From positions 2,176,001 through 2,240,000 of the forward strand of contig OZ245002.1 of NCBI GenBank assembly GCA_965223415.1: 64,000 nucleotides of DNA. The letters are read 5' to 3'. A model generated the notes under the pieces. The model ran no database searches, had not been told where the DNA came from, and saw only the letters and a list, made by a program, of their open reading frames with translations. Below are positions 1-64,000 of this stretch, one piece after another. Each line of letters begins with the position of its first letter. Positions within the stretch are counted from its first letter, which is position 1. Both the position numbers and the translations under genes were made by a program. This DNA comes from Myxococcota bacterium (GTDB taxonomy: Bacteria > Myxococcota_A > UBA9160 > UBA6930).

Positions 1-1
1 G

Positions 2-247
2 CGCTTCCAGTTCATCGACGGCTATGCGATCCACGTCCACGTCTACCGGGCCGACGCCCACGAGGGCGAGCCGCGGGAGACCGACGAGGCCGTGCCGTTC
101 TGGTTCGACGTGGACCGCATCCCCTACCAGGAGATGTGGGAGGACGACGAGCTGTGGCTGCCTCTCGTCTTCGCCGGGACGCGCTTCGACGGATGCTACG
201 TCTTCGACGACGACCGCATGCTGGACCACGAGCTGGTGATCGGCTGA
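2..247 (+). CDS. NUDIX hydrolase, 8-oxo-dGTP diphosphatase (MTH1/NUDT1-like), 3' part only
   Basis: Frame from base 2 reads RFQFIDGYAIHVHVYRADAHEGEPRETDEAVPFWFDVDRIPYQEMWEDDELWLP...IG*; the 'ETDEAxPxWF..D.IPY..MW.DD..WLP' tail is typical of MTH1-like NUDIX enzymes. Runs off the window edge. Confidence 0.8.
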   Translation, partial: RFQFIDGYAIHVHVYRADAHEGEPRETDEAVPFWFDVDRIPYQEMWEDDELWLPLVFAGTRFDGCYVFDDDRMLDHELVIG

Positions 248-250
248 CGC

Positions 251-661
251 TCACGCCTCGGGCTGGCGGAACTCCATGTCGTCCATGGTCCAGTAGCCGC
301 GCAGGTTCGTGAGGAGCCCCTCGTCGTTGACGCGGTAGGTGAAGAGGCCCTTCACCACCGAGGTCATGCCGTTCTCGAAGCTCGTCGTCAATGTCATGAC
401 GTGGGCCGACTCGCTGCCGGCGGTCCGGGACATCTCCGTGTCGATGCGGATCGTCGCCGGGGCCATCGTGTTGTCGTAGAAGTCCGACACCTCCTGCTTG
501 CCGCGCAGGCCCTTGCCGGTGGGGTTGGTCGGAGCCACGCCGATCGGATCCTCGATGCAGACGTCGTCGGCCATCAGGGCGAGCCAGCCCTCCTTGTCCT
601 TGGCCTGGACGCAGCGCCAGGAGCTGCGGGCGGCGATCATCGCGGGGTGGTCTTCGCTCAT
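251..661 (-). CDS. NTF2/SnoaL-like protein (ketosteroid isomerase-like)
   Basis: C-terminal 136 aa of ORF 251..2182 (MSEDHPAMIAARSSW...WLALMADDVCIEDPIG...TYRVNDEGLLTNLRGYW); GAGGAG RBS upstream. Resembles mycobacterial Rv0760c-type proteins. Confidence 0.8.
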   Translation of the reverse strand: MSEDHPAMIAARSSWRCVQAKDKEGWLALMADDVCIEDPIGVAPTNPTGKGLRGKQEVSDFYDNTMAPATIRIDTEMSRTAGSESAHVMTLTTSFENGMTSVVKGLFTYRVNDEGLLTNLRGYWTMDDMEFRQPEA

Positions 662-684
662 CGTCGTCTCCTCGATCTCGGTCG

Positions 685-2730
685 TCACAGGGCGCAGGCG
701 GCGCGGGCCGCGTCGCTCGTGGCCTTCTGCACGAGGCCCAGGCCCGTGCAGTCTCCCACCGCCTGGGCCGGGACGCCGCGTTCCACCAGGGCATCGTAGA
801 ACGTCGTGTCCGCCTGCACCGCACCTGCGAGGATCACGGTGTCGGCGAGGATCGGCACCTCGCCGCCGTCGGGGCGGGCGGCGATCAGGGCGCTGGGCGT
901 GATGCGCGCCACGGCGAGCCCCGTGTTCACCGGCACGCCGGCGCGGTCGAGCCGCTCCAGGTGCTCCATCCTCCGCTTCGGCCCGACCTCCGGTGCCAGC
1001 TCGTCCCCGGGCTCGAGCACGGAGACCCGATGCCGGCGCGCGGCGAGGAACTCGGCCAGCTCGAGAGCGGCCAGATCGCCGCCGACGATCACGACGCGGC
1101 GGCCGAGGGGCGTGCCCAACCGGGTGGCGTGGCGCAGGACCGAGGGCCCGAGCAGGGGCTCGGCAAGGCCGGCGAGGCGGGAGCCCAGGCGCAGCCAGGG
1201 AGAGGCGGTGCCCTCGCCGGAGCCCGCCAGCAGGGCCCGCAGCCGCGCGCCGCTCCAGACGTGGGGCAGGTCGTCGCCGGGCACGGGCGGTGTCACGAGC
1301 CGTCCGCCGGTCGCGACGATCACGGCGTCCGCGCCGCGGCCGGCTACGGCGTCCGCGGTGGCCGGGGTGCCCAGCTCGATCCGCACGCCGAGTCGCTTCA
1401 CCTCGCGTTGCAGGAAGTCGAGGAAAGGCTGGTTCTCCGGGTGCACCGTGCAGGCCAGGCCGAAGGCGCCGCCCAGTCGGCGCGAGCGCTCGAGCAGGGT
1501 GACGTCGTGGCCGCGAGCCGCCGCGACCCGCGCCGCCTCCAGGCCACCGGGGCCGCCGCCGATCACGAGGACGCGCTTGGGCTCCGCGGCGGGTGTGAGG
1601 GAGAGCTCGCGCTCGCGACCGGTCAGCGGATTGACGGCGCAATCCATCGAGAGCCGGGTCTCCATCGCGTCGATGCAGTTCTGGCAGGAGATGCAGCGGC
1701 GGATCTCGGCGAGGCGTCCGGACCGGGCCTTGGCGGGGAGCTCCGGGTCGGCGAGCAGCGGGCGCCCCATCACGATGAAGTCCGCGCTTCCCTCGGAGAG
1801 GATGCGCTCTGCCCGGACCGGGTCGTGGATGCGGCCCACGACCAGGACCGGCACGTCCACCGCGCGCTTCACCGCGGCGGCCGCGGCGACGTTCAGGCCG
1901 TCCGGATCGTGGGCGCCGTTCACCATGCGCGTCACCAGGCGGTCGATCACGCCGCCGCTCACGTGGAAGGCGTCGACGCCGGCCTCCGCCAGCGCGGGGG
2001 CCAGCCGCGCCGTGTCGTCGCTCGGGCGGCCTCCGGCCACGCGCTCGAAGCCGGAGATGCGCAGGGTCAGCGGAAACTCGCGACCGGTCTCCCGCTTGAT
2101 GACGTCGACGGCCTCGACCACGGCGCGAATGCGCGTCTCCCGCGCCCGGGCCGAGTAGCCGTCCCGCCGCGCGTTGCGCCACGGCGTGACGTACGAGCCC
2201 AGCAGCATGTAGCCGTGGGCTGCGTGGAGCTCGATGCCGTCGTAGCCGGCCTCGCGCACGCGCACGGCGGCGGCGCGGTAGGCGTCGAGGATGGCCCGCC
2301 AGTCCGCTTCGCCGATCTCGCGGGAGGTGGTGCCGGTCAGGTACGACTGGATGGCCGAGGGCCCGAGCGCGTCGATGCCGTGGATCTCCGGGGCCAGGCC
2401 GTCCGGGCCCGCGTGGCAGAGCTGGGGCTGCACCGCGGCGCCCGCCGCGTGGATGCGATCGACCAGCTCCCGGTGGGGTGCCACCACCGCGTCGTCGCCG
2501 AAGTGGAGGGAGTTCGGCACCTCCTTGTGACGGCCGTCCACCGACGAGGCGCCCAGGGTGATCAGTCCGACACCGCCCCGCGCGCGGGCTTCCAAGTAGG
2601 CGATCGTGCGGGCCGAGGGCAGGCCGTCCGGCGTTCCGTACTGGTTCTCCATCGGCGACATGACGAGCCGGTTCCGGAGGGCCAGGCGGCCGATCCGACC
2701 CGGCCGGAAGAGCTCGGTCAGCGCCGCCAA
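685..2730 (-). CDS. NADH:flavin oxidoreductase (OYE + 4Fe-4S + FAD domains; FadH/BaiCD-like)
   Basis: LRNRLVMSPM start, ELHAAHGY catalytic motif, CISCQNC...CAVNP Fe-S motif, VLVIGGGPGGLEAA FAD-binding motif; TTG start. Confidence 0.9.
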   Translation of the reverse strand: MAALTELFRPGRIGRLALRNRLVMSPMENQYGTPDGLPSARTIAYLEARARGGVGLITLGASSVDGRHKEVPNSLHFGDDAVVAPHRELVDRIHAAGAAVQPQLCHAGPDGLAPEIHGIDALGPSAIQSYLTGTTSREIGEADWRAILDAYRAAAVRVREAGYDGIELHAAHGYMLLGSYVTPWRNARRDGYSARARETRIRAVVEAVDVIKRETGREFPLTLRISGFERVAGGRPSDDTARLAPALAEAGVDAFHVSGGVIDRLVTRMVNGAHDPDGLNVAAAAAVKRAVDVPVLVVGRIHDPVRAERILSEGSADFIVMGRPLLADPELPAKARSGRLAEIRRCISCQNCIDAMETRLSMDCAVNPLTGRERELSLTPAAEPKRVLVIGGGPGGLEAARVAAARGHDVTLLERSRRLGGAFGLACTVHPENQPFLDFLQREVKRLGVRIELGTPATADAVAGRGADAVIVATGGRLVTPPVPGDDLPHVWSGARLRALLAGSGEGTASPWLRLGSRLAGLAEPLLGPSVLRHATRLGTPLGRRVVIVGGDLAALELAEFLAARRHRVSVLEPGDELAPEVGPKRRMEHLERLDRAGVPVNTGLAVARITPSALIAARPDGGEVPILADTVILAGAVQADTTFYDALVERGVPAQAVGDCTGLGLVQKATSDAARAACAL

Positions 2731-2733
2731 GGC

Positions 2734-4191
2734 TCAGCCCCAGGGCGGCGTCGCGGCGGCCGCGCGCCCGGCCAGCCGGCCGAAGAAGCTCGCGTCGCCG
2801 ATCGACAGACCGCTCGCATAGGTGCGCCCCTCCCGCGGCAGGCCCGCGGTGCAGCGGCCCGCCGCATAGAGGCCGGCGATCGCCGTGCCATCCGCGTCGA
2901 GCACCTCACCGGTGGGCGTCACGCGCAGGCCGCCGAGGGTGAAGACGCCGAAGATCGAGTTGTCCGTGCTGCAATCGAGGGCGCCGAAGGGCGGCCGGGC
3001 GAGCGGGCGCAGGTACTTGGGCCGCTTGTGGTAGAAGGGATCGCGACCGTCCGCCGCCGCCGCGTTGTAGGCGGCCATGGTGGCGACGAGGCTCCCGGGC
3101 GGCAGCCCGAGGGCCTTCTCCAGGGCTTCGAAGCTCTCCTCCACTGCCGCGATCTTGTGAAAGGACTGGGTCTGGCCGTGGATCTCGTCGTCCACGATCA
3201 GGAAGGCCCGGCCCTCGGCCTTGAAGATGATCGCGTCGCTGGTACGGCCCAGGTAGGCGTCCTCGTTGACGAAGCGCTGCCCCCGGCCGTCGACCAGCAC
3301 GCCCATGAGGTGCGACTCCGGCGGATAGTAGGCATTCAGCACGAGACCTTCGCTCATGTTGATCGCCTCGCCCCCTGCGGCCTGGCCCATCAGGATGCCC
3401 GAGCCGTCGTCTCCGTCGGTGGCGACCGGGTAGTTGCACTGGAGCAGGTAGGGCGCGTGGCGCGCCACCATCTCCCGGTTCTTGACGAAGCCGCCGGTGG
3501 CGAGCACGACGCCCCGGCTCGCGCGGACGAAGATGCGCTGGCGCTCGCGCAGGGCGACGATGCCGCCGACGCGGCCGGCCCCGTCCACCACCAGTCGCTC
3601 GCCGCGGCACTCGTTCACGACCGTCGCGCCGGCGGAGAGCGTCGCTGCCAACACCGCCTCCATCAGCACGCCGCCCGCCTCACCCTCCCGGGCGGGCTTG
3701 TGGCCGCGGGGAACCGGTCGCGCCTCGTCGCAGAACGGCCAGGCCTCCTCGTTGCCGCTGAACGAGAGGCACTCGTCGGTGAAGGGGTGGGTCGTCTTCG
3801 CCGCGTGGAAGCTCTCGTTGAAGGGGACGCCCAGGTCGACGAACCACTGGAAGTGCTCGAGGCTGTGCTCGCAGTAGAGGCGCACCCGCTCGGCGTCGGC
3901 CTGCTCGCCCGCTGCCAGGCGCACGTAGGCCTCCATGTCCTCGACGTTGTCCTCGAAGCCGCAGGCCTTCTGGATCGGGGTGCCGCCGCCGAAGTAGGTG
4001 ATTCCGGTCGAGAGCGCGGTGGCGCCTCCGCCGCGGGTCATTCGCTCGAGCACGAGCACCGAGGCGCCGGCTCGCGCCGCCTCGATCGCTGCCGCGCCGC
4101 CGGCCACGCCCTGCCCCAGCACGACAACCTCCGCCTCGAGGTCCCAGGCGGGCACCTCACCCAGGCGGAAGGGGCGCGTGGTGGCGTCCAC
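2734..4191 (-). CDS. FAD-dependent 3-ketosteroid dehydrogenase family, most like delta4-(5alpha)-dehydrogenase
   Basis: GQGVAGGAAA FAD motif, GGATALSTGITYFGGGTPIQ, VVLATGGF, FTLGGL, GLYAAG and a Y-x-S-G (YASGLSIGD) motif. GTG start inferred. Confidence 0.75.
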   Translation of the reverse strand: MDATTRPFRLGEVPAWDLEAEVVVLGQGVAGGAAAIEAARAGASVLVLERMTRGGGATALSTGITYFGGGTPIQKACGFEDNVEDMEAYVRLAAGEQADAERVRLYCEHSLEHFQWFVDLGVPFNESFHAAKTTHPFTDECLSFSGNEEAWPFCDEARPVPRGHKPAREGEAGGVLMEAVLAATLSAGATVVNECRGERLVVDGAGRVGGIVALRERQRIFVRASRGVVLATGGFVKNREMVARHAPYLLQCNYPVATDGDDGSGILMGQAAGGEAINMSEGLVLNAYYPPESHLMGVLVDGRGQRFVNEDAYLGRTSDAIIFKAEGRAFLIVDDEIHGQTQSFHKIAAVEESFEALEKALGLPPGSLVATMAAYNAAAADGRDPFYHKRPKYLRPLARPPFGALDCSTDNSIFGVFTLGGLRVTPTGEVLDADGTAIAGLYAAGRCTAGLPREGRTYASGLSIGDASFFGRLAGRAAAATPPWG

Positions 4192-4195
4192 GGCC

Positions 4196-4921
4196 TCAGC
4201 GCACCTTCTTGCTGTACTTGCCCGCCTCGTGGTTGACGATCTCGGCATCCGTGTCCCGTTCGAGGCCGTGCTCGTGCACGTAGTCTCCTGGGGCAGCGGC
4301 GTAGTCCACGCGCTCTTTGCCCATGCGGATCTTCCAGCGGCAGTGAGGCTCGTCCGGGCTCGCTCGCGGCGGCAGCTTCACCGGGTCGATGCGGATCTTC
4401 TCGTTCCAGCGCGCCGCGCCGTGGCGGAAGCCGAACAGCTCGAGGTGGCCGCAGATCTTGTCGCACATGTACGCCATGACCTCGGGGCCTTCCCGCTCGC
4501 CGGTCTCGGGCACGTCGCACTGGGGTGTGCGCATCTCCCACCCGCCTTCGCCGGCCGGCTCGAAGCGCAGCGTCATGCGCGTCGACATGGCGGGGAGGCA
4601 CTGCCACACCTTCATCGCGGTCGTCTCGGCATCCTCCTCGGCGAAGCCCATCAGGCTCGAGATCAGTTCGTTCTCGTGGTCGCCGGCGCCGCCCTCGCCG
4701 AACCACACCTGATGATGGATCTCGTCCGCCACCTCCGCGCCCAGGCGCTTGGCGACTTCGCGGTACCAGAGCCGATTCACGGTTCCGTAGATCGAGCCGC
4801 CCACCTCGACGAGCTTCATCAGCCCTTCCCTTGAGAAGTCCGAGAGGTGGAGATCGGGCTGGAAGGGCCCGCTGTAGTCGTCGAGCTCGAGGGAGGGCCG
4901 GTCAGGCTTCTGGCTCTTCAT
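4196..4921 (-). CDS. Conserved hypothetical protein, Cys/His motif domain (DDYSGPF...C...C..LE...PHCRW)
   Basis: MKSQKPDRPSLELDDYSGPFQPDLHLSDFSREGL...; ATG overlaps the stop of the upstream ligase; shares motifs with 14259..15506. Confidence 0.75.
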   Translation of the reverse strand: MKSQKPDRPSLELDDYSGPFQPDLHLSDFSREGLMKLVEVGGSIYGTVNRLWYREVAKRLGAEVADEIHHQVWFGEGGAGDHENELISSLMGFAEEDAETTAMKVWQCLPAMSTRMTLRFEPAGEGGWEMRTPQCDVPETGEREGPEVMAYMCDKICGHLELFGFRHGAARWNEKIRIDPVKLPPRASPDEPHCRWKIRMGKERVDYAAAPGDYVHEHGLERDTDAEIVNHEAGKYSKKVR

Positions 4922-6528
4922 CAGCGCTCGACCCGGAAGCCCGCGGCCTGGCCGTCCCAGGTCGCGTCGGTCACGCCGCGCTCGCGCAGCTTGAACTTCT
5001 GGACGCGGCCCGTCGGTGTCTGGGGCAGCTCGTCGACCAGCTCGATGTAGCGCGGCACGAAGAAGTAGGGCGCCGTGTCGTTGACGAAGCGGGCCAGCTC
5101 CTCCTCGGTCGCCTGCTCGCTCGGCTTCAGGATCACGCAGGCCTTGATCTCGGCCTCGGCGGCGAGCTGCTCTGACGTGACGCCGTGGACCGCGCACTGG
5201 GCCACCGCCGGGTGGGCCGACAGCGCCGCCTCCACCGCGAACGAGGAGATGTTCCGTCCCTTGAAGCGGATGAAGTCCGCCTTGCGGTCGACGAAGAAGT
5301 AGTACCCGTCCTCGTCCTGCCGGCCGAGATCGCCGGTGTGGTACCAGAGATTGCTCCAGGACCTGACCGTCGCCTCCGGGTTGCGCCAGTAGCCGTTGAA
5401 GATGGCGTAGGGCTCGTTCGGCCGGATGCAGAACTCGCCGGGCTCACCGACCGGCACCGGGCGATCATCATCGTCGAGCAGCGTCACCTCGATGCCCTCG
5501 ATCGGTTCGCCCACCGAGTTCGGCGGGTAGTCCACGTCGAGCTTGCGGTTCATGAGCGCCATCACCTCGCTCTGTCCGTAGCCCTGGGGGATGTCCTCGA
5601 GGCCGAAGCGCTCCTTGAAGACCGGCACCAGGTGTTCCGGGGTCGGCACGAAGCCGGCCACCCGCACCGGGTTGTCCGCGTCGTCGTCGCGCTCCTCTGC
5701 GTTCAGCAGGAACATGTGCATGGCGCCGAGGGTGAAGACCATGGTGGCGCCGTAGTGCCGCGTGCGATTCCAGAAGTCGCGGGCGGAGAAGGCCGGGTCC
5801 ATGGCGCAGGGCAGCCCCGCCACCAGCGCTCGGTAGACATTCGCCACCCAGGCAGCGGACTGGTACATGGGCAGGCAGTTGTAGATGACGTCGCCCTCGC
5901 GGGCGCCGGCGTTCTCGGCGCCGTGGACCGCGGCGCGGATCCAGACGTTGTGGCTCTGCATCACGCCCTTGGACCGGCCGGTGGTGCCGGAGGTCCAGAG
6001 CACGGCGGCGGTCTCGCCGTAGCTGCGGTCCGCGTCGTCGGGCTCACCGTCCGGCTTCGCCCAGAGCTCCTCAAGGGGAAGCTGGGGCACGCCCAGGTCC
6101 ACGCCGCCCGCGTCGCCCCGCACGTACACGCGCTCGAAGGGGTGCTCGCTCAGCTCGGCGACCCGCTCGAGCAGCGCGCCGTCGGCCACCAGCACCTTGG
6201 CGGCGCCGTCTTCGAAGGACTCGGCCAGCCAGCGCCCCTTGTAGTCGACGTTGGTGGGTACCCAGATGCCGCCGAGCTTGTTCAGGCCGAGGGTCGACCA
6301 GACCCAGTCCGGGCAGGTGTTCATCAGGAAGGAGACCGTGTCGCCCGGCCCCACGCCGGCCTCCCGGAAGCCCCGGGCGCTGGCGTTGGCCAGCTCGTTC
6401 ACGCGGCCGTAGGAGAAGTGCTCCTCGTCCCAGACGATGAAGTCGGCGTCGGGCCGATCCTCGGCCTGGCGGCGCAGGCAGCGGCCGAGCAGGCGATCCC
6501 GGGGGTCGGTGAGGTCGAGCAGGTTCAT
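4921..6528 (-). CDS. ATP-dependent acyl-CoA ligase (CaiC-like)
   Basis: WTSGTTGRSKG P-loop, GYGQSE, YHTGDLG, FVDRKADFIRFKGRNISS, PQTPTGRVQK. Confidence 0.92.
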   Translation of the reverse strand: MNLLDLTDPRDRLLGRCLRRQAEDRPDADFIVWDEEHFSYGRVNELANASARGFREAGVGPGDTVSFLMNTCPDWVWSTLGLNKLGGIWVPTNVDYKGRWLAESFEDGAAKVLVADGALLERVAELSEHPFERVYVRGDAGGVDLGVPQLPLEELWAKPDGEPDDADRSYGETAAVLWTSGTTGRSKGVMQSHNVWIRAAVHGAENAGAREGDVIYNCLPMYQSAAWVANVYRALVAGLPCAMDPAFSARDFWNRTRHYGATMVFTLGAMHMFLLNAEERDDDADNPVRVAGFVPTPEHLVPVFKERFGLEDIPQGYGQSEVMALMNRKLDVDYPPNSVGEPIEGIEVTLLDDDDRPVPVGEPGEFCIRPNEPYAIFNGYWRNPEATVRSWSNLWYHTGDLGRQDEDGYYFFVDRKADFIRFKGRNISSFAVEAALSAHPAVAQCAVHGVTSEQLAAEAEIKACVILKPSEQATEEELARFVNDTAPYFFVPRYIELVDELPQTPTGRVQKFKLRERGVTDATWDGQAAGFRVER

Positions 6529-6537
6529 GGCGGTCTC

Positions 6538-7728
6538 CTAGAGCCGGATGGGTACCTTGGCATAGCCCCGAACCGTGCTCGTGTGAACCCGCTCGGTCTC
6601 CTCCCAGGCGACGTCCCACTCCGGGAAGCGTTTCAGGGTCTCCTCGATGGCCACCCGGCTCTCCATCCGGGCCAGGGAGGCGCCCAGACAGAAGTGGACG
6701 CCGAGGCCCAGGGAGAGGTGCCGATCGATACGCCGCTCCACGTCGAAGCGGTCCGGGTCCGGGTACTCGCGGTCGTCGCGCCCCGCCGAGCCGGTGAGGA
6801 GCAGTACCTTGCTGCCCTCCCGGAGCTTCTCGCCGTGGAGCTCGACGTCGCGGGTGAGCCGGCGCGCCTGCACCGGCGAGGGCGCCTCGTAGCGCAGCAG
6901 CTCCTCCACCGCGTTCGGGATTTTCGACGGGTCACGCACGAGCTTCTGCCGCTGCTCCGGGTTGCGCGCGAAGGTCGTCGCAACCCAGCCGAGGAGCCGG
7001 GCCACGGTCTCGTTGCCGGCGCCGGAGAGCAGCCCGATGAAGGCCAGGAGCTCGACGTCGGTGAGCTTACGGGTCGTTCCGTCCGCGAGCGGGATCTCGG
7101 ACTGGAGCAGCACCGTCATGATGTCGTCCCGGGGCGACTTGCGGCGCTCCTCGACGTACTGGGCGAAGTAGCCCCACAGCTTCTGGCTCACCTCCTCGTG
7201 CTTCTCCGCCATGTCGGTCTGGCCCTCATCGCGGTGCAGCAGCGCGTCGGTCCAGTGGCGGATGTCGTCCCGGTCCTCTTCGGGAACGCCGAGGAGTGTG
7301 CTGATCACCATCACCGGCAGCTTCGCCCCGAAGTCCTCCAGGTAGTCGAAGCCGCTCTTGCCCACCTGCTCGTCCAGGTAGCGGCAGGCGATGGCCCGGA
7401 TCTGCGGCTCGAGGGCGCGGATGCGCCGGGGCGAGAAGCCGCGGCTCACGAGCTTGCGCAGCTCGGTGTGTTCCGGGCGATCCTTGAAGATCATCATCGG
7501 CGAGGCGTTCGGCTCGTCGCCGATCAGCTCGAGCACCGTTCCGTAGGCCGAGCTGAAGGTGCGGTCCTCGAGGGAGGCGTGCATCACGTCCTGGAAGCGG
7601 GAGAGCGCCCAGAAATCGTACTCGTCGTTCCGGTAGAGCGGCGCCTCGTCGCGCATTCGCTTCCAGACCGGATGCGGGTTCTCGTCGATCTCGTAGTCGT
7701 AGGGGTCGTAGTACAGGTCGCCGGTCAT
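6538..7728 (-). CDS. Cytochrome P450 (CYP123/CYP189-like bacterial type)
   Basis: MTGDLYYDPYDYEIDENPHP start, I-helix GAGNETV, EELLR (ExxR), heme motif LGLGVHFCLGASLAR. Confidence 0.93.
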   Translation of the reverse strand: MTGDLYYDPYDYEIDENPHPVWKRMRDEAPLYRNDEYDFWALSRFQDVMHASLEDRTFSSAYGTVLELIGDEPNASPMMIFKDRPEHTELRKLVSRGFSPRRIRALEPQIRAIACRYLDEQVGKSGFDYLEDFGAKLPVMVISTLLGVPEEDRDDIRHWTDALLHRDEGQTDMAEKHEEVSQKLWGYFAQYVEERRKSPRDDIMTVLLQSEIPLADGTTRKLTDVELLAFIGLLSGAGNETVARLLGWVATTFARNPEQRQKLVRDPSKIPNAVEELLRYEAPSPVQARRLTRDVELHGEKLREGSKVLLLTGSAGRDDREYPDPDRFDVERRIDRHLSLGLGVHFCLGASLARMESRVAIEETLKRFPEWDVAWEETERVHTSTVRGYAKVPIRL

Positions 7729-8339
7729 GCTTCGCCTCCGAGGTTGCGGACCAGGGTGTCCTTGAGGAAATCGAGCTGGGCCGCGGTGCCGCTGCGATCC
7801 GGCGCACCCAGCATGCCGATGGCCGCGATGCCGGCGAGCACCGAGATCGTGTAGCGCTGGAGCGCGAGGCTCCGGCCCGGTGAGAGCCGCGCGTCGGCGA
7901 AGACGCCGTTCCAGATGCCGGTCCACGCCTCGGTCATGCCGCTCTGCCAGTTCGGCAGGTCCTCCGCTTCGCGGCTGCGCTCCACCTGGAGCAGGATCTC
8001 GAAGGTGGATTGGTAGTCGGTGCTTCCGAAGTGGCTCCAGGCGCCGTCGACGAAGGCCGACACCCGCGCGTCCAGCGGCGCGTCCGGCCCGGGCAGCTCG
8101 CCCACCCGCTCCCGGAAGCGCGCGAAGGAATCCTCGAGCACCGCGCGCAGGATGCCGTCCTTGTCGCCGAAGTGGTGCTGCACCGCCCCCCAGGTGACCC
8201 CGGCGCGCCGGGTGATCTCTGCCGCCGTGGTGCGCCCGAAGCCGACCTCGGCGATGCACGCCACCACCGCGTCCATGATCCGGGCGCGGGTCTCCGCGGT
8301 GCGCTCGGCCTGGGTGCGACGGACGGCCTGCGAGGCCAT
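7725..8339 (-). CDS. TetR/AcrR family regulator
   Basis: RRTQAERTAETRARIMDA...GFGRTTAAEITRRAGVTWGAVQHHFGDK HTH. Confidence 0.92.
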   Translation of the reverse strand: MASQAVRRTQAERTAETRARIMDAVVACIAEVGFGRTTAAEITRRAGVTWGAVQHHFGDKDGILRAVLEDSFARFRERVGELPGPDAPLDARVSAFVDGAWSHFGSTDYQSTFEILLQVERSREAEDLPNWQSGMTEAWTGIWNGVFADARLSPGRSLALQRYTISVLAGIAAIGMLGAPDRSGTAAQLDFLKDTLVRNLGGEA

Positions 8340-8369
8340 GGCATCCTCCTACCCGGGGAGCCTACCGCA

Positions 8370-8392
8370 TTTACATTGCAAGCGTTATGGAG
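8370..8392. promoter_or_regulatory. Possible TetR operator/promoter in divergent intergenic region
   Basis: AT-rich TTTACATTGCAAGCGTTATGGAG with imperfect dyad (TTACAT...ATGGAG) between divergent tetR and SDR. Confidence 0.35.
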
Positions 8393-8426
8393 ATGACGTA
8401 GGGTGCCCGCACAACGAGGAGACCCC

Positions 8427-9185
8427 ATGAGCTTCCCGGGCATCGAAGGCAAGGTGGCGATCGTGACCGGCGCCGGCGGCGGCATCGGCGAGGGCTACGC
8501 CAAGGCCCTGGCCGCCGAGGGCGCGAAGGTGGCCGTGGCCGAGATCAAGAAGGAGAACGGCGAGCGCGTGGCCGGGGAGATCCGCGCCTCCGGCGGCGAC
8601 GCGCTCTTCGTCGAGGTGGACGTCGGCAGCGAGGCCTCCACCCTGGCCATGGCCGACGCGGTGACGGGGCAGTATGGCGGGATCGACTTCCTGGTGAACA
8701 ACGCCGCGATCTTCGGCGACATGCAGCTCGCCTCGCTCCTCACCGTCGACCTCGACTACTACAAGAAGTTCATGAACGTGAACATGGACGGGGCGCTGCT
8801 CTGCACCCGCGCCTGTCACCGCAGCATGAAGGAGAGGGGCGGCGGCTCGATCGTGATGCAGTCCTCCACGGCCTCGTGGATGGGTGTCGGCTACTACGGC
8901 CTGGCCAAGCTGGCCATGAACGGACTCACCCACTGCCTCGCCAAGGAGCTCGGCTTTGCCAACATTCGCGTGAACGCCATCGCCCCGGGGCCGACGGATA
9001 CCGAGGCCCTGGGCAAGACGGTGCCGGAGGAGTACAAGAGCCAGCTCGTCTCCTCCCTCGCGCTGCCCCGGCTGGGCCAGCCGGCCGACATGGCGTCCGC
9101 GTGCCTCTTCCTGCTCTCGGACGCCGCCTCCTGGGTGACGGGGCAGATCCTGGCCGTCGACGGCGGCCAGATCGTGCGGGCCTAG
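8427..9185 (+). CDS. SDR family oxidoreductase
   Basis: VTGAGGGIG, NNAAI, YGLAK (YxxxK), VNAIAPG; GAGGAG RBS. Similar in style to mycobacterial Rv0769. Confidence 0.92.
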   Translation: MSFPGIEGKVAIVTGAGGGIGEGYAKALAAEGAKVAVAEIKKENGERVAGEIRASGGDALFVEVDVGSEASTLAMADAVTGQYGGIDFLVNNAAIFGDMQLASLLTVDLDYYKKFMNVNMDGALLCTRACHRSMKERGGGSIVMQSSTASWMGVGYYGLAKLAMNGLTHCLAKELGFANIRVNAIAPGPTDTEALGKTVPEEYKSQLVSSLALPRLGQPADMASACLFLLSDAASWVTGQILAVDGGQIVRA

Positions 9186-9186
9186 C

Positions 9187-10656
9187 ATGGCGCTCGAGGC
9201 TCTGGCGCCGGAGACGCGCAACCTGATCGACGGTGAGCTGGTCGAGTCCTCCAACGGGAACCGCTTCGACAACGTCAACCCAGCGACCGGGGAGGTGCTC
9301 GGCAGCGCCGCCGACGGCACCAAGGACGACATGGAGGCGGCACTCGTCGCCGCGCGCCGCGCCTTCGACGAGACCGGCTGGAGCCGGGACCCTGCCTTCC
9401 GGGCGAAGTGCCTGCGCCAGCTCCACGCAGGCATGCAGGAGGAGAAGGAGCAGCTGCGCTCGATCGTCGTGAACGAGGCCGGTGCCTGCGTCTCGCTCAC
9501 CGGCTTCATGCACGTCGACGATCCGATCGGGATGATGGCCTACTGGGCCGACCTCGCGGAGTCGTACGAGTACGAGACCGAGATGGCGACGATTCCGTTC
9601 GGGGGGCGTGAGAACCGCCGGCTCCTTCGCCGCGAGCCGATCGGCGTGGTGGGCGCCATCACGCCCTGGAACGTCCCTCTCTACCTGAACATCGCGAAGA
9701 TCGGGCCGTCGCTGGCCTCCGGCTGCAGCGTCGTGCTCAAGCCGGCGCCGGACACGCCCTGGAGCGCGACCCACCTCGGGAAGATCATCCGCGAGAAGAC
9801 CGAGATCCCGGCGGGCGTGGTGAACATCGTTGCGTCCTCCGATCACCTGACCGGCGAGGTGCTGTCCGGCGACCCGCGGGTCGACCTCGTGACCTTCACC
9901 GGCTCCACCGCCACGGGTCGCCGCGTGATGGAGAACGCGTCCGCCACGGTGAAGAAGGCCTTCCTCGAGCTCGGCGGCAAGAGCGCTTCCATCGTGCTCG
10001 ACGACGCGAACCTGGAGGCCGTGCTGCCGGGCGCCGCGATGACCTGCGTCCACGGCGGTCAGGGCTGCGCCATTACCACCCGCTGGCTCGTGCCGCGCTC
10101 GCGCTACGACGAGGCGGTCGGGATCCTGAAGGCGGCCTTCGAGGGTTGGAGCTGGGGCGACCCCACCGATCCGGCCAACCTGCAGGGCCCGCAGATCTCC
10201 CGGCGCCAGCAGGAGCGCGTGCTCGGCTACATCGAGAAGGGCAAGCAGGAGGGTGCGCGCTGCCTGGTCGGCGGCGGCAAGCCCGATCGCAAGGGCTTCT
10301 TCGTCGAGCCCACCCTTTTCGTCGACGTGGAGCCGGGCATGACCATCGCCCAGGAGGAGATCTTCGGGCCGGTCTGCTGCGTGATCCCCTTCGACGACGA
10401 CGACGACGCGGTGCGCATCGCCAACGAGTCGATCTACGGGCTCTCCGGCGCCGTATCGAGTGCCAGCGACGAGCGTGCGCTGGCGGTGGCGCGCCGGATC
10501 CGCACCGGCACGATCGCCGTGAACGGCGGGATGTGGTTCCACGTCGACACGCCCTTCGGCGGCTACGGCCAGAGCGGCATCGGACGCGAGAACGGCGTCA
10601 TGGGCTTCGAGGAGCACCTCGAGACGAAGATCATGGCGCTGCCCGTGCGTTCGTGA
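9187..10656 (+). CDS. Aldehyde dehydrogenase
   Basis: ITPWN, FTGS, LELGGKS, GQGC catalytic Cys, EEIFGPV, PFGGYGQSGIGRE. Confidence 0.95.
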   Translation: MALEALAPETRNLIDGELVESSNGNRFDNVNPATGEVLGSAADGTKDDMEAALVAARRAFDETGWSRDPAFRAKCLRQLHAGMQEEKEQLRSIVVNEAGACVSLTGFMHVDDPIGMMAYWADLAESYEYETEMATIPFGGRENRRLLRREPIGVVGAITPWNVPLYLNIAKIGPSLASGCSVVLKPAPDTPWSATHLGKIIREKTEIPAGVVNIVASSDHLTGEVLSGDPRVDLVTFTGSTATGRRVMENASATVKKAFLELGGKSASIVLDDANLEAVLPGAAMTCVHGGQGCAITTRWLVPRSRYDEAVGILKAAFEGWSWGDPTDPANLQGPQISRRQQERVLGYIEKGKQEGARCLVGGGKPDRKGFFVEPTLFVDVEPGMTIAQEEIFGPVCCVIPFDDDDDAVRIANESIYGLSGAVSSASDERALAVARRIRTGTIAVNGGMWFHVDTPFGGYGQSGIGRENGVMGFEEHLETKIMALPVRS

Positions 10657-11417
10657 CCGCCTCCGAGCCCCGCGTCGCGCTGGTCACCGGGGCCTCGTCG
10701 GGGCTGGGCGCGGCGATCGCGGTGGCGCTCGGGAGGCTGGGCTGGCCGGTGGCCTTCGGTGCGCGGCGGGTCGCCCGCCTGGAGGAGGTCGGCGCCGGCG
10801 TCGAGGCCGCGGGAGGTCGGCCCTTCGCTCACGAGCTCGACGTCCGCGACGACGGGAGCGTCGACGCCTTCGTCTCCGCCGCCGAGCGGGCTCTCGGTCC
10901 GATCGACGTGGTCGTGAGCAACGCCGGGATCGGCCGTGCCGGAAAGCTGCCGGACCTGCCGATCGCGGACGTCCAGGCCGAGCTCGAGACGAATCTGCTC
11001 GGGCCGCTGCGGGTCGTCCGGCGCGTGTTGCCCGCAATGCTGGAGCGCCGCTCGGGGGATCTCTGCTTCGTCACCTCCCTGAACGCCGTCCTCCCGCGCC
11101 CTTTCCAGGTCGGGTACACCGCCAGCAAGGCCGGCCTGGAGGGCGCCGTGCGGACGCTCCAGATGGAGCTCGAGGGCAGCGGGGTGCGCGCCAGCATGAT
11201 CCGGCCGGGCCCCTCCCGGACCGAGATGGGATACGACTGGGACCCGGAGCTCCAGAAGGCACTCCTGGCGGAGTGGGGGCGCTGGGGGGTGCTGCGGCAC
11301 ATGGAGTTCATGGAGCCCGAGCAGGTGGCGGGCGCCGTGGTGGCCACCGTCACCGCCGATCCCGGCGTCCACTTCGACGTGGTCCAGGTCAGCCCGACCC
11401 GGTCGCCAGAGGATTGA
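10653..11417 (+). CDS. SDR family oxidoreductase
   Basis: GTG overlapping the ALDH stop; VTGASSGLG, SNAG, YTASK, IRPGPSRTEMG. Resembles Rv0765c type. Confidence 0.9.
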   Translation: MTASEPRVALVTGASSGLGAAIAVALGRLGWPVAFGARRVARLEEVGAGVEAAGGRPFAHELDVRDDGSVDAFVSAAERALGPIDVVVSNAGIGRAGKLPDLPIADVQAELETNLLGPLRVVRRVLPAMLERRSGDLCFVTSLNAVLPRPFQVGYTASKAGLEGAVRTLQMELEGSGVRASMIRPGPSRTEMGYDWDPELQKALLAEWGRWGVLRHMEFMEPEQVAGAVVATVTADPGVHFDVVQVSPTRSPED

Positions 11418-11449
11418 AACCGCATTCTAAATTTCGTAGGATCGTTTCA
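11414..11449 (+). promoter_or_regulatory. Sigma70-type promoter for probably leaderless tetR, overlapping a dyad (TGAAAC...GTTTCA)
   Basis: TTGAAA (11414-11419), 17-bp spacer, TAGGAT (11437-11442), 6 nt, ATG at 11449; no RBS. Confidence 0.65.
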
Positions 11450-12093
11450 TGGCGACCGAGAGCGTCCAGGATGCGCGGCAGGCCCTCTATCGGGGTCGGG
11501 TCGTCGACGCCGCCGAGGGCCTCTTCGCCGAGAAGGGCGTCGACGCCTCCAAGATGGAGGAGATCGCCGAGGCCGCCGGCCTCGCGCTCGGCACCGTGTA
11601 CTCGGTCTTCCGCGGCAAGTCGGCGATCCTCGACGGCCTCCACGAGGCCCGGCTGCGGGAGCTCGTCGACGGCGCCAACGCTGCGGCCCGCGATCTGGAC
11701 GGCCCCCTGCCCATGCTCCTCGCCGGCCTGCGCGCCTACGTCGAGTACTTCCTCTCCCACCCCGACTATCTGCGCATCCACCTCGCCCTCGGCACGAGCT
11801 GGGGCATGCCGATCCGCGGAGGCTCGCCCCGGGCGGCGGCCTGGGAGGAGGGCCACGCCCTGCAGGTGCGGCTCTTCGCGCGCGGCATCGCCGACGGCAC
11901 GTTCTATCCGGACGATCCCGGCCGTATGGCCCACACCCTCGCCGCGATGCAGCAAGTCCGCCTCGCGGAGTGGCTCGGGGGCGGGATGGCCGAGGACCCG
12001 GAGGAGATCATCGCGGGCATGGAGCTGCAGCTCCGCCGCGCGTTCTGCATGCGCTACGAAGATCGGGGCGATCATTCCATGGGAGGACGCTAG
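11449..12093 (+). CDS. TetR/AcrR family regulator
   Basis: AAEGLFAEKGVDASKMEEIAEAAGLALGTVYSVFRGK HTH. Confidence 0.9.
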   Translation: MATESVQDARQALYRGRVVDAAEGLFAEKGVDASKMEEIAEAAGLALGTVYSVFRGKSAILDGLHEARLRELVDGANAAARDLDGPLPMLLAGLRAYVEYFLSHPDYLRIHLALGTSWGMPIRGGSPRAAAWEEGHALQVRLFARGIADGTFYPDDPGRMAHTLAAMQQVRLAEWLGGGMAEDPEEIIAGMELQLRRAFCMRYEDRGDHSMGGR

Positions 12094-12095
12094 TC

Positions 12096-13694
12096 ATGGA
12101 CCTTCCGAAGCTCCCCGGCAGCTGGCCGCTGCTCGGCCACCTGCTCGAGCTGCGGCGAGACCCGATCGGGTTGATGGAGCGGGTGCGCGCCGAGTGCGGC
12201 GAGATCGGCGAGTTCAACCTCGCGGGTCACAAGATCGCGCTGCTCACCGGCGAGGAGGCCCAGGAGGCCTTCTTCCGCGCACCGGACGAGCAGCTCGACC
12301 AGGCGGCGGCCTATCCGTTCATGAAGCCGATCTTCGGCGAGGGGGTCGTTTTCGACGCCACGCCGGAGCAGCGCAAGCAGGCCATGCGCAACCAGTCGCT
12401 TCGCGACTCGTTCATGCGGGGCCACGCCGAGACGATCGCTGCCGAGGTCGAGCGCATGACGGAGGGCTGGGGCGAGCAAGGCGAGGTGGACGCGCTCTCC
12501 TTCTTTGCCGAGCTCACCCTCTACACGTCGTCGACCTGCCTGATCGGCCCCCAGTTCCGCGAGGAGCTCGACGCCTCCTACTCTCCGATCTTCATGGACC
12601 TGGAGCGGGGAACGGACGCCCTGGCCTACGTGAACCCCTACCTGCCCATCCCCGCGCTCCGGGCACGCGACCGTGCGCGCAAGGAGCTCGTCGCGAAGAT
12701 CGAGGCGATCTTCGTGCGCCGCGAGCAGGACGACGAGACCTACACGGACCTCTTCCAGGTGCTCCACGGCCTGCACGACGAGAACGGCATGCGCCGCTAC
12801 AGCGACGACCAGATCACCGGCATGTTCATCTCGATGATGTTCGCCGGGCACCACACCACGTCGGTGACATCGTCCCGGGGGATGCTGGAGCTGCTGATGC
12901 ATCCGGAGTGGATGCAGAAGGTCGTGGCGGAGCTCGACGAGATCTACGCCGACGGCCGCGACGTCTCCTACCAGGCTCTGCGGGAGATCCCGCTGCTCGA
13001 GTGCGCCCTCAAGGAGGCGCTGCGCCTGCACCCGCCGCTCATCATCCTGATGCGCAAGGTGATGCACGACTTCGAGTACAAGGGCTGGACGGTCCCGGCG
13101 GGCCACCTGGCCGCGGCATCTCCCGCGGTCTCGAACCGCATGCCCGAGCACTTCCCGGACCCGGAGCGCTACGAGCCCGAACGCTACCTGCCCGGCCGGG
13201 AAGAGGACAAGAAGAGCTTCGCCTGGCTCCCCTTCGGGGCCGGTCGCCACCGCTGCGTCGGGGCGGCCTTCGCGATGATGCAGCTGAAGGCGATCTTCTC
13301 GATCCTGCTGCGCCGCTTCGAGTTCGAGCTGGCCCAGCCGCCGGAGACCTACGCCAACGACCTCTCGAAGATGGTCGTCGCCGTGAAGCAGCCCTGTCGG
13401 GTGCGCTACCGGCGACGGCACGCTGCCACGTCCGTCGCGACGACGGCCCCGAAAGCGGCCGAGCCGCGCGCCGGCGAAGGAGCCTTCCGCGTCTGCGTGG
13501 ACCTCGACCTCTGTCAGGGCCACGCGGTGTGCATCAACGAGGCTCCCGAGGTCTTCGACATCGAGCGCAACGAAGACGGCGAGGACAAGGTCGTCCTGCG
13601 CATGCAGGAGCCTTCGCCGGAGCTTCGCGAGAAGGCCGATGCGGCCGTCCGCCACTGCCCGACCCGGGCCCTTTCCATCGAGGAGACGAACTGA
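12096..13694 (+). CDS. cyp51: Sterol 14alpha-demethylase CYP51 fused to C-terminal 3Fe-4S ferredoxin
   Basis: AYPFMKPIFGEGVVFDA (SRS1), MFAGHHTTS I-helix, EALRLHPP, FGAGRHRCVG heme motif; Ala/Thr/Pro linker; then VDLDLCQGHAVC...APEVF...CPTRALSI ferredoxin. GGGAGG RBS. Confidence 0.92.
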   Translation: MDLPKLPGSWPLLGHLLELRRDPIGLMERVRAECGEIGEFNLAGHKIALLTGEEAQEAFFRAPDEQLDQAAAYPFMKPIFGEGVVFDATPEQRKQAMRNQSLRDSFMRGHAETIAAEVERMTEGWGEQGEVDALSFFAELTLYTSSTCLIGPQFREELDASYSPIFMDLERGTDALAYVNPYLPIPALRARDRARKELVAKIEAIFVRREQDDETYTDLFQVLHGLHDENGMRRYSDDQITGMFISMMFAGHHTTSVTSSRGMLELLMHPEWMQKVVAELDEIYADGRDVSYQALREIPLLECALKEALRLHPPLIILMRKVMHDFEYKGWTVPAGHLAAASPAVSNRMPEHFPDPERYEPERYLPGREEDKKSFAWLPFGAGRHRCVGAAFAMMQLKAIFSILLRRFEFELAQPPETYANDLSKMVVAVKQPCRVRYRRRHAATSVATTAPKAAEPRAGEGAFRVCVDLDLCQGHAVCINEAPEVFDIERNEDGEDKVVLRMQEPSPELREKADAAVRHCPTRALSIEETN

Positions 13695-14254
13695 TGCCTG
13701 CCTTCCCCCGAGACGAAATGGAAGAGATGGTGCGCCGCTGGGTGGCCGCCAACGACGAGGCCGGCCGCACTGGCGACTGGTCGAAGATGTCCGAGTTCTT
13801 CACCGACGACGCGGTCTACAGCTGGACCACCGGCCCGAACTGGGACTTCGTGGCCAAGGGCAAGCAGCAGATCCACGAGTGGGCCTTCGGCAGCGAGATG
13901 GCCGGCCTCGAGCACTGGACCTACCCCTACGTGCGCACGCTCATCGACGACCAGAAGGGCGAGTTCATCGGCATTTGGCGGCAGATCGCTCCGGTGAAGG
14001 ATCCGGAAGGGGTGAACTACGAGATCCGCGGCACCGGCGGCTCCTGGTTCCGCTACGCGGGCGACTTCAAGTGGGGCTGGCAGCGTGACTTCTTCGACCA
14101 CGCCTGCGCCGGCGCGGTATTCGGTGCCATGGCCAAGAACGGCCAGCTCACCGAGAAGATGCTCGAGCGCATGAAGAAGGGCTCGGACATGCCCGGCTGG
14201 ACCCACAAGAGCGAGTTCGACTGGTTCGCGACCATCGCCGACATCGAGGCGTAA
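13694..14254 (+). CDS. NTF2-family protein (Rv0762c-like)
   Basis: MPAFPRDEMEEMVRRWVAAN...GSEMAGLEHWTYPY...GTGGSWFRYAGDFKWGWQRDFFD; TGATG coupling to cyp51. Confidence 0.85.
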   Translation: MPAFPRDEMEEMVRRWVAANDEAGRTGDWSKMSEFFTDDAVYSWTTGPNWDFVAKGKQQIHEWAFGSEMAGLEHWTYPYVRTLIDDQKGEFIGIWRQIAPVKDPEGVNYEIRGTGGSWFRYAGDFKWGWQRDFFDHACAGAVFGAMAKNGQLTEKMLERMKKGSDMPGWTHKSEFDWFATIADIEA

Positions 14255-14258
14255 CCGG

Positions 14259-15506
14259 GTGCCGCCGCGCCGGCTCACCGACCTCTCGCGCCAGGAGCTC
14301 TGCCACCTCGGCCGGGAGTATCTGCTGATCGGGCACCTCCAGGACCGCGTCGGGCTTCCTCTCGCGACCCAGCTCGTGGGCGAGGAGGCCCAGGCCCAGC
14401 TCTCCATCGACGAGTGGATGGGCGCCAGCCCGATCTACTCGGTGCGGGTGCAGCGGGCGCTGGGCTTCGAGGGCAACGACGTCGGCACGGTCTTCAAGAA
14501 CCTGCAGCTCGACATCGGCGCGCCCCATCAGTTCATGGACTTCCAGTTCCGGCTCGACCGTCCCGAGTACGGCGAGTTCTGGTTGCCCCACTGCGGGGCG
14601 CTGATGGACGTTGAGCCCTTCGGCGAGAAGCGGGTGCAGCGGATGTGCCACGACATCGAGGACCCGACCTTCGATGCCACGGCCGCCGCGACCCATCCGC
14701 ACATGAAGATGCGCCCGATCCACCGGCCGCCCCGCGTGCCCGCCGGGCGCTACCCGCACTGCCGCTGGTCGGTCTTCATCGACGAGAGCGCGGAGGCCGT
14801 GCCCTACGAGCAGCACCCGAACCTGCCGCGCATGCAGGCCTCGAGGATCGCGAACGTCGCGATCGTCGTGCCGGGGGGCGACCTCGAGCCCGGCGGATGG
14901 GACGACTACAGCGGGCCCTTCGATCCGGGCTTCCAGCTCGAGGACCTGGGGCACCGGGCGCTGCTGACCGCCTGCCAGGAGACCGCGACCCAGATCCACC
15001 TGCTGGCGCGCTCGTTCCTGCTGAACGTGGACCAACGCCACGGCGAGGAGGCCGCGCGAGAGCTCGGCCGGCGGCAGTGGACCGGCGCCGCCGCGATCGG
15101 TGCGCTGCGGCTGAAGCGCGCGCTCGGGATCGGGGAGGACACGGCGGCGATCGCCCAGGTGTTCGAGCTGCATCCCCACTTCCACCCGCGCAGCTACGTG
15201 GACCTGCGGGTCGAGGTGACCGATGAGGCGACCCTCCGCCTCGAGATCGGCGACGGCCCGGCCCTTGAAGAGGCCGACGCGCACTCCTGGTTCGGCGGCC
15301 TCGGCGACGAGCCGCATCCCGCTCTCGCCGCGATTGCCGCTGCGGTGAACCCGAAGGCGCGCTGCCGCGCGGCCGGCGAGCTGGCCTGGGAGGTCGTGGT
15401 CGACCCGGACGCCGAGCCCCTGGGCGAGCCGCCCGAGCTCAAGATCGCGCGGATCAGCGCGGGCGTGGACTTCGCCCTGGAGCAGCGCCGGGTGCTGCGC
15501 GCCTAG
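14259..15506 (+). CDS. Conserved hypothetical protein, tandem two-domain, Cys/His motifs
   Basis: EWMGASPIYS, FKNLQLDIGAPHQFMDF, PHCGAL, MCHDIEDPTFDATA, PHCRW; second repeat starts WDDYSGPFDPGFQLEDL. Confidence 0.8.
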   Translation: MPPRRLTDLSRQELCHLGREYLLIGHLQDRVGLPLATQLVGEEAQAQLSIDEWMGASPIYSVRVQRALGFEGNDVGTVFKNLQLDIGAPHQFMDFQFRLDRPEYGEFWLPHCGALMDVEPFGEKRVQRMCHDIEDPTFDATAAATHPHMKMRPIHRPPRVPAGRYPHCRWSVFIDESAEAVPYEQHPNLPRMQASRIANVAIVVPGGDLEPGGWDDYSGPFDPGFQLEDLGHRALLTACQETATQIHLLARSFLLNVDQRHGEEAARELGRRQWTGAAAIGALRLKRALGIGEDTAAIAQVFELHPHFHPRSYVDLRVEVTDEATLRLEIGDGPALEEADAHSWFGGLGDEPHPALAAIAAAVNPKARCRAAGELAWEVVVDPDAEPLGEPPELKIARISAGVDFALEQRRVLRA

Positions 15507-15508
15507 CC

Positions 15509-16384
15509 GTGGCAGGGCTCCTCGCCGGCAAGGCCGCGATCGTCGCCGGCGGGAGCCGTGGGATCGGCCGTGCGGTGTCCCTGGCGCTCGCGGCGGAGGG
15601 CGCCGCCGTCGTCGTGAACGGCCGGAGCCCGGAGCCGCCGGAGGAGGTAGCGGCTGCCATCCGCGACGCCGGCGGGCGCGCGCGGGCGCACCCCGGCTCC
15701 GTCGCGGACTTCGAGCTGGCCGGCGAGCTGGTCGCGGCCTGCGCGGCCGACTTCGGCGCCGTCGACGTGCTCGTGAACTGCGCGGGGATCCCCGAGCCCG
15801 ACGACACCTCGATCCTCGACCTCGCCCCGGAGGCCTGGCGCGACGTGATCGACGTGCACCTCACGGGCACCTTCCATACCTGCCGCCACGCCGCGCCGCC
15901 CATGGCCGCCCAGGGCGGAGGCGTGATCGTGAACACGAGCTCCCATGCCTACCTGGGCCGCTACGGCGGCAGCGCCTATGCCGCGGGCAAGGGCGGTACG
16001 AACAGCCTCACCTTTGCCATCGCGGCCGAGCTGCGGGACCGCGGTGTGCGCGCCAACGCCGTGTGCCCGGGCGCCCGCACGCGGCTCAACGAAGGCCCCG
16101 GTTACGAGCGGAAGATCGCCGATCTCCACGCGCGCGGGATCCTCGACGACATCACCCGTGACGCCTCACTCTCGCCGGCCGCTCCCGAGTACGTGGGCCC
16201 GATCTACGTCTTCCTCGCGAGCGTGCTCTCCGAAGGCATCACCGGCCGGGTCTTCTCCGCGGCCGGCGGCTACGTCGGTGTGCACACGGAGGGCAGCGAA
16301 GCGCTGCTGGCCTACCGCGACGCCTCCGCCGGCCCCTGGCCCGTCGCCGAGCTGGCGGGGAAGATCCGCGAAGGCCTGCCCTGA
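15509..16384 (+). CDS. SDR family oxidoreductase
   Basis: AGGSRGIG, VNCAGI, YAAGK, RANAVCPG. Confidence 0.9.
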   Translation: MAGLLAGKAAIVAGGSRGIGRAVSLALAAEGAAVVVNGRSPEPPEEVAAAIRDAGGRARAHPGSVADFELAGELVAACAADFGAVDVLVNCAGIPEPDDTSILDLAPEAWRDVIDVHLTGTFHTCRHAAPPMAAQGGGVIVNTSSHAYLGRYGGSAYAAGKGGTNSLTFAIAAELRDRGVRANAVCPGARTRLNEGPGYERKIADLHARGILDDITRDASLSPAAPEYVGPIYVFLASVLSEGITGRVFSAAGGYVGVHTEGSEALLAYRDASAGPWPVAELAGKIREGLP

Positions 16385-16386
16385 GC

Positions 16387-17238
16387 TCAGATCCCCGGAT
16401 CCCGCCCGCACCGCTCGGCCACTGCATAGCGTTCGACCCCGTGCGCGGCTTCCGCATCGACGTCGGAGATCACCGTCCATCCAGTCCCCTCGACGTATCG
16501 GGGCAGGTCCTCGCTTCGGACGGTGGACCTCCATGGCTCCCCGATGAGCCGAACCATCGTCGAGAGGATCCTGCGTTCACCCGGAATCGCGTGCGTGAAC
16601 ACGAGACGACTTCCGGGTGACGTGCAGGCGGCCGCTTCCTGCAGCAGCCCTCGTACCTCGTCGTCCGTCAGGTACTGGAGGAGGCCCTCCGCCAATGTCA
16701 CCGAGGGCCTGGACGCATCCCAGCGGCCGTCTTCCGAGAGCACCTTCGAAAGGGCCTGCTCGCCGAGATCCGCTGCGATCTGCACCATGTTCTCCGGTCG
16801 GCCGATCTCGGCCACTCCCTTCGCCTTGGCCGCAGACGTGGTGGGATGATCGACCTCGAAGAAGCGCACGTCGCCGTGCTTCGGCGCGAGCCTCAGGCAG
16901 AGCGTGTCGAAGCCGGCGCCCAACACCAGCACCTGTCGCGCGCCCTCGCCGATGGCGCGCTCCACCTGCTGCTGCATGAAGATCTTCCGGTGGCCGAAGC
17001 CCTCCCACTGCCCCGGCATCATGCGGTCCTGGATCTCGTAAACCCGCACCATCCACGGCTTCCTGGACGCGCGCATCAGGCGTGGGCCGTAGCCCGGCGA
17101 CCCCGAGGCCAGGAGCAGACGCTCGGTGAGCTCCACGAGGCCGGGAGGGAGCCGTTTCGCCCAGTCGTCCTTGACGCTCAGCGTGATCATGCCGAGCGCG
17201 ACCTTGAGAGCCGTCTGGCTGATCCGCCCCTGCTTCAC
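16387..17238 (-). CDS. Class I SAM-dependent methyltransferase (LCM/leucine carboxyl MTase-like)
   Basis: QVLVLGAGFDT, FFEVDHP, LAEGLLQYL; GTG start overlapping the Rieske gene stop. Confidence 0.88.
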   Translation of the reverse strand: MKQGRISQTALKVALGMITLSVKDDWAKRLPPGLVELTERLLLASGSPGYGPRLMRASRKPWMVRVYEIQDRMMPGQWEGFGHRKIFMQQQVERAIGEGARQVLVLGAGFDTLCLRLAPKHGDVRFFEVDHPTTSAAKAKGVAEIGRPENMVQIAADLGEQALSKVLSEDGRWDASRPSVTLAEGLLQYLTDDEVRGLLQEAAACTSPGSRLVFTHAIPGERRILSTMVRLIGEPWRSTVRSEDLPRYVEGTGWTVISDVDAEAAHGVERYAVAERCGRDPGI

Positions 17239-18317
17239 GACGTCATCCGATCCAGCCACCACTGATTGAACTGCCAGATCGGCTTCTCCAGCGGGCAGAG
17301 CGGGCCGCTCTCGAAGGAGCGCGCACCGAGGCCGGACCAGGTCGTCTCGCAGGCTTCGATGTCCTGGAGGTGGACCGTCCGTGTGAAGGCCTGCAGGCCC
17401 TCCACGCCTTCCCGCTCGGCGGGATCGTCGAGCACCTCACGCGGGAAACAGGTGAAGACGCGAAGGGTGAAGCGGTCGTACGTCTCGGGCAGGAGCTGGT
17501 ACCAGGCCATCGAGTGCTCGCTCGGCGCGAACAGGTGGAACGGGAACACCGTCGCTGCGACGAGCCCCCCGGCGGTTGTCTCCGCCGGGTCGTTGCCTTC
17601 GACGTCGGGCATGAACAGGACGGAGTAGAGGCCTTCGCTGTCCGGCGTGTGGGAGTGGGCGCCCGGGAGCATCGGCTCGAGGGTGTCGCGGTGGGTCCCG
17701 ATGTGGTGGTAGGCCTCCATGAAGTTGTCGGTGAGGACCTTCCAGTTGAACGGAGAATCGAAGGTGGCGGTCTCCACCGCGACGAGATCGGCCATCCGGT
17801 AGGGAGCGAGCAAGGCCGAGAGCGGTGCGAGGCGCGGACCCAGGGGCTCGGCGTTGTCGTCGAAGTTGACGAAGATCCAGCCCTCCCAGATCTCGCTTCG
17901 AATCTCGGGCAGTCGGCACCCGGTCCGGTCGAAATCGGCGCCGTCCATGTGGGGTGCGCCGATGAGCTGGCCGTCGAGCTGGAAGGTCCAGCGGTGATAG
18001 GGGCACTGGAAGGAGCGCGCGTTGCCCGCGCCCTGGACGAGCTCGGCCGCGCGGTGGCGGCACACTCGGGAGAGCACGCGCACCACGCCGTCCTTGCCGC
18101 GCACGACGACGAGCAGGTCGCCGAGCAGGTCGAGTGCCATGTAGTCGCCGGGCTCGGGAACCTGGTCCACGCGTCCAGCGCATAGCCACTCGCGAGAGAA
18201 GAGCTGCTCGGTCTCACGCTGGTAGAGCTCCGGCGAGGTGAAGGCTTCGGCGGGAAGGGTGGAGGCCTCGGACAGGGGGCGCCGCGCGCGGGCTACACCT
18301 TCAGCGTCCAGGCCCAC
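17235..18317 (-). CDS. Rieske aromatic ring-hydroxylating oxygenase alpha subunit
   Basis: CRHR...CPYHRW Rieske motif, NWK..DNFMEAYHHIGTH mononuclear Fe motif, QDIEACE. Confidence 0.92.
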   Translation of the reverse strand: MGLDAEGVARARRPLSEASTLPAEAFTSPELYQRETEQLFSREWLCAGRVDQVPEPGDYMALDLLGDLLVVVRGKDGVVRVLSRVCRHRAAELVQGAGNARSFQCPYHRWTFQLDGQLIGAPHMDGADFDRTGCRLPEIRSEIWEGWIFVNFDDNAEPLGPRLAPLSALLAPYRMADLVAVETATFDSPFNWKVLTDNFMEAYHHIGTHRDTLEPMLPGAHSHTPDSEGLYSVLFMPDVEGNDPAETTAGGLVAATVFPFHLFAPSEHSMAWYQLLPETYDRFTLRVFTCFPREVLDDPAEREGVEGLQAFTRTVHLQDIEACETTWSGLGARSFESGPLCPLEKPIWQFNQWWLDRMTS

Positions 18318-19181
18318 CTAGCGCCGCCCCTCGTCCTTCACGCGGTAGATGCGCGCCATGTCCTGGGAGACCAGGCCGGTCACCGGCAAGGCGAGATCGC
18401 ACTCGCGCGCCAGCTCGAGGGCGTGCGCCAGGTCCTTTTCCGCGGTGTGCATCTGCAGGCGGTTGAAGCTCTGGAACCCCTCGCTATCGACGGCCTCCGG
18501 CGGCGCCCGGTGGAGCACCAGGAAGCGCTCCTGCATGTCGGTGAGCTGGCCGTTCGAGCGGACGGAGGCGAGAAAGACCTCCGGGTCGAGCCCGGAAGCC
18601 ACCGCCAGCTTGTACGACTCGCTGGCCGCGGCCCACTGGATGTAGGTCATGGTGTTCACCGCCAGCTTCAGCTTGGCGCCGCTTCCAAGAGGGCCGGCGT
18701 GCACGATGGCCTTGGAGCTGGCGTCGAGGACGGGGCGCGCCTTCTCCATCGACGCGTCGTCGCCGCCCACCAGGAAGGTCAGCTCGCCGGCCGCCGCGCC
18801 GTGGGCGCCGCCGGTCACGCAGGCATCGATCAGCGTGCAGCCCCCCGCCTCCGCTGCAGCGGCCATCTCCTCGATCGTCGCCGGCAGCACCGTGCTGTGG
18901 ACGGCGATCACGGCGCCGGGGGCGAGCCCCTCGAGGGCGCCGTTCTCGCCCGCGAGCACTGTGCGGACGTGGTCGTCCGTCGGCACGCAGACGCAGAGCA
19001 CGTCGGCACGCGCGCCCACCTCCTTCGGAGTCGCCGCCTCCTTGGCGCCTCCCGCGACGAGCTCCTGCACCTTTGCCTCGTCGAGATCGCAGACCGTGGT
19101 CTCGAATCCAGCCGGGGCCAGATGCGAGGCCATCGGCTTGCCCATGTCGCCCAGTCCGATGTAGCCCACGCGTATCGCCAT
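18318..19181 (-). CDS. 3-hydroxyisobutyrate dehydrogenase family NAD(P)-dependent oxidoreductase
   Basis: VGYIGLGDMG, DACVTGG, GSGAKLKLAVN, KDL. Confidence 0.9.
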   Translation of the reverse strand: MAIRVGYIGLGDMGKPMASHLAPAGFETTVCDLDEAKVQELVAGGAKEAATPKEVGARADVLCVCVPTDDHVRTVLAGENGALEGLAPGAVIAVHSTVLPATIEEMAAAAEAGGCTLIDACVTGGAHGAAAGELTFLVGGDDASMEKARPVLDASSKAIVHAGPLGSGAKLKLAVNTMTYIQWAAASESYKLAVASGLDPEVFLASVRSNGQLTDMQERFLVLHRAPPEAVDSEGFQSFNRLQMHTAEKDLAHALELARECDLALPVTGLVSQDMARIYRVKDEGRR

Positions 19182-19220
19182 GGGCCGACGATACCGCGTC
19201 TCTGGTAGGATCGGCCGGGG

Positions 19221-20149
19221 ATGAGCGCGGACGCGGCGGAGCTTCGGGCGTGGATCGAGGGAGCAGCGAGCCTGCTCTTCCTCGGCCTCTTCCTCTACCT
19301 GCTGATCGAGCTGCTGTTCGTGCACTTCCGGCGCCACACCCTGCGCCTGCGCGAGACGCGCATGGCCGCCCTCGGCGTGCTGAGCCAGGGCCTGGCGACC
19401 GGGGCGGTGCTGTGGCTCTGGGGACCGCTCTCGGTGTTCGTCGCGGCGAGCGCCGGCGCGGCGCTGAGCCCCTTCGAGGCGCGCCTCGGATGGCCCTGGT
19501 GGATCTTCGGCTTCGTCGTCTACGAGTTCTTCTACTGGCTCCAGCACTGGGCGGGGCACAAGGTGCGGCTGCTCTGGTGCATCCACTCGCCCCACCACGC
19601 GCCGGGCGGCATTCACATGCTGATCGGCGCCAATCACTCGCTCTTCGAGACGACTTCTACTTTCCGCTCTTCTTCGGGTTCCTGCCGGCGCTCTTCGGCG
19701 TGCACCCGATCGTCGCGGTGGCGGTGAACGTCGTCGACGGCATCTATGGGAGCTTCCTGCACATCAGTCCGGAGGTGGTGGCGAAGGGGCGCTACGGGGT
19801 GCTCGAGAAGTTCATGCAGACGCCCTCGTATCACCGCGTGCACCACGCGAAGAACGTCCGCTACATGGACACGAACTACAACTCGATTACGCTGCTCTGG
19901 GACTGGCTGATGGGCACGCTGCAGCCGCTGCGGGACGAGGAGCCGGTGGACTACGGAATCACCCGCCAGGTCGACACCGGCAGCTTCTGGGACGTGCACT
20001 TCGGCGAGTTCCGGCTCCTGTGGCGTGACGTTCGCAAGGCGCGGCGCTGGGGGGATCGTCTGGGCTACCTGGTGCGCCCGCCGGGCTGGGCGCCGGGGGA
20101 CGACAGCAGGACCGCGGCGGCCATGAAGGCGCGGCTTCTCTCCGTGTGA
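19221..20149 (+). pseudogene. Sterol desaturase/fatty acid hydroxylase family (alkylglycerol monooxygenase-like), frameshifted near 19653
   Basis: 5' part (19221 frame) has YWLQHWAGH and HSPHH; 3' part (frame of ORF 19073..20149) has FLH, TPSYHRVHHA, NYNSITLLWDWLMGT, PPGW. One base is missing at GAG ACG AC TTC. Confidence 0.8.
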
Positions 20150-20967
20150 GCGACACCCTCCCCGATCTCTCCGACCCCTTCGCCCTCGATTCGGAGACGG
20201 CCGCGGCCTATCGCCGGGACGGGCACGCGATCGTGCGCGGTCTCGCCACGCCGCAAGAGGTCGCCGCCTACCGGCCGGCGCTGCTCGAGGCCGGCGAGGC
20301 CTCGCGCTTCGATCGCCGCCCCCTGGAGGAGCGCGATACCTACGGCAAGGCCTTCATCCAGATGTTCAACCTCTGGCGACGAAACGAAGTGAGCCGCGCG
20401 TTCGTCTTCTCGCGCCGCTTCGCCCGCGTCGCAGCCGAGCTGCTGGGCGTGCCGGCGGTGCGCCTCTACCACGACCAGGCACTCTTCAAGGAGCCCGGCG
20501 GTGGAGCCACGCCGTGGCACCAGGACCAGTTCTATTGGCCCCTCGCGACGAACCGAACGATCACCTTGTGGATGCCGCTGGTGCCGGTCACCCCGGACAT
20601 GGGCCTGATGGAGTTCGCGTCCGGCTCCCAGCGCCAGGGCTCCCTCGGGGACTTCGCGATCGGCGACGAGTCCCAGCGGGCGTTCGAGCAGCGGGTCACG
20701 GAGGAGCAGCTGCCGCGGGTGCCGAGCCCGGCGCTGGCGCCGGGCGACGCGAGCTTCCACGCCGGCTGGACGCTCCACCGTGCGGCGCCCAACACGACCG
20801 ACACGCTTCGGGAGGCGATGACGATCATCTACTACCCGGACGGGACGCAGGTCGGGCCACTCGACCATCCGAATCGGCGCTTCGACCGCGACGCCTGGCT
20901 GCGGGGCTGCGAGCCAGGGGATCTCGCGGCCGGACCGTGGAACCCGGTGCTCTACGCGGAGACCTGA
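20146..20967 (+). CDS. Phytanoyl-CoA dioxygenase (PhyH) family 2OG-Fe(II) enzyme
   Basis: YHDQALFKEPGG, TPWHQD (HxD), GDASFH, TLHRA, R..MTIIY. Confidence 0.9.
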   Translation: MSDTLPDLSDPFALDSETAAAYRRDGHAIVRGLATPQEVAAYRPALLEAGEASRFDRRPLEERDTYGKAFIQMFNLWRRNEVSRAFVFSRRFARVAAELLGVPAVRLYHDQALFKEPGGGATPWHQDQFYWPLATNRTITLWMPLVPVTPDMGLMEFASGSQRQGSLGDFAIGDESQRAFEQRVTEEQLPRVPSPALAPGDASFHAGWTLHRAAPNTTDTLREAMTIIYYPDGTQVGPLDHPNRRFDRDAWLRGCEPGDLAAGPWNPVLYAET

Positions 20968-23900
20968 TCGGCGCCGGTGCTCGCCGGGGCCGGGCCGCCC
21001 CGTCGCTCGGCCAGCCACGCGCGGAGGGAGAAGGCGCGCAGGTCGCTGGCCACCGTGTAGAGACACGGCACGAGGAAGAGGGTCACGAGCGTCGAGATCG
21101 CGAGCCCCCAGCCGATGGCGAGGGACATGGGCGCGACGATCGAGTCGTAGCCCCCCAGGCCGTAGGCCATGGGCATGACGCCGCCCAGCGTGGTCAGCGC
21201 GGTCACGACGATCGGCCGCAGGCGGCCGACCACCGCGTCGATGATCGCCTCCAGCCGCTCCTCCTTGTCGCCGCCCGTCGCCTTCACGTTGCGATGCACC
21301 GAGTCGACCATCACGATCGCCGCGTTCACGACCACGCCCGCCAGGCCGATCGTGCCCATCATCGCGAAGAGCGAGAGGGGCTGGCCGTGGAGGAAGAAGG
21401 CCAGGATCACGGCGGTGACGGCGAAGGGGATCACCGCCACGACGAAGGCCGCCTCCAGGAAGGAGCCCAGCATCAGCGCGATCACCAGGCCGATGCCGGC
21501 GAACGCCAGGAGTGCGATGCCGCCGAGATCGCCGGTCGTCTTGCGGGTCTCGACGGCCTCGCCGCCGAGCGAGAGCTCGAGCCCCGTGACGTCCGCGTAG
21601 CTCGGGAAGAGCTCGCGCTCGAGCTTGGTCGCGAAGGAGAGCGGCGTGTGGGCGGCGTCGGGGGCGAAGCCGGCGCGGATCGTCGCGGCGCGCATGCCGT
21701 CCCGATGGTGGATGTTCGCGACCGAAGGCACCTCGATGGGCGTCACGACGTCGCGCAGCTGGACGAGCTCGCCCGCGCGGTTGCGGATGGGAAGGTCGAG
21801 CAGGGCGGCGAGGTCGGTGCGCGCCGCCGGATCGAGCAGGACCCGCAGGTCTGTGGTGTCCTCGAGCTCCCGGTGCTCCGAGGCGATGGCGCCGTGGAAG
21901 GCCACCTGCACGGTCTGCGCCACGGCGTCCGGGTCGAGGCCGCGGAGGGCCAGGCGGTCGTAGTCCAGTGCCAGCTCGACCTGCGGCGTGCCGGGGCGCT
22001 CGTCCACGTCGACGTCTACCAGGCCCTCCTGCGCGCGAACCCAGTCGGCCACCGCGAAGGCGGCGCTGCGCCGCTGCTCGTCGTCATTGGAGGCAACGTG
22101 GACGGTGGCCGCCGAGCCGGCCGGGGGCCCCATGTACTCGGCCTCGAAGGTGAGCTCCACCTGCTCGGGAGCGACGAGCTCGTGGCGGAGCACCTCGAGC
22201 CACTCCGCCGAGGTCTTCTGCTTGTTGAGGCTCGGGAGCACTGCGGTCACCACAGCCTCGTTCTCCGCCGAGCCCCGAGTGGCATCGAAGGCCATGGGGT
22301 CCTTCATGCCGATGCGCGCCGTCGAAGCGACCAGGTCCGTGCCCATCAGCCGTTCGAGCTGGGTCTCGATGGAGGTGACGACGGCCTCGGTCTGCTCGAT
22401 CGGCGTGCCGAGGGGCATGTTCACCAGGACGTGGGCGGCTTCGGAGTCGTCCTGGGAGAAGAGGATGAAGGGCATGCGCGGGGCGATCAGCCCGAGGACG
22501 AGCAGCAGGACCGCGGCGAAGCTCCCCGTGAGGAGCACCCGGTGGTGGAGCGAGACGCGCAGCATCTTGCGGTAGCGCTCCTCCATGCGTCGCACGAAGC
22601 CGCGCTTGCCGGTGCCGGCCGTGCCCATGCCCATCGAGAGGTGGGCCGGGAGGATCAGGAAGGACTCCAGCACCGACATCACCAGCGCCAGGATCACCAC
22701 CGCTGGCATGAGCGCCGTGAACTTCCCGTTCATGCCGCCGAGCCCCCAGAGCGGCAGGAAGGCGAGCATCGTCGTGATGGCGGAGGCCATCACCGGGCGC
22801 GCCATCTCAAGGGCGCCGCCGATGGCCGCCTCCCGGCGGTCCTCGCCCGCCTGACGGCGCGCCACGATTCGTTCGGACACGACGATGGCGTCGTCGACGA
22901 CCATCCCGAGCACGATCACGAGCCCGGTCAGGGTGACCATGTTGATCGCGAAGCCGAACACCGGGAAGAGCGCGAGGGTCGCCAGGAAGACGACGGGGAG
23001 TCCGGCCAGGGTCCAGGCCGCCGACACCGGCGTGAGGAAGACGAAGAGCACGAGCGCCACCAGCGCGATGCCGAGCAGCCCGTTGTTCCACATGAGCTGG
23101 AGGCGATTGCGCGCCATGAACGATTCGTCGCGCACGAACGCGTAGGTGACGCCCTCGGGCAGGGCCACGGACTCGACCACCCCCCGCACCCGGTCGACGG
23201 TCTCGACGATGTCCGCCGTCTCCTGCTTGACCACGACGGCGGTGATGCCGGGCTGGCCATTCGTATGGGCGATCAGGCCGGTGTCCTCCCGGCCGAGCTC
23301 GAGGCGCGCTACGTCGCCGACCGTGAGGGCGCCCCCGCCCGGGAGGAAGCGCACGACGGTGGAGGCGACCTCCCGGGGATCCTCGAAGCGGCTCCAGAGG
23401 ACCACCTGACGCCGGTCGCTCACGCTCTCGAGGATGCCGCCGGTAGCCGACACGTTGCGGCGCCGCACGGCGTCGACCACGTCGAGCACGGTCACGCCGT
23501 TCTCGCGGGCGCGCACCGGATCGACGTAGATGCGCAGCTCCGGATCCTGCAGGCCCACGAGCTCGACCTTCGAGACCTGCTCCACCTTGCGCAGGCGCCG
23601 CTCCAGCAGCTTGGCGCCCTCGACCAGCCGATCGGTGGGGCCTGCCAGGGCGATCTGCACCACCGGGAAGAGCTGCGGGTTCAGCCGCTGGATGTGCGGC
23701 TCGTCTTCCATCTCGGGCGGGAAGTCGTTGATGCCGTCGATCAGCACGCGCAGGTCGCGCTCGGCTTCGCGGACCCGCGCGTCACCCCAATCGTCGTCCA
23801 GCTCGACGACCGTCCGCGCCTGGGCGTCGGAGACGGTGGTTTCGTACTCCTGGAGGCCGTTCAGCTCCTCGACCGCCTCCTGGATCGGGATCGCGACCTT

Positions 23901-24086
23901 GGTCTCGACGTCGCGCGCCGAGGCGCCGGGCAGCACGCTCGTGACGAAGAGGGTGGGGATGGAGATGTTCGGGAAGGTCTCCACCGGCGAGCGGGAGGAG
24001 GCCACGAAGCCCATGGTCACGACCACGGCTACGATCACGTGGACGAGCAGGTGGCGGTCGATGAAGAAGGAGACCAGTGCCTTCAA
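20952..24086 (-). CDS. RND efflux permease (AcrB/AcrD/AcrF family)
   Basis: 1044 aa, LGMVVDDAIVVSE, AITTMLAFLP, RLRPIVVTALTT, TLFLVPCLY. Confidence 0.93.
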   Translation of the reverse strand: MKALVSFFIDRHLLVHVIVAVVVTMGFVASSRSPVETFPNISIPTLFVTSVLPGASARDVETKVAIPIQEAVEELNGLQEYETTVSDAQARTVVELDDDWGDARVREAERDLRVLIDGINDFPPEMEDEPHIQRLNPQLFPVVQIALAGPTDRLVEGAKLLERRLRKVEQVSKVELVGLQDPELRIYVDPVRARENGVTVLDVVDAVRRRNVSATGGILESVSDRRQVVLWSRFEDPREVASTVVRFLPGGGALTVGDVARLELGREDTGLIAHTNGQPGITAVVVKQETADIVETVDRVRGVVESVALPEGVTYAFVRDESFMARNRLQLMWNNGLLGIALVALVLFVFLTPVSAAWTLAGLPVVFLATLALFPVFGFAINMVTLTGLVIVLGMVVDDAIVVSERIVARRQAGEDRREAAIGGALEMARPVMASAITTMLAFLPLWGLGGMNGKFTALMPAVVILALVMSVLESFLILPAHLSMGMGTAGTGKRGFVRRMEERYRKMLRVSLHHRVLLTGSFAAVLLLVLGLIAPRMPFILFSQDDSEAAHVLVNMPLGTPIEQTEAVVTSIETQLERLMGTDLVASTARIGMKDPMAFDATRGSAENEAVVTAVLPSLNKQKTSAEWLEVLRHELVAPEQVELTFEAEYMGPPAGSAATVHVASNDDEQRRSAAFAVADWVRAQEGLVDVDVDERPGTPQVELALDYDRLALRGLDPDAVAQTVQVAFHGAIASEHRELEDTTDLRVLLDPAARTDLAALLDLPIRNRAGELVQLRDVVTPIEVPSVANIHHRDGMRAATIRAGFAPDAAHTPLSFATKLERELFPSYADVTGLELSLGGEAVETRKTTGDLGGIALLAFAGIGLVIALMLGSFLEAAFVVAVIPFAVTAVILAFFLHGQPLSLFAMMGTIGLAGVVVNAAIVMVDSVHRNVKATGGDKEERLEAIIDAVVGRLRPIVVTALTTLGGVMPMAYGLGGYDSIVAPMSLAIGWGLAISTLVTLFLVPCLYTVASDLRAFSLRAWLAERRGGPAPASTGADQVSA

Positions 24087-25210
24087 GCGGCTTCCCCGTC
24101 GATCACTACCGCGGCGCCGTCGCGGAGGGCGAAGAGACCGTCGACGACGACGCGCTCGCCGGCGCGGACGCCGGAGAGTACCTCCACTCGGTCTCCCACC
24201 TGGCGGCCGAGCTTCACGGCGCGGCTCACTGCCCGCGAGCCCTCACCGCCGCCTTCGACCACGAACACGACCAGCTTCCCGCCGCGGCGCACGAGGGCGC
24301 CGCGGGGAACCTGGGGCCCGGTGGTCGCGCCTTCCGGCGCCGGGAAGTTCAGCTGCGCCACCAGGCCGGCGCGAAGCCGCCCGTCCGGGTTGTCGAGCCA
24401 CAGCTCGACCGGGTAGGTGCCGGTCTGGGGATCGGCCAGCTTGCCGACGCTCTGCACCGTGACGTCGTGCTGGCGGCCGCCGAGGGCGGGGATCGAGAGG
24501 CGGGCCTGCATGCCCGGCGCCAGGGAGTCGGCCTCGGCAGCGGTCACGCCGGCGCGCACCCGCACCTTCGAGAAGTCGGCCAGGGTGGTGACCGGTGTGC
24601 CCGGGGCGAGGAAGTCGCCGACCTGCACCGCGACGTCCTCGACGGTGCCGTCGAAGGGCGCGCGGACGGTAGCGTCGGCGAGGGAGCGACGGGCGCGGCG
24701 GAGCCGGGCCTCGGCCAGGGCAACGGCGGCCTCGGCGCGCTGCTCACCGAAGCCCAGCGTGTCGTGCTGGCGCTCGCTCATCGCATCCTTCGCGCGCAGC
24801 GCGTCGCCGCGCTCGCGCTGGCTGCGGGCGTCGGCGAGATCGGCGCGGCGTGCGGCCAGGTCGGCCCGCGCCTCGTCGACCGCGATGCGGAGCTGGGTGC
24901 CGTCGAGCTCGACCAGCGGGTCGCTCTCCGACACGGTCTGGCCCGGCTCGACGAGGCGGGCGGTGACGCGGCCAGACACCTCGGCGGCCACGGTGGCGGT
25001 GCGGAAGGCGGAAGTGACCCCGGTGGCCTCGGCGAGGCCCACGGCGGAGCCGCTCGCGGCCGTTGCCACGCGGACGCGCAGGGCGGTGCGCGGCGCCGTG
25101 GCCGGCCGGGTCGTCTCCCCGGGCTGGGCGTGGGCGGGCGGGGTCCCGTCGCATCCGAGCGTGGGGAGCCAGGAGAGCAGGGCGACGAGGAGAAGGGCGA
25201 GCCTCGTCAT
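24083..25210 (-). CDS. RND periplasmic adaptor (membrane fusion protein)
   Basis: Lipoprotein-like signal (LGC), AEVSGRV, VRAPFDGTV, LRAGL, GERVVVDG. Confidence 0.92.
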   Translation of the reverse strand: MTRLALLLVALLSWLPTLGCDGTPPAHAQPGETTRPATAPRTALRVRVATAASGSAVGLAEATGVTSAFRTATVAAEVSGRVTARLVEPGQTVSESDPLVELDGTQLRIAVDEARADLAARRADLADARSQRERGDALRAKDAMSERQHDTLGFGEQRAEAAVALAEARLRRARRSLADATVRAPFDGTVEDVAVQVGDFLAPGTPVTTLADFSKVRVRAGVTAAEADSLAPGMQARLSIPALGGRQHDVTVQSVGKLADPQTGTYPVELWLDNPDGRLRAGLVAQLNFPAPEGATTGPQVPRGALVRRGGKLVVFVVEGGGEGSRAVSRAVKLGRQVGDRVEVLSGVRAGERVVVDGLFALRDGAAVVIDGEAA

Positions 25211-25875
25211 GACGTCTCCTGGGCTCCGCGGTGCTCGGCGATGGCGCGCATCGCGGTGTTCAGGTCGTCGGCCAGGCGAGCCGGGTCGATCCCGTTCGGG
25301 TCGAACAGCCGCGAGACGAACGCACCCTCGGAGAAGGCCATCGTGAGGCGCGCCACCTCTTCGGCGACCCGCCCTTCCACGGGCTCGCCTTCCAGGGCGC
25401 GCACGCGCTCGATGCTACCGCGCACCAGGCTCCGCGCGCGCTCGCGGCCGCGGCGCAGGCGCTCCATCAGGGCGGGCTCCCGATGGCCGAGCTCGAGAGC
25501 GAGGAGCAGCGAGAGCCGCATGAAGAAGGGGAGGCGGCGGCTCGCCTCTTCGATGCTCCGCGAGACCCAGGCGACGAGCGCCTCCGCGTCCGCGCCGGGC
25601 CCCGGCTCCGAGGCCTCGAGGTCCGCCACCCAGCGCTCGGTGGCCCGCTCCACCACCGCCGCCGCCAGGTCGTCCTTGCTCTCGAAGTGCCAGTAGATCG
25701 AGCTGGCGGGCAGGCCGGAGGCCTCCCGGATCGCGGCGATGCCTGTGCCTGCGTAGCCGCGCTCGGCGAAGAGCCGCTCGGCGGCATCCAGGATGCGCCC
25801 ACGGGAGCGCACGCCGTCGGCACGAGCGGCGCCGCGCCGCGGGCGCGAGGAGGATCGGGGCAGGGTCTGCGGCAT
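25207..25875 (-). CDS. TetR/AcrR family regulator
   Basis: RILDAAERLFAERGYAGTGIAAIREASGLPASSIYWHFESK. Confidence 0.92.
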   Translation of the reverse strand: MPQTLPRSSSRPRRGAARADGVRSRGRILDAAERLFAERGYAGTGIAAIREASGLPASSIYWHFESKDDLAAAVVERATERWVADLEASEPGPGADAEALVAWVSRSIEEASRRLPFFMRLSLLLALELGHREPALMERLRRGRERARSLVRGSIERVRALEGEPVEGRVAEEVARLTMAFSEGAFVSRLFDPNGIDPARLADDLNTAMRAIAEHRGAQETS

Positions 25876-25900
25876 CGGGGTCCGAAGGGGGCGCGGCGAA

Positions 25901-25920
25901 CCTGGAACGATCGCTACAGG
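25901..25920. promoter_or_regulatory. Putative TetR operator for the RND operon
   Basis: CCTGGAACGATCGCTACAGG: 8 of 10 dyad positions pair; 25 bp upstream of the tetR start. Confidence 0.6.
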
Positions 25921-25972
25921 ATCGCGAACTCCGTCGCGCCGTCAAGTGAAGCTGCGGGGCTGGCCCCGTCTC

Positions 25973-26713
25973 TCAACGGGGTTGGTTGTCGACGGTCAGG
26001 ATGCGGCCGGCGCTCTCCGGGTCCCGGACCAGCTCCAGGACGGCGGCTGCGATGTCCTCGGGCTGCAGCATCTCCACCGTGTCGATCACGGCCTGGAGCC
26101 AAGCCGCCGGTCCGTTCGTCCCCGTCTCCTCGGGCATGGGCGTCGCGACCAGGCCCGGGCAGACGCAGCTCACCCGGACGTCGTGGCTCTCGGCGAGGGG
26201 CACGCAGGACTTGGTGAAGTGCACGACGCCGGCCTTGGTGGCGACGTACACGGCCTGGGGCGGCAACGGGACGAACGCTCCGCCGGACGCGGTGTTGACG
26301 ACGGCGCCGCCCCCGCTGCGCCGTATCGGCTCGAGGGCGAGCTGGGTGCCGAGGACGACGCCGCGCAGGTTCACGTCGATGATGGCGGCGGCGCGTTCGC
26401 TCGGCACCTCCGGCCAGTCGGTCGTGCCCTCGCCGATGCCCGCGTTGTTGTGCACGACGTGGAGCGCGCCGAAGCGCGCCTCGGTCTCGGCGAACAGGTG
26501 GCGCAGGGAGGCGAGGTCCGAGACGTCCGTCTCCAGGGCAAGCGCGTCGGCGCCCGCCTTCCGCACCTGCTCGGCCGTCTCTTCCGAGAGCGACTGCTTC
26601 ACATCCGCGACCACGACGGCCCGCGCGCCTTCCTTCGCGAGAGCGACGGCGGTGGCCCGCCCGATTCCCCGCGCGGCCCCCGTGACGATCGCTACCTTCC
26701 CCGTGATCTCCAT
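25973..26713 (-). CDS. SDR family oxidoreductase
   Basis: MEITGKVAIVTGAARGIG, HNNAGI, YVATK, VCPG. Confidence 0.9.
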   Translation of the reverse strand: MEITGKVAIVTGAARGIGRATAVALAKEGARAVVVADVKQSLSEETAEQVRKAGADALALETDVSDLASLRHLFAETEARFGALHVVHNNAGIGEGTTDWPEVPSERAAAIIDVNLRGVVLGTQLALEPIRRSGGGAVVNTASGGAFVPLPPQAVYVATKAGVVHFTKSCVPLAESHDVRVSCVCPGLVATPMPEETGTNGPAAWLQAVIDTVEMLQPEDIAAAVLELVRDPESAGRILTVDNQPR

Positions 26714-26749
26714 GACCGGCCAGGGTCGCCCAGGCCCCGAGGTGTCGCC

Positions 26750-27550
26750 ATCGCACGCTCCCGCGAGACTGCCCTCGTCACCGGCGCCTCCGCGGGCATC
26801 GGCCTCGAGCTGGCCCGGCAGTTCGCCGAGCACGGCCACGACCTCATCGTCGTCGCCCGGCGCGAAGACGAGCTGGAGGCGCTGGCGGAGCGCTGCCGCA
26901 AGGAGCACCAGGCCTACGTCCACGTGCTGCCGATGGATCTGCTCGCGCCGGACGCGCCCGCCAAGCTCGCCCGGCAGCTCGAGGACGACGCCCTCGACGT
27001 CGACGTGCTGGTGAACAACGCCGGCCTGATGGACATGGGCGCCTTCGCGGAGATCGGCGTCGGCCAGCACGAGCGGCTCGTCCAGCTCAACGTGATGGTC
27101 CTGGCGTCGCTCACCCGGAGGCTCCTGTCTCCGATGATCGAGCGCGGACACGGCAGGATCCTGAACGTCGCCTCCACCTCCTCCTTCCAGCCCGTCCCCT
27201 CGATGGCGCTCTACGCGGCGAGCAAGGCCTTCGTGCTCTCCCTCTCCGAGTCGCTCTCGGAGGAGCTGAAGGGAACCGGTGTGACGGTGACCGCGCTGTG
27301 CCCCGGCGTGACGAAGACCGAGATGTACGAGCACGCCCAGGAAGAGCATGAGGTCGCGCGCTCGCTCCCCGGGTTCTTCCTCTCCGAGGTCGAAGACGTC
27401 GCCCGCGAGGGCTACGAGGCGTGCATGGCCGGTACGGCGGTCGTGGTTCCGGGTCTCGCCAACCGTGCGGTGGCGAGCGCGGTCCAGCTCTATCCGCGCT
27501 GGCTCGTGCGCACCGTCGGCGGGCTGATGGGACGGCGGACTACCCGGTGA
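26750..27550 (+). CDS. SDR family oxidoreductase (DltE-like), apparent ATC start
   Basis: TALVTGASAGIG, VNNAG, YAASKAF, TALCPG. No in-frame ATG/GTG/TTG before the Rossmann motif; GAGGTG RBS 5 nt before ATC at 26750. Confidence 0.85.
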   Translation: MARSRETALVTGASAGIGLELARQFAEHGHDLIVVARREDELEALAERCRKEHQAYVHVLPMDLLAPDAPAKLARQLEDDALDVDVLVNNAGLMDMGAFAEIGVGQHERLVQLNVMVLASLTRRLLSPMIERGHGRILNVASTSSFQPVPSMALYAASKAFVLSLSESLSEELKGTGVTVTALCPGVTKTEMYEHAQEEHEVARSLPGFFLSEVEDVAREGYEACMAGTAVVVPGLANRAVASAVQLYPRWLVRTVGGLMGRRTTR

Positions 27551-27890
27551 AGAAGTCGGCGCGTGGCGTGAACGTCTCGTCGTACACCGGCTCCGAGAGG
27601 TCGACGCGGTACTTCAGCGTCTCCGCTCCGGTGAGGCCGAAGGACGCGATCGTCTCCCGCATCGCCAGGTAGTGGGGGCCCTTGAAATGGGCCTCGAGGG
27701 CGGCCTGGTTCTCCCAGCGCTCGAAGACATAGATGCGCCCCGGGGTGAGCCGGTCTGCGCTCCACTGGTAGTCCATGCAGCCGGCCTGGGCGCGGGTGGC
27801 CGCCATGTGCGGCTTGCCCGCCTCCAGGGCTTGCTCGACGCGCTCCGGGTCCACGTCGATCGTGCCGGCGATCAGGATGGGTTCACTCAT
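27540..27890 (-). CDS. Antibiotic biosynthesis monooxygenase (putative quinol monooxygenase) family
   Basis: ATRAQAGCMDYQWSAD...IYVFERWENQAALEAHFKGPH. Confidence 0.85.
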   Translation of the reverse strand: MSEPILIAGTIDVDPERVEQALEAGKPHMAATRAQAGCMDYQWSADRLTPGRIYVFERWENQAALEAHFKGPHYLAMRETIASFGLTGAETLKYRVDLSEPVYDETFTPRADFFTG

Positions 27891-28630
27891 GACGTCAGGT
27901 TGCCTCCGTTGATGCCGATGGTCTGGCCTGTCACCCAGGCGGCCTCGTCCGAGGCCAGCCAGACGACCGCGGCACCGACGTCCTCCGGGGTGCCCACCCG
28001 GCCGACCGGAACCGTCTTCGCGATCGCCGCCGTCTGCTCCGCACTGCCGCTCGCCATCAGCCCGAGGGCCAGGGTGTTCGCCGTGACGCCGGAGCGTGCG
28101 ACCTCCATGGCCAGGTGGCGCATGAAGGCGATGCCCCCGCCCTTGCCGGCGCCGTAGGCCGTGACGCCGAGCGGAATGCCGGTCTGGCCGGCGCCGGAGG
28201 AGATCGTGATCACCCTCCCGAAGCCGCGCTCGCACATGCCGTCGATCACCGCCTTCGTTCCGTTGAGGACGCCGTAGAGGTTGAGGTCAACGAACCGGGC
28301 CCATTCGGCCGGGTCCATCTCGCGGAACGAGGCGAGCCCCATGCCCGGCGGCACGCCGGCGTTGTTCACGAGGACGTCCACGGGGCCCAGGGCGGCTTCC
28401 ACCCTGGCGACGCCCGTCCGGAACGCCTCGAGATCGGTCACGTCGAAGACGGCGGGCATGGCCTTGCCGCCGTCGGCGGCGATCGCGTCTGCCGTCGTCC
28501 GCGCCCGATCCTCGGCCAAATCGTTCACGGCCACCGCCGCACCCCGGCCCGCCAGCATCCGGGCGATACCAGCACCGACGTTCTGCCCGGCGCCGGTCAC
28601 CAACACCACTCGCCCCGTGAGCTCGAACAC
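27887..28630 (-). CDS. SDR family oxidoreductase (FabG-like)
   Basis: VTGAGQNVG, VNNAG, YGAGK, VTGQTIGINGG. Confidence 0.9.
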   Translation of the reverse strand: MFELTGRVVLVTGAGQNVGAGIARMLAGRGAAVAVNDLAEDRARTTADAIAADGGKAMPAVFDVTDLEAFRTGVARVEAALGPVDVLVNNAGVPPGMGLASFREMDPAEWARFVDLNLYGVLNGTKAVIDGMCERGFGRVITISSGAGQTGIPLGVTAYGAGKGGGIAFMRHLAMEVARSGVTANTLALGLMASGSAEQTAAIAKTVPVGRVGTPEDVGAAVVWLASDEAAWVTGQTIGINGGNLTS

Positions 28631-28632
28631 GC

Positions 28633-29406
28633 CTAGCGTCCCTTGAAGGTCGGTGTGCGCTTCTCGAAGAACGCGGCCATCGCCTCGCGCGTATCCTGGG
28701 AGGAGCCCGTCACGCTCTGGGCCATCGCCTCGACGTGTAGGGCCTCGGAGAGGCTCGAGCCGAAGGCCTGGGTGAGCATCCGCTTGGTCAGCTGCAGGGC
28801 GAGGGGCGGGCCCTCGGCGAGGCGCCCGGCCCAGTCGTCGACGAACGCGTCCAGCTTCTCGTCCGGAACGACCCGGTTGACGATCCCGATGCGCTCCGCT
28901 TCCTCGGCGGACACGATGTCGGCCAGAAGGGCGAGCTCCTTCGCCTTGTGCAGGCCCACGAGGCGGGGGAGGATCCACGAGCCGCCGAGATCGAGGGCGA
29001 GCCCGCGGCGCGCGAAGATTTCGGAGAAGCGCGCGCTCTCGCCGGCCACGATCAGGTCGCAGCCGAGGGCGAGGTTGAGGCCCGCGCCCACCGCGACCCC
29101 GTTCACCTTCGCGATGACCGGCTTCGGGATCTCGTGCAAAGCGAGACCGACCCAGCCGTAGTACTGCATGCGATCGAGCTGGTGCCACTTGGCGTTGCCG
29201 TCGGGGGTGAGATCGGCGCCCCCGCAGAAGGCACCGTCGGCGCCGGTCAGCACCATCACGCGGTCGCTGGCGCTCTCGCCGACCTCGCGAAAGACCTCCG
29301 CCAGCTCTGCCCACATGGGCCCGTTGATTGCGTTCTTCTTCTCGGGCCGGTTGAGGGTGACGGTGACCACCCCGTTGTCCGTTCGCTCGACGAGCAGTGT
29401 CTCCAC
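28633..29406 (-). CDS. Enoyl-CoA hydratase/isomerase
   Basis: TLNRPEKKNA, AFCGGADL, KPVIAKVNGVAVGAG, AFFEKRTPTFKGR; AGGAGG RBS. Confidence 0.92.
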   Translation of the reverse strand: METLLVERTDNGVVTVTLNRPEKKNAINGPMWAELAEVFREVGESASDRVMVLTGADGAFCGGADLTPDGNAKWHQLDRMQYYGWVGLALHEIPKPVIAKVNGVAVGAGLNLALGCDLIVAGESARFSEIFARRGLALDLGGSWILPRLVGLHKAKELALLADIVSAEEAERIGIVNRVVPDEKLDAFVDDWAGRLAEGPPLALQLTKRMLTQAFGSSLSEALHVEAMAQSVTGSSQDTREAMAAFFEKRTPTFKGR

Positions 29407-29456
29407 GGCGTCCTCCTGGGTCCGCCATAATGGCACGGGCGCGGTAGCATCGCCCC

Positions 29457-29888
29457 ATGAACGAATACCCCCGCAACGAGGTCGAGGAGGCCTACCGGCA
29501 CTTCGTGGCCGTCGGTGACAGCCAGGACTGGGACGCCTGGGCCGATCTCCACACCGAGGACGGCGTCTGGGTGGAGCATCACCTGGGCACGATCCGCGGC
29601 CGCGAGGCGATCCGGAAGACGATCGTCGCCGCCATGGCGGCGGCCCCGCCGATGGAGTTCCCCGTGGCCTGGTCGGTGATCGAGGGCAACCGGGTCGTCT
29701 TCTATCCGTGGCAGGTCTTCCCCGATCCCACCGGTGGCGGCGAGCTCTACCGTTTCGGCTGCGTGACGATCCTCGAGTACGCCGGCGACGGCCTCTGGTC
29801 CTTCCAGGAGGACCTCTACAACCCGCGCGAGGCCGAGGAGGTCATGAAGCGCTGGATCGCCGCGGGCGGAAAGCTGCCAGGACGCTAG
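29457..29888 (+). CDS. NTF2/SnoaL-like protein
   Basis: DWDAWADLHTEDGVWVEH...GREAIR...LEYAGDGLWSFQEDLYN. Confidence 0.85.
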   Translation: MNEYPRNEVEEAYRHFVAVGDSQDWDAWADLHTEDGVWVEHHLGTIRGREAIRKTIVAAMAAAPPMEFPVAWSVIEGNRVVFYPWQVFPDPTGGGELYRFGCVTILEYAGDGLWSFQEDLYNPREAEEVMKRWIAAGGKLPGR

Positions 29889-29892
29889 GCGT

Positions 29893-29967
29893 GCAAGAGT
29901 GGGGACGTTCCTTGCATCTTGCGTTCTCGTTGAGAACGCAAGATGCAAGGAACGTCCCCACTCTTGC
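29893..29967. repeat. Perfect palindrome, 36-bp arms, 3-nt loop (GGGGACGTTCCT core; REP/REPIN-like; probable bidirectional terminator)
   Basis: GCAAGAGTGGGGACGTTCCTTGCATCTTGCGTTCTC-GTT-reverse complement, between convergent genes. Confidence 0.92.
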
Positions 29968-29973
29968 GTATTT

Positions 29974-30177
29974 CTACTCGCTGTTGTCGGGCTTGCGGAG
30001 GGCGCCGAGGAATACCGTGCCGAGGGCCAGCAGGATCTCGTCGGCGAAGGGGATGGCGTCCGGGATGAAGAGGTCGAGGGCGAACACGGCGGCCATCAGC
30101 CAGAAGAGATGCGGATGGCGCAGGCGGCGGGCGAAGCGGGCGATCAGGGCGCCGAGGGTGGCTCGTCCGGCGGACAC
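29974..30177 (-). CDS. Small membrane protein (DUF6116-like)
   Basis: RFARRLRHPHLF...LDLFIPDAIPFADEILLALGT. Confidence 0.75.
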   Translation of the reverse strand: MSAGRATLGALIARFARRLRHPHLFWLMAAVFALDLFIPDAIPFADEILLALGTVFLGALRKPDNSE

Positions 30178-30199
30178 GGCCCGAGCATAGCCCTTGTCC

Positions 30200-30676
30200 T
30201 CAGTCGTAGCGGCGGCCCTCGTGACGCAGCCATCCGCCCGGGTGGCGGCCGTCCGGATCGTGATGGGTCCAGTGGATCACGCCGCCTCGCTCGTTCCACT
30301 CGTATTCGCCCTTGAACTGCACGAGGTCGCCGCGGTGGAGCTCCGGGATGCGTGGCGCCAGGTCGATGTTGTGGGCGATGAGCACCGTGTGGCCGGAGTC
30401 GAGGGCGAGGATGAACCGCTGGTGGCGGGAGCCCTTCTCGTCGTCCCGCAGCACCTTCTCGACCCGGCCCTCCCCGGTGACCAGGATGTCGCTGCTGCCG
30501 GCACGGAAGGCCTCGCCGATCATGTCGTAGCCGTCGGCGGGGCGCGCGGTGGCGGCCGGCGCCGCCGCGGGATCGGGCAGTCCTGCGTCCTCTTGTCGGG
30601 GAGGCAGGTCTCTCAGGAAATAGACGCCGACCAGCAGTGCCAGCAGGAACACGCCGCGGAAGTTGCGCAGCTTCAT
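30200..30676 (-). CDS. DUF3465-like exported protein
   Basis: GEGRVEKVLRDDEKGSRHQRFIL...LIAHNIDLAPRI...GEYEWNERGGVIHWTHHDP. Confidence 0.85.
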   Translation of the reverse strand: MKLRNFRGVFLLALLVGVYFLRDLPPRQEDAGLPDPAAAPAATARPADGYDMIGEAFRAGSSDILVTGEGRVEKVLRDDEKGSRHQRFILALDSGHTVLIAHNIDLAPRIPELHRGDLVQFKGEYEWNERGGVIHWTHHDPDGRHPGGWLRHEGRRYD

Positions 30677-30708
30677 CGGCCGCAGGGTAGCAGCGGTAAG
30701 CTCGGGCC

Positions 30709-31377
30709 ATGGAGCAACGCGAGCTCACGATCCACGTCGGCGACCGCTCCGGCGACGTGAGTGCGGTCTTACAGCGGCCCGACGGGGCCCGCGCCCTGTT
30801 CGTCTTCGCCCACGGCGCCGGCGCCGGGATGCGCCATGCCTTCATGGAGGCGATGAGCGGAGCGCTGGTCGAGCGCGGTATCGCGACGCTCCGTTACGCG
30901 TTTCCCTACACCGAAGCCGGGAAGCGCCGCCCGGACCCGCGCCCGGTCCTGCTGGCGACGGTGCGCGCCGCCGTGCGGGAGGCGCGGGAGCTCGCGGGCG
31001 GGCTGCCGCTCCTGGCCGGTGGCAAGTCGATGGGCGGTCGCATGACGTCCCTGGCCGCTTCCGAAGCCCCGCTCGAGGGCGTACGCGGCCTCGCCTTCGT
31101 CGGCTTCCCCTTGCACTCGGCCGGCAAGCCCGGCGACGAGCGTGCGGCCCACCTGGAGCAGGTCGACCTGCCCATGCTCTTCCTCCAGGGCACCCGCGAC
31201 AAGCTCGCCGACCTCACGCTCCTCGAGCCCGTCGTCGCGAAGCTCGGCGCCCGCGCGACCCTCCACCGCGTCGAAGGTGCCGACCACGGCTTCCACGTCC
31301 TGAAGCGCTCCGGCCGCACCGACGAGGAGGTCCTGGCCGAGCTCGCCGAGCAGATGAAGAAGTGGGGCCAGAGTTAA
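30709..31377 (+). CDS. Alpha/beta hydrolase family (KANL3/Tex30-like)
   Basis: [16 protein letters not shown] nucleophile, GFPLH, QGTRD, ADHGF. Confidence 0.9.
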
Positions 31378-31438
31378 GAATTCAGTTACCCCCCGGAGGG
31401 GGGTAACTGAATTCTTAACTCTGGCCCCACTTCTTCAT
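31354..31438. repeat. Perfect palindrome, 41-bp arms, 3-nt loop, overlapping the 3' ends of both convergent genes
   Basis: ATGAAGAAGTGGGGCCAGAGTTAAGAATTCAGTTACCCCCC-GGA-reverse complement. Confidence 0.93.
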
Positions 31439-32266
31439 TTCGGCGGCGACCTGCTCGAGGACGGCGGGGTCGGTGCCGAAGGGCTCGCTCTCGCGGGGCC
31501 AGTGGACGACGAGGTCGGTGAAGCCGGCTTCTTCGTGGCGGCCGGCGGCGTCGCGGAAGGCATCGATGGAATCGAGAGGGCGCTCGCTCAGGCCGAGGAG
31601 CGCGATGCGTTCGAGGCTCGCGAAGTCGCGGCCGACTTCGCGACACACCTCGCGCAGCCGCTCCACCCGGGCGGCGGGGCTGCCCCGGCTGTCGACGGTT
31701 ACCCAGGCCTGGCCGAGGGTCGCGGCCAGGTGCATGGCGCGGGGGCCGTCGGCGGCGACGGCGAAGGGCAGGCGGGGCCGCTGCACGCAGCCCGGGATCG
31801 CCCGGGCCTCGTCGGCAGAGTAGAAGCGCCCCTCGAAGCTCATGGCGGGCTCGCAGAGCAGGCGGTCGAGGAGCGTCACGAACTCCTCGAAGCGGTCGGC
31901 GCGCTCGCGGGGGCTCCAGGCTTCCTGCCCCAACGCCGTGGCGTCGAAGCTCAGGGCGCCTGCGCCGATACCCAGCGTGAAGCGCCCGCCGGACAGGTCG
32001 TCGAGGGTCATCAGCTCCTTGGCGAAGGGTACCGGGTGCCGGAAGTTCGGCGACGCCACCAGCGTTCCGAGGCGGATCTGCGACGTCACACCCGCCGCCG
32101 CCGCCAGCGTTGGCACGGCGCCGAACCAGGCATGATCGCGCAGGCTCCGCCAGGTGAGGTGGTCGTAGGTCCAGGCGTGGTGGAAGCCCAGCCGCTCGGC
32201 GCTCTCCCAACGCTCGCGGGCCTCCGCCCAGCGCGCGTCGGGCAGGATGACGACGCCGATCCTCAT
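31415..32266 (-). CDS. LLM-class flavin-dependent oxidoreductase (luciferase-like)
   Basis: MRIGVVILP...GFHHAWTYDHL...IRLGTLVASPNFRHP...LDDLSGGRFTLGIGAG. Confidence 0.9.
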   Translation of the reverse strand: MRIGVVILPDARWAEARERWESAERLGFHHAWTYDHLTWRSLRDHAWFGAVPTLAAAAGVTSQIRLGTLVASPNFRHPVPFAKELMTLDDLSGGRFTLGIGAGALSFDATALGQEAWSPRERADRFEEFVTLLDRLLCEPAMSFEGRFYSADEARAIPGCVQRPRLPFAVAADGPRAMHLAATLGQAWVTVDSRGSPAARVERLREVCREVGRDFASLERIALLGLSERPLDSIDAFRDAAGRHEEAGFTDLVVHWPRESEPFGTDPAVLEQVAAEMKKWGQS

Positions 32267-32272
32267 GGCGCC

Positions 32273-32279
32273 TACCCTA
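32273..32279. promoter_or_regulatory. Overlapping bidirectional -10 elements serving two divergent leaderless genes
   Basis: TACCCT(+) 6 nt before GTG at 32285 and TAGGGT(-) 7 nt before ATG at 32266, in an 18-bp intergenic gap. Confidence 0.55.
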
Positions 32280-32284
32280 GCCGA

Positions 32285-33118
32285 GTGGAGCAAGAGGAGC
32301 GCGGCCGACGCGCAGTCACCTTCGATCGCGTCGCCGCCCTCTACGACGCGGTTCGGCCCGGCTACCCCGACGCGCTCGTGGAGCACGTTCTTGCGTTCGC
32401 GGGCCTGGGCGCGCCGGGCCGCATCCTGGAGGTGGGATGCGGGCCGGCCAAGGCGACGCTGCCCTTCGCGCGGCGCGGTCATCGCATGCTGTGCCTCGAG
32501 CCCGGCGCGGCCCTGGCGGCGATCGCGCGAGAGCACTTGGCGCCCTACCCCGATGCCGAGGTGCACGAGGCGCGCTTCGAGGACTTCCCGCTTTCCGACG
32601 CGCCCTTCGATCTCGTGATGTCGGCCCAGGCCTGGCACTGGGTGGACCCGGAGGTCGGCGACGCGAAGGCCGCTCGCGCGCTGCGGCCGGGCGGTGCGGT
32701 CGCGCTCTTCTGGAACCGGCCCATCGAGATCGAGAGCCCCCTGCGCTCCGCCCTCGACGACGTGTACCGCGCCCACGCGCCGCACCTGATGCGGACGATC
32801 GCACCGGGCGGCGGCCAGGCGACGACCGGCGAGCCCCTGGACGAGCGCATCGCCCGGGCCGGCGCCTTCGCTCCCGCCGAGATCCACCGCTTCCCGTGGC
32901 AGGAGGTCTACGAGACGCGCCGCTACCTGGAGCTGATGGAGACCCAGTCCAACCACCAGCTCCTGCCCGAGGCCCCGCGCGAGCGCCTGCTGGAAGGGCT
33001 GGGCCGGGCGATCGACGCGGCCGGGGGCCGGATCGCCGTCGACTACGACGCGGTGCTGATCCTCGCCCGGCGCCTGCCGCAACCAGACGCAGCTTCCGCG
33101 CCCGCGGGAGGCGCTTGA
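32285..33118 (+). CDS. Class I SAM-dependent methyltransferase
   Basis: [45 protein letters not shown]. Confidence 0.88.
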   Translation: MEQEERGRRAVTFDRVAALYDAVRPGYPDALVEHVLAFAGLGAPGRILEVGCGPAKATLPFARRGHRMLCLEPGAALAAIAREHLAPYPDAEVHEARFEDFPLSDAPFDLVMSAQAWHWVDPEVGDAKAARALRPGGAVALFWNRPIEIESPLRSALDDVYRAHAPHLMRTIAPGGGQATTGEPLDERIARAGAFAPAEIHRFPWQEVYETRRYLELMETQSNHQLLPEAPRERLLEGLGRAIDAAGGRIAVDYDAVLILARRLPQPDAASAPAGGA

Positions 33119-33314
33119 TCGCGGCTTCCCGCCGGGATGCCTCGGACCGGTCCGCACAGGGCTCCCGGTAGACCATCTCCACCGGCGGGCGCGCCCGGGT
33201 GTAGCGGGAGGCGCGCCCGCTCCGGTGGGCCTCCAGCCGGCGCGTGAGATCGTTGGTGATTCCGGTATACAACGAGCCGTCGCCGCAGCGCAGGATATAG
33301 ACCCACCAGTCCAC
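32316..33314 (-). CDS. Small GIY-YIG nuclease (YazA/YhbQ-like); recognisable domain ~33075-33314, frame stays open to 32316
   Basis: [27 protein letters not shown]...YTRAR...[12 protein letters not shown]. Confidence 0.75.
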
Positions 33315-33325
33315 GCGCGCGCAGC

Positions 33326-33943
33326 ATGACACAGCCCCCACGGCCTCGGGAGGGTTCACCCGTCGATACGCTCCGTCGCATCTGCGTGTTCTGCGGATCG
33401 AGCCGCGGCGCCGATCCGGCCTACGCCGAGGCCGCCCGCGTGCTCGGCGAGCTGCTCGTCGCCCGGGATCTCGGCCTCGTCTACGGAGGCGGCTGCGTCG
33501 GTCTGATGGGCATCGTCGCCGATACGGTGCTGGCCGCCGGCGGCGAGGTGATCGGCGTCATCCCCCGCGTCCTGGCCCGGAAGGAAGTCGCCCACGAGGG
33601 CCTGAGCGAGCTGCACGTGGTGGAGACCATGTTCGAGCGCAAGCAGGTGATGATGGACCGGGCCGACGCCTTCGTGAGCCTGCCCGGCGGCGTCGGCACC
33701 CTCGACGAGCTCTTCGAGGTGTGGACGTGGGTGCAGCTCGGACAGCTATCGAAGCCCTCCGGGCTCCTCGACGTGGACGGCTTCTACGACGGCCTGTGGA
33801 GCTTCCTCGACGGCCTGGTCGAGGCCCGCTTCCTGCGCACCGAGCACCGCGCGCTCATGCTGCGCGACGACGACCCGGCGCGGCTCCTCGACCGGCTCGC
33901 GGCCTGGAGCCCGCCCGGCGCCGAGAAGTGGATCGACCGGTGA
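33326..33943 (+). CDS. LOG family protein (TIGR00730 Rossmann fold)
   Basis: [26 protein letters not shown]. Confidence 0.93.
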
Positions 33944-34659
33944 GGGAGCGGCCGCCCCGGACACTGCTCCTCGATCTCGACGACACGATCCTGCGCTACG
34001 GCCCCCTCGCCGACGGCGTCTGGGAGGCGGTCACCGCCCGCTTCGCGCCGGAGCTCGGCTTCGAGGCGGCCGTCCTGCTCACGGCCATCCGCGAGGCGGG
34101 CCGTCGCTACTGGTCCGAGCCCGAGCGCAGCCGCCAGGGGCGCCACGACATGCGCGGCGCCCGCCGCAGGATCTGCCTCGACGCGCTGCGCGCCCTCGGC
34201 GCGCCCCGACCGGAGCGGGCGGCCGCCCTGGCCGACGCCTTCCACGACGAGCGCGAAGCGGGCGTCGACCCCATCCCCGGCGCTCTCGACGCCCTCGAGC
34301 ACTTCCGCTCCAGCGGGCTCCCCCTGGCCCTGGTGACCAACGGCGGCCCCGAGCTCCAGCGGCGCAAGATCGAGCGCTTCCGCCTCGCCGGCTTCTTCGA
34401 GACGATCCTGGTGGAGGGAGAGCTGGGCTTCGGCAAGCCGGACGCCCGGGTCTTCCGGATGGCCCTGGCGGCGGTCGGGGCGGAGCCCGGCCAGGCCTGG
34501 ATGGTCGGGGACAACCTGCAGGCGGACATCCACGGCGCCCAGGGGGCGGGGCTCCATGCCTGCTGGGTGGACGCCCCGGGCCGGGGCCTCCCCGCCGGCA
34601 GCGAGGTGCGGCCCACGGCGACGATCCGGGCCCTTGCGGAGCTGATCGAGCAGATCTAG
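33940..34659 (+). CDS. HAD family hydrolase
   Basis: LDLDDT motif [19 protein letters not shown]. Confidence 0.9.
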
Positions 34660-34665
34660 CTTCCC

Positions 34666-34692
34666 AATCAGAATACGATTCGGATTCTGATT
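34666..34692. promoter_or_regulatory. Putative TetR operator
   Basis: AATCAGAAT-ACGATTCGG-ATTCTGATT: perfect 9-bp arms plus inner CGA/TCG, upstream of tetR. Confidence 0.65.
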
Positions 34693-34739
34693 CTTGTTTC
34701 TGTTCCATCGCGCCTCGCGCACGTCCGAAGGAAGCTCCC

Positions 34740-35399
34740 ATGGCCCGATCCGTCCCCGCGCCGCTCGAGAGCGTGAGCCGCCCCAAGCAGGCGCGCAGCG
34801 AGCGCACCCTGCAGCGAATCCTCGCGGCGGCGGAGGAGCTGATCGAGGAGAAGGGCCTGGCGGACGCGTCGATCCCTGAGATCGTGCGCCGCGCCCGCTC
34901 GTCCGTCGGCGGCTTCTACGCCCGCTTCAAGGACAAGAACGAGCTGCTGCGGGCCCTCGAGGAGCGCTTCTTCCGGGAGATGTCGGTCCTGGTCGACGAG
35001 CTCGCGGACGTCGGGCGTTGGCGACAGGCATCGCTGCCCGCGATCGTGCAGGGACTGGGCGCGGAGCTGGTGCGGATCGCCCGGGAGCGCCGCAACCTGA
35101 TCGCCGCCTTCCTGCACCGGGCCACCAGCGACGAGACCACGCGGGCGGAGGCCCTGCGCTTCCGGGCGAGCGTCTCCGAGCGCATCGGCCGGCTCGTGCT
35201 CGCGCGGCCCGAGCGCCTGGGCCACCCCGATCCGGAGATCGCCGTCGATCTCGGCGTCCAGTTCGCCTTCGCCCTGATGCTCCAGATGGTGCTCGTGGGC
35301 GAGGTGAGGGCCGCTGGCCGCGTGCTCTCCGATCCGGAGCTGGCCGGCGAGATCGCCCGCAACTTCCTTTGTTATGTCGCGCCTCAGGAGTCCTCGTGA
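34740..35399 (+). CDS. TetR/AcrR family regulator
   Basis: PKQARSERTLQRILAAAEELIEEKG...SSVGGFYARFKDK. Confidence 0.92.
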   Translation: MARSVPAPLESVSRPKQARSERTLQRILAAAEELIEEKGLADASIPEIVRRARSSVGGFYARFKDKNELLRALEERFFREMSVLVDELADVGRWRQASLPAIVQGLGAELVRIARERRNLIAAFLHRATSDETTRAEALRFRASVSERIGRLVLARPERLGHPDPEIAVDLGVQFAFALMLQMVLVGEVRAAGRVLSDPELAGEIARNFLCYVAPQESS

Positions 35400-36532
35400 A
35401 GTACCAGCAGCACAACCCCCTTCCGATCCCCTCCACCGGCAAGCATCAGGAGGTGAAGGCCACCGTCTCCACCGTCTTCGACTGGGAGTACGCGCTCCGG
35501 CGGCAGGATCTGCTCGCCCTCTATGAGAAGGGCAAAGCGCTCAACTGGAACGCCAGCGAGCTCGATTGGAGCACCGACGTCAGCATCGAGCGGATGATGG
35601 CGGAGCGCGCGGCCTCCGGCGCCGGCGACGTGATGAACAACGTCATGAACCCGCCGAAGACCATGACCGACGAGGAGATGACCCTGCTCCAGCTCCACAT
35701 GAACGGCTTCCTGCTCTCCCAGTTCCTGCACGGCGAGCAGGGTGCGCTGCTGGCGACGGCGAAGATCGTCCAGACCGTGCCCTCGGAGGAGGCGAAGTTC
35801 TACGCCGCCAGCCAGGTGATGGACGAGGCGCGACACGTCGAGGTGTACCACCGCTACCTCACCGAGAAGCTCGGCCTCTCCTACGAAGTGCACCCGAGCC
35901 TCCAGCAGCTCCTCGACGACATCATCACCGATTCGCGCTGGGACGTGACCTTCCTGGGCATGCAGATCATGGTCGAGGGCCTCGCCCTCGCGGCCTTCGG
36001 GCTGATGCGGATGATGATGAGCGGCGAGCCGCTGATCCAGGACATCACCACCCGGGTCATGCAGGACGAATCCCGCCACGTGGCCTTCGGCGTCATGGCG
36101 TTGGAGAAGATCTACAGCGAGGAGATGAGCGCCGCCGAGCTGCGGGAGCGGGAGGACTTCGTGATCGAGGCCACCCACCTGCTGCGGGAGCGCCTGCTCA
36201 TGCACCAGGTGTTCGAGCGGCTCGGCTGGGACGTGCCCCTGTGGGTCGAATGGGCCAAGGAGATGCCCTTCATGCGGGGCTTCCGGCAGATGACCTTCTC
36301 GAAGATCGTGCCCAACTTGAAGCGGCTGGGGCTTCTCACCCCACGGGTGCGCGAGGCCTACGAGAAGCTTGACCTTCTGCGCTTCGAGCACATGAAGGAC
36401 TCGGTAGCGGAGCCGGAGCCGACGCCGCCGACGGAGCTGGTCCAGATCCTGATGCAATTCCTGGCCGAGGGGCCCCAGGGCCAGCCGGAGGCGCAGCAGG
36501 AGGGTCAGCGGGCGGTTCGCGCCACGGGCTGA
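35396..36532 (+). CDS. Ferritin-like diiron protein (AurF/R2-like superfamily)
   Basis: LSQFLHGEQGAL, DEARHVE, MQIMVEGLAL, QDESRHVAFG; GTG overlapping the tetR stop. Confidence 0.85.
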   Translation: MKYQQHNPLPIPSTGKHQEVKATVSTVFDWEYALRRQDLLALYEKGKALNWNASELDWSTDVSIERMMAERAASGAGDVMNNVMNPPKTMTDEEMTLLQLHMNGFLLSQFLHGEQGALLATAKIVQTVPSEEAKFYAASQVMDEARHVEVYHRYLTEKLGLSYEVHPSLQQLLDDIITDSRWDVTFLGMQIMVEGLALAAFGLMRMMMSGEPLIQDITTRVMQDESRHVAFGVMALEKIYSEEMSAAELREREDFVIEATHLLRERLLMHQVFERLGWDVPLWVEWAKEMPFMRGFRQMTFSKIVPNLKRLGLLTPRVREAYEKLDLLRFEHMKDSVAEPEPTPPTELVQILMQFLAEGPQGQPEAQQEGQRAVRATG

Positions 36533-36633
36533 GCGGACCCCGGAACATCGGGCTAGCCGCGGGCCGAGCCCCACTTGCGCGACCCGGCCCCAGGCCATCA
36601 CACTGGCGCCTTCATCAGGCTCAGGGACGGGGA

Positions 36634-37722
36634 ATGCCGAAGATCCGGATCGCGATCGTGGGCGTCGGGAATTGCGCCAGCTCGCTGGTGCAGGGAATCC
36701 ACTACTACGCGGGGAAGCAGCGCGAAGACGCGGTCGGCCTGATGCACTGGGAGATCGGGGGCTTCCGCCCCTCGGATCTCGAGGTGGTGGCGGCCTTCGA
36801 CGTCGACCGGCGCAAGGTCGGCCTCGACGTCAGCGAGGCGATCTTCGCCCCGCCGAACTGCACCCAGGCCTTCGCGCCCGAGGTGGCGAAGGTAGGCGTG
36901 CAGGTGCGGATGGGCCGGGTCCTGGACGGCGTGTCCGCCCACATGGCCGAGCAGCCGGAGGCGCGGACCTTCCAGGTGGCCGACGCTCTCGAGGCCGATC
37001 GGGCCGAGGTGGTGCGGGTGCTCCGCGAAGCGCGGGCCGAAGTGGTGGTGAACTATCTGCCCGTCGGTTCCGAGCTGGCGGCGCGCTTCTATGCGGAGTG
37101 CGCACTCGAGGCCGGTGCCGGGCTCGTGAACTGTATCCCGGTCTTCATCGCGAGCGACCCGGCCTGGGCCGAGCGCTTCGCCGAGCGCGGCCTCCCGATC
37201 GTCGGAGACGACATCAAGGCCCAGCTCGGTGCGACGATCACCCACCGCATGCTCACCGAGCTCTTCGCCCTCCGCGGCGTGAAGCTCGAGCGCACCTATC
37301 AGCTCAACACCGGCGGCAACACCGACTTCCTGAACATGCTGAACCGCAGCCGCCTTGCCTCCAAGAAGGAGTCGAAGACCGAGGCCGTTCAGTCCGTCGC
37401 CGCCGAGCGCCTCGACGACGAGAGCATCCACGTCGGCCCTAGCGACTACGTCGCCTGGCAGAACGACAACAAGATCTGCTTCCTGCGCATGGAAGGCAAG
37501 CTCTTCGGCGACGTCCCGATGAACCTGGAGTTGCGCCTCTCCGTCGAGGACTCGCCGAACAGCGCCGGCGTCGCCATCGACGCCATCCGTTGCTGCAAGC
37601 TCGCCAAGGACCGGGGGCAGGGCGGCATCCTCGAAGCCGCGAGCGCCGCGTTCATGAAGCATCCGCCGCGCCAGCTTCCCGACGAGGAGGCGCACCGGCG
37701 GCTCGAGGACTTCGTCCGCTAG
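36634..37722 (+). CDS. ino1: myo-inositol-1(3)-phosphate synthase
   Basis: IVGVGNCASSLVQG, NYLPVGS, GDDIKAQLGAT, YQLNTGGNTDFLNM, SKKESKT, DSPNSAG. Confidence 0.95.
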   Translation: MPKIRIAIVGVGNCASSLVQGIHYYAGKQREDAVGLMHWEIGGFRPSDLEVVAAFDVDRRKVGLDVSEAIFAPPNCTQAFAPEVAKVGVQVRMGRVLDGVSAHMAEQPEARTFQVADALEADRAEVVRVLREARAEVVVNYLPVGSELAARFYAECALEAGAGLVNCIPVFIASDPAWAERFAERGLPIVGDDIKAQLGATITHRMLTELFALRGVKLERTYQLNTGGNTDFLNMLNRSRLASKKESKTEAVQSVAAERLDDESIHVGPSDYVAWQNDNKICFLRMEGKLFGDVPMNLELRLSVEDSPNSAGVAIDAIRCCKLAKDRGQGGILEAASAAFMKHPPRQLPDEEAHRRLEDFVR

Positions 37723-37775
37723 GCGGCTACCGGCGAGTGCTAGGCTGGGATTCCATCGCTCGGAGGTCGTCGGCG

Positions 37776-37916
37776 ATGCTGCGATGGATCCCGGTGCTCG
37801 CAATCCTCCTGGGCACCGCCGACCGCGTCGGGTCGTCACGCGCATGGTGGTCGACGACCACATCGCCGCCGACTCTTCCTACGTCGCCTTTCTCGCGCTC
37901 TCGAAGCCGGTGCTGA
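37776..37916 (+). other. Small ORF or internally deleted gene remnant with signal-peptide-like start
   Basis: TAGGCT (37741), GGAGG RBS, ATG 37776: MLRWIPVLAILLGTA...; 46 aa. Confidence 0.35.
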
Positions 37917-37923
37917 CCGCGCC

Positions 37924-40900
37924 TCACCGCAGCTGGTCGAGCATCCAATGGGCGCGGGGGAAGAGGGCCTCGGCGCGGGTGTCCGGGGCCCGCGCCCGGA
38001 CGCGCTGGTCCGGGAGGACTTCGAGCTCGGGCTCCCCGTCGCCATCGCCGGTCATCCATTCGACGAGACGCGCCGGGTCGACCTGGCTGGTCTCGGCGGC
38101 CGTCAGGACGAGGGCGCCGCGCTCCAGCTCGATCTTCAGGACGCCGAGCTCGCGGGCGCGCACCTTGAGCTCGATCACCTGGATCAAGTGCCGGGCCTCT
38201 TCGGGAAGCGGGCCGAAGCGGTCGAGCAGCTCCTCGCGCAGGCGCCGCGCCTCCTCGAGGTCCGGCGCTGCGGCGAGCCGCTTGTACAGGACGAGACGCT
38301 GGCTCACGTCGGCGACGTAGTCTTCGGGCAGCCGCGCTGCGACCGGCAGGCGGATCTCCGGATCGATCGCCACCGGCCGGCCGCTGCCCCGGAGCTCGGC
38401 GATCGATTCCTCGAGGAGCTCCATGTAGGTCTCGTAGCCCACCGCGCCCAGGTTCCCGGACTGCTCGCCGCCCAGCAGGTTGCCCGCGCCGCGGATCTCC
38501 AGGTCCATGTTCGCCAGCCGGAAGCCGCTGCCGAGCTCGGCGAGGTCCTGGATCGCCTCGAGCCTCCGCGTGGCGTCCGGCGTGAGCGCTGCCTCGCCCG
38601 GGATCAGCAGGTAGGCGTAGGCGCGCTGCCGGCTGCGGCCGACCCGGCCCCGGAGCTGGTAGAGCTGGGCCAGGCCGAGGGCGTCGGCCCGGTCGACCAG
38701 GAGGGTGTTCGCACGGGGGATGTCGAGGCCGCTCTCGATGATCGTCGTACACAGGAGCACGTCGAACTCGCCGCGCATGAAGGCGAGCATGCGGTCCTCG
38801 AGCTCGCGCTCCGGCATCTGGCCGTGGGCCGTCAGCAGCTTCACTTCCGGGACGATGCGTTCCAGGAACTCCGCCAGGGCTCCGATCGTCCGCACCCGGT
38901 TGTGCACGAAGAACACCTGCCCGCCTCGCCGCACCTCGCGAAGGATCGCCTCGCGAATCAGGGACTCCTCGAAGCGGCACACCTGGGTGCGGATGGCGAG
39001 ACGGTCTGCCGGCGGCGTCTGGATCACCGAGAGGTCCCGCAGGCCGCTGAAGGCCATCTGCAGGGTGCGGGGAATCGGCGTAGCGGTGAGCGTCAGCACG
39101 TCCACCGTCTGCTTGAGCTGCTTGATGCGCTCCTTGTGGGCGACGCCGAAGCGGTGCTCCTCGTCCACCACCAGGAGCCCGAGGTCCCGGAACGACACGC
39201 TCTTCTGCAGAAGCCGGTGCGTTCCGATCACGATGTCGACGTGGCCGGTGGCGAGACCCTCGAGCACCGCCTTGGCTTCTCTGGCGCCGCGGAAGCGCGA
39301 GAGGCTCTCTACCCGGGCGCCGGTGCCCTTGAAGCGTTCTTCGAAGGTCTCGGCATGCTGCTGACACAGTACGGTGGTGGGGACGAGCACCGCGACCTGC
39401 TTGCCGGCCATCACCGCCTGGAAGGCGGCGCGACAGGCGACCTCGGTCTTTCCGTAGCCGACGTCGCCGCACACCAGGCGATCCATCGGGCGGTTGCGGG
39501 AGAGATCGGTGAGCACGTCCTCGATCGCCGCCGCCTGATCCGGCGTCTCCTCGTAGGGGAAGGCCGCCTCGAACTCCTCGAGGGCGCGATCGCGTCCGGG
39601 GAAGGCGACACCGGTGGCGAGCTCGCGAGCCGCGTGCACGTCGAGGAGCTCCTTCGCCATGTCGCGCATGGAGCGCTTGACGGCGCGCTTCGTCTTCTCC
39701 CAGGTGGTTCCGCCGAGTTTGTCGACCTTCGGCGCCGCGCTCTCGGCGCCGACGTAGCGCTGCACCAGGTTGAGCCGGTGCACGGGCACGAAGAGCCGGT
39801 CGCCGTCCTCGTACTCGATGCGCAGGAACTCGTCGGAGAAGCGCCCGAGCTCGAGCATGACCAGGCCGCGGTAGATGCCGATGCCGTGCTCTGCGTGGAC
39901 CAGGAAATCGCCCGCGGCAAGCTGGCCGAGCGCCTCCACGGCGGCGCCTTCCCGGAAGCTCCCGGCGCGGCGACGCTTCTCTCGCGGCCCGAAGACCTCT
40001 TCCTCGGTGGCCAGGGCGATCCCTTCGTCGCGCAGCACGAAGCCCTCGCCGGCGGCGCCGACCCGCACCTCCACGCGCCCGGGCGCCGACCACTCCCAGA
40101 GCGGCACCGGCTCGCGCACCAGCTCTGCCGCGACCCCGTACTCGCCCAGCAGGGTGTGCAGGCGGTCGGCGCCGGAGAGCGCCGCGGCCGAGAGCACCAC
40201 CCGCAGGCCTTCCCCGCACCAGCGCTCCAGCGCCTGCACCAGGGGCTCCAGCGCACCGCCCGTCGCCGCCTCGTTGCGCCGGGTGCGCAGCACCGCGGAA
40301 AGCTCTTCCTGGGATTCCGAGCGAACGGTCAGCGCGCCGTCTCCCGCCGCCACCTCCAGGCGCTCGAGCTCCACGGGCGCGCGTCGCGCCACCTCGGCCT
40401 GTACGGCGTCCGCGCCGAGGGCGAGCTCGTCCGGTGCGCACACGACCCGCTCGCCGTTCTGGGCGCCGTTCCAGTTGTCGAGGCGCTCGGCGTCGGTGCG
40501 GAGCAGGGCGTCGCGGCCGGCGGCGGGCTCGTCGATCACGACCAGGGTGTCGTCGGGAAGCGCGTCGAAGACGGTCTCGGTGGCCGGCTGCAGGAGCGGC
40601 GCCATCGCTTCCGCGCCGGGGGGCAGGCTGCCGCGCAGCAGGGTGTCGAGCAGCTCGTCGAGCTTGCGAGGCTCCACGCCCTGGCGCGCGCCGAGCTCGC
40701 GGATCGCGTCGCTGCGGCTCACGAAGAGCTCGCGGTCGCCGAGGATCTCCCGGGCCGGCGCGGCAACCACCCGCTGGAGCCGCTGCTGGGAGCGCTGGCT
40801 CGCGGGATCGAACTCGCGCAGGGATTCGACCTCGTCCCCGAGCAGCTCGATGCGCACCGGTCGGGTGCGCTGGGGCGGGAACAGGTCCACCAGGCCGCCG

Positions 40901-41439
40901 CGCACCGCCACCTCGCCGCGCTCCTCCACGACGGGCTGGCGCGTGTAGCCCGCAGCGACGAGGGTTGCGACCAGCTCGTCCCGATCGATCCAGGTGCCCA
41001 CGTCCAGCCGCACCGAGCGCGCGCGCACGACCTCTCGCGCCGGCACCCGACCCGCCAGCGCCGACCAGGGCGCGACGATCACCGGCGCTGGCTCGTCGGC
41101 GGGCGGATCGGCGAGGCGGAAGAGCACATCCAGCCGCTGGGCCACCACGAAGGGCTGGGGCGAAAAGCGGTCGTAGGGCGGCGTGTCCGGATGCGGGAAG
41201 CTGCGCACCCGCCCGCCTTCTTCGGCCGGCGGCTCGCCGAGGGCTGCCGCCAGGTCCTGGGCGGCGCGATCGGTCTCCTTGGCGCCCGCGGTGAGCACGA
41301 GCACGGTGCGATCGCCGGCCGCCTGCACCAACCGGGCGAGGACCGCCACCCGGGCGCCGCCCCGCAGGCCCATCAGCCGGCGCGGGCCCAAGCCGCCCGC
41401 CAGCCGCACGGCCAGCTGCTCGAGATCCCCTCTCGCCAC
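37924..41439 (-). CDS. mfd: Transcription-repair coupling factor
   Basis: VHAEHGIGIY (CarD/RID), FPYEETPDQ, MDRLVCGDVGYGKTEVA, DEEHRFG, TATPIPRT, QLRGRVGRS, DLEIRGAGNLLG. Start inferred. Confidence 0.97.
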   Translation of the reverse strand: MARGDLEQLAVRLAGGLGPRRLMGLRGGARVAVLARLVQAAGDRTVLVLTAGAKETDRAAQDLAAALGEPPAEEGGRVRSFPHPDTPPYDRFSPQPFVVAQRLDVLFRLADPPADEPAPVIVAPWSALAGRVPAREVVRARSVRLDVGTWIDRDELVATLVAAGYTRQPVVEERGEVAVRGGLVDLFPPQRTRPVRIELLGDEVESLREFDPASQRSQQRLQRVVAAPAREILGDRELFVSRSDAIRELGARQGVEPRKLDELLDTLLRGSLPPGAEAMAPLLQPATETVFDALPDDTLVVIDEPAAGRDALLRTDAERLDNWNGAQNGERVVCAPDELALGADAVQAEVARRAPVELERLEVAAGDGALTVRSESQEELSAVLRTRRNEAATGGALEPLVQALERWCGEGLRVVLSAAALSGADRLHTLLGEYGVAAELVREPVPLWEWSAPGRVEVRVGAAGEGFVLRDEGIALATEEEVFGPREKRRRAGSFREGAAVEALGQLAAGDFLVHAEHGIGIYRGLVMLELGRFSDEFLRIEYEDGDRLFVPVHRLNLVQRYVGAESAAPKVDKLGGTTWEKTKRAVKRSMRDMAKELLDVHAARELATGVAFPGRDRALEEFEAAFPYEETPDQAAAIEDVLTDLSRNRPMDRLVCGDVGYGKTEVACRAAFQAVMAGKQVAVLVPTTVLCQQHAETFEERFKGTGARVESLSRFRGAREAKAVLEGLATGHVDIVIGTHRLLQKSVSFRDLGLLVVDEEHRFGVAHKERIKQLKQTVDVLTLTATPIPRTLQMAFSGLRDLSVIQTPPADRLAIRTQVCRFEESLIREAILREVRRGGQVFFVHNRVRTIGALAEFLERIVPEVKLLTAHGQMPERELEDRMLAFMRGEFDVLLCTTIIESGLDIPRANTLLVDRADALGLAQLYQLRGRVGRSRQRAYAYLLIPGEAALTPDATRRLEAIQDLAELGSGFRLANMDLEIRGAGNLLGGEQSGNLGAVGYETYMELLEESIAELRGSGRPVAIDPEIRLPVAARLPEDYVADVSQRLVLYKRLAAAPDLEEARRLREELLDRFGPLPEEARHLIQVIELKVRARELGVLKIELERGALVLTAAETSQVDPARLVEWMTGDGDGEPELEVLPDQRVRARAPDTRAEALFPRAHWMLDQLR

Positions 41440-41537
41440 GCTCGCGTCGTCCTCCCGGTGATCGGCCGCCGAATGCACGACGCCCGCTCCCCGCGCGAGG
41501 CGGGGGCGGGTAGCCCTGCGACGTTGGCGCGGGGAGC

Positions 41538-42671
41538 TTAGCGGGCGAGCCCGGCGGCCAGCTCCAGTGTGGCGGCGGCGGCCCGGGCAGGATCGTGCCG
41601 GCTCTCGAGCGCAGCGCGGGCGCCGGCACCGAGGCGAGCGCAGCGCTCCGGATCGGTCCACAGGTCGCGGAGTGCCGCCGCCAGGTCGAGGCCGTCGGCG
41701 CCTGCGGGCAGGAGCCAGGCCGCGGTGCCGTGGCGCAGCGTGTCCGCGACGCCTTCGACGGCGACGATCGGCCGCGCCGCCTCCATGGCCTGGAGCAGCT
41801 TGATCGGGAAGCCGCCCCGTGCGCGGCGCGGCACCACCACCAGCCGCGCCGCGAAGACCAGTCGCCGCAGCACCTCCGGGCTCGTCGTCTCGACGACGCG
41901 CAGGTGTCGCAGCGAGGGGCCCCGTCCGTCGTGGGCGACGGCCACGACGGGGCCGGCCGTGAAGCGTTCGGCCGCGGCGTCGAGGAGCGGGAGGTTCTGG
42001 TACCCGTCCAGGTTGCCGGGATACAGCACGAAGCCCTCGCGCTCGAGGCCGAGGGAGGCGCAGGCGGAGCGGATCTCCGCCTCCGTCGGCGCTGCCGCGA
42101 TCTCGCAGCCCGGTGGAACGTGCAACACCGGGCCCCGGGCGAACGGCGCGAGCCGTGCCTGCGCCTCGCCGCTGAGCGTGACGACGGCGTCGGCCCGGGC
42201 AGCGAGGCTCCGGTCGATGCGGCGCCCGAGGGCGCGCGGCCCGGCTCCCGCGCTCCGTGACAGGTAGCTCCCCAGCTCTTCCTCCCAGAGCGTGTGCGCC
42301 ACGTACACCACCGGGCGCTCCAGCCAACGGCGCACGGAGAGCGCGGCCCCGGCGGCCTCGGCGTTGTGGGCGAGCAGCGCGTCGAAGGGCTCGGCGCGAT
42401 GGGTCCCCAACAGCCGGGCGGCCAGGGCGGCATCGGCGACGAGCTTCCCCGCGTGAAACCCCGAGCGCAGGCCGCGCGGCGAGAGCCGGGCGGGCACCCG
42501 AACGATCGGCAGGTCCGGAGGGCGCCGTCCGTCCCCGGCGCCGTAGGCCACGACGCGGACGAGGGCGCCCGCCTCCTGGAGCCCTCGTGCCTGCTGCAGG
42601 ACGAAGCGCTGGGAGCCCTGGGCCGACGGGAAGGGCGCCGCCAGCACGAGTGCGAGCCGGGCTGCGCTCAG
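41538..42671 (-). CDS. Glycosyltransferase family 4
   Basis: APFPSAQGSQ, AHNAEA, YVAHTL, YPGNLDGYQN, GFPIKLLQAMEAARPIV; apparent CTG start overlapping the GT2 stop. Confidence 0.85.
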   Translation of the reverse strand: MSAARLALVLAAPFPSAQGSQRFVLQQARGLQEAGALVRVVAYGAGDGRRPPDLPIVRVPARLSPRGLRSGFHAGKLVADAALAARLLGTHRAEPFDALLAHNAEAAGAALSVRRWLERPVVYVAHTLWEEELGSYLSRSAGAGPRALGRRIDRSLAARADAVVTLSGEAQARLAPFARGPVLHVPPGCEIAAAPTEAEIRSACASLGLEREGFVLYPGNLDGYQNLPLLDAAAERFTAGPVVAVAHDGRGPSLRHLRVVETTSPEVLRRLVFAARLVVVPRRARGGFPIKLLQAMEAARPIVAVEGVADTLRHGTAAWLLPAGADGLDLAAALRDLWTDPERCARLGAGARAALESRHDPARAAAATLELAAGLAR

Positions 42672-43405
42672 GGCTCGGTCCGCGCCCGCGCCCGCGGTGC
42701 CGCGTCGGCGCGCAGCTCGCGGAACAGGGTCGCCAGCTCCACCGCCGCCCGCCACAGCACGCGCGGACGGGCGCCGGACTGCCGCCCGTGCCGGCGCGGC
42801 CGATGGGTTACCGGCACCTGATGGATGCGGAAGCCGGCGTGGCGCGCGCGCACGAGGATTTCGGTGTTCACGAAGGCGCCGATCGAGGCGATCGGAATGG
42901 CGTCGATCACCTCGCGACGGAAGAGCTTGAAGGCGCAATCGATGTCGCGCACCGGCAGCGCGAAGAGCGCGCGCACCAGCAGGCCCCATCCCCAGGCGAG
43001 CACGCGGCGCCCCCAGGGATCGCGCCGGGGCGCGCGCACGCCGGCGACGATGTCGAACTCGTCCCGGTGGTCGAGCAGGCGGTGGAGCTCGCGGAGCTCG
43101 AACTGGAGATCGGCGTCGCTGAAGAACACCCAGCGTCCGCGCGCGGCGCGCAGTCCGGAACGCAGCGCGGCGCCGTAGCCCCGATTCGACGGATGGGTGA
43201 CGAGGCGGATCTCCGGATGCTCCTCCTCCATCGAGAGGACGAGGCGCCGGCTCGCGTCGCTGCTGCCGTCGTCGACCACGACGATCTCGAAGCCGCCCGG
43301 CAGCTCGTGTCCGAGTGCGAGCGCCGAGCGCAGGAGCGTCTCGACGTTCTCCTGCTCGTTCCACACCGGGAACACCAGGGAGAGCTCGGGCACCGGCCGC
43401 GCCAT
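42668..43405 (-). CDS. Glycosyltransferase family 2 (polyprenol-phosphate glycosyltransferase-like)
   Basis: LSLVFPVWNE, VVDDGSSD, NRGYGAALRSG, FSDADLQF, DIDCAFKLFRR. Confidence 0.92.
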   Translation of the reverse strand: MARPVPELSLVFPVWNEQENVETLLRSALALGHELPGGFEIVVVDDGSSDASRRLVLSMEEEHPEIRLVTHPSNRGYGAALRSGLRAARGRWVFFSDADLQFELRELHRLLDHRDEFDIVAGVRAPRRDPWGRRVLAWGWGLLVRALFALPVRDIDCAFKLFRREVIDAIPIASIGAFVNTEILVRARHAGFRIHQVPVTHRPRRHGRQSGARPRVLWRAAVELATLFRELRADAAPRARARTEP

Positions 43406-43428
43406 GTTCCCAGCCTACCCCCGCGCCT

Positions 43429-45063
43429 TCAATCCAGGTAGCCGAGCTTGCGGAGCCGCGCGGCGACGATGGCGTCCTCCTCGTCGCTGTAGGCGCGGGG
43501 CTCCCGATCCGCGGGCGCACCCGTGGCGTCCGCGTCGAGGCCGAGAGCACGCAGCAGCGCCCCGGCCACCTCGGGCATGGCGGCGGGAACGCCCAGCCGG
43601 GGCGGTGCGATCCAGAGGCCGTCCGGATGATGGATGCCGTTCATCCCGCGCCCTCGCCCCCCGGCGAGCTCGTGGTCCTCGAGGCGCCGCAGCGCCGGCG
43701 AGCCGTCACGCCACGGTGTCGGCACGAGGGAGAGGCCGTAGCCGCGATCCGAGCCCAGCTCGACCACGACGTCCGGGGCGCGCTCCACGAACGGGCCGCG
43801 GTACACCTCTTCGCGGGGACGCGCGCGGGCCACCACCGGCTCGCCGCTCGGGAGCTTCCAGTCGAGGAGCGCGTCGATCACGTCCCGCCGCGCGCGCTCC
43901 GCGTCGGCGGCGGCGACGGAGCCGGCCTGCTCGCGGCCGCGCAGGTTGAGCCACACTCCGGGCTGGGTGTTTGCCTCTTCGGAGAAGGCCGCCGTCCGCG
44001 CCCAGTCGAAGCCGCCGAAGCGCGCTGCGCTCTCGAGGCGGGCCGCCGCGGGGCGCGCCCGGCGGAAGATCGCCTGGGCCGCGCGCGGCGGCAGCAGACG
44101 GAGTGCGACGTCCCGCGCACCGCGGGCGAGCCGCTCGATCCCCGCGCCGCCGGGCGAGCGGGCGAGCAGGCCGCAGCTCTCCAGGTGGCGGTTCAGGTGC
44201 ACGACACGCCGAGCGGCGCCGCGGGCTCCGTGATCCGACACGACGGCCACCACCGCGTCGCACCCCACGGCCTGGTGGAGCTCGGCGCAGGCCGCGTCGA
44301 GGGCCTCGTACACCGCGGCGACCGCGCCGCGTCGCTCGGCGCCAGCCCCCGGATCGTGACGCGGCGAGGCCTCGTCGTGGTCCCGCCAGTAGTGGTGGGC
44401 GACGGTGTCGCTCTCGGAGAACACTACGTTGACCAGCCGCGGCGGCTCTCCCTGCGCCCGCAGCTGGCGCAGCGCCTCCAGGGCGAAATCGGTCTTGCGG
44501 CGCACCCGGTCCAGCAGCACCTCGACGGCCCGCTCGTGCCAGGCGCCCTCGTCCGGCTCGGCTCCTTCGTCGAGGTCGGGGCGCATCCAGGGGCCGACCC
44601 GTGCGGCGACGGCGCGGTAGAGCCCGGGGTCGCTGGCCGACGTGCCGTCGCTACCGGTCGAGACCGGCGCGTCGAAGCCGCAGACGAGCAGCCCCTTCAC
44701 GGGCTCCGGCGGGAAGGTGGCCGGCATGCCCAGGGCGAGCACCGCATCGTCCGCGTCGCTCACCCGGCGGTAGAGGCTCGTGCCGTGCCGGTGTGTCGCG
44801 TTCGTGAAACGCAGCTGGTAGCGGCCCGGGAGCTTCTGGGTGAAGTCGAACATCCCGTGCTCGCCCGGCGTGAGCCCGGTGAGGAAGCTGCTCCAGGACG
44901 GGAACGTCATCGGCGGCACGGTGCTGGGGAGCGGCGCGGCCGTGCCCTCGTCCATCCAGCGGGCCAGGTGCGGCAGGCGGCCCTCCGCGACGAGAGGCCG
45001 GACGACGTCGAGGGTGGCCCCGTCGAGGCCGAGCACCAGGACCGGGCGGGGGGCTTCGCTCAT
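43429..45063 (-). CDS. Alkaline phosphatase superfamily (type I phosphodiesterase/nucleotide pyrophosphatase)
   Basis: VLGLDGAT, STVPPMTFPSW, TGLTPGEHG, DTVAHHYW, VSDHG, GIHHPDG, RLRKLGYL tail. Confidence 0.88.
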   Translation of the reverse strand: MSEAPRPVLVLGLDGATLDVVRPLVAEGRLPHLARWMDEGTAAPLPSTVPPMTFPSWSSFLTGLTPGEHGMFDFTQKLPGRYQLRFTNATHRHGTSLYRRVSDADDAVLALGMPATFPPEPVKGLLVCGFDAPVSTGSDGTSASDPGLYRAVAARVGPWMRPDLDEGAEPDEGAWHERAVEVLLDRVRRKTDFALEALRQLRAQGEPPRLVNVVFSESDTVAHHYWRDHDEASPRHDPGAGAERRGAVAAVYEALDAACAELHQAVGCDAVVAVVSDHGARGAARRVVHLNRHLESCGLLARSPGGAGIERLARGARDVALRLLPPRAAQAIFRRARPAAARLESAARFGGFDWARTAAFSEEANTQPGVWLNLRGREQAGSVAAADAERARRDVIDALLDWKLPSGEPVVARARPREEVYRGPFVERAPDVVVELGSDRGYGLSLVPTPWRDGSPALRRLEDHELAGGRGRGMNGIHHPDGLWIAPPRLGVPAAMPEVAGALLRALGLDADATGAPADREPRAYSDEEDAIVAARLRKLGYLD

Positions 45064-45070
45064 CCGGGGC

Positions 45071-46111
45071 CTACTCGGCTGGCCCGCCGTCGAGACACTC
45101 GATCACGGCGCGGGTGAGCTCGTCGGTGCCGGCGTGCCCACCCAGATCGCCGGTGTGGTTCCCCGGCTCCGCCAGCGCCTGGAAGACGGCTCGCTCGATC
45201 GCCGCGGCGGCGGCGTTCTCCCCGAGGTAGCGCAGCATCATCACCGCCGAGAGGATGACCGCGGTGGGGTTCGCGAGCCGCTTTCCCGCGATGTCCGGCG
45301 CGCTCCCGTGCACCGCCTCGAAGACGGCGCAGTCCTTGCCGATGTTCGCGCCCGGCACGACGCCGAGCCCGCCGACCAGGCCCGCGCACAGATCCGAGAG
45401 GATGTCGCCGTAGAGGTTCTCGAGCAGCAGCACGTCGAAGCGGGTCGGGTCCTTCACGAGCTGCATGGCGCAGTTGTCGATGATGATCTCGCGGTAGGCC
45501 ACGTCCGGGTGGCGCTTCGCCACGCGCCGCGCGCACTCGAGGAAGAGCCCGTCGGACAGCTTCATGATGTTGGCCTTGTGGACCGCGCACACCTCGCGGC
45601 GGCCCTCCCGCTCGGCCAGCTGGAAGGCGTGCTCGGCGATGCGCAGGGACGCGGCCTCGGTCACGACCTTCAGGCTCTCGACGATGCCCGGCGCCACGCG
45701 ATGCTCGAGGCCCGAGTAGAGCCCCTCGGTGTTCTCGCGGACGACCACCAGGTCGACCCCGTCGAAGCGGCTCGGCGCGCCGGGCACGTCCTTCACCGGC
45801 CGCACCGAGGCGAACAGCTCCAGGGATTGGCGCAGCGTGACGTTGGCGCTGCGGAAGCCGCCGCCCACCGGGGTGCCGATCGGGCCCTTGAGGGCCACCC
45901 GGTTGCGGCGGATCGAATCGAGGACCGCGTCCGGGACCGGCGTGCCGTACTTCTGGACGACCTCGGCGCCGGCCTCGACCGGCTCCCAGTCGATTCGGAC
46001 CCCGGCGGCCTCGAGCACCTGGAGGGCCGCTCCCGTGACCTCCGGGCCGATCCCGTCCCCCTGGATCAGGGTCACCTGATGGGCCTTGGCCCCGCTGGCT
46101 GTGGTCGACAC
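45071..46111 (-). CDS. Isocitrate/isopropylmalate dehydrogenase family (NAD-type IDH-like)
   Basis: GDGIGPEV, RENTEGLY, VHKANIMKLSDGLF, NLYGDILSD, FEAVHGSAPDIAG, ANPTA. Confidence 0.9.
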   Translation of the reverse strand: MSTTASGAKAHQVTLIQGDGIGPEVTGAALQVLEAAGVRIDWEPVEAGAEVVQKYGTPVPDAVLDSIRRNRVALKGPIGTPVGGGFRSANVTLRQSLELFASVRPVKDVPGAPSRFDGVDLVVVRENTEGLYSGLEHRVAPGIVESLKVVTEAASLRIAEHAFQLAEREGRREVCAVHKANIMKLSDGLFLECARRVAKRHPDVAYREIIIDNCAMQLVKDPTRFDVLLLENLYGDILSDLCAGLVGGLGVVPGANIGKDCAVFEAVHGSAPDIAGKRLANPTAVILSAVMMLRYLGENAAAAAIERAVFQALAEPGNHTGDLGGHAGTDELTRAVIECLDGGPAE

Positions 46112-46170
46112 GGCCCTGGCTTCCTCCTATGATCCGCCGCTTCCGTCCAGTTCCGCCCAGGAGAGGGAAC

Positions 46171-46812
46171 GTGGCTATCGAGCTTCTGTGCCGCAAGATC
46201 GGCATGACGAGGGTCTTCACTGAGAGCGGGGAGTGCATCCCCGTGACCGTCCTCGAGGCCGGCCCCAATACGGTCGTGCAGAAGAAGACGCCGGAGAGGG
46301 ACGGCTACTCCGCCCTCCAGCTCGGCTTCGGCGAGCGCCGCCGGGTGACCCTGCAGAAGCCGCGCCAGGGTCACTTCGAGAAGGCCGGCGTGGCGCCCCG
46401 GCGCTTCCTGAAGGAGTGCCGCGTCTCCGAGGAGGAGCTGGGGAAGTTCGACGTCGGCGCCGAGATCAAGGCCGACGTCTTCGAGGCCGGCCAGAAGGTG
46501 GACGTGATCGGCACCAGCAAGGGCCGGGGCACCGCCGGCACCGTCAAGCGCCACCACTACAAGATCAAGCGCCGGACCCACGGCACCCACGAGGGCGAGC
46601 GCCGCCCCGGCGCCATCGGCGCCGGCGCCTACCCCGGCAAGGTCATCAAGGGCCAGGGCATGTACGGCCGCATGGGCGCCGAAAGGACCACCACCCGCAA
46701 CGTGGAGGTCGTCCAGGTCGACAGCGACAAGAACCTCCTCCTCGTCCGCGGCGGCGTCCCCGGCCACAACAACGCCCTCGTCCGCCTCCGCCCCGCCACC
46801 GCCCCCAAGTAG
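46171..46812 (+). CDS. rplC: 50S ribosomal protein L3
   Basis: KIGMTRVF...PVTVLEAGP...DGYSALQLG...VDVIGTSKGRG...HGTH...GRMG...LLLVRGGVPG; GTG start with GGAGAGG RBS. Confidence 0.96.
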   Translation: MAIELLCRKIGMTRVFTESGECIPVTVLEAGPNTVVQKKTPERDGYSALQLGFGERRRVTLQKPRQGHFEKAGVAPRRFLKECRVSEEELGKFDVGAEIKADVFEAGQKVDVIGTSKGRGTAGTVKRHHYKIKRRTHGTHEGERRPGAIGAGAYPGKVIKGQGMYGRMGAERTTTRNVEVVQVDSDKNLLLVRGGVPGHNNALVRLRPATAPK

Positions 46813-46815
46813 AAC

Positions 46816-46850
46816 GCTAAGCAAGGGGCCGGCTCCGTTTGTTAAGTTGC
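46816..46850 (+). repeat. Solo arm of the GGGG-core palindrome family
   Basis: GCTAAGCAAGGGGCCGGCTCCGTTTGTTAAGTTGC matches the 62315-62349 arm at 28/35 positions, ungapped. Confidence 0.75.
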
Positions 46851-46867
46851 GGCCCCGCGGGGTCGCC

Positions 46868-47467
46868 ATGGCGGAGTACGAGCGGAAGGACAGCTACCAC
46901 CAGCGGGCGAAGCGCGAGGGGTACCGCTCGCGGGCGGCGTACAAGCTGCTCGAGCTGCAGGAGACCCACGGCTTCCTGCGGAAGGGGCAGCGGGCAGTGG
47001 ATCTCGGGTGCTGGCCCGGGGGGTGGCTCCAGGTCGCGTCGGATCTCGTCGGGCCCGATGGGCGCGTGGTCGGGGTCGATCTCGCCGAGATCGATCCGCC
47101 CCTGAAGCTTGCGAACGTGTTCGCAATCGTCGGGGATCTGACGGAGGCCTCCGTTCTGAATGGGGTTCTCGCGAAGCTCGGCGGGCTCGCCGACGTCCTG
47201 CTGTCCGACGCGGCGCCGAAGCTCACCGGGGTGCGCGCTGCCGATCGGGCCAAGGAGGAGGCGCTGCTGGAGGGGGTCGAAGCCGCGCTCCCGGCCCTGC
47301 TCGCGGCGGACGGGAGCTTGCTGGTGAAGCTCCTGGACTGCCCGGAGGCCCAGGCCTTCCAAACGCGAATGCGTTCGCAATTCCGTAAGGTCCGCGTCGT
47401 CAAGCCGAAGGCCAGCCGCAAGGGCACCACCGAGAAGTACCTGCTCGCCGCCGGCCGACAGGCCTAG
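46868..47467 (+). CDS. rlmE: 23S rRNA Um2552 methyltransferase
   Basis: D.YHQRAKREGYRSRAAYKL, DLGCWPGGW, LSDAAP, KPKASRK..E. Confidence 0.95.
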   Translation: MAEYERKDSYHQRAKREGYRSRAAYKLLELQETHGFLRKGQRAVDLGCWPGGWLQVASDLVGPDGRVVGVDLAEIDPPLKLANVFAIVGDLTEASVLNGVLAKLGGLADVLLSDAAPKLTGVRAADRAKEEALLEGVEAALPALLAADGSLLVKLLDCPEAQAFQTRMRSQFRKVRVVKPKASRKGTTEKYLLAAGRQA

Positions 47468-48831
47468 CCGAGCGCTTCCGCCTCCAGGTCCACGCCGTCC
47501 CGCACGCCCGTGATGCGCGCCCGCACCATGGCCCCGGGCTCGAGCCGAGCTCGGCCGCGCAGGAAGGTCACGCCGTCGATCTCCGGCGCCTGGCTCGCCA
47601 GCCGGGCCACCGCGAATTCCCGCGGGCCGGGCCCGTCCACCAAGGCGGTCTGCTCGTTGCCGACCAGGGTCTCCGCACGCTCGGCCATCAGCTCGGCCAG
47701 CACCCGCGTGAGCTCCCGGTAGCGCTCGCGGGCCAGCTCGCGCGGCACTTTGTTGCCCAGCTCGAAGCCCGCCGTGCCCTCCTCGTCGGAGTAGCGGAAC
47801 ACACCCACCCGATCGAAGGCGGTCTCGCGCACCCAGGCCAGCAGCGCCTCGAAGTCCGCGTCCGTCTCGCCGGGGAAGCCGACGATGTAGGTCGTCCGCA
47901 TCGTGGCGTGGGGGATCGTCTCGCGCACCCGCTCGACGAGGCGCCGCTGCCGCTCCGCCGTCGTGCCCCGGCGCATGGCCTGCAGCAGCCGGTCGCTGGC
48001 GTGCTGGAGCGGCATGTCGACGTACGGGAGCACGCGCTTGCCCGTGGCGAGCACCTCGAGCAGCGCGTCGTCCACGGTCGTCGGGTAGATGTACAGGAGC
48101 CGCACCCAGTCGAGGCCGTCCACCTCGTCGAGCCCGCGCAGCAGCTCGGCGATGCGCGGCCGCCCGCCGCCCTCGCCGATCGGCCCGAGGTCCTTCCCCC
48201 AGGCGGTCGAGTCCTGGGCCACCAGGTTGATCTCGCGCACGCCCGCCCCCGCGAGCTGCCGTGCCTCGGCCAGCACCGAGTCGAGCTGGCGGCTCTGGAA
48301 GCGCCCGCGAATTCCGGGGATCGCGCAGAACGCGCACACCCGGTCGCAGCCCTCGGCGATCTTCACGTAGGCCGAGTGACCCTGACCCGAGAGCACCCGC
48401 GGCGCTTCGTGGTCGTAGAGATGGGTGTGCCCCGGCTCCACGTAGAGGCCCCGCCCGCGGCCGGCCAGGGCGTCGTCCAGGATCGACGCGATCTCCTGGT
48501 AGTGGGAGGTGCCGACGAAGGCGTCCACCTCGGGCAGCTCCTTCGCCAGCTCGGCGCCGTAGCGTTGAGGGAGGCAGCCGGACACCACCAACGCGCGCAG
48601 CGCACCTTCCTCGCGCAGGTCCGCCACGTCGAGGATCGCCTGGACCGACTCCTCCCGGGCGCTCTCGATGAACGAGCAGGTGTTCACCACCGCGACGTCC
48701 GCCGCCTCGAGCTCCTCCGCCAGGGCGTAGCCGGCCGTCGCCAGGCTGCCGAGCATCACCTCCGTGTCCAGGAGGTTCTTCGGGCATCCCAGCGAGTGGA
48801 AGTACACCGTGGCCTTGGGGGCGTCCCGCAT
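47464..48831 (-). CDS. rimO: Ribosomal protein S12 methylthiotransferase
   Basis: SLGCPKNLLD, NTCSFI, KIAEGCDRVCAFC, YVDMPLQH, IVGFPGET, APEIDG. Confidence 0.95.
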   Translation of the reverse strand: MRDAPKATVYFHSLGCPKNLLDTEVMLGSLATAGYALAEELEAADVAVVNTCSFIESAREESVQAILDVADLREEGALRALVVSGCLPQRYGAELAKELPEVDAFVGTSHYQEIASILDDALAGRGRGLYVEPGHTHLYDHEAPRVLSGQGHSAYVKIAEGCDRVCAFCAIPGIRGRFQSRQLDSVLAEARQLAGAGVREINLVAQDSTAWGKDLGPIGEGGGRPRIAELLRGLDEVDGLDWVRLLYIYPTTVDDALLEVLATGKRVLPYVDMPLQHASDRLLQAMRRGTTAERQRRLVERVRETIPHATMRTTYIVGFPGETDADFEALLAWVRETAFDRVGVFRYSDEEGTAGFELGNKVPRELARERYRELTRVLAELMAERAETLVGNEQTALVDGPGPREFAVARLASQAPEIDGVTFLRGRARLEPGAMVRARITGVRDGVDLEAEALG

Positions 48832-48902
48832 GAGGGGCAGGAGCGTACCAGGGCCCGTATGATCCTCCCTCCCCCGCAACCCTGACGCTTCCGGAGGCTC
48901 CC

Positions 48903-49385
48903 GTGTCCGATCGTCCCTTCCAGGTTCTCGGCATCCAGCAGATCGCCGTCGGCGGGCTCGACAAGCTCGCCCTGCGCAGGCTGTGGGTGGACACCCTGGG
49001 TCTGACCCTCCACGGGGACTTCCAGAGCGAGAGCGAGAACGTCGACGAGGACATCGCCGTCTGCGGGCGCGGGCCCCTCAAGGTGGAGGTGGACCTGATG
49101 CAGCCCCTCGACCCGGACAAGCGGCCGAAGGTGCACGAGCCAGCCCTCAACCACGTGGGCCTGTGGATCGACGACCTGCACGCCGCCGTCGCGTGGCTCG
49201 AGGGGAAGGGCATGCGCTTCACGCCCGGCGGCATCCGCCGGGGCGCCTCGGGTCACGACGTGTGCTTCATCCACCCGAAGGGGAGCGAGGCAGCGCCGAT
49301 CGGTGGCGAAGGCGTGCTGATCGAGCTGGTGCAGGCGCCGCCCGAGGTGGTAACGGCGTTCGAGACGATCGCCGCCGCGAGCTAG
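48903..49385 (+). CDS. VOC family protein (methylmalonyl-CoA epimerase/glyoxalase-like)
   Basis: [42 protein letters not shown]. Confidence 0.85.
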
Positions 49386-49387
49386 GC

Positions 49388-50824
49388 GTGGTGCGCCTGC
49401 GCGCCGCTGGGCTGGTGGTCTGTGTGGCGGCGCTCGCCTGCGCCGAACCCCCGGCACCGGCGCGGGTGGCCGCCGGACGGGAGAGCTCGCTCCTGGAGGC
49501 GCTGGTCTCCGGCGACGACGCGACCCAGGAAGCCGCCCTGGCCGAGATCGAAGCCGCCGGCGACGCCCGTTTCGTGGCACCGCTCATCGAGCTGGTGCGC
49601 GCGGGCCAGCTCGGCATCGGCGGGCGCAACGCCTACAACCAGCGCATCGTCACCCTCGAGCGGCTCTCGGGGGAGTCCCTGGGCGGCGACTGGTTCGGCT
49701 GGTCCGAGTGGTTCGGCGGCACCGATCTCGAGGAGCCTCCCGGCTTCACCGGATGGAAAGGGCGCCTGCTCGCGCCCCTCGAGCCTCGTTATGCGGAGAT
49801 CCTGACGGACGAGACCAGGGCGGCGATCCGGGTCGCGGAGATCGACTGGGGCGGCGTCCCCCTCGACGGCATTCCGCCTCTCGAGGATCCCGCCCACGTC
49901 CCGGCCGGCGAGGCGGATCACATGACCGACGGCGAGCCCGTCTTCGGTGTCAGCGCGGGCGGCGCCCACCGCGCCTATCCCCTGCGCATCCTCGACTGGC
50001 ACGAACTTGCGAACGACACCCTGGGCGGCGTCCCGCTCTCGCTCGCGTACTGCACCCTGTGCGGCTCGGGCATCGCCTACGACGGGCGGGTCCCGGGCCT
50101 GGGCGAGCCGCTGCGCTTCGGGACGAGCGGGCTCCTGCACCGCAGCAACAAGCTGATGTACGACCGGGCCACCACGACCCTCTGGAACCAGCTCACCGGT
50201 CGCCCGGTGCTGGGCGAGCTGGTGGGGCGCGAAGGCCTCGAGCTGGCGCTTCTCCCCGCCGTCGTCATCACCTGGGGAGAGTGGAAGCTGCGCCACCCGG
50301 ACACGACGGTGCTCACCCTCGACACGGGGCACCGTCGTCCCTACCGGCTGGGCGAGCCCTACGGCGGCTACTTCGCCTCCCGGGACAAGCTCTTCCCGGT
50401 GCACGAGGCCCGCGAGGAGCTCGCCAGCAAGGAGCGCATCTTCGGCCTTGTCGTGGAAGGCCGCGCCAAGGCCTGGCCGGTGACGAAGCTCGTCGAGACC
50501 CAGGTGACGAACGCCGTGCTCGGTGAGCGCCGGCTCCTGCTCGTCGCGAACAGCGGCCGCATCGAGGTCGAGGGCTACAACCAGCGCGCGGGCCCGGTGC
50601 GCTACGACGCCGGTGCCGCCGTCCGCGCCTACGACGCTCCGTCCGACGGCTTCCGCCTGGGCCCCGACGAAGAGAGCCTCGTCGACGCCGAAGGCCGGCG
50701 CTGGACCCTCACCGAGGACGCCCTCGTCGGCCCGGGCAGCCAGCGCGCCTCCCGCCGCCCCGGCACGCTCGCCTACTGGTTCGCCTGGCAAGCCTTCCAT
50801 CCCACCACCGAGCTCGCCGATTGA
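49388..50824 (+). CDS. DUF3179-domain lipoprotein
   Basis: Lipobox-like ALAC, WGGVPLDGIPPL, RAYPLRILDWHE, YCTLCGS, FGTSGLL..SNKLMYDR, YWFAWQAFHP. Confidence 0.85.
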   Translation: MVRLRAAGLVVCVAALACAEPPAPARVAAGRESSLLEALVSGDDATQEAALAEIEAAGDARFVAPLIELVRAGQLGIGGRNAYNQRIVTLERLSGESLGGDWFGWSEWFGGTDLEEPPGFTGWKGRLLAPLEPRYAEILTDETRAAIRVAEIDWGGVPLDGIPPLEDPAHVPAGEADHMTDGEPVFGVSAGGAHRAYPLRILDWHELANDTLGGVPLSLAYCTLCGSGIAYDGRVPGLGEPLRFGTSGLLHRSNKLMYDRATTTLWNQLTGRPVLGELVGREGLELALLPAVVITWGEWKLRHPDTTVLTLDTGHRRPYRLGEPYGGYFASRDKLFPVHEAREELASKERIFGLVVEGRAKAWPVTKLVETQVTNAVLGERRLLLVANSGRIEVEGYNQRAGPVRYDAGAAVRAYDAPSDGFRLGPDEESLVDAEGRRWTLTEDALVGPGSQRASRRPGTLAYWFAWQAFHPTTELAD

Positions 50825-50844
50825 GAAGCGGGGCCGTTTCTCGA
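50821..50844. repeat. Short hairpin with GGGGCCG core (possible minimal member of the palindrome family or terminator)
   Basis: TTGAGAAGCGGGGCCGTTTCTCGA, includes the DUF3179 stop codon. Confidence 0.45.
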
Positions 50845-50858
50845 CTATGCTGTCGGCC

Positions 50859-51992
50859 ATGAGCGATCTTCGTCCTTTCCGGATCGACGTGCCCGACTCG
50901 GTGCTCGCGGATCTGCGCGAGCGTCTCGCGCGGACGCGCTGGACCGATCAGATCCCGGACACCGGGTGGAAGCTCGGTACCGACACCGCCTACCTGCGGG
51001 AGCTGTGCGACTACTGGCGCGAAGGCTACGACTGGCGCGCCCAGGAGGCGCAGCTCAATGCCGTGCCCCAGTTCACCACCGAGATCGACGGCCAGCGGAT
51101 CCACTTCGTGCACGCGCGCTCGAAGCACGAGGACGCGCTGCCCCTCGTGATCACCCACGGCTGGCCGGGCTCGGTGCTCGAGTTCCAGAAGATCACGCCC
51201 CTGCTCACCGACCCGGAGGCCCACGGCGGGCGCAAGGAGGACGCGTTCCACGTCGTGTGCCCGTCGATGCCCGGCTACGGCTTCTCCGGGCCGACCGCGG
51301 ACCGCGGCTGGGACCCGAAGCGCATCGCCGCCGCCGAGGTGGAGCTGATGCGGCGCCTCGGCTACGAGCGCTACGGCGCCCAGGGCGGTGACTGGGGCTC
51401 GATGGTCACGAGCCAGATCGGCGCCCTCGACCCGGAGCACTGCGCGGGCATTCACCTCAACATGGTGATCGCGCTCCCCCAGGAGGGTGAGCTCGACGAG
51501 CAGGAGCAGGGCTGGGCCACGGACACCCAGACCTTCAACACCCGGGAGACCGGCTACCAGCAGATCCAGGGCACGAAGCCCCAGACCCTGGGCCTCAGCC
51601 TGAACGACTCGCCTGCGGGCCTGTGCGGCTGGATCGTCGAGAAGTTCCGCACCTGGAGCGATTGCGGCGGCGACGTGGAGAGCGTCTTCAGCCGGGACGA
51701 GCTGCTGACTAACGTGATGATCTACTGGGTGACCGAGACCATCAACTCGTCGATCCGCCTCTACTACGAGGTGATGCAGGGCGGCACGGCGCTTCCTACC
51801 GAGAAGGTCCCGGTGCCGATGGGCTGCGCGATCTTCCCCCGCGAGATCTACAAGGCCCCGCGCAAGTGGGCCGAGGCGCTCTACGACGTCCGACACTACG
51901 AGGTGTACGAGAAGGGCGGCCACTTCGCGGCCATGGAGCAGCCCCAAGCCCTCGCGAAGGACCTGCGCACCTTCTTCGCCATGGTGCGCTAG
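50859..51992 (+). CDS. Epoxide hydrolase (microsomal-type, EHN domain)
   Basis: PFRIDVPD, HGWPGS, QGGDWG, HLN, LNDSPAGL, GGHFAAMEQP. Confidence 0.93.
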   Translation: MSDLRPFRIDVPDSVLADLRERLARTRWTDQIPDTGWKLGTDTAYLRELCDYWREGYDWRAQEAQLNAVPQFTTEIDGQRIHFVHARSKHEDALPLVITHGWPGSVLEFQKITPLLTDPEAHGGRKEDAFHVVCPSMPGYGFSGPTADRGWDPKRIAAAEVELMRRLGYERYGAQGGDWGSMVTSQIGALDPEHCAGIHLNMVIALPQEGELDEQEQGWATDTQTFNTRETGYQQIQGTKPQTLGLSLNDSPAGLCGWIVEKFRTWSDCGGDVESVFSRDELLTNVMIYWVTETINSSIRLYYEVMQGGTALPTEKVPVPMGCAIFPREIYKAPRKWAEALYDVRHYEVYEKGGHFAAMEQPQALAKDLRTFFAMVR

Positions 51993-52088
51993 TGAGACAA
52001 GGGGACGTTCCTGTCTGTCTCACTCCTCGACATGGGCCTTGGGCGACCTGTTGGGAGTGAGACAGACAGGAACGTCCCTTTGTCTCAC
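51992..52088. repeat. Palindrome, 35-bp arms (1 mismatch), 27-nt loop, GGGGACGTTCCT core
   Basis: GTGAGACAAGGGGACGTTCCTGTCTGTCTCACTCC ... GGAGTGAGACAGACAGGAACGTCCCTTTGTCTCAC, between convergent genes. Confidence 0.9.
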
Positions 52089-52092
52089 GGCC

Positions 52093-53393
52093 TCACAGCA
52101 TGCCGGCTGCTTTGACCTCTAGGTAGCCGTTGACCAGGGTGATCGGCAGCTGGGCCGGCGTGGCGTCGAGGAGCAGCGCGCCGCCGGTACGCAGGGCGTG
52201 GTGGGCGGCGCGCCGTTCGTGCAGGTAGTGGTGGATGGCGGCGACGCGGGTCGCGTCCTCCGGGCCCTGCACCGGATCCTCGAGCCGCGCGTCGAGCACA
52301 CGCTCCCGCAGGCTGGCGAGCATCACCAGGTGGTGCCGTGCCATGAGCTTCACCGCCGCGGCCAGCTCGCTCCCGTCCTCGTCCCGCAGGTTCGAGACCC
52401 ACACGATGAGGCTGCGCTTGCGCACGCGGCCCATGAGCTCCGCTGCCGCGCTCAGGTGGTCCGTGGCCAGGGGCTGGGCGTGGAGGTCGTAGAGCCCCTC
52501 GAGGAGGGCGCCGAGCTGGCCCGGGCCCTTGCGCGGCGCGAGCCAGCGCCGCACGCCGCCCAGGGTCGAGAGGCCGACGGCGTCGCCCTGGCGCAGCGCC
52601 ACGTGGGCCACGAGGAGCGCCGCGTCCAACGCCGCATCCAGGTGGGCGAGCTCGCCGTCCTGGGCGCGCATGCGCCGGCCGCAATCGAGGACCAGCACGA
52701 TCTGCTGGTCGCGCTCGTCCTGGTACTCGCGGGAGATCGCCCGCTGGAAGCGGCTCGTCGCCTTCCAATCGACCTGACGCAGCGGGTCCCCGGGGCGGTA
52801 CTCGCGCAGCTGCTGGAACTCCAGGCCGGCGCCGCGCCGTGGCCGCCGCCGAACCCCGAGCTGGCTCGTGCGATGCTCGGTGGCGAGCAGCTCGTAGCGG
52901 CGCACCGCGTCGAAGTTCGGATAGATCCGCACGGAAGTCTCCGGCTCCGGGCGATGGAGGCGCTCGAAGAGCCCGAGGGGCGAGCGCACCCGCATCTCCA
53001 CCGGGCCGAAGCGGGCGGCGCCGCGCAGGATCGGCCGTACGCGGTAGCGAACCACCGCCTCCTGACCGGGCGGGATACGGACCGTGCGGGGCAGGTCGTC
53101 GCTGGCGAGCCGGGTCGGAAGATGGTCGAAGAGCACCAGCTGCAGAGCCCGGCGGTGCGGGTTCGCGAGGCGGAGGGTCACCGTCGCGCGCCCCCGCAAC
53201 GAGAGCGCCGGCGGCACCTCTCGCGTGACCTCCGGCGCCGGCGTCCTCCACCCGAGCGCCGCGTCGACCGCGAAGGCCAGCAGCGCAAGACCACCCGCGG
53301 CCCGCCACATCGGCAACGCCTCCGGCACGAAGGCCGCGAAGCCGCCGAGGGCCGTCCACAGGCCGAGGACGAGGAGTGTGCGAACGCTCGGCG

Positions 53394-53397
<4 letters not shown>
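52093..53397 (-). CDS. DUF58 family protein (MoxR partner, VWA-like)
   Basis: GLEFQQLREYRPGDPLRQVDWKATSR, LVLDCGRRM, GDAVG, NGYLEVKAAG. Confidence 0.9.
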
Positions 53398-54370
<973 letters not shown>

Positions 54371-54374
<4 letters not shown>

Positions 54375-55624
54375 AGGGCGTGTCGGATCCTCTCGAGGGT
54401 GGCGATCGTTCGGGTGAAGTCTCCGCGGCCGGAAGCCGGTGCTTCGCCGCGCAGGGCCAGGGCGACGTCGACGGGCTCGAGCCGCGCCGCGGCGGCAAGG
54501 CGCGCGTCGAGCTCCACGGGAGCCAGCCGCAGCCAGGCGGGCCGCCGCTCGCGCAACACGTCGTGCAGGGATTCCCGCGCCGCCTCCACGAGCACGTCCC
54601 GGCGGCCGCGGGCCAGGAGCCGCCCGGCCGCCTCCACGTGCTCGAGCAGGCTGCGCCGCACCGGGGGCCGCTCCGGGATCAGCGGCCCGAAGCGCCGGCT
54701 CGCGCGCCACACCCACGCGAGCAGCCAGCATGCCCCTGCCAGGAGCGGCGCCCACGCGTGACGGCGCACGAGCTCCCAGAGGCCGGGCCACCGCTCGACC
54801 GGAAGCAGCCACACCGGTCCGGGCGCTTCGCCGCGCCGCAGGATGCGCAGCACCACCTCCGCGTGGTCGGCCTCGGCCAGCGCGTCGTTGCGCACGAGGT
54901 AGTCGTCCGTCGAGACGGTGATCCTCCCACGACCATGATCGAGGCGGACGAGGTGCACGCCGCCGGGGCCGGAGACCGAGGCTGCCGGCTCGAGCTCCTC
55001 CGTGTCCAGGTAGAAGTTCTGATCGAAGTGGACGCGGTAGCGGCGGCTCTCTCCCTCGAAACGCACGTCGATGGCATCCCAGGTGACAGCGGGCCAGGTG
55101 CGCTCCAGGGCGAGGGGCACCTGGATGGTCTCCTCTTCCTCGTCGGCCGCCGTCGGATCCTCCTCCACCGCGTCCTGGGCGAGCCGGGCCAGGGCCTCGG
55201 GCACGGGCTCGTCGTGCATGAGCTGCCGGATGCCGAGCTCGTCGAGGAGGAAGTCCGGGCGGCGGTGCTCGTCGTCCCAGATCGTCCACGTCACGACCCA
55301 CAGATGGCCACCCGCCTCGACCCAGCGCAGCAGCCGGCGCGAACGCTCCTCACCCAGGGTGAGTCGGTTGGCCGGATAGAAGATCGTGCCCGTCCCTACC
55401 ACCGGGAGCGGACCCTCGAGCTCGCTCGGGCCCGCAAGCACCCGCACGTCGTGTCCCAGGCGTTCGAGCAGCCGCTCCAGGGCGAGGTACGGGTTGCGGA
55501 CGGCCTCGGGGCTCGCGCCCCGATACTCCCACTCCGAGCGCCGCTCGAAGCAGGTGAAGAAGAGCCCGATCACGGCAGCGGTCATCGCCGCGGCGATGAC
55601 CAGGGTCCAGCGCCTCTGGTTCAC
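54371..55624 (-). CDS. DUF4350-like membrane-anchored protein
   Basis: N-terminal TM, NPYLALERLL, WVEAGGHL, GRGRITV, C-terminal TM with RFGP and EHVEAAG. Confidence 0.75.
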
Positions 55625-57081
55625 GACGCGGGCTCCAGCAGCCGCGGCGCCCACCGCCGGCAGAGATCGGCGAACGTGTCGCCGCCGAGGGGAGCGCGCG
55701 CATAGCGCGAGAGCACCCAGGCGTCGTTCAGCGCCGCGAAGTCGTCGACCAGGGGCCCGTCGGAGGTCCCCCGGACGATCCGCAGGCAATCGCCCTCGGT
55801 GGCGCTGCCCGGGATGGTGAGGCCGCGGCGTTCGATCAGCAGGATGAGGGCGGCGCGGTAGAGCAGGCTGAGCGCGCGGGTGGCGTCGCCGGCGGCGAAG
55901 GCTTCGCGGGCCGCGGCGATCACGTCTTCGGGCAAGGTTTCCGGATCGAGCTCGAGGCCGAACAGCGCCGTCGGGAGAGGGGCGTCCCGCTCACGGCCCT
56001 CCCAGCGCGGCTCGCGGGCGAGGCGCAGGCCGAGCAGGCTGAGTCCCATCGCCAGGGCGACCCACAGGGCGATCTCCGCCAGCCCGGCGATGAAATCGCC
56101 GAAGCCGCTGAAGCCCCACTCGGAGGTCTCCCAGTCGTCGCCGAAGTCGAACTCCCGGGGGAGCCAGCGCGTCTTCTCCTCCCAGCGGCCGAACTCCTCG
56201 GCGCCGACGACTTCGACGGCGCACGCCCCGGCGGTCGACGGATCGTCGGGAACGCAGGCCGTCTCCGCGCGGGCGCCTGGGGCGCTGGCGAAAATCGCGA
56301 GGAGGAGCGCGGCGGCCGCGCCGCGCGCGGCGGGAGCGAGCGGTTGGATCCGCCGGCGCAGTGCGATCTCCACGTCCCAGCCCTCGAGCCACATGCGCCG
56401 GTTCACGTAGAGGCCGAAGCCCGCGGCCACGAGCAGGGGCTCCACCACGCTCGTGCCGGCCAGGTAGGCGAACGCGACCACGAGCCCGGCGCCGGTCGAG
56501 TCGCCCTCGAACCAGTTCCCGAACAGGCGCACGAGCGGATCGATCCACGCCTCCGGCGCCACCAGGAAGAAGAAGGCGCTCATGCCCACCATCAGCGCCC
56601 CGTTCACGTGGGCGCCGATCGTGTGCAGAGACGCGCTGGGGCCGAGCTCGGCCCGCGTCAGGACGCGGATGCGTGCTCGCCGCTCGGGCCCGCTCAGCCC
56701 TTCGAGCTGGAGCACGGGGGCCGCATAGCAACGGCTCGGGCTGAACCGCATCAAGGTGAGGGAGGCCAGGACGCCTCCGCGCAGGATCCGGGGCAGGGCC
56801 CGTGCCGTGGCGCGGACGCTCGGCGGCTCGGCGAAGAGCGCCTGGCCGAGCACGTGGAGCACCACGCGGCCGAAGAGCGGCCGCAGCCACCAGAGCACGA
56901 GGAGCGTCCACCACGGGCTTCCGCGCAGGCCGACGATGAGCGCGCTCGCCACTGGCACCACCAAGAGCAGCCACGCTCCCCAGATCGGCCGCCACCAGGC
57001 GCGGGCCATCGCGGTGCCCAGGTCGAGGGCCTCCCAGCCCGAGCGCGGACGGGCGTGGATGCGCAGCTCGTCAGCGCGCAC
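55621..57081 (-). CDS. DUF4129-containing membrane protein
   Basis: RPRSGWEALDLG, LWWLRP, GFGLYVNRR..LEGWDVE, ALSLLYRA, ATEGDCL. Confidence 0.8.
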   Translation of the reverse strand: MRADELRIHARPRSGWEALDLGTAMARAWWRPIWGAWLLLVVPVASALIVGLRGSPWWTLLVLWWLRPLFGRVVLHVLGQALFAEPPSVRATARALPRILRGGVLASLTLMRFSPSRCYAAPVLQLEGLSGPERRARIRVLTRAELGPSASLHTIGAHVNGALMVGMSAFFFLVAPEAWIDPLVRLFGNWFEGDSTGAGLVVAFAYLAGTSVVEPLLVAAGFGLYVNRRMWLEGWDVEIALRRRIQPLAPAARGAAAALLLAIFASAPGARAETACVPDDPSTAGACAVEVVGAEEFGRWEEKTRWLPREFDFGDDWETSEWGFSGFGDFIAGLAEIALWVALAMGLSLLGLRLAREPRWEGRERDAPLPTALFGLELDPETLPEDVIAAAREAFAAGDATRALSLLYRAALILLIERRGLTIPGSATEGDCLRIVRGTSDGPLVDDFAALNDAWVLSRYARAPLGGDTFADLCRRWAPRLLEPAS

Positions 57082-58030
57082 GGTCGCGCCCCGCCAGCGC
57101 CAGGCTCCCCAGCACGAAGAGCCACAGCCCGGCGCCGACGCCGTACATGAGCGGCGTCGGCCAGAGGTCGTGCTTCGACGACCAGAAGGCCTCGATGATG
57201 GCCGCCACGAAGAGCATCGCCGTGCCGCCGTAGAGCAGTGGCAGGACGCCCCGGGCGGCGCTGCGCAGGGCGTGGCCGCGAAGCCTCCGGCCCGGGGCGG
57301 TGAGCGCGAGGCCCAGGCGCAGGCCGCACATGCCGCACACGATGATCGCCGTCAGCTCGAAAGAGCCGTGGCCGATCACGAAGGGCCAGAAGGTCTCGCC
57401 GTAGCCGATGTTCACGATGTGCCCGGCCACGCCGCCGAGCACCAGCCCGTTGAACACGACGAGGAAGATGCTCCCCAGGCCGAACAGGATGCCCCCTGCG
57501 AAGCAGCGGAAGCCGATGGAGACGTTGTTGGAGATGTAGTGGCCGAAGGCGGCGAGATCTCCGGAGGTGCCGCGGGGCGCGCCCATGTGGGGCGCTTCCG
57601 GGTCGTACATCTGCTCCATCTGCTGGGCCGCCTCCCCGCCGATCACCGAGTAGACGACGTCGGGCTGGGCCCGCACGACCGCATAGGTGACGGCGCCGGT
57701 CCCGTAGAAGAGCAGCGAGGTCACGAGCAGGAGCCGCCACTCGCGACGCAGGGCCACGGGAAAGGCGAGCAGGGCGTTGATCCAACGCCTCCCGCCCTGG
57801 GGCCGCACGCCGTAGAGGTGGCGGTGACCGCTCATGGCCGCCGCCTCCAGGCGCGAGACCAGGAGCGCGCCGAAGCCGCGCTCCCGGGCGAGGGCCAGAT
57901 CCTGGCAGATCGCCCGGTAGCTGCGCGGGAAGTCCGCCTCCGGAGCTGCGCCGTCCTCGAGGGCGCGGAGAGCGGCTTCGAAGGCGCGCCAACGCTCCTC
58001 CCGCTCGCGCCGGAAGGATTCCTGCCTCAC
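57071..58030 (-). CDS. SpoIIM/DUF95 family membrane protein
   Basis: YRAICQDLALAR, YISNNVSIGF, NGLVLG, HGSFELTAI, AAIIEAF. Confidence 0.88.
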   Translation of the reverse strand: MRQESFRREREERWRAFEAALRALEDGAAPEADFPRSYRAICQDLALARERGFGALLVSRLEAAAMSGHRHLYGVRPQGGRRWINALLAFPVALRREWRLLLVTSLLFYGTGAVTYAVVRAQPDVVYSVIGGEAAQQMEQMYDPEAPHMGAPRGTSGDLAAFGHYISNNVSIGFRCFAGGILFGLGSIFLVVFNGLVLGGVAGHIVNIGYGETFWPFVIGHGSFELTAIIVCGMCGLRLGLALTAPGRRLRGHALRSAARGVLPLLYGGTAMLFVAAIIEAFWSSKHDLWPTPLMYGVGAGLWLFVLGSLALAGRDRAR

Positions 58031-58743
58031 GAAGCGTCTCCGTCCCGCCCCAGCAGGTGGGCGGCGACGCCTTCCAACGCCTCGCGGGTGCCGCCGAGCG
58101 GGCCGGCGAGAGCGGCGAGTTCCTCCGCCCGCGCCTCGGTCAGGGTGGGCGCGCGCTCGGCGAACGCGAGCACCGCCCGCTGAGCCGCCGCGTCCAGGGG
58201 GATCGGCGGGGGGCGCGGCACGGCCTCCAGGTGGAGCCTGCCGTGCTCCCGCGTCTCCGGATCGTGGATCACCAGGGTTCCCGCAGCCAGGTCGCCCAGC
58301 CGGCGAGAGGATCCGTCGACCAACATGCTGACGATGCCGAAGAAGTAGGCACCCGGCAGGAAGTCCACGGCGAGGAGCAGGTTTCGCAGGAGGGAGGCGG
58401 GCAGACGGATCGGCGTGCCGTCCGCGTGCACGACGCGCAGGCCGAGCGCCGCCTTGCCGGGCGTGCGGCCGTTCCAGAGCACCTCGAAGGCCACCGGGTA
58501 GAACCAATTGGTCGCGAAGATCACCAGCAGGGTCGGCCCGATGCCCGCCTCTCCGAGCCAGAAGGCGAAGGCGATGCCCGCCACGGCGTAGATGAGGCTG
58601 GCGATGGAGATATCGACCATCAGGGCCAGCCCGCGTGACACCACGCCCGCGGTCGAGAGGGAGAGCTCGATTCCTTCCGGCGTCTCGACCCGGAAGCAAG
58701 TGTCGAGAGGAGCCCGCTCTCCTTCGGCGATCGGTTCGCTCAG
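58027..58743 (-). CDS. RDD family protein
   Basis: LDT..RVETPEGIEL, SRGLALMVD, GRTPGKAALGLRVV, RNLL..VD, RRLGDLAAGTLV; apparent CTG start. Confidence 0.88.
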   Translation of the reverse strand: MSEPIAEGERAPLDTCFRVETPEGIELSLSTAGVVSRGLALMVDISIASLIYAVAGIAFAFWLGEAGIGPTLLVIFATNWFYPVAFEVLWNGRTPGKAALGLRVVHADGTPIRLPASLLRNLLLAVDFLPGAYFFGIVSMLVDGSSRRLGDLAAGTLVIHDPETREHGRLHLEAVPRPPPIPLDAAAQRAVLAFAERAPTLTEARAEELAALAGPLGGTREALEGVAAHLLGRDGDAS

Positions 58744-59519
58744 TGGGCTCTCTCTGGCCGGCCCGCCATCTGGCGATAGGCGGAGACGAAGATCAGGTAG
58801 CCGATCATCGTCGTCGGGAGCATCAGCGCGATCGCGACCACGGCGCCGAAGAAGAGCGCCGCGGCCGATTCGCTGGCGAAGGCCGGGATGAAGACGAGGG
58901 CGGCGGGGAGGATCGCCGCGAGGTAGATGGCGCCCATCACGAGCACGAGCCCGATCATCTTCCACTTCACCGGGCCGGTCATCGTCCAGGAGCTGCCCAG
59001 GGCCTCCACCGGCTGCGCATCCTGCTCGACCCAGAGGAAGAACGCGAAGTAGAAGCGGATCATGATGAAGGTCCAGGCCAGGTTCACCAGGTAACCCACG
59101 CCGATGAGCACGGCGTTCTCGGTGAACGTGCCGATGAGGACGGGGATCTGTCCGACGTAGCCGAGGAGCGTCATCAGGAACATCAGGGCGAGGCCCTGGG
59201 CGAGCACCCGGCCCCAGCTCTGGAAGCCCGACCAGACGTCGTCGGTCGCCGCCTCGCCGTCGTGCACTCGGAGCAGGAAGCGGACGCCGCCGTACAGGAG
59301 CACGGGCCAGACCACGAAGATGCCGATGATCGTGATGCCCGAGAGCAGCAGGGCGAACCCGGCCATCACCATCACGCCCAGCCAGAGGGGGAAGCTCGCC
59401 CAGGTGGCCGCCCAGGCGTCCGAGAGGCATTGGCCGATCGAGAAGTCGCCACTCCCCTCCTGGGCCCAGACCGGTGCTTCGACCTCCGAGGTCGGCGGCG
59501 CGTACGGGTTCTCGGACAT
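58740..59519 (-). CDS. Hypothetical multi-pass membrane protein (N-terminal NPYAPP motif)
   Basis: MSENPYAPPTS..., several hydrophobic segments, EALGSSW, SAYRQM. Confidence 0.75.
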   Translation of the reverse strand: MSENPYAPPTSEVEAPVWAQEGSGDFSIGQCLSDAWAATWASFPLWLGVMVMAGFALLLSGITIIGIFVVWPVLLYGGVRFLLRVHDGEAATDDVWSGFQSWGRVLAQGLALMFLMTLLGYVGQIPVLIGTFTENAVLIGVGYLVNLAWTFIMIRFYFAFFLWVEQDAQPVEALGSSWTMTGPVKWKMIGLVLVMGAIYLAAILPAALVFIPAFASESAAALFFGAVVAIALMLPTTMIGYLIFVSAYRQMAGRPERAH

Positions 59520-59669
59520 GGCGGTCCCCCCTTCTGGGCAACGTAGCGGCCGGCGCTAGGCGGAAGTTTATTGACAAATATCATCCAGAACCGGCCGGGG
59601 CCTTTCGGAGGTTGGCGTCCCGCGGGTCCGGATGCTTGAATCAGGCCCGCTCGAGAAGAGAGGAGCCCC

Positions 59670-60485
59670 ATGGCGCTGGAGATCCTGCGGGACCCGAGGC
59701 TGGAACAGGTGGAGTGGAAGGATCTCTGCGATCTCGGACCGGTCGAGGTGGCCTACGAGGTGGCGATCTACGTGCCGTGGCTGCTGGCTTCGTGGGTGTT
59801 CGCCCACTGGGCGTTCTCCTGGCACCTGGCCTGGCTCCTCGCCGCCCTGGCGAGCTCGTTCATGTTCTTCCTGTGCGGTCTCCGCCAGGTGCACAACGCC
59901 TTCCACTACGCGGTGGGTGTCTCGCCCAAGGTCCATGAGTGGCTGATGTTCGTGCTGTCGCCGCTGATGATGAGCGCGATGCACGCCGTGCAGTGGAACC
60001 ACCTGCGCCACCACCGCCATTGCATGGACGACGAAGACGTCGAGGCGATGAGCGCGCGCATGCCCGGGTGGAAGGCGCTCGTCACCGGGCCCCAGTTCCC
60101 CGTGCGGCTGCACCACGCCGCCCTCACCATCGGCAAGCCGCGCATCAAGCGCTGGATCTGGCTCGAGCTTGCCGCGATCGCCGGCATGGTCGTCCTGGCT
60201 TTCGGCCTGCTGGACGCTGCCTGGCTCCGCTACCACGTGGTGGCGATGGTCGTGGGCCAGTGCTTCTCGGCGTTCTTCGCGGTGTGGACCGTGCACCACG
60301 ATTGCGACCGTACCCACTTCATCGCGCGCACCCTGCGCAACGAAGTCAAGTCCTTCGTCAGCTACAACATGTTCTACCACGTGGAGCACCACCTCTTCCC
60401 CGCCGTGCCCACCTGCCACCTGCCCGAGCTGTCGAAGCGGCTGGACGTCGTGGCGCCGGAGCTGCGCTCGAAGAACGTTTGGTGA
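59670..60485 (+). CDS. Fatty acid desaturase family protein
   Basis: His boxes HNAFH, HLRHHRH, VHH, YHVEHHLFP; GAGGAG RBS. Confidence 0.9.
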   Translation: MALEILRDPRLEQVEWKDLCDLGPVEVAYEVAIYVPWLLASWVFAHWAFSWHLAWLLAALASSFMFFLCGLRQVHNAFHYAVGVSPKVHEWLMFVLSPLMMSAMHAVQWNHLRHHRHCMDDEDVEAMSARMPGWKALVTGPQFPVRLHHAALTIGKPRIKRWIWLELAAIAGMVVLAFGLLDAAWLRYHVVAMVVGQCFSAFFAVWTVHHDCDRTHFIARTLRNEVKSFVSYNMFYHVEHHLFPAVPTCHLPELSKRLDVVAPELRSKNVW

Positions 60486-60492
60486 GCGCCGG

Positions 60493-61287
60493 GTGAGGCG
60501 GGTCGCGCTCGCCGCCATCGCATTGGCCGTGATCCTGGCCCTGCTGGGTCACGCCATCGACGGGATGCGGCCGCTGCGTCAGCTTCCGCTGTGGAGCGGG
60601 CTACACCTAGCTTCTCTGGGTGGCGCGCTCCTCGGGGCCGCTGCCCTGCGGCGGTTCGCGCCCGAGCCACCGAGCTGGCCGCTGCTCGGGCTCGGGGTCG
60701 CGCTCGCCTGGAGGCTCGCCTACTTCCCCGTGATGGTGTTCTCCGGCCATGTCGCGAGCATCGGCGAATGGCTGCTGCTCTCGCTCGGGCTGCCGGTCGT
60801 CGTCTATCCCACCTTCCTGCTCTCGGTGGCGGCGATCCACGCGGCTGCGGGTGCGGGCGCCGGGCTCGTGATGCGGCCGCCCCACCGCCTCGCGCGGCCG
60901 GCGCTGCTCGGCGCCTTCGCGGTGGCCGCGGCGGTCTCCTTCAACCGGCTCTCGGATCTCACCCTGCTTCCGGACCCGGTACGTCGCATCGACGGCCCGG
61001 TGCCGATGATGCGGGCCGAGAGGGGCAATCCCTACCTCCCGGCGCTCGTCGGCCCGGGGTACCTGCCGAACCAACGCGTCGTGCTCCTCGCGGCCGGTCT
61101 CACCTACGAGACGATTCCCCCCTCGCCCTGGGCCACCACGGTGAAGGCGGTGCTCGAGGGGCTCTTCGATACCAGGCCCTTCGGCTCCACGGCGGACCGG
61201 GTGCTCGAGCACTACCTCGCCTATCATGCCTCGCACGCCCAGATCGGCTGTCGCGATCTTGGCGACTGCCCGCCCGACGCGCCGTGA
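60493..61287 (+). CDS. Hypothetical membrane protein
   Basis: Several TM segments then a polar C-terminal domain ending CRDLGDCP; stop overlaps the next GTG. Confidence 0.65.
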   Translation: MRRVALAAIALAVILALLGHAIDGMRPLRQLPLWSGLHLASLGGALLGAAALRRFAPEPPSWPLLGLGVALAWRLAYFPVMVFSGHVASIGEWLLLSLGLPVVVYPTFLLSVAAIHAAAGAGAGLVMRPPHRLARPALLGAFAVAAAVSFNRLSDLTLLPDPVRRIDGPVPMMRAERGNPYLPALVGPGYLPNQRVVLLAAGLTYETIPPSPWATTVKAVLEGLFDTRPFGSTADRVLEHYLAYHASHAQIGCRDLGDCPPDAP

Positions 61288-62324
61288 GCAAGACGATCGT
61301 GGTGGTGGGCGCCACCGGCGAGATGGGCGCCCGGGTCGTGAGGCTCGTCCGTCGTCTCGCGCCGACGGCGCTTCTGATCGGCACGAATCGCAGCGGCCGC
61401 GGGCACGCTGAGCTGCCGATTCGTCCCCTCGACGTCGGCGACCGGGACGGGATGGCAGAGCTGCTCGAGACCGCGGACCTCGTCGTCAACGCGGTCGGGC
61501 CCTACACCTACGACCCGGCGCCGATCGTGAACGCGGCCATCTCTTCGCGGTGCCACTACGCGGATCTCGCGGAGCGTCTGTCCTTCATCGAACGGGTGCG
61601 GACGGTGGGGGACGCCCGGGCGGCGAAGGCCGGCGTGCTGCTCGTGCCCGGGTGCTCGACGCTGCCGGGCCTGGTCGAAGCACTGGCCCAGCGATGGCAC
61701 GCGGACGCGGCGGTGGCGGGGCTGCGGGTGTTCCTCTCGATGGGCTCCCGGAACCCGGTGAGCCGGGCGCTGCTCGCGAGCCTCCTGCTGCCGATCGGGC
61801 GCGAGGGCGGGCCGGGCCGCTGGTACGGGAAGCTCGTGTCCCACGTGGCGCGGGACGGCCGGGAGCTCGTCTTCGGCAGCTACCCGGCGCCCTTCTCCCG
61901 CTCCCAGCTGCGCATCGGCCAACGGGGCGTGCCGATCCGCTTCCACATGGGCTTCGATCGCGCCTGGCTGAATCGCGCGCTCGTCCTGGGCGCCCCCGTG
62001 CTCGGGCGGCTCGGCCCCCGCTGGGTGGAGCGGCTCGCCGGTGTGGCCCTGCCCCTCGCCCGCCTGGCGCGCCGCTTCGGCACCGACCGCGGCGTGCTCA
62101 GCATCGTCGCCGAAGACGCCGCGGGCGCCGAGCTCGCTCGCACCGAGGTGCTCGCCGAGCAGGCCGGCCTCGACATTCCGGCCCTCCCCGCCGCCTGGCT
62201 CGCCCAGGCCCTCGTCCGCGAAGGCTGGGCCGCCGCCCCCGGCGCCCGCACCCTCTCCCGCGTCCTCAGCGCCAACGAAGCCGCCACCCACCTCACCGAC
62301 GCCGGCTACACCGTGTTAAGTTAG
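61284..62324 (+). CDS. Saccharopine dehydrogenase-like NAD(P)-binding oxidoreductase
   Basis: VVGATGEMG, VNAVGPY, HYADL, GCSTLPGL. Confidence 0.82.
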   Translation: MSKTIVVVGATGEMGARVVRLVRRLAPTALLIGTNRSGRGHAELPIRPLDVGDRDGMAELLETADLVVNAVGPYTYDPAPIVNAAISSRCHYADLAERLSFIERVRTVGDARAAKAGVLLVPGCSTLPGLVEALAQRWHADAAVAGLRVFLSMGSRNPVSRALLASLLLPIGREGGPGRWYGKLVSHVARDGRELVFGSYPAPFSRSQLRIGQRGVPIRFHMGFDRAWLNRALVLGAPVLGRLGPRWVERLAGVALPLARLARRFGTDRGVLSIVAEDAAGAELARTEVLAEQAGLDIPALPAAWLAQALVREGWAAAPGARTLSRVLSANEAATHLTDAGYTVLS

Positions 62325-62385
62325 GGGCCGGTTCCGATTGTCAAGTTGTCACAACTTGACAATCGGAACCGGCCCCTAACTTAAC
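62315..62385. repeat. Perfect palindrome, 35-bp arms, 1-nt centre, GGGGCCGGTTCC core
   Basis: GTTAAGTTAGGGGCCGGTTCCGATTGTCAAGTTGT-C-reverse complement; supplies the TAG stop of the upstream + strand gene. Confidence 0.93.
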
Positions 62386-62386
62386 G

Positions 62387-63445
62387 TCAGCCGAGTTCGA
62401 TGGTGCCGGTTTCGTCGTCTTCCATGGCTTCGAGGACGGTGGTGTCGTCGTAGATGCGGATGCCTTCGGCGGCGAACTTCTCGCGGGTGCGGTCGGTGAT
62501 GGCGCCGACGCGGGCGAGGGCGGGCATCATCAGGTCCTTGAAGGCGTGGACCGTGCCGGGGGGCTGGTCGAACTCGATGCCCTGCTCGCGGGCCTCCTTC
62601 ATGCCGGCTAGGAAGTCGGCCGGGTCGATCTCGCTGTTCTCGAGCACGAGCCGGAAGGTCGGGTCCGGCGCCGGCGGCCGGCCCTTCCGGCGGCCGGTCG
62701 ACGCGACCATCATCATCAGGGCGTCGTAGGCGAACTCGGCCACGTCCTCGCGATCGTCCGGGTGCATCTTCTTGAGGGTCTCGCCCACGTAGACGTTCCC
62801 GAACGCGACGTGCCGGCTCTCGTCCCGCAGCACGCCCTCGATCAGGCTGCGGAGCAGCTCGCAGGACGTCGCGCGCCGCATGTTGTGGAAGGCGCCGAGC
62901 GCCAGCCCCTCCACGATCATGTTCATCCCGATGGCGATCTTCACCCAGTGCTCGCTCTTGAGCGTCGCGTCGATCAGCTCGCGAAGGAAGGGAGACATGG
63001 GGTAGACGAGCGCGAGCTTGCGCACGTAGCGCTCGAACACCTCGACGTGCCGCGCCTCGTCCATCGTCTGGGTCGCGGCGTAGAGCTTGCCCTCGTAGTC
63101 AGGCACCGCGTGGGTGAGCGTGGCGGCCGTCATCAGCGCACCCTGCTCGCCGTGGAGGAACTGGGAGAGGCGCTGGGCGCCCACATGGGCCCGGAACGTC
63201 TCCTGCTGGCTCTTCGAGAGCCGCTTCACGAAGGGAATCTCGGCGAGCCCGAAGCGATCGTCGTCGATGATCGGCCTGGACGGGTCGACGGGGAGCGACC
63301 AATCGAGGTCCACCTCGCCGTCCCACTGCAGCCTCTTCGACTTCGAGTAGAGGTTGCGCAGGGTGTCGATGTCCATCTCGTAGTCGAACTGCCAGGCGAT
63401 CTCCATCGCTGTCTGGTACGTCTCGACGTGCTTCGGTCCGCTCAT
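62387..63445 (-). CDS. Ferritin-like diiron protein (paralog of 35396..36532)
   Basis: LSQFLHGEQGAL, DEARHVE, MIVEGLAL, RDESRHVAFG; GGAGAG RBS. Confidence 0.85.
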   Translation of the reverse strand: MSGPKHVETYQTAMEIAWQFDYEMDIDTLRNLYSKSKRLQWDGEVDLDWSLPVDPSRPIIDDDRFGLAEIPFVKRLSKSQQETFRAHVGAQRLSQFLHGEQGALMTAATLTHAVPDYEGKLYAATQTMDEARHVEVFERYVRKLALVYPMSPFLRELIDATLKSEHWVKIAIGMNMIVEGLALGAFHNMRRATSCELLRSLIEGVLRDESRHVAFGNVYVGETLKKMHPDDREDVAEFAYDALMMMVASTGRRKGRPPAPDPTFRLVLENSEIDPADFLAGMKEAREQGIEFDQPPGTVHAFKDLMMPALARVGAITDRTREKFAAEGIRIYDDTTVLEAMEDDETGTIELG

Positions 63446-63932
63446 CGTCTCGCTCTCCCGCTTCGGGCGGCGGAAGCGCCCGCGCATCTTCGCCGACGGC
63501 GTCCTGGACGGCGTCGAGCCCCCGGTCGATGGCTTCCTTCACCTGGGCGGTCACCCCGCCGCGGCGGTACTCGTCGACCAGCACGCGCTCGATGCGATCG
63601 AACACGTCGTCGGCTCGCAGCGTCTCCTCCCCCGGCTCGTCGGGGGCAGGCTCGGTGGCGAGCCCTCGCCGCCCGCGGGCCCGGCGGCCGAAGAGGTCGA
63701 CGAAGTCGTCGAACTCGTCGCCGATCTTGAGGATCTCGTGGAAGTAGCGCTCCGGCCGCGACGGTGAGAGCAGGAGGCCCGCCGCACCGGCAAGAAGGGC
63801 GGCGGGGATCAGCGCGATGTCCCGCAGCGCCTCCAGGCTCGCCTTGGCGACGAAGACCAGGAGGTCACGGATCAGCTTCCAGCGCATTGCGCGCGGGTCG
63901 CCCTGGGGCTCTTCCGGAAGGGGGGCGGACAT
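63099..63932 (-). CDS. Conserved hypothetical protein; plausible domain ends ~63450, frame reads on into the ferritin gene
   Basis: MSAPLPEEPQGDPRAMRWKLIRDLLVF...LRDIALIP...EYRRGGVTAQVKEAID. Confidence 0.65.
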   Translation of the reverse strand: MSAPLPEEPQGDPRAMRWKLIRDLLVFVAKASLEALRDIALIPAALLAGAAGLLLSPSRPERYFHEILKIGDEFDDFVDLFGRRARGRRGLATEPAPDEPGEETLRADDVFDRIERVLVDEYRRGGVTAQVKEAIDRGLDAVQDAVGEDARALPPPEAGERDDERTEARRDVPDSDGDRLAVRLRDGHRHPAQPLLEVEEAAVGRRGGPRLVAPRRPVQADHRRRSLRARRDSLREAALEEPAGDVPGPCGRPAPLPVPPRRAGCADDGRHAHPRGA

Positions 63933-63984
63933 GCCACCGGAGAGTCTACCATCGGGCCTTCCCCCTTCGCCGAAGGAGCCCCCC

Positions 63985-64000
63985 ATGCCCAAGAAGGCCC
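63985..64000 (+). CDS. Start of a gene truncated by the window edge
   Basis: AAGGAG RBS then ATG CCC AAG AAG GCC. Confidence 0.4.

Follow-up and report, generated by a model that had tools for sequence, protein, structure and literature searches.

Palindromic repeats at gene 3′ ends of a Myxococcota genome fall into four families, each with arms that bracket a Y1 transposase gene

A 64-kb stretch of a Myxococcota genome (contig OZ245002.1, positions 2,176,001 to 2,240,000; hereafter the window) carries four long, nearly perfect palindromes, which raises the question of what these structures are and how they came to lie where they do. A sequence-only reading had taken them for a single, heterogeneous and poorly described family of non-autonomous elements resembling the REP/REPIN doublets of RAYT transposases, its arms kept alike by active homogenisation and its enzyme encoded beyond the window.

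Results

An inverted-repeat search placed three of the palindromes exactly where that reading had put them, with the same arm lengths: one at 29893..29967 (36-nt arms at 29893-29928 and 29932-29967, 100% identity, 3-nt loop), one of a long-loop type at 51992..52088 (35-nt arms at 51992-52026 and 52054-52088, 97% identity, loop of ~27 nt) and one at 62315..62385 (35-nt arms at 62315-62349 and 62351-62385, 100% identity, 1-nt loop). The fourth, previously drawn at 31354-31438 with 41-bp arms, is real but longer, spanning 31352..31440 with 43-nt arms (31352-31394 and 31398-31440, one mismatch, 3-nt loop). All four, to which no strand is assigned, lie between convergent genes in the gene calls and, as had been noticed from the letters, are AT-richer than their surroundings (GC 0.48–0.58 against 0.71 for the genome); their RNA hairpins have a calculated dG of −63 to −82 kcal/mol. 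Perfect 20-nt inverted arms that do not overlap occur around four centres in the window, where first-order Markov simulations gave none (0/100).

The fit between palindrome and gene end is close. At 29893..29967 the neighbouring stops, of a SnoaL-like gene (+) on one side and a 67-aa ORF (−) on the other (Pfam), lie 4 nt beyond either end, and the palindrome at 51992..52088 opens with the G of the TAG stop that ends an epoxide-hydrolase-like gene. The + gene at 62315..62385 takes its final two codons and stop (L-S-TAG) from the palindrome. Both genes converging on 31352..31440 overlap it by 23 nt (distance −23 on both sides) and end in the same arm-encoded tail, MKKWGQS*, even though they are unrelated (Abhydrolase_11 versus luciferase-like monooxygenase, Pfam); around its centre (31396) weaker complementarity, 82% over 79 nt, reaches into both genes.

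Genome-wide, four arm profiles match 405 arms, 349 of them at ≥25 bits, arranged as 140 inverted doublets and 125 solo arms, with roughly 96–107 arms in each of four families, A to D. Nearly every palindrome whose arms reach 25 nt and whose loop does not exceed 40 nt (135 of 137) belongs to one of these families, which bears out the genome-wide enrichment of the GGGG core that had been proposed as a check. The arm consensus sequences share a conserved GGGG(A/C)C element 8–13 nt from the outer end, extending to a GGGG(A/C)CG core in the outer part of each arm; GGGGACGTTCC occurs 165 times in the genome, versus 0 for its reversed control, and the tetranucleotide GTAG is absent from all four consensus sequences. 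Typical doublets are perfect palindromes with stems of 35–43 bp and loops of 0–5 nt that abut stop codons, and the arms of B and D have no internal stem (DNA dG of a D solo arm, −1.5). The four palindromes of the window, at 29893, 31352, 51992 and 62315, are doublets of families A, B, C and D, respectively (A-profile E values of 6e-11 and 4e-12 for the two arms of the first), and they differ strongly from one another because each belongs to a different family. The marked divergence between copies therefore holds among these four only; inside a family, arms differ on average at 3.9–6.2 of 35–38 positions, so that the single heterogeneous family gives way to four homogeneous ones.

The profiles also settle two smaller features. 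An arm-like sequence on the + strand at 46816..46850, thought to be related to the 62315 arm, is indeed a solo D arm (significant D-profile match at 46818-46850, E 7.7e-6); it lies in the 55-nt spacer between tandem genes for ribosomal protein L3 and an FtsJ-like methyltransferase, and three Logan contigs span it with zero differences. A small hairpin with GGGGCC in its loop, at 50821..50844 (no strand assigned), exists as described (RNA dG −11.4), but its proposed membership fails: none of the four arm profiles picks it up and its pattern is found nowhere else in the genome, so we left it out of families A–D.

Placement is strongly biased towards gene 3′ ends. Against totals of 832 convergent, 3607 tandem and 831 divergent junctions, 86 of the 140 doublets are convergent and only 4 divergent, and in 74 of the 86 convergent doublets both stops lie inside the arms or within 10 nt of them. 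The repeats rewrite the final codons of ~119 genes, adding short protein tails. One possible reading, which we consider the less probable but which is compatible with a mobile origin, is that the palindromes are primarily host devices, bidirectional terminators or 3′-end stabilisers kept by selection, with the transposase link described below being secondary. The placement, the strength of the RNA hairpins, the frequent symmetric variants that preserve pairing between the two arms of a doublet, and the short element-free convergent spacers (median 14 nt), which leave little space for ordinary terminators, all speak for it. Yet an arm is present at only 139 of the 832 convergent junctions (about one in six), so that most genes manage without; positions vary among species of the genus; 83 solo D arms are unable to form the hairpin; and purifying selection on random insertions would give an equal 3′-end bias.

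Beyond the window, where the enzyme had been expected, lie four single-copy Y1_Tnp genes of 875–927 nt, RAYT-A to RAYT-D, one bracketed by inverted arms of each family (matched lengths 31–37 nt); we assign one cognate enzyme to each arm family on this basis. Among same-family inverted arm pairs 81–5000 nt apart, the only ones spaced 837–927 nt are those around the four Y1 genes, one per family. The predicted analogy with REPIN–RAYT systems thus holds, as does the non-autonomous nature of the dispersed elements, whose transposase genes sit elsewhere in the genome. RAYT-A, RAYT-B and RAYT-D match Pfam Y1_Tnp (PF01797) at 31.1, 32.3 and 37.1 bits and the N-terminal piece of RAYT-C at 27.3 (cut-off 23). 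All 12 aligned homologues carry residues H60, H62, Y119 and N123, with the spacing given for H59, H61, Y115 and N119 of Escherichia coli TnpAREP in the available part of its published description (PMC3479197). An AlphaFold model of the enzyme (pLDDT 88) has helices at residues 200–269 and finds its best PDB fold match in TnpAREP (4er8; E 5.6e-6, TM 0.72), followed by the TnpA proteins of ISDra2 and IS608. The C-terminal region of RAYT-A matches HTH_23 (31.2 bits, cut-off 24.6), that of RAYT-D scores under the cut-offs for both HTH_23 (23.3) and Bac_DnaA_C (20.0), and a profile match links to DnaA domain IV of 2z4r (E 0.006).

All of these proteins fall short of the NCBIfam equivalog model for REP-associated tyrosine transposases (NF047646; 57.8–61 bits, cut-off 80), and are relatives, not equivalogs, of that curated set. 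A one-base frame shift in a G-run breaks the family C gene in two, despite 41 C doublets and a near-identical twin copy; recent inactivation, an error in the sequencing, mobilisation in trans, or a gene–repeat link less strong than assumed are all possible. The one canonical IS200-type TnpA in the genome (L001; 151 bits to NCBIfam transpos_IS200) has no A–D arms nearby.

Evidence of copying comes from the window's C doublet, whose twin lies 690 kb away in the opposite orientation (genome 1537608-1537704). The two are identical at 95 of 97 bases, loop included, and their similarity ends precisely at the element ends, with unrelated flanks. GC-rich bacteria often have long hairpins between convergent genes, and this might suggest terminator-like hairpins that arose independently in place and never moved; such an origin is extremely unlikely, since it is incompatible with 40–100 near-identical arms per family and leaves the twin with unrelated flanks unaccounted for, and no Rfam family matches the palindromes.

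Of 267 symmetric variant sites, no more than 24 are confined to a single doublet; the others are shared sub-lineage variants, as expected if whole doublets are copied. Arm symmetry derives mostly from whole-doublet copying, and the active arm-to-arm homogenisation invoked earlier is not needed for most of it; judging from some reticulate symmetric variation that adjoins the G-run, homogenisation may retain a minor role. In all four families the most variable interior positions are the one or two bases directly 5′ of the G-run, which usually change together on both arms. In the twelve C doublets of the long-loop type, the loops keep a constant length (31–33 nt between conserved 7-mers) but are unrelated in sequence, which simple copying leaves unexplained. 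GC skew in this genome is weak, too weak to show the lagging-strand bias expected of Y1 transposition.

The same layout recurs in other genomes. In relatives, inverted repeats with a core of GGGGAC, GGGGCC or GGGGTC border all 11 homologue loci. Of 55 other-species loci for which both flanks are present, 52 carry flanking inverted repeats ≥16 nt long and 44 share an inverted GGG-led 10-mer between the flanks; GGG[ACT]CG fits 42 of these 44, whereas GGGGWSAS fits none (0/44). In 11 of 60 other genomes of the order, GGGGACGTTCC occurs 24–67 times, versus 0–3 for the control. Individual positions, by contrast with the layout, vary: congeneric genomes lack the element at the matching junction, namely at the A site in G002, for the solo D arm (L3/FtsJ-like spacer) in G001, G002 and G004, for the D doublet at 62315..62385 in G003 and G004, where the spacer is ~20 nt, and for one C doublet in G002–G005. 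The comparison of empty sites that had been suggested thus finds elements missing but no clean insertion: the sites are 20–25% diverged, with the spacer and a few codons replaced and no target motif found, and gain and loss are indistinguishable there.

These comparisons weigh on two further explanations. The arms resemble terminal inverted repeats and a doublet resembles an internally deleted transposon, as if the palindromes were MITEs of an insertion sequence of the DDE, cut-and-paste kind, with the Y1 genes as mere frequent neighbours; we think this very unlikely, given that the constant tight arm spacing is found only around the four Y1 genes, one per family, that Y1 gene and GGGG arms recur together at 11 of 11 relatives' loci and 52 of 55 other-species loci, and that no target-site duplication was found at the twin copy or the compared junctions. 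Perfect palindromes in a single-contig assembly, and short-read contigs that break inside them, could also raise the suspicion of fold-back artefacts of assembly, to which we give practically no credence: the 140 doublets are family-specific in sequence and sit at gene ends with both neighbouring genes intact, arms likewise bracket Y1 genes ~900 nt apart, and relatives' genomes, which were assembled independently, contain the same core in +/− pairs 35–160 nt apart.

Discussion

We conclude that the palindromes are very probably non-autonomous mobile repeats of the REPIN or TIR-repeat kind, associated with HTH-bearing Y1 nucleases of RAYT/TIRYT type. A dispersed doublet consists of the two arms that bracket the transposase gene, likewise oriented, with a short loop replacing the gene, and the copied unit is the entire doublet, loop included. 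On single-stranded DNA we infer that such a doublet folds into a perfect 35–43-bp hairpin, whose strand the nuclease domain may cut and rejoin via its conserved tyrosine (Y119 in RAYT-A), with family specificity supplied perhaps by the HTH, the core, or both. Copies survive almost exclusively at gene 3′ ends; because this genome is so compact and stop codons are present in the arm ends, copies lie stop to stop between convergent genes and often donate last codons. As a side effect, folding predictions suggest that transcripts of both flanking genes likely end in a very stable hairpin, which could act as a terminator or shield the 3′ end.

The element kind is already known from other bacteria, and the finding, although real, is an ordinary one: the layout is that of REP/REPIN–RAYT and, more exactly, of the TIRYT/TIRtron type, so that the elements are less poorly described than had been supposed, a GGGG motif and an HTH-bearing TnpAREP subclass 2.1 both being in print in the portions available to us. 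As described there, TIRtrons (Di Nocera, De Gregorio & Rocco 2013, PMC3733652) are RAYT-like Y1 genes between terminal inverted repeats instead of GTAG hairpins; many of these repeats carry a GGGG-led motif (GGGGWSAS in the majority, not all, of cases), some genomes hold repeat families of singles, dimers and clusters, and several enzyme/repeat pairs may share one genome. Judged against that paper, in which the word stem Myxococc is absent, the present system agrees in its RAYT-like gene between inverted arms, its GGGG-led tag, its repeat families and its several pairs per genome, and differs in its core (GGGG(A/C)CG, which shares the G-run with GGGGWSAS and departs from it at positions 7–8), in the amplification of all four pairs (~96–107 arms each) and in its hosts, apparently uncultured Myxococcota and relatives.

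According to the part of Quentin et al. (2018, PMC6006769) available to us, most TIRYTs are TnpAREP subclass 2.1, with a Y1/HUH core and a C-terminal extension of Bac_DnaA_C, HTH_23 or HTH_28-like type, and REP-like sequences were reported not found beside subclass 2.1 genes. The proteins described here would belong to this subclass, an assignment made by domain architecture alone; the arms that flank their genes, however, are members of large dispersed families. More speculatively, and with rather low probability in our estimate, subclass 2.1 RAYTs may run REPIN-like populations across several phyla under a GGGG(A/C)CG tag, cutting and joining at the 5′ side of the G-run, with fold-back synthesis, or repair inside the hairpin, using one arm to rebuild the other; such rebuilding would amount to the arm-to-arm homogenisation proposed earlier, and could also account for the C loops of constant length.

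The inverted doublet is the replicating unit in the REPIN–RAYT systems of Pseudomonas and Enterobacteria, in the available text of Bertels & Rainey (2011, PMC3116915), and the 95/97 C twin and the symmetric sub-lineage variants show that here, too, two inverted units replicate jointly. Further likenesses, within the extracts at hand, are a single-copy Y1 gene flanked by repeats thought to be mobilised by its product, one family per gene, repeats that lie outside genes, and agreement in HUH, Tyr and Asn residues and in fold (PMC3479197). Unlike classic REPs, the arms have no 5′ GTAG, and those of B and D form no hairpin alone, leaving the doublet as the only long one; the extra HTH domain of the enzyme and the perfect palindromes with 0–5-nt loops abutting stop codons also set this system apart from REPIN–RAYT.

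With IS200/IS605 elements the enzymes share the Y1 HUH fold, as the next-best matches to ISDra2 and IS608 TnpA indicate. Insertion without target duplication is a further likeness. In IS200/IS605, however, the hairpins are imperfect, asymmetric and subterminal, and it is the whole element that is present in many copies.

A known class of mechanism can thus account for perfect palindromes of 70–100 bp at about one in six convergent junctions, and the genome offers a natural example of four enzyme/repeat pairs with a common core and separate specificities. Uncultured Myxococcota-like bacteria are thereby added to the range of TIRYT-type systems, and the HTH-bearing RAYT clade is shown to be capable of multiplying its flanking repeats into the hundreds. 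Short-read assemblies of relatives are broken by these repeats, and their masking or annotation is advisable in this lineage.

Four families of palindrome arms

The genome around the window is a single 5.83-Mb contig of 71% GC, and an inverted-repeat search recovered the four palindromes of the window where the sequence-only reading had placed them. Three have the arms it described, of 36 nt at 100% identity (29893–29967), 35 nt at 97% (51992–52088) and 35 nt at 100% (62315–62385); the fourth, at 31352–31440, is slightly longer than claimed, with 43-nt arms that differ by one mismatch. All four are richer in AT than their surroundings (GC 0.48–0.58 vs 71% for the genome) and, according to genes called from codon usage for this genome (5271 genes, 91.5% coding), each is flanked by a convergent pair, as had been proposed. 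Perfect, non-overlapping 20-nt inverted arms have four centres in the window vs none in any of 100 first-order Markov simulations; Rfam returned no family at gathering score between window positions 29000 and 63000.

Across the genome, the same kind of search yielded 156 non-redundant palindromes whose arms measure 25 nt or more, and 135 of the 137 with loops of at most 40 nt fall in four sequence families, bearing out a predicted genome-wide enrichment of GGGG-core palindromes. The arm consensus is AACGCAAGAgtGGGGACGTTCCTTGCAaCTTGCG in family A, tgAAGAAaCGGGGCCAGAGTTAAGAATTCAGTT in B, GTGAGACAAgGGGACGTTCCTttCTGTCTCAC in C and GTTgaGtTaGGGGCCGGTTCCGTTTGTTaaGTTG in D. Profiles built from anchored arms and applied at E ≤ 1 found 405 arms, 349 of them at 25 bits or more: 107 belong to A, 99 to B, 96 to C and 103 to D. 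Inverted pairs of arms make up 140 doublets, 44 in A, 45 in B, 41 in C and 10 in D; the other 125 arms stand alone (19 in A, 9 in B, 14 in C and 83 in D). Each family contributes one doublet to the window, and D a solo arm as well, a significant profile match at 46818–46850 that had been noticed as a lone arm. The window's copies do differ strongly from one another, as was first remarked, but because each doublet belongs to another family, not because a single family is heterogeneous. A mini hairpin at 50821–50844 exists, but is unique in the genome and is not counted as a member of families A–D. With respect to replication strand, 45 of the 83 D solos lie on one side, a split that is uninformative, since the cumulative GC skew of this genome is both weak and asymmetric, and its genes favour neither strand (2673 of the 5271 lie on the putative leading one).

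Logan contigs from four runs of one study, spanning window positions 29500–49400, begin or end within the palindromes of families A and B (with starts at 29940, 29956, 31399 and 31409), as expected of repeats in k-mer assembly, so these breaks have no bearing on the palindrome centres; the D solo arm is bridged. Logan 'joints', whose sides are just 20–30 letters and come from a metagenome, were given no weight. A separate class of intergenic repeat, often in tandem pairs, was seen in other stretches of DNA, at L169:365–523 and L169:673–843 and also in L170 and L171. Its two conserved cores, of ~99 and ~113 nt, occur in 5 and 10 copies at 77–97% identity; each core is enclosed by GC-rich inverted repeats, 25–34 nt long, that vary between copies. 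Rfam gave no match at E ≤ 0.01.

Location at gene 3′ ends

The elements sit at the 3′ ends of genes. Of the 140 doublets, 86 lie at convergent junctions, 49 at tandem and 4 at divergent ones, and 1 is intragenic; the genome as a whole has 832 junctions of the convergent type, 3607 tandem and 831 divergent, and an arm is present at 139 of the 832 convergent ones. For 74 of the 86 doublets at convergent junctions, the two stop codons are inside the arms or at most 10 nt away, and 119 gene ends reach at least 4 nt into an element; at the B doublet of the window, the arms encode the terminal MKKWGQS* of both an Abhydrolase_11 protein and an unrelated luciferase-like monooxygenase. Special targeting of stop codons is unnecessary to explain this stop-to-stop fit, since element-free convergent spacers are themselves short (median 14 nt; 314 of 693 at most 10 nt) and stop codons are present in the arm ends. 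Around the same B doublet (31316–31476), weaker complementarity runs past the 43-nt arms into both coding regions, reaching 79 nt at 82% overall, so that the two proteins, from unrelated genes, end in similar peptides, one of them TDPAVLEQVAAEMKKWGQS. Chance similarity between GC-rich coding sequences may account for the extension, as may descent from an older, longer element.

One transposase gene for each family

Pfam Y1_Tnp has eight matches in the genome, four of which are single-copy genes of about 273–290 codons, each flanked on both sides by one family's arms, inverted and with the G-run end facing outwards. RAYT-A (859166–859990) lies between arms at 859063–859099 and 859993–860029, RAYT-B (about 1714162–1715031) between 1714137–1714168 and 1715096–1715129, RAYT-C (about 3235897–3236696) between 3235821–3235851 and 3236732–3236763, and RAYT-D (3528067–3528888) between 3528036–3528069 and 3528945–3528975. 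The cognate enzyme had been predicted to lie outside the window; there are four there, one per arm family. Among same-family inverted arm pairs 81–5000 nt apart, only those around RAYT-A to RAYT-D are spaced 837–927 nt, and the others span ordinary genes. We interpret the doublet as derived by deletion from the unit that bears the gene: its arms and their orientation are the same, and a short loop replaces the gene. One candidate for cargo, a 200-aa gene between two D arms 614 nt apart, proved to be an ordinary histidine phosphatase.

Of the other Y1 matches, one is a canonical IS200-type TnpA and the rest represent a separate multi-copy gene with copies ~90% identical; no A–D arm lies near either. 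This second Y1-like gene (loci L005, L006 and L008) has an HVH motif and ~230–290 codons, is present as three copies 89–93% identical plus two remnants, and behaves like an ordinary multi-copy IS.

The proteins pass Pfam Y1_Tnp at 31–37 bits vs a cut-off of 23 and score 58–61 bits, under the cut-off of 80, with the NCBIfam equivalog model for REP-associated tyrosine transposases. A C-terminal helix-turn-helix is recognizable in RAYT-A (HTH_23, 31 bits) and, through weaker HTH_23 and Bac_DnaA_C matches, in RAYT-D. In an alignment of 12 homologues H60, H62, Y119 and N123 are invariant, with the same HUH/Tyr/Asn spacing as in E. coli TnpAREP, for which PMC3479197 gives an HUH of H59-M60-H61, catalytic Tyr Y115 and metal binding by N119. 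A Y-to-F change at alignment position 102 in the C and D enzymes does not remove the catalytic Tyr, which is the invariant Y119. With RAYT-A as a single-sequence query, the PDB gave only weak HTH matches, and a profile search reached TnpAREP 4er8 at E 0.009; the assignment was settled by a fold search with an AlphaFold model (pLDDT 88), whose best match is 4er8 (E 5.6e-6, target TM 0.72), followed by the ISDra2 and IS608 transposases. A frame shift of one base at a G-run (L007:1740–1760, between …FNRRHHRVG and HLFQNRFKS…) interrupts RAYT-C, and family C is nonetheless abundant; the gene could be a pseudogene, the sequence could contain an error, or the shifting could be programmed.

Conservation and relationship to known systems

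Among 31 genomes searched, this one and its relatives, 13 have homologues at E ≤ 1e-10, and inverted repeats with a core of GGGGAC, GGGGCC or GGGGTC flank each of the 11 loci retrieved from relatives. With each species represented by one genome, a scan turned up 408 encoding stretches; the top 80 come mostly from MAGs titled Myxococcota or Deltaproteobacteria, or with titles of the Desulfobacterales and Syntrophales type, and a few are titled Planctomycetota, Nitrospirota, NC10 or Spirochaetales. Of the 55 loci from other species that have both flanks, 52 are bordered by inverted repeats 16 nt or longer, and an inverted GGG-led 10-mer is common to both flanks at 44 of the 55; GGG[ACT]CG fits 42 of these 44 and GGGGWSAS none. 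The motif GGGGACGTTCC has 165 copies in this genome vs 0 for a reversed control, and in 11 of 60 other genomes of the order it has 24–67 copies vs 0–3, often as +/− pairs.

The palindromes are a real and abundant feature that a known class of element explains. As the sequence-only reading had supposed by analogy, they work like REPIN–RAYT systems; the TIRtron/TIRYT class, with its GGGG-motif TIR repeats, is the closest description (PMC3733652), and the HTH-bearing TnpAREP subclass 2.1 is equally close (PMC6006769). The classic REP description fails, the arms being without GTAG and without a hairpin within each unit. The published TIRtron tag, GGGGWSAS, is spelled differently from the tag here, though GGGGACG-type tags may already be listed in Figure 9 or the TIRYT alignment of PMC3733652; among searchable papers, we found none on such elements in Myxococcota or on GGGGACGTTCC. 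If the IS200/IS605 and TnpAREP literature is a guide, the enzyme would act on single-stranded DNA with the doublet hairpin as its probable substrate, Y119 would cut and join the strand, and the HTH may contribute to recognition. Computed free energies of the doublet hairpins are −42 to −52 kcal/mol as DNA and −63 to −82 kcal/mol as RNA. A role of the elements in ending transcription or stabilising mRNA is conceivable.

Arm symmetry and mobility

Arms differ at a mean of 1.3–2.8 positions within a doublet vs 3.9–6.2 between doublets, a symmetry that had been ascribed to active arm-to-arm homogenisation. Most of it needs no such process and is explained by the copying of whole doublets, since few symmetric variants are private to one doublet (24 of 267 sites) and family A consists of a few sub-lineages with common inner segments; the 314 asymmetric sites lie mostly at the outer and inner edges of the arms. 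Two small details are left unexplained. The first lies in the base or two on the 5′ side of the G-run (window 29902–29904, 31362–31364, 52000–52001 and 62322–62323), the most variable interior positions in all four families, which usually change on both arms. In family A these bases combine freely with the inner-segment types, with seven four-gamete violations. The second concerns twelve long-loop C doublets with loops of 31–33 nt between GTCTCAC and GTGAGAC, unrelated in sequence, that start with TCC and end with GGA (for example window 52024–52056 and L144:793–824, a locus elsewhere). These loops have no other copy in the genome, bar two pairs that share a loop, and no visible likeness, at this divergence, to same-junction spacers in four relatives; their constant length and variable sequence indicate that simple copying is insufficient.

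The doublets duplicate as units, and two comparisons, within the genome and with congeners, point to mobile elements. The doublet of family C in the window has a twin in opposite orientation at genome positions 1537608–1537704, identical at 95 of 97 positions including the loop; the likeness stops exactly at GTGAGAC...GTCTCAC, with no flanking duplication at the twin. An empty-site comparison at the same gene junctions found congeneric genomes that lack the elements, at a level of 70–83% DNA identity at which gain and loss look alike. The A element is absent from G002, the D solo from G001, G002 and G004, another long-loop C doublet from G002–G005, and the D doublet from G003 and G004, where a ~20-nt spacer and three more codons stand in its place. 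Contigs of G003 and G005 stop at the position of the D solo, which hints at repeats there. Also missing from the syntenic region in several congeners are the neighbours of the A and C doublets, a SnoaL-like gene with a 67-aa ORF (29457–30177) and an epoxide-hydrolase-like gene (50847–51992), and the elements may mark the borders of accessory genes. The epoxide-hydrolase-like gene has a 69%-identical paralogue at genome positions 1356649–1357778, adjoining another C doublet.
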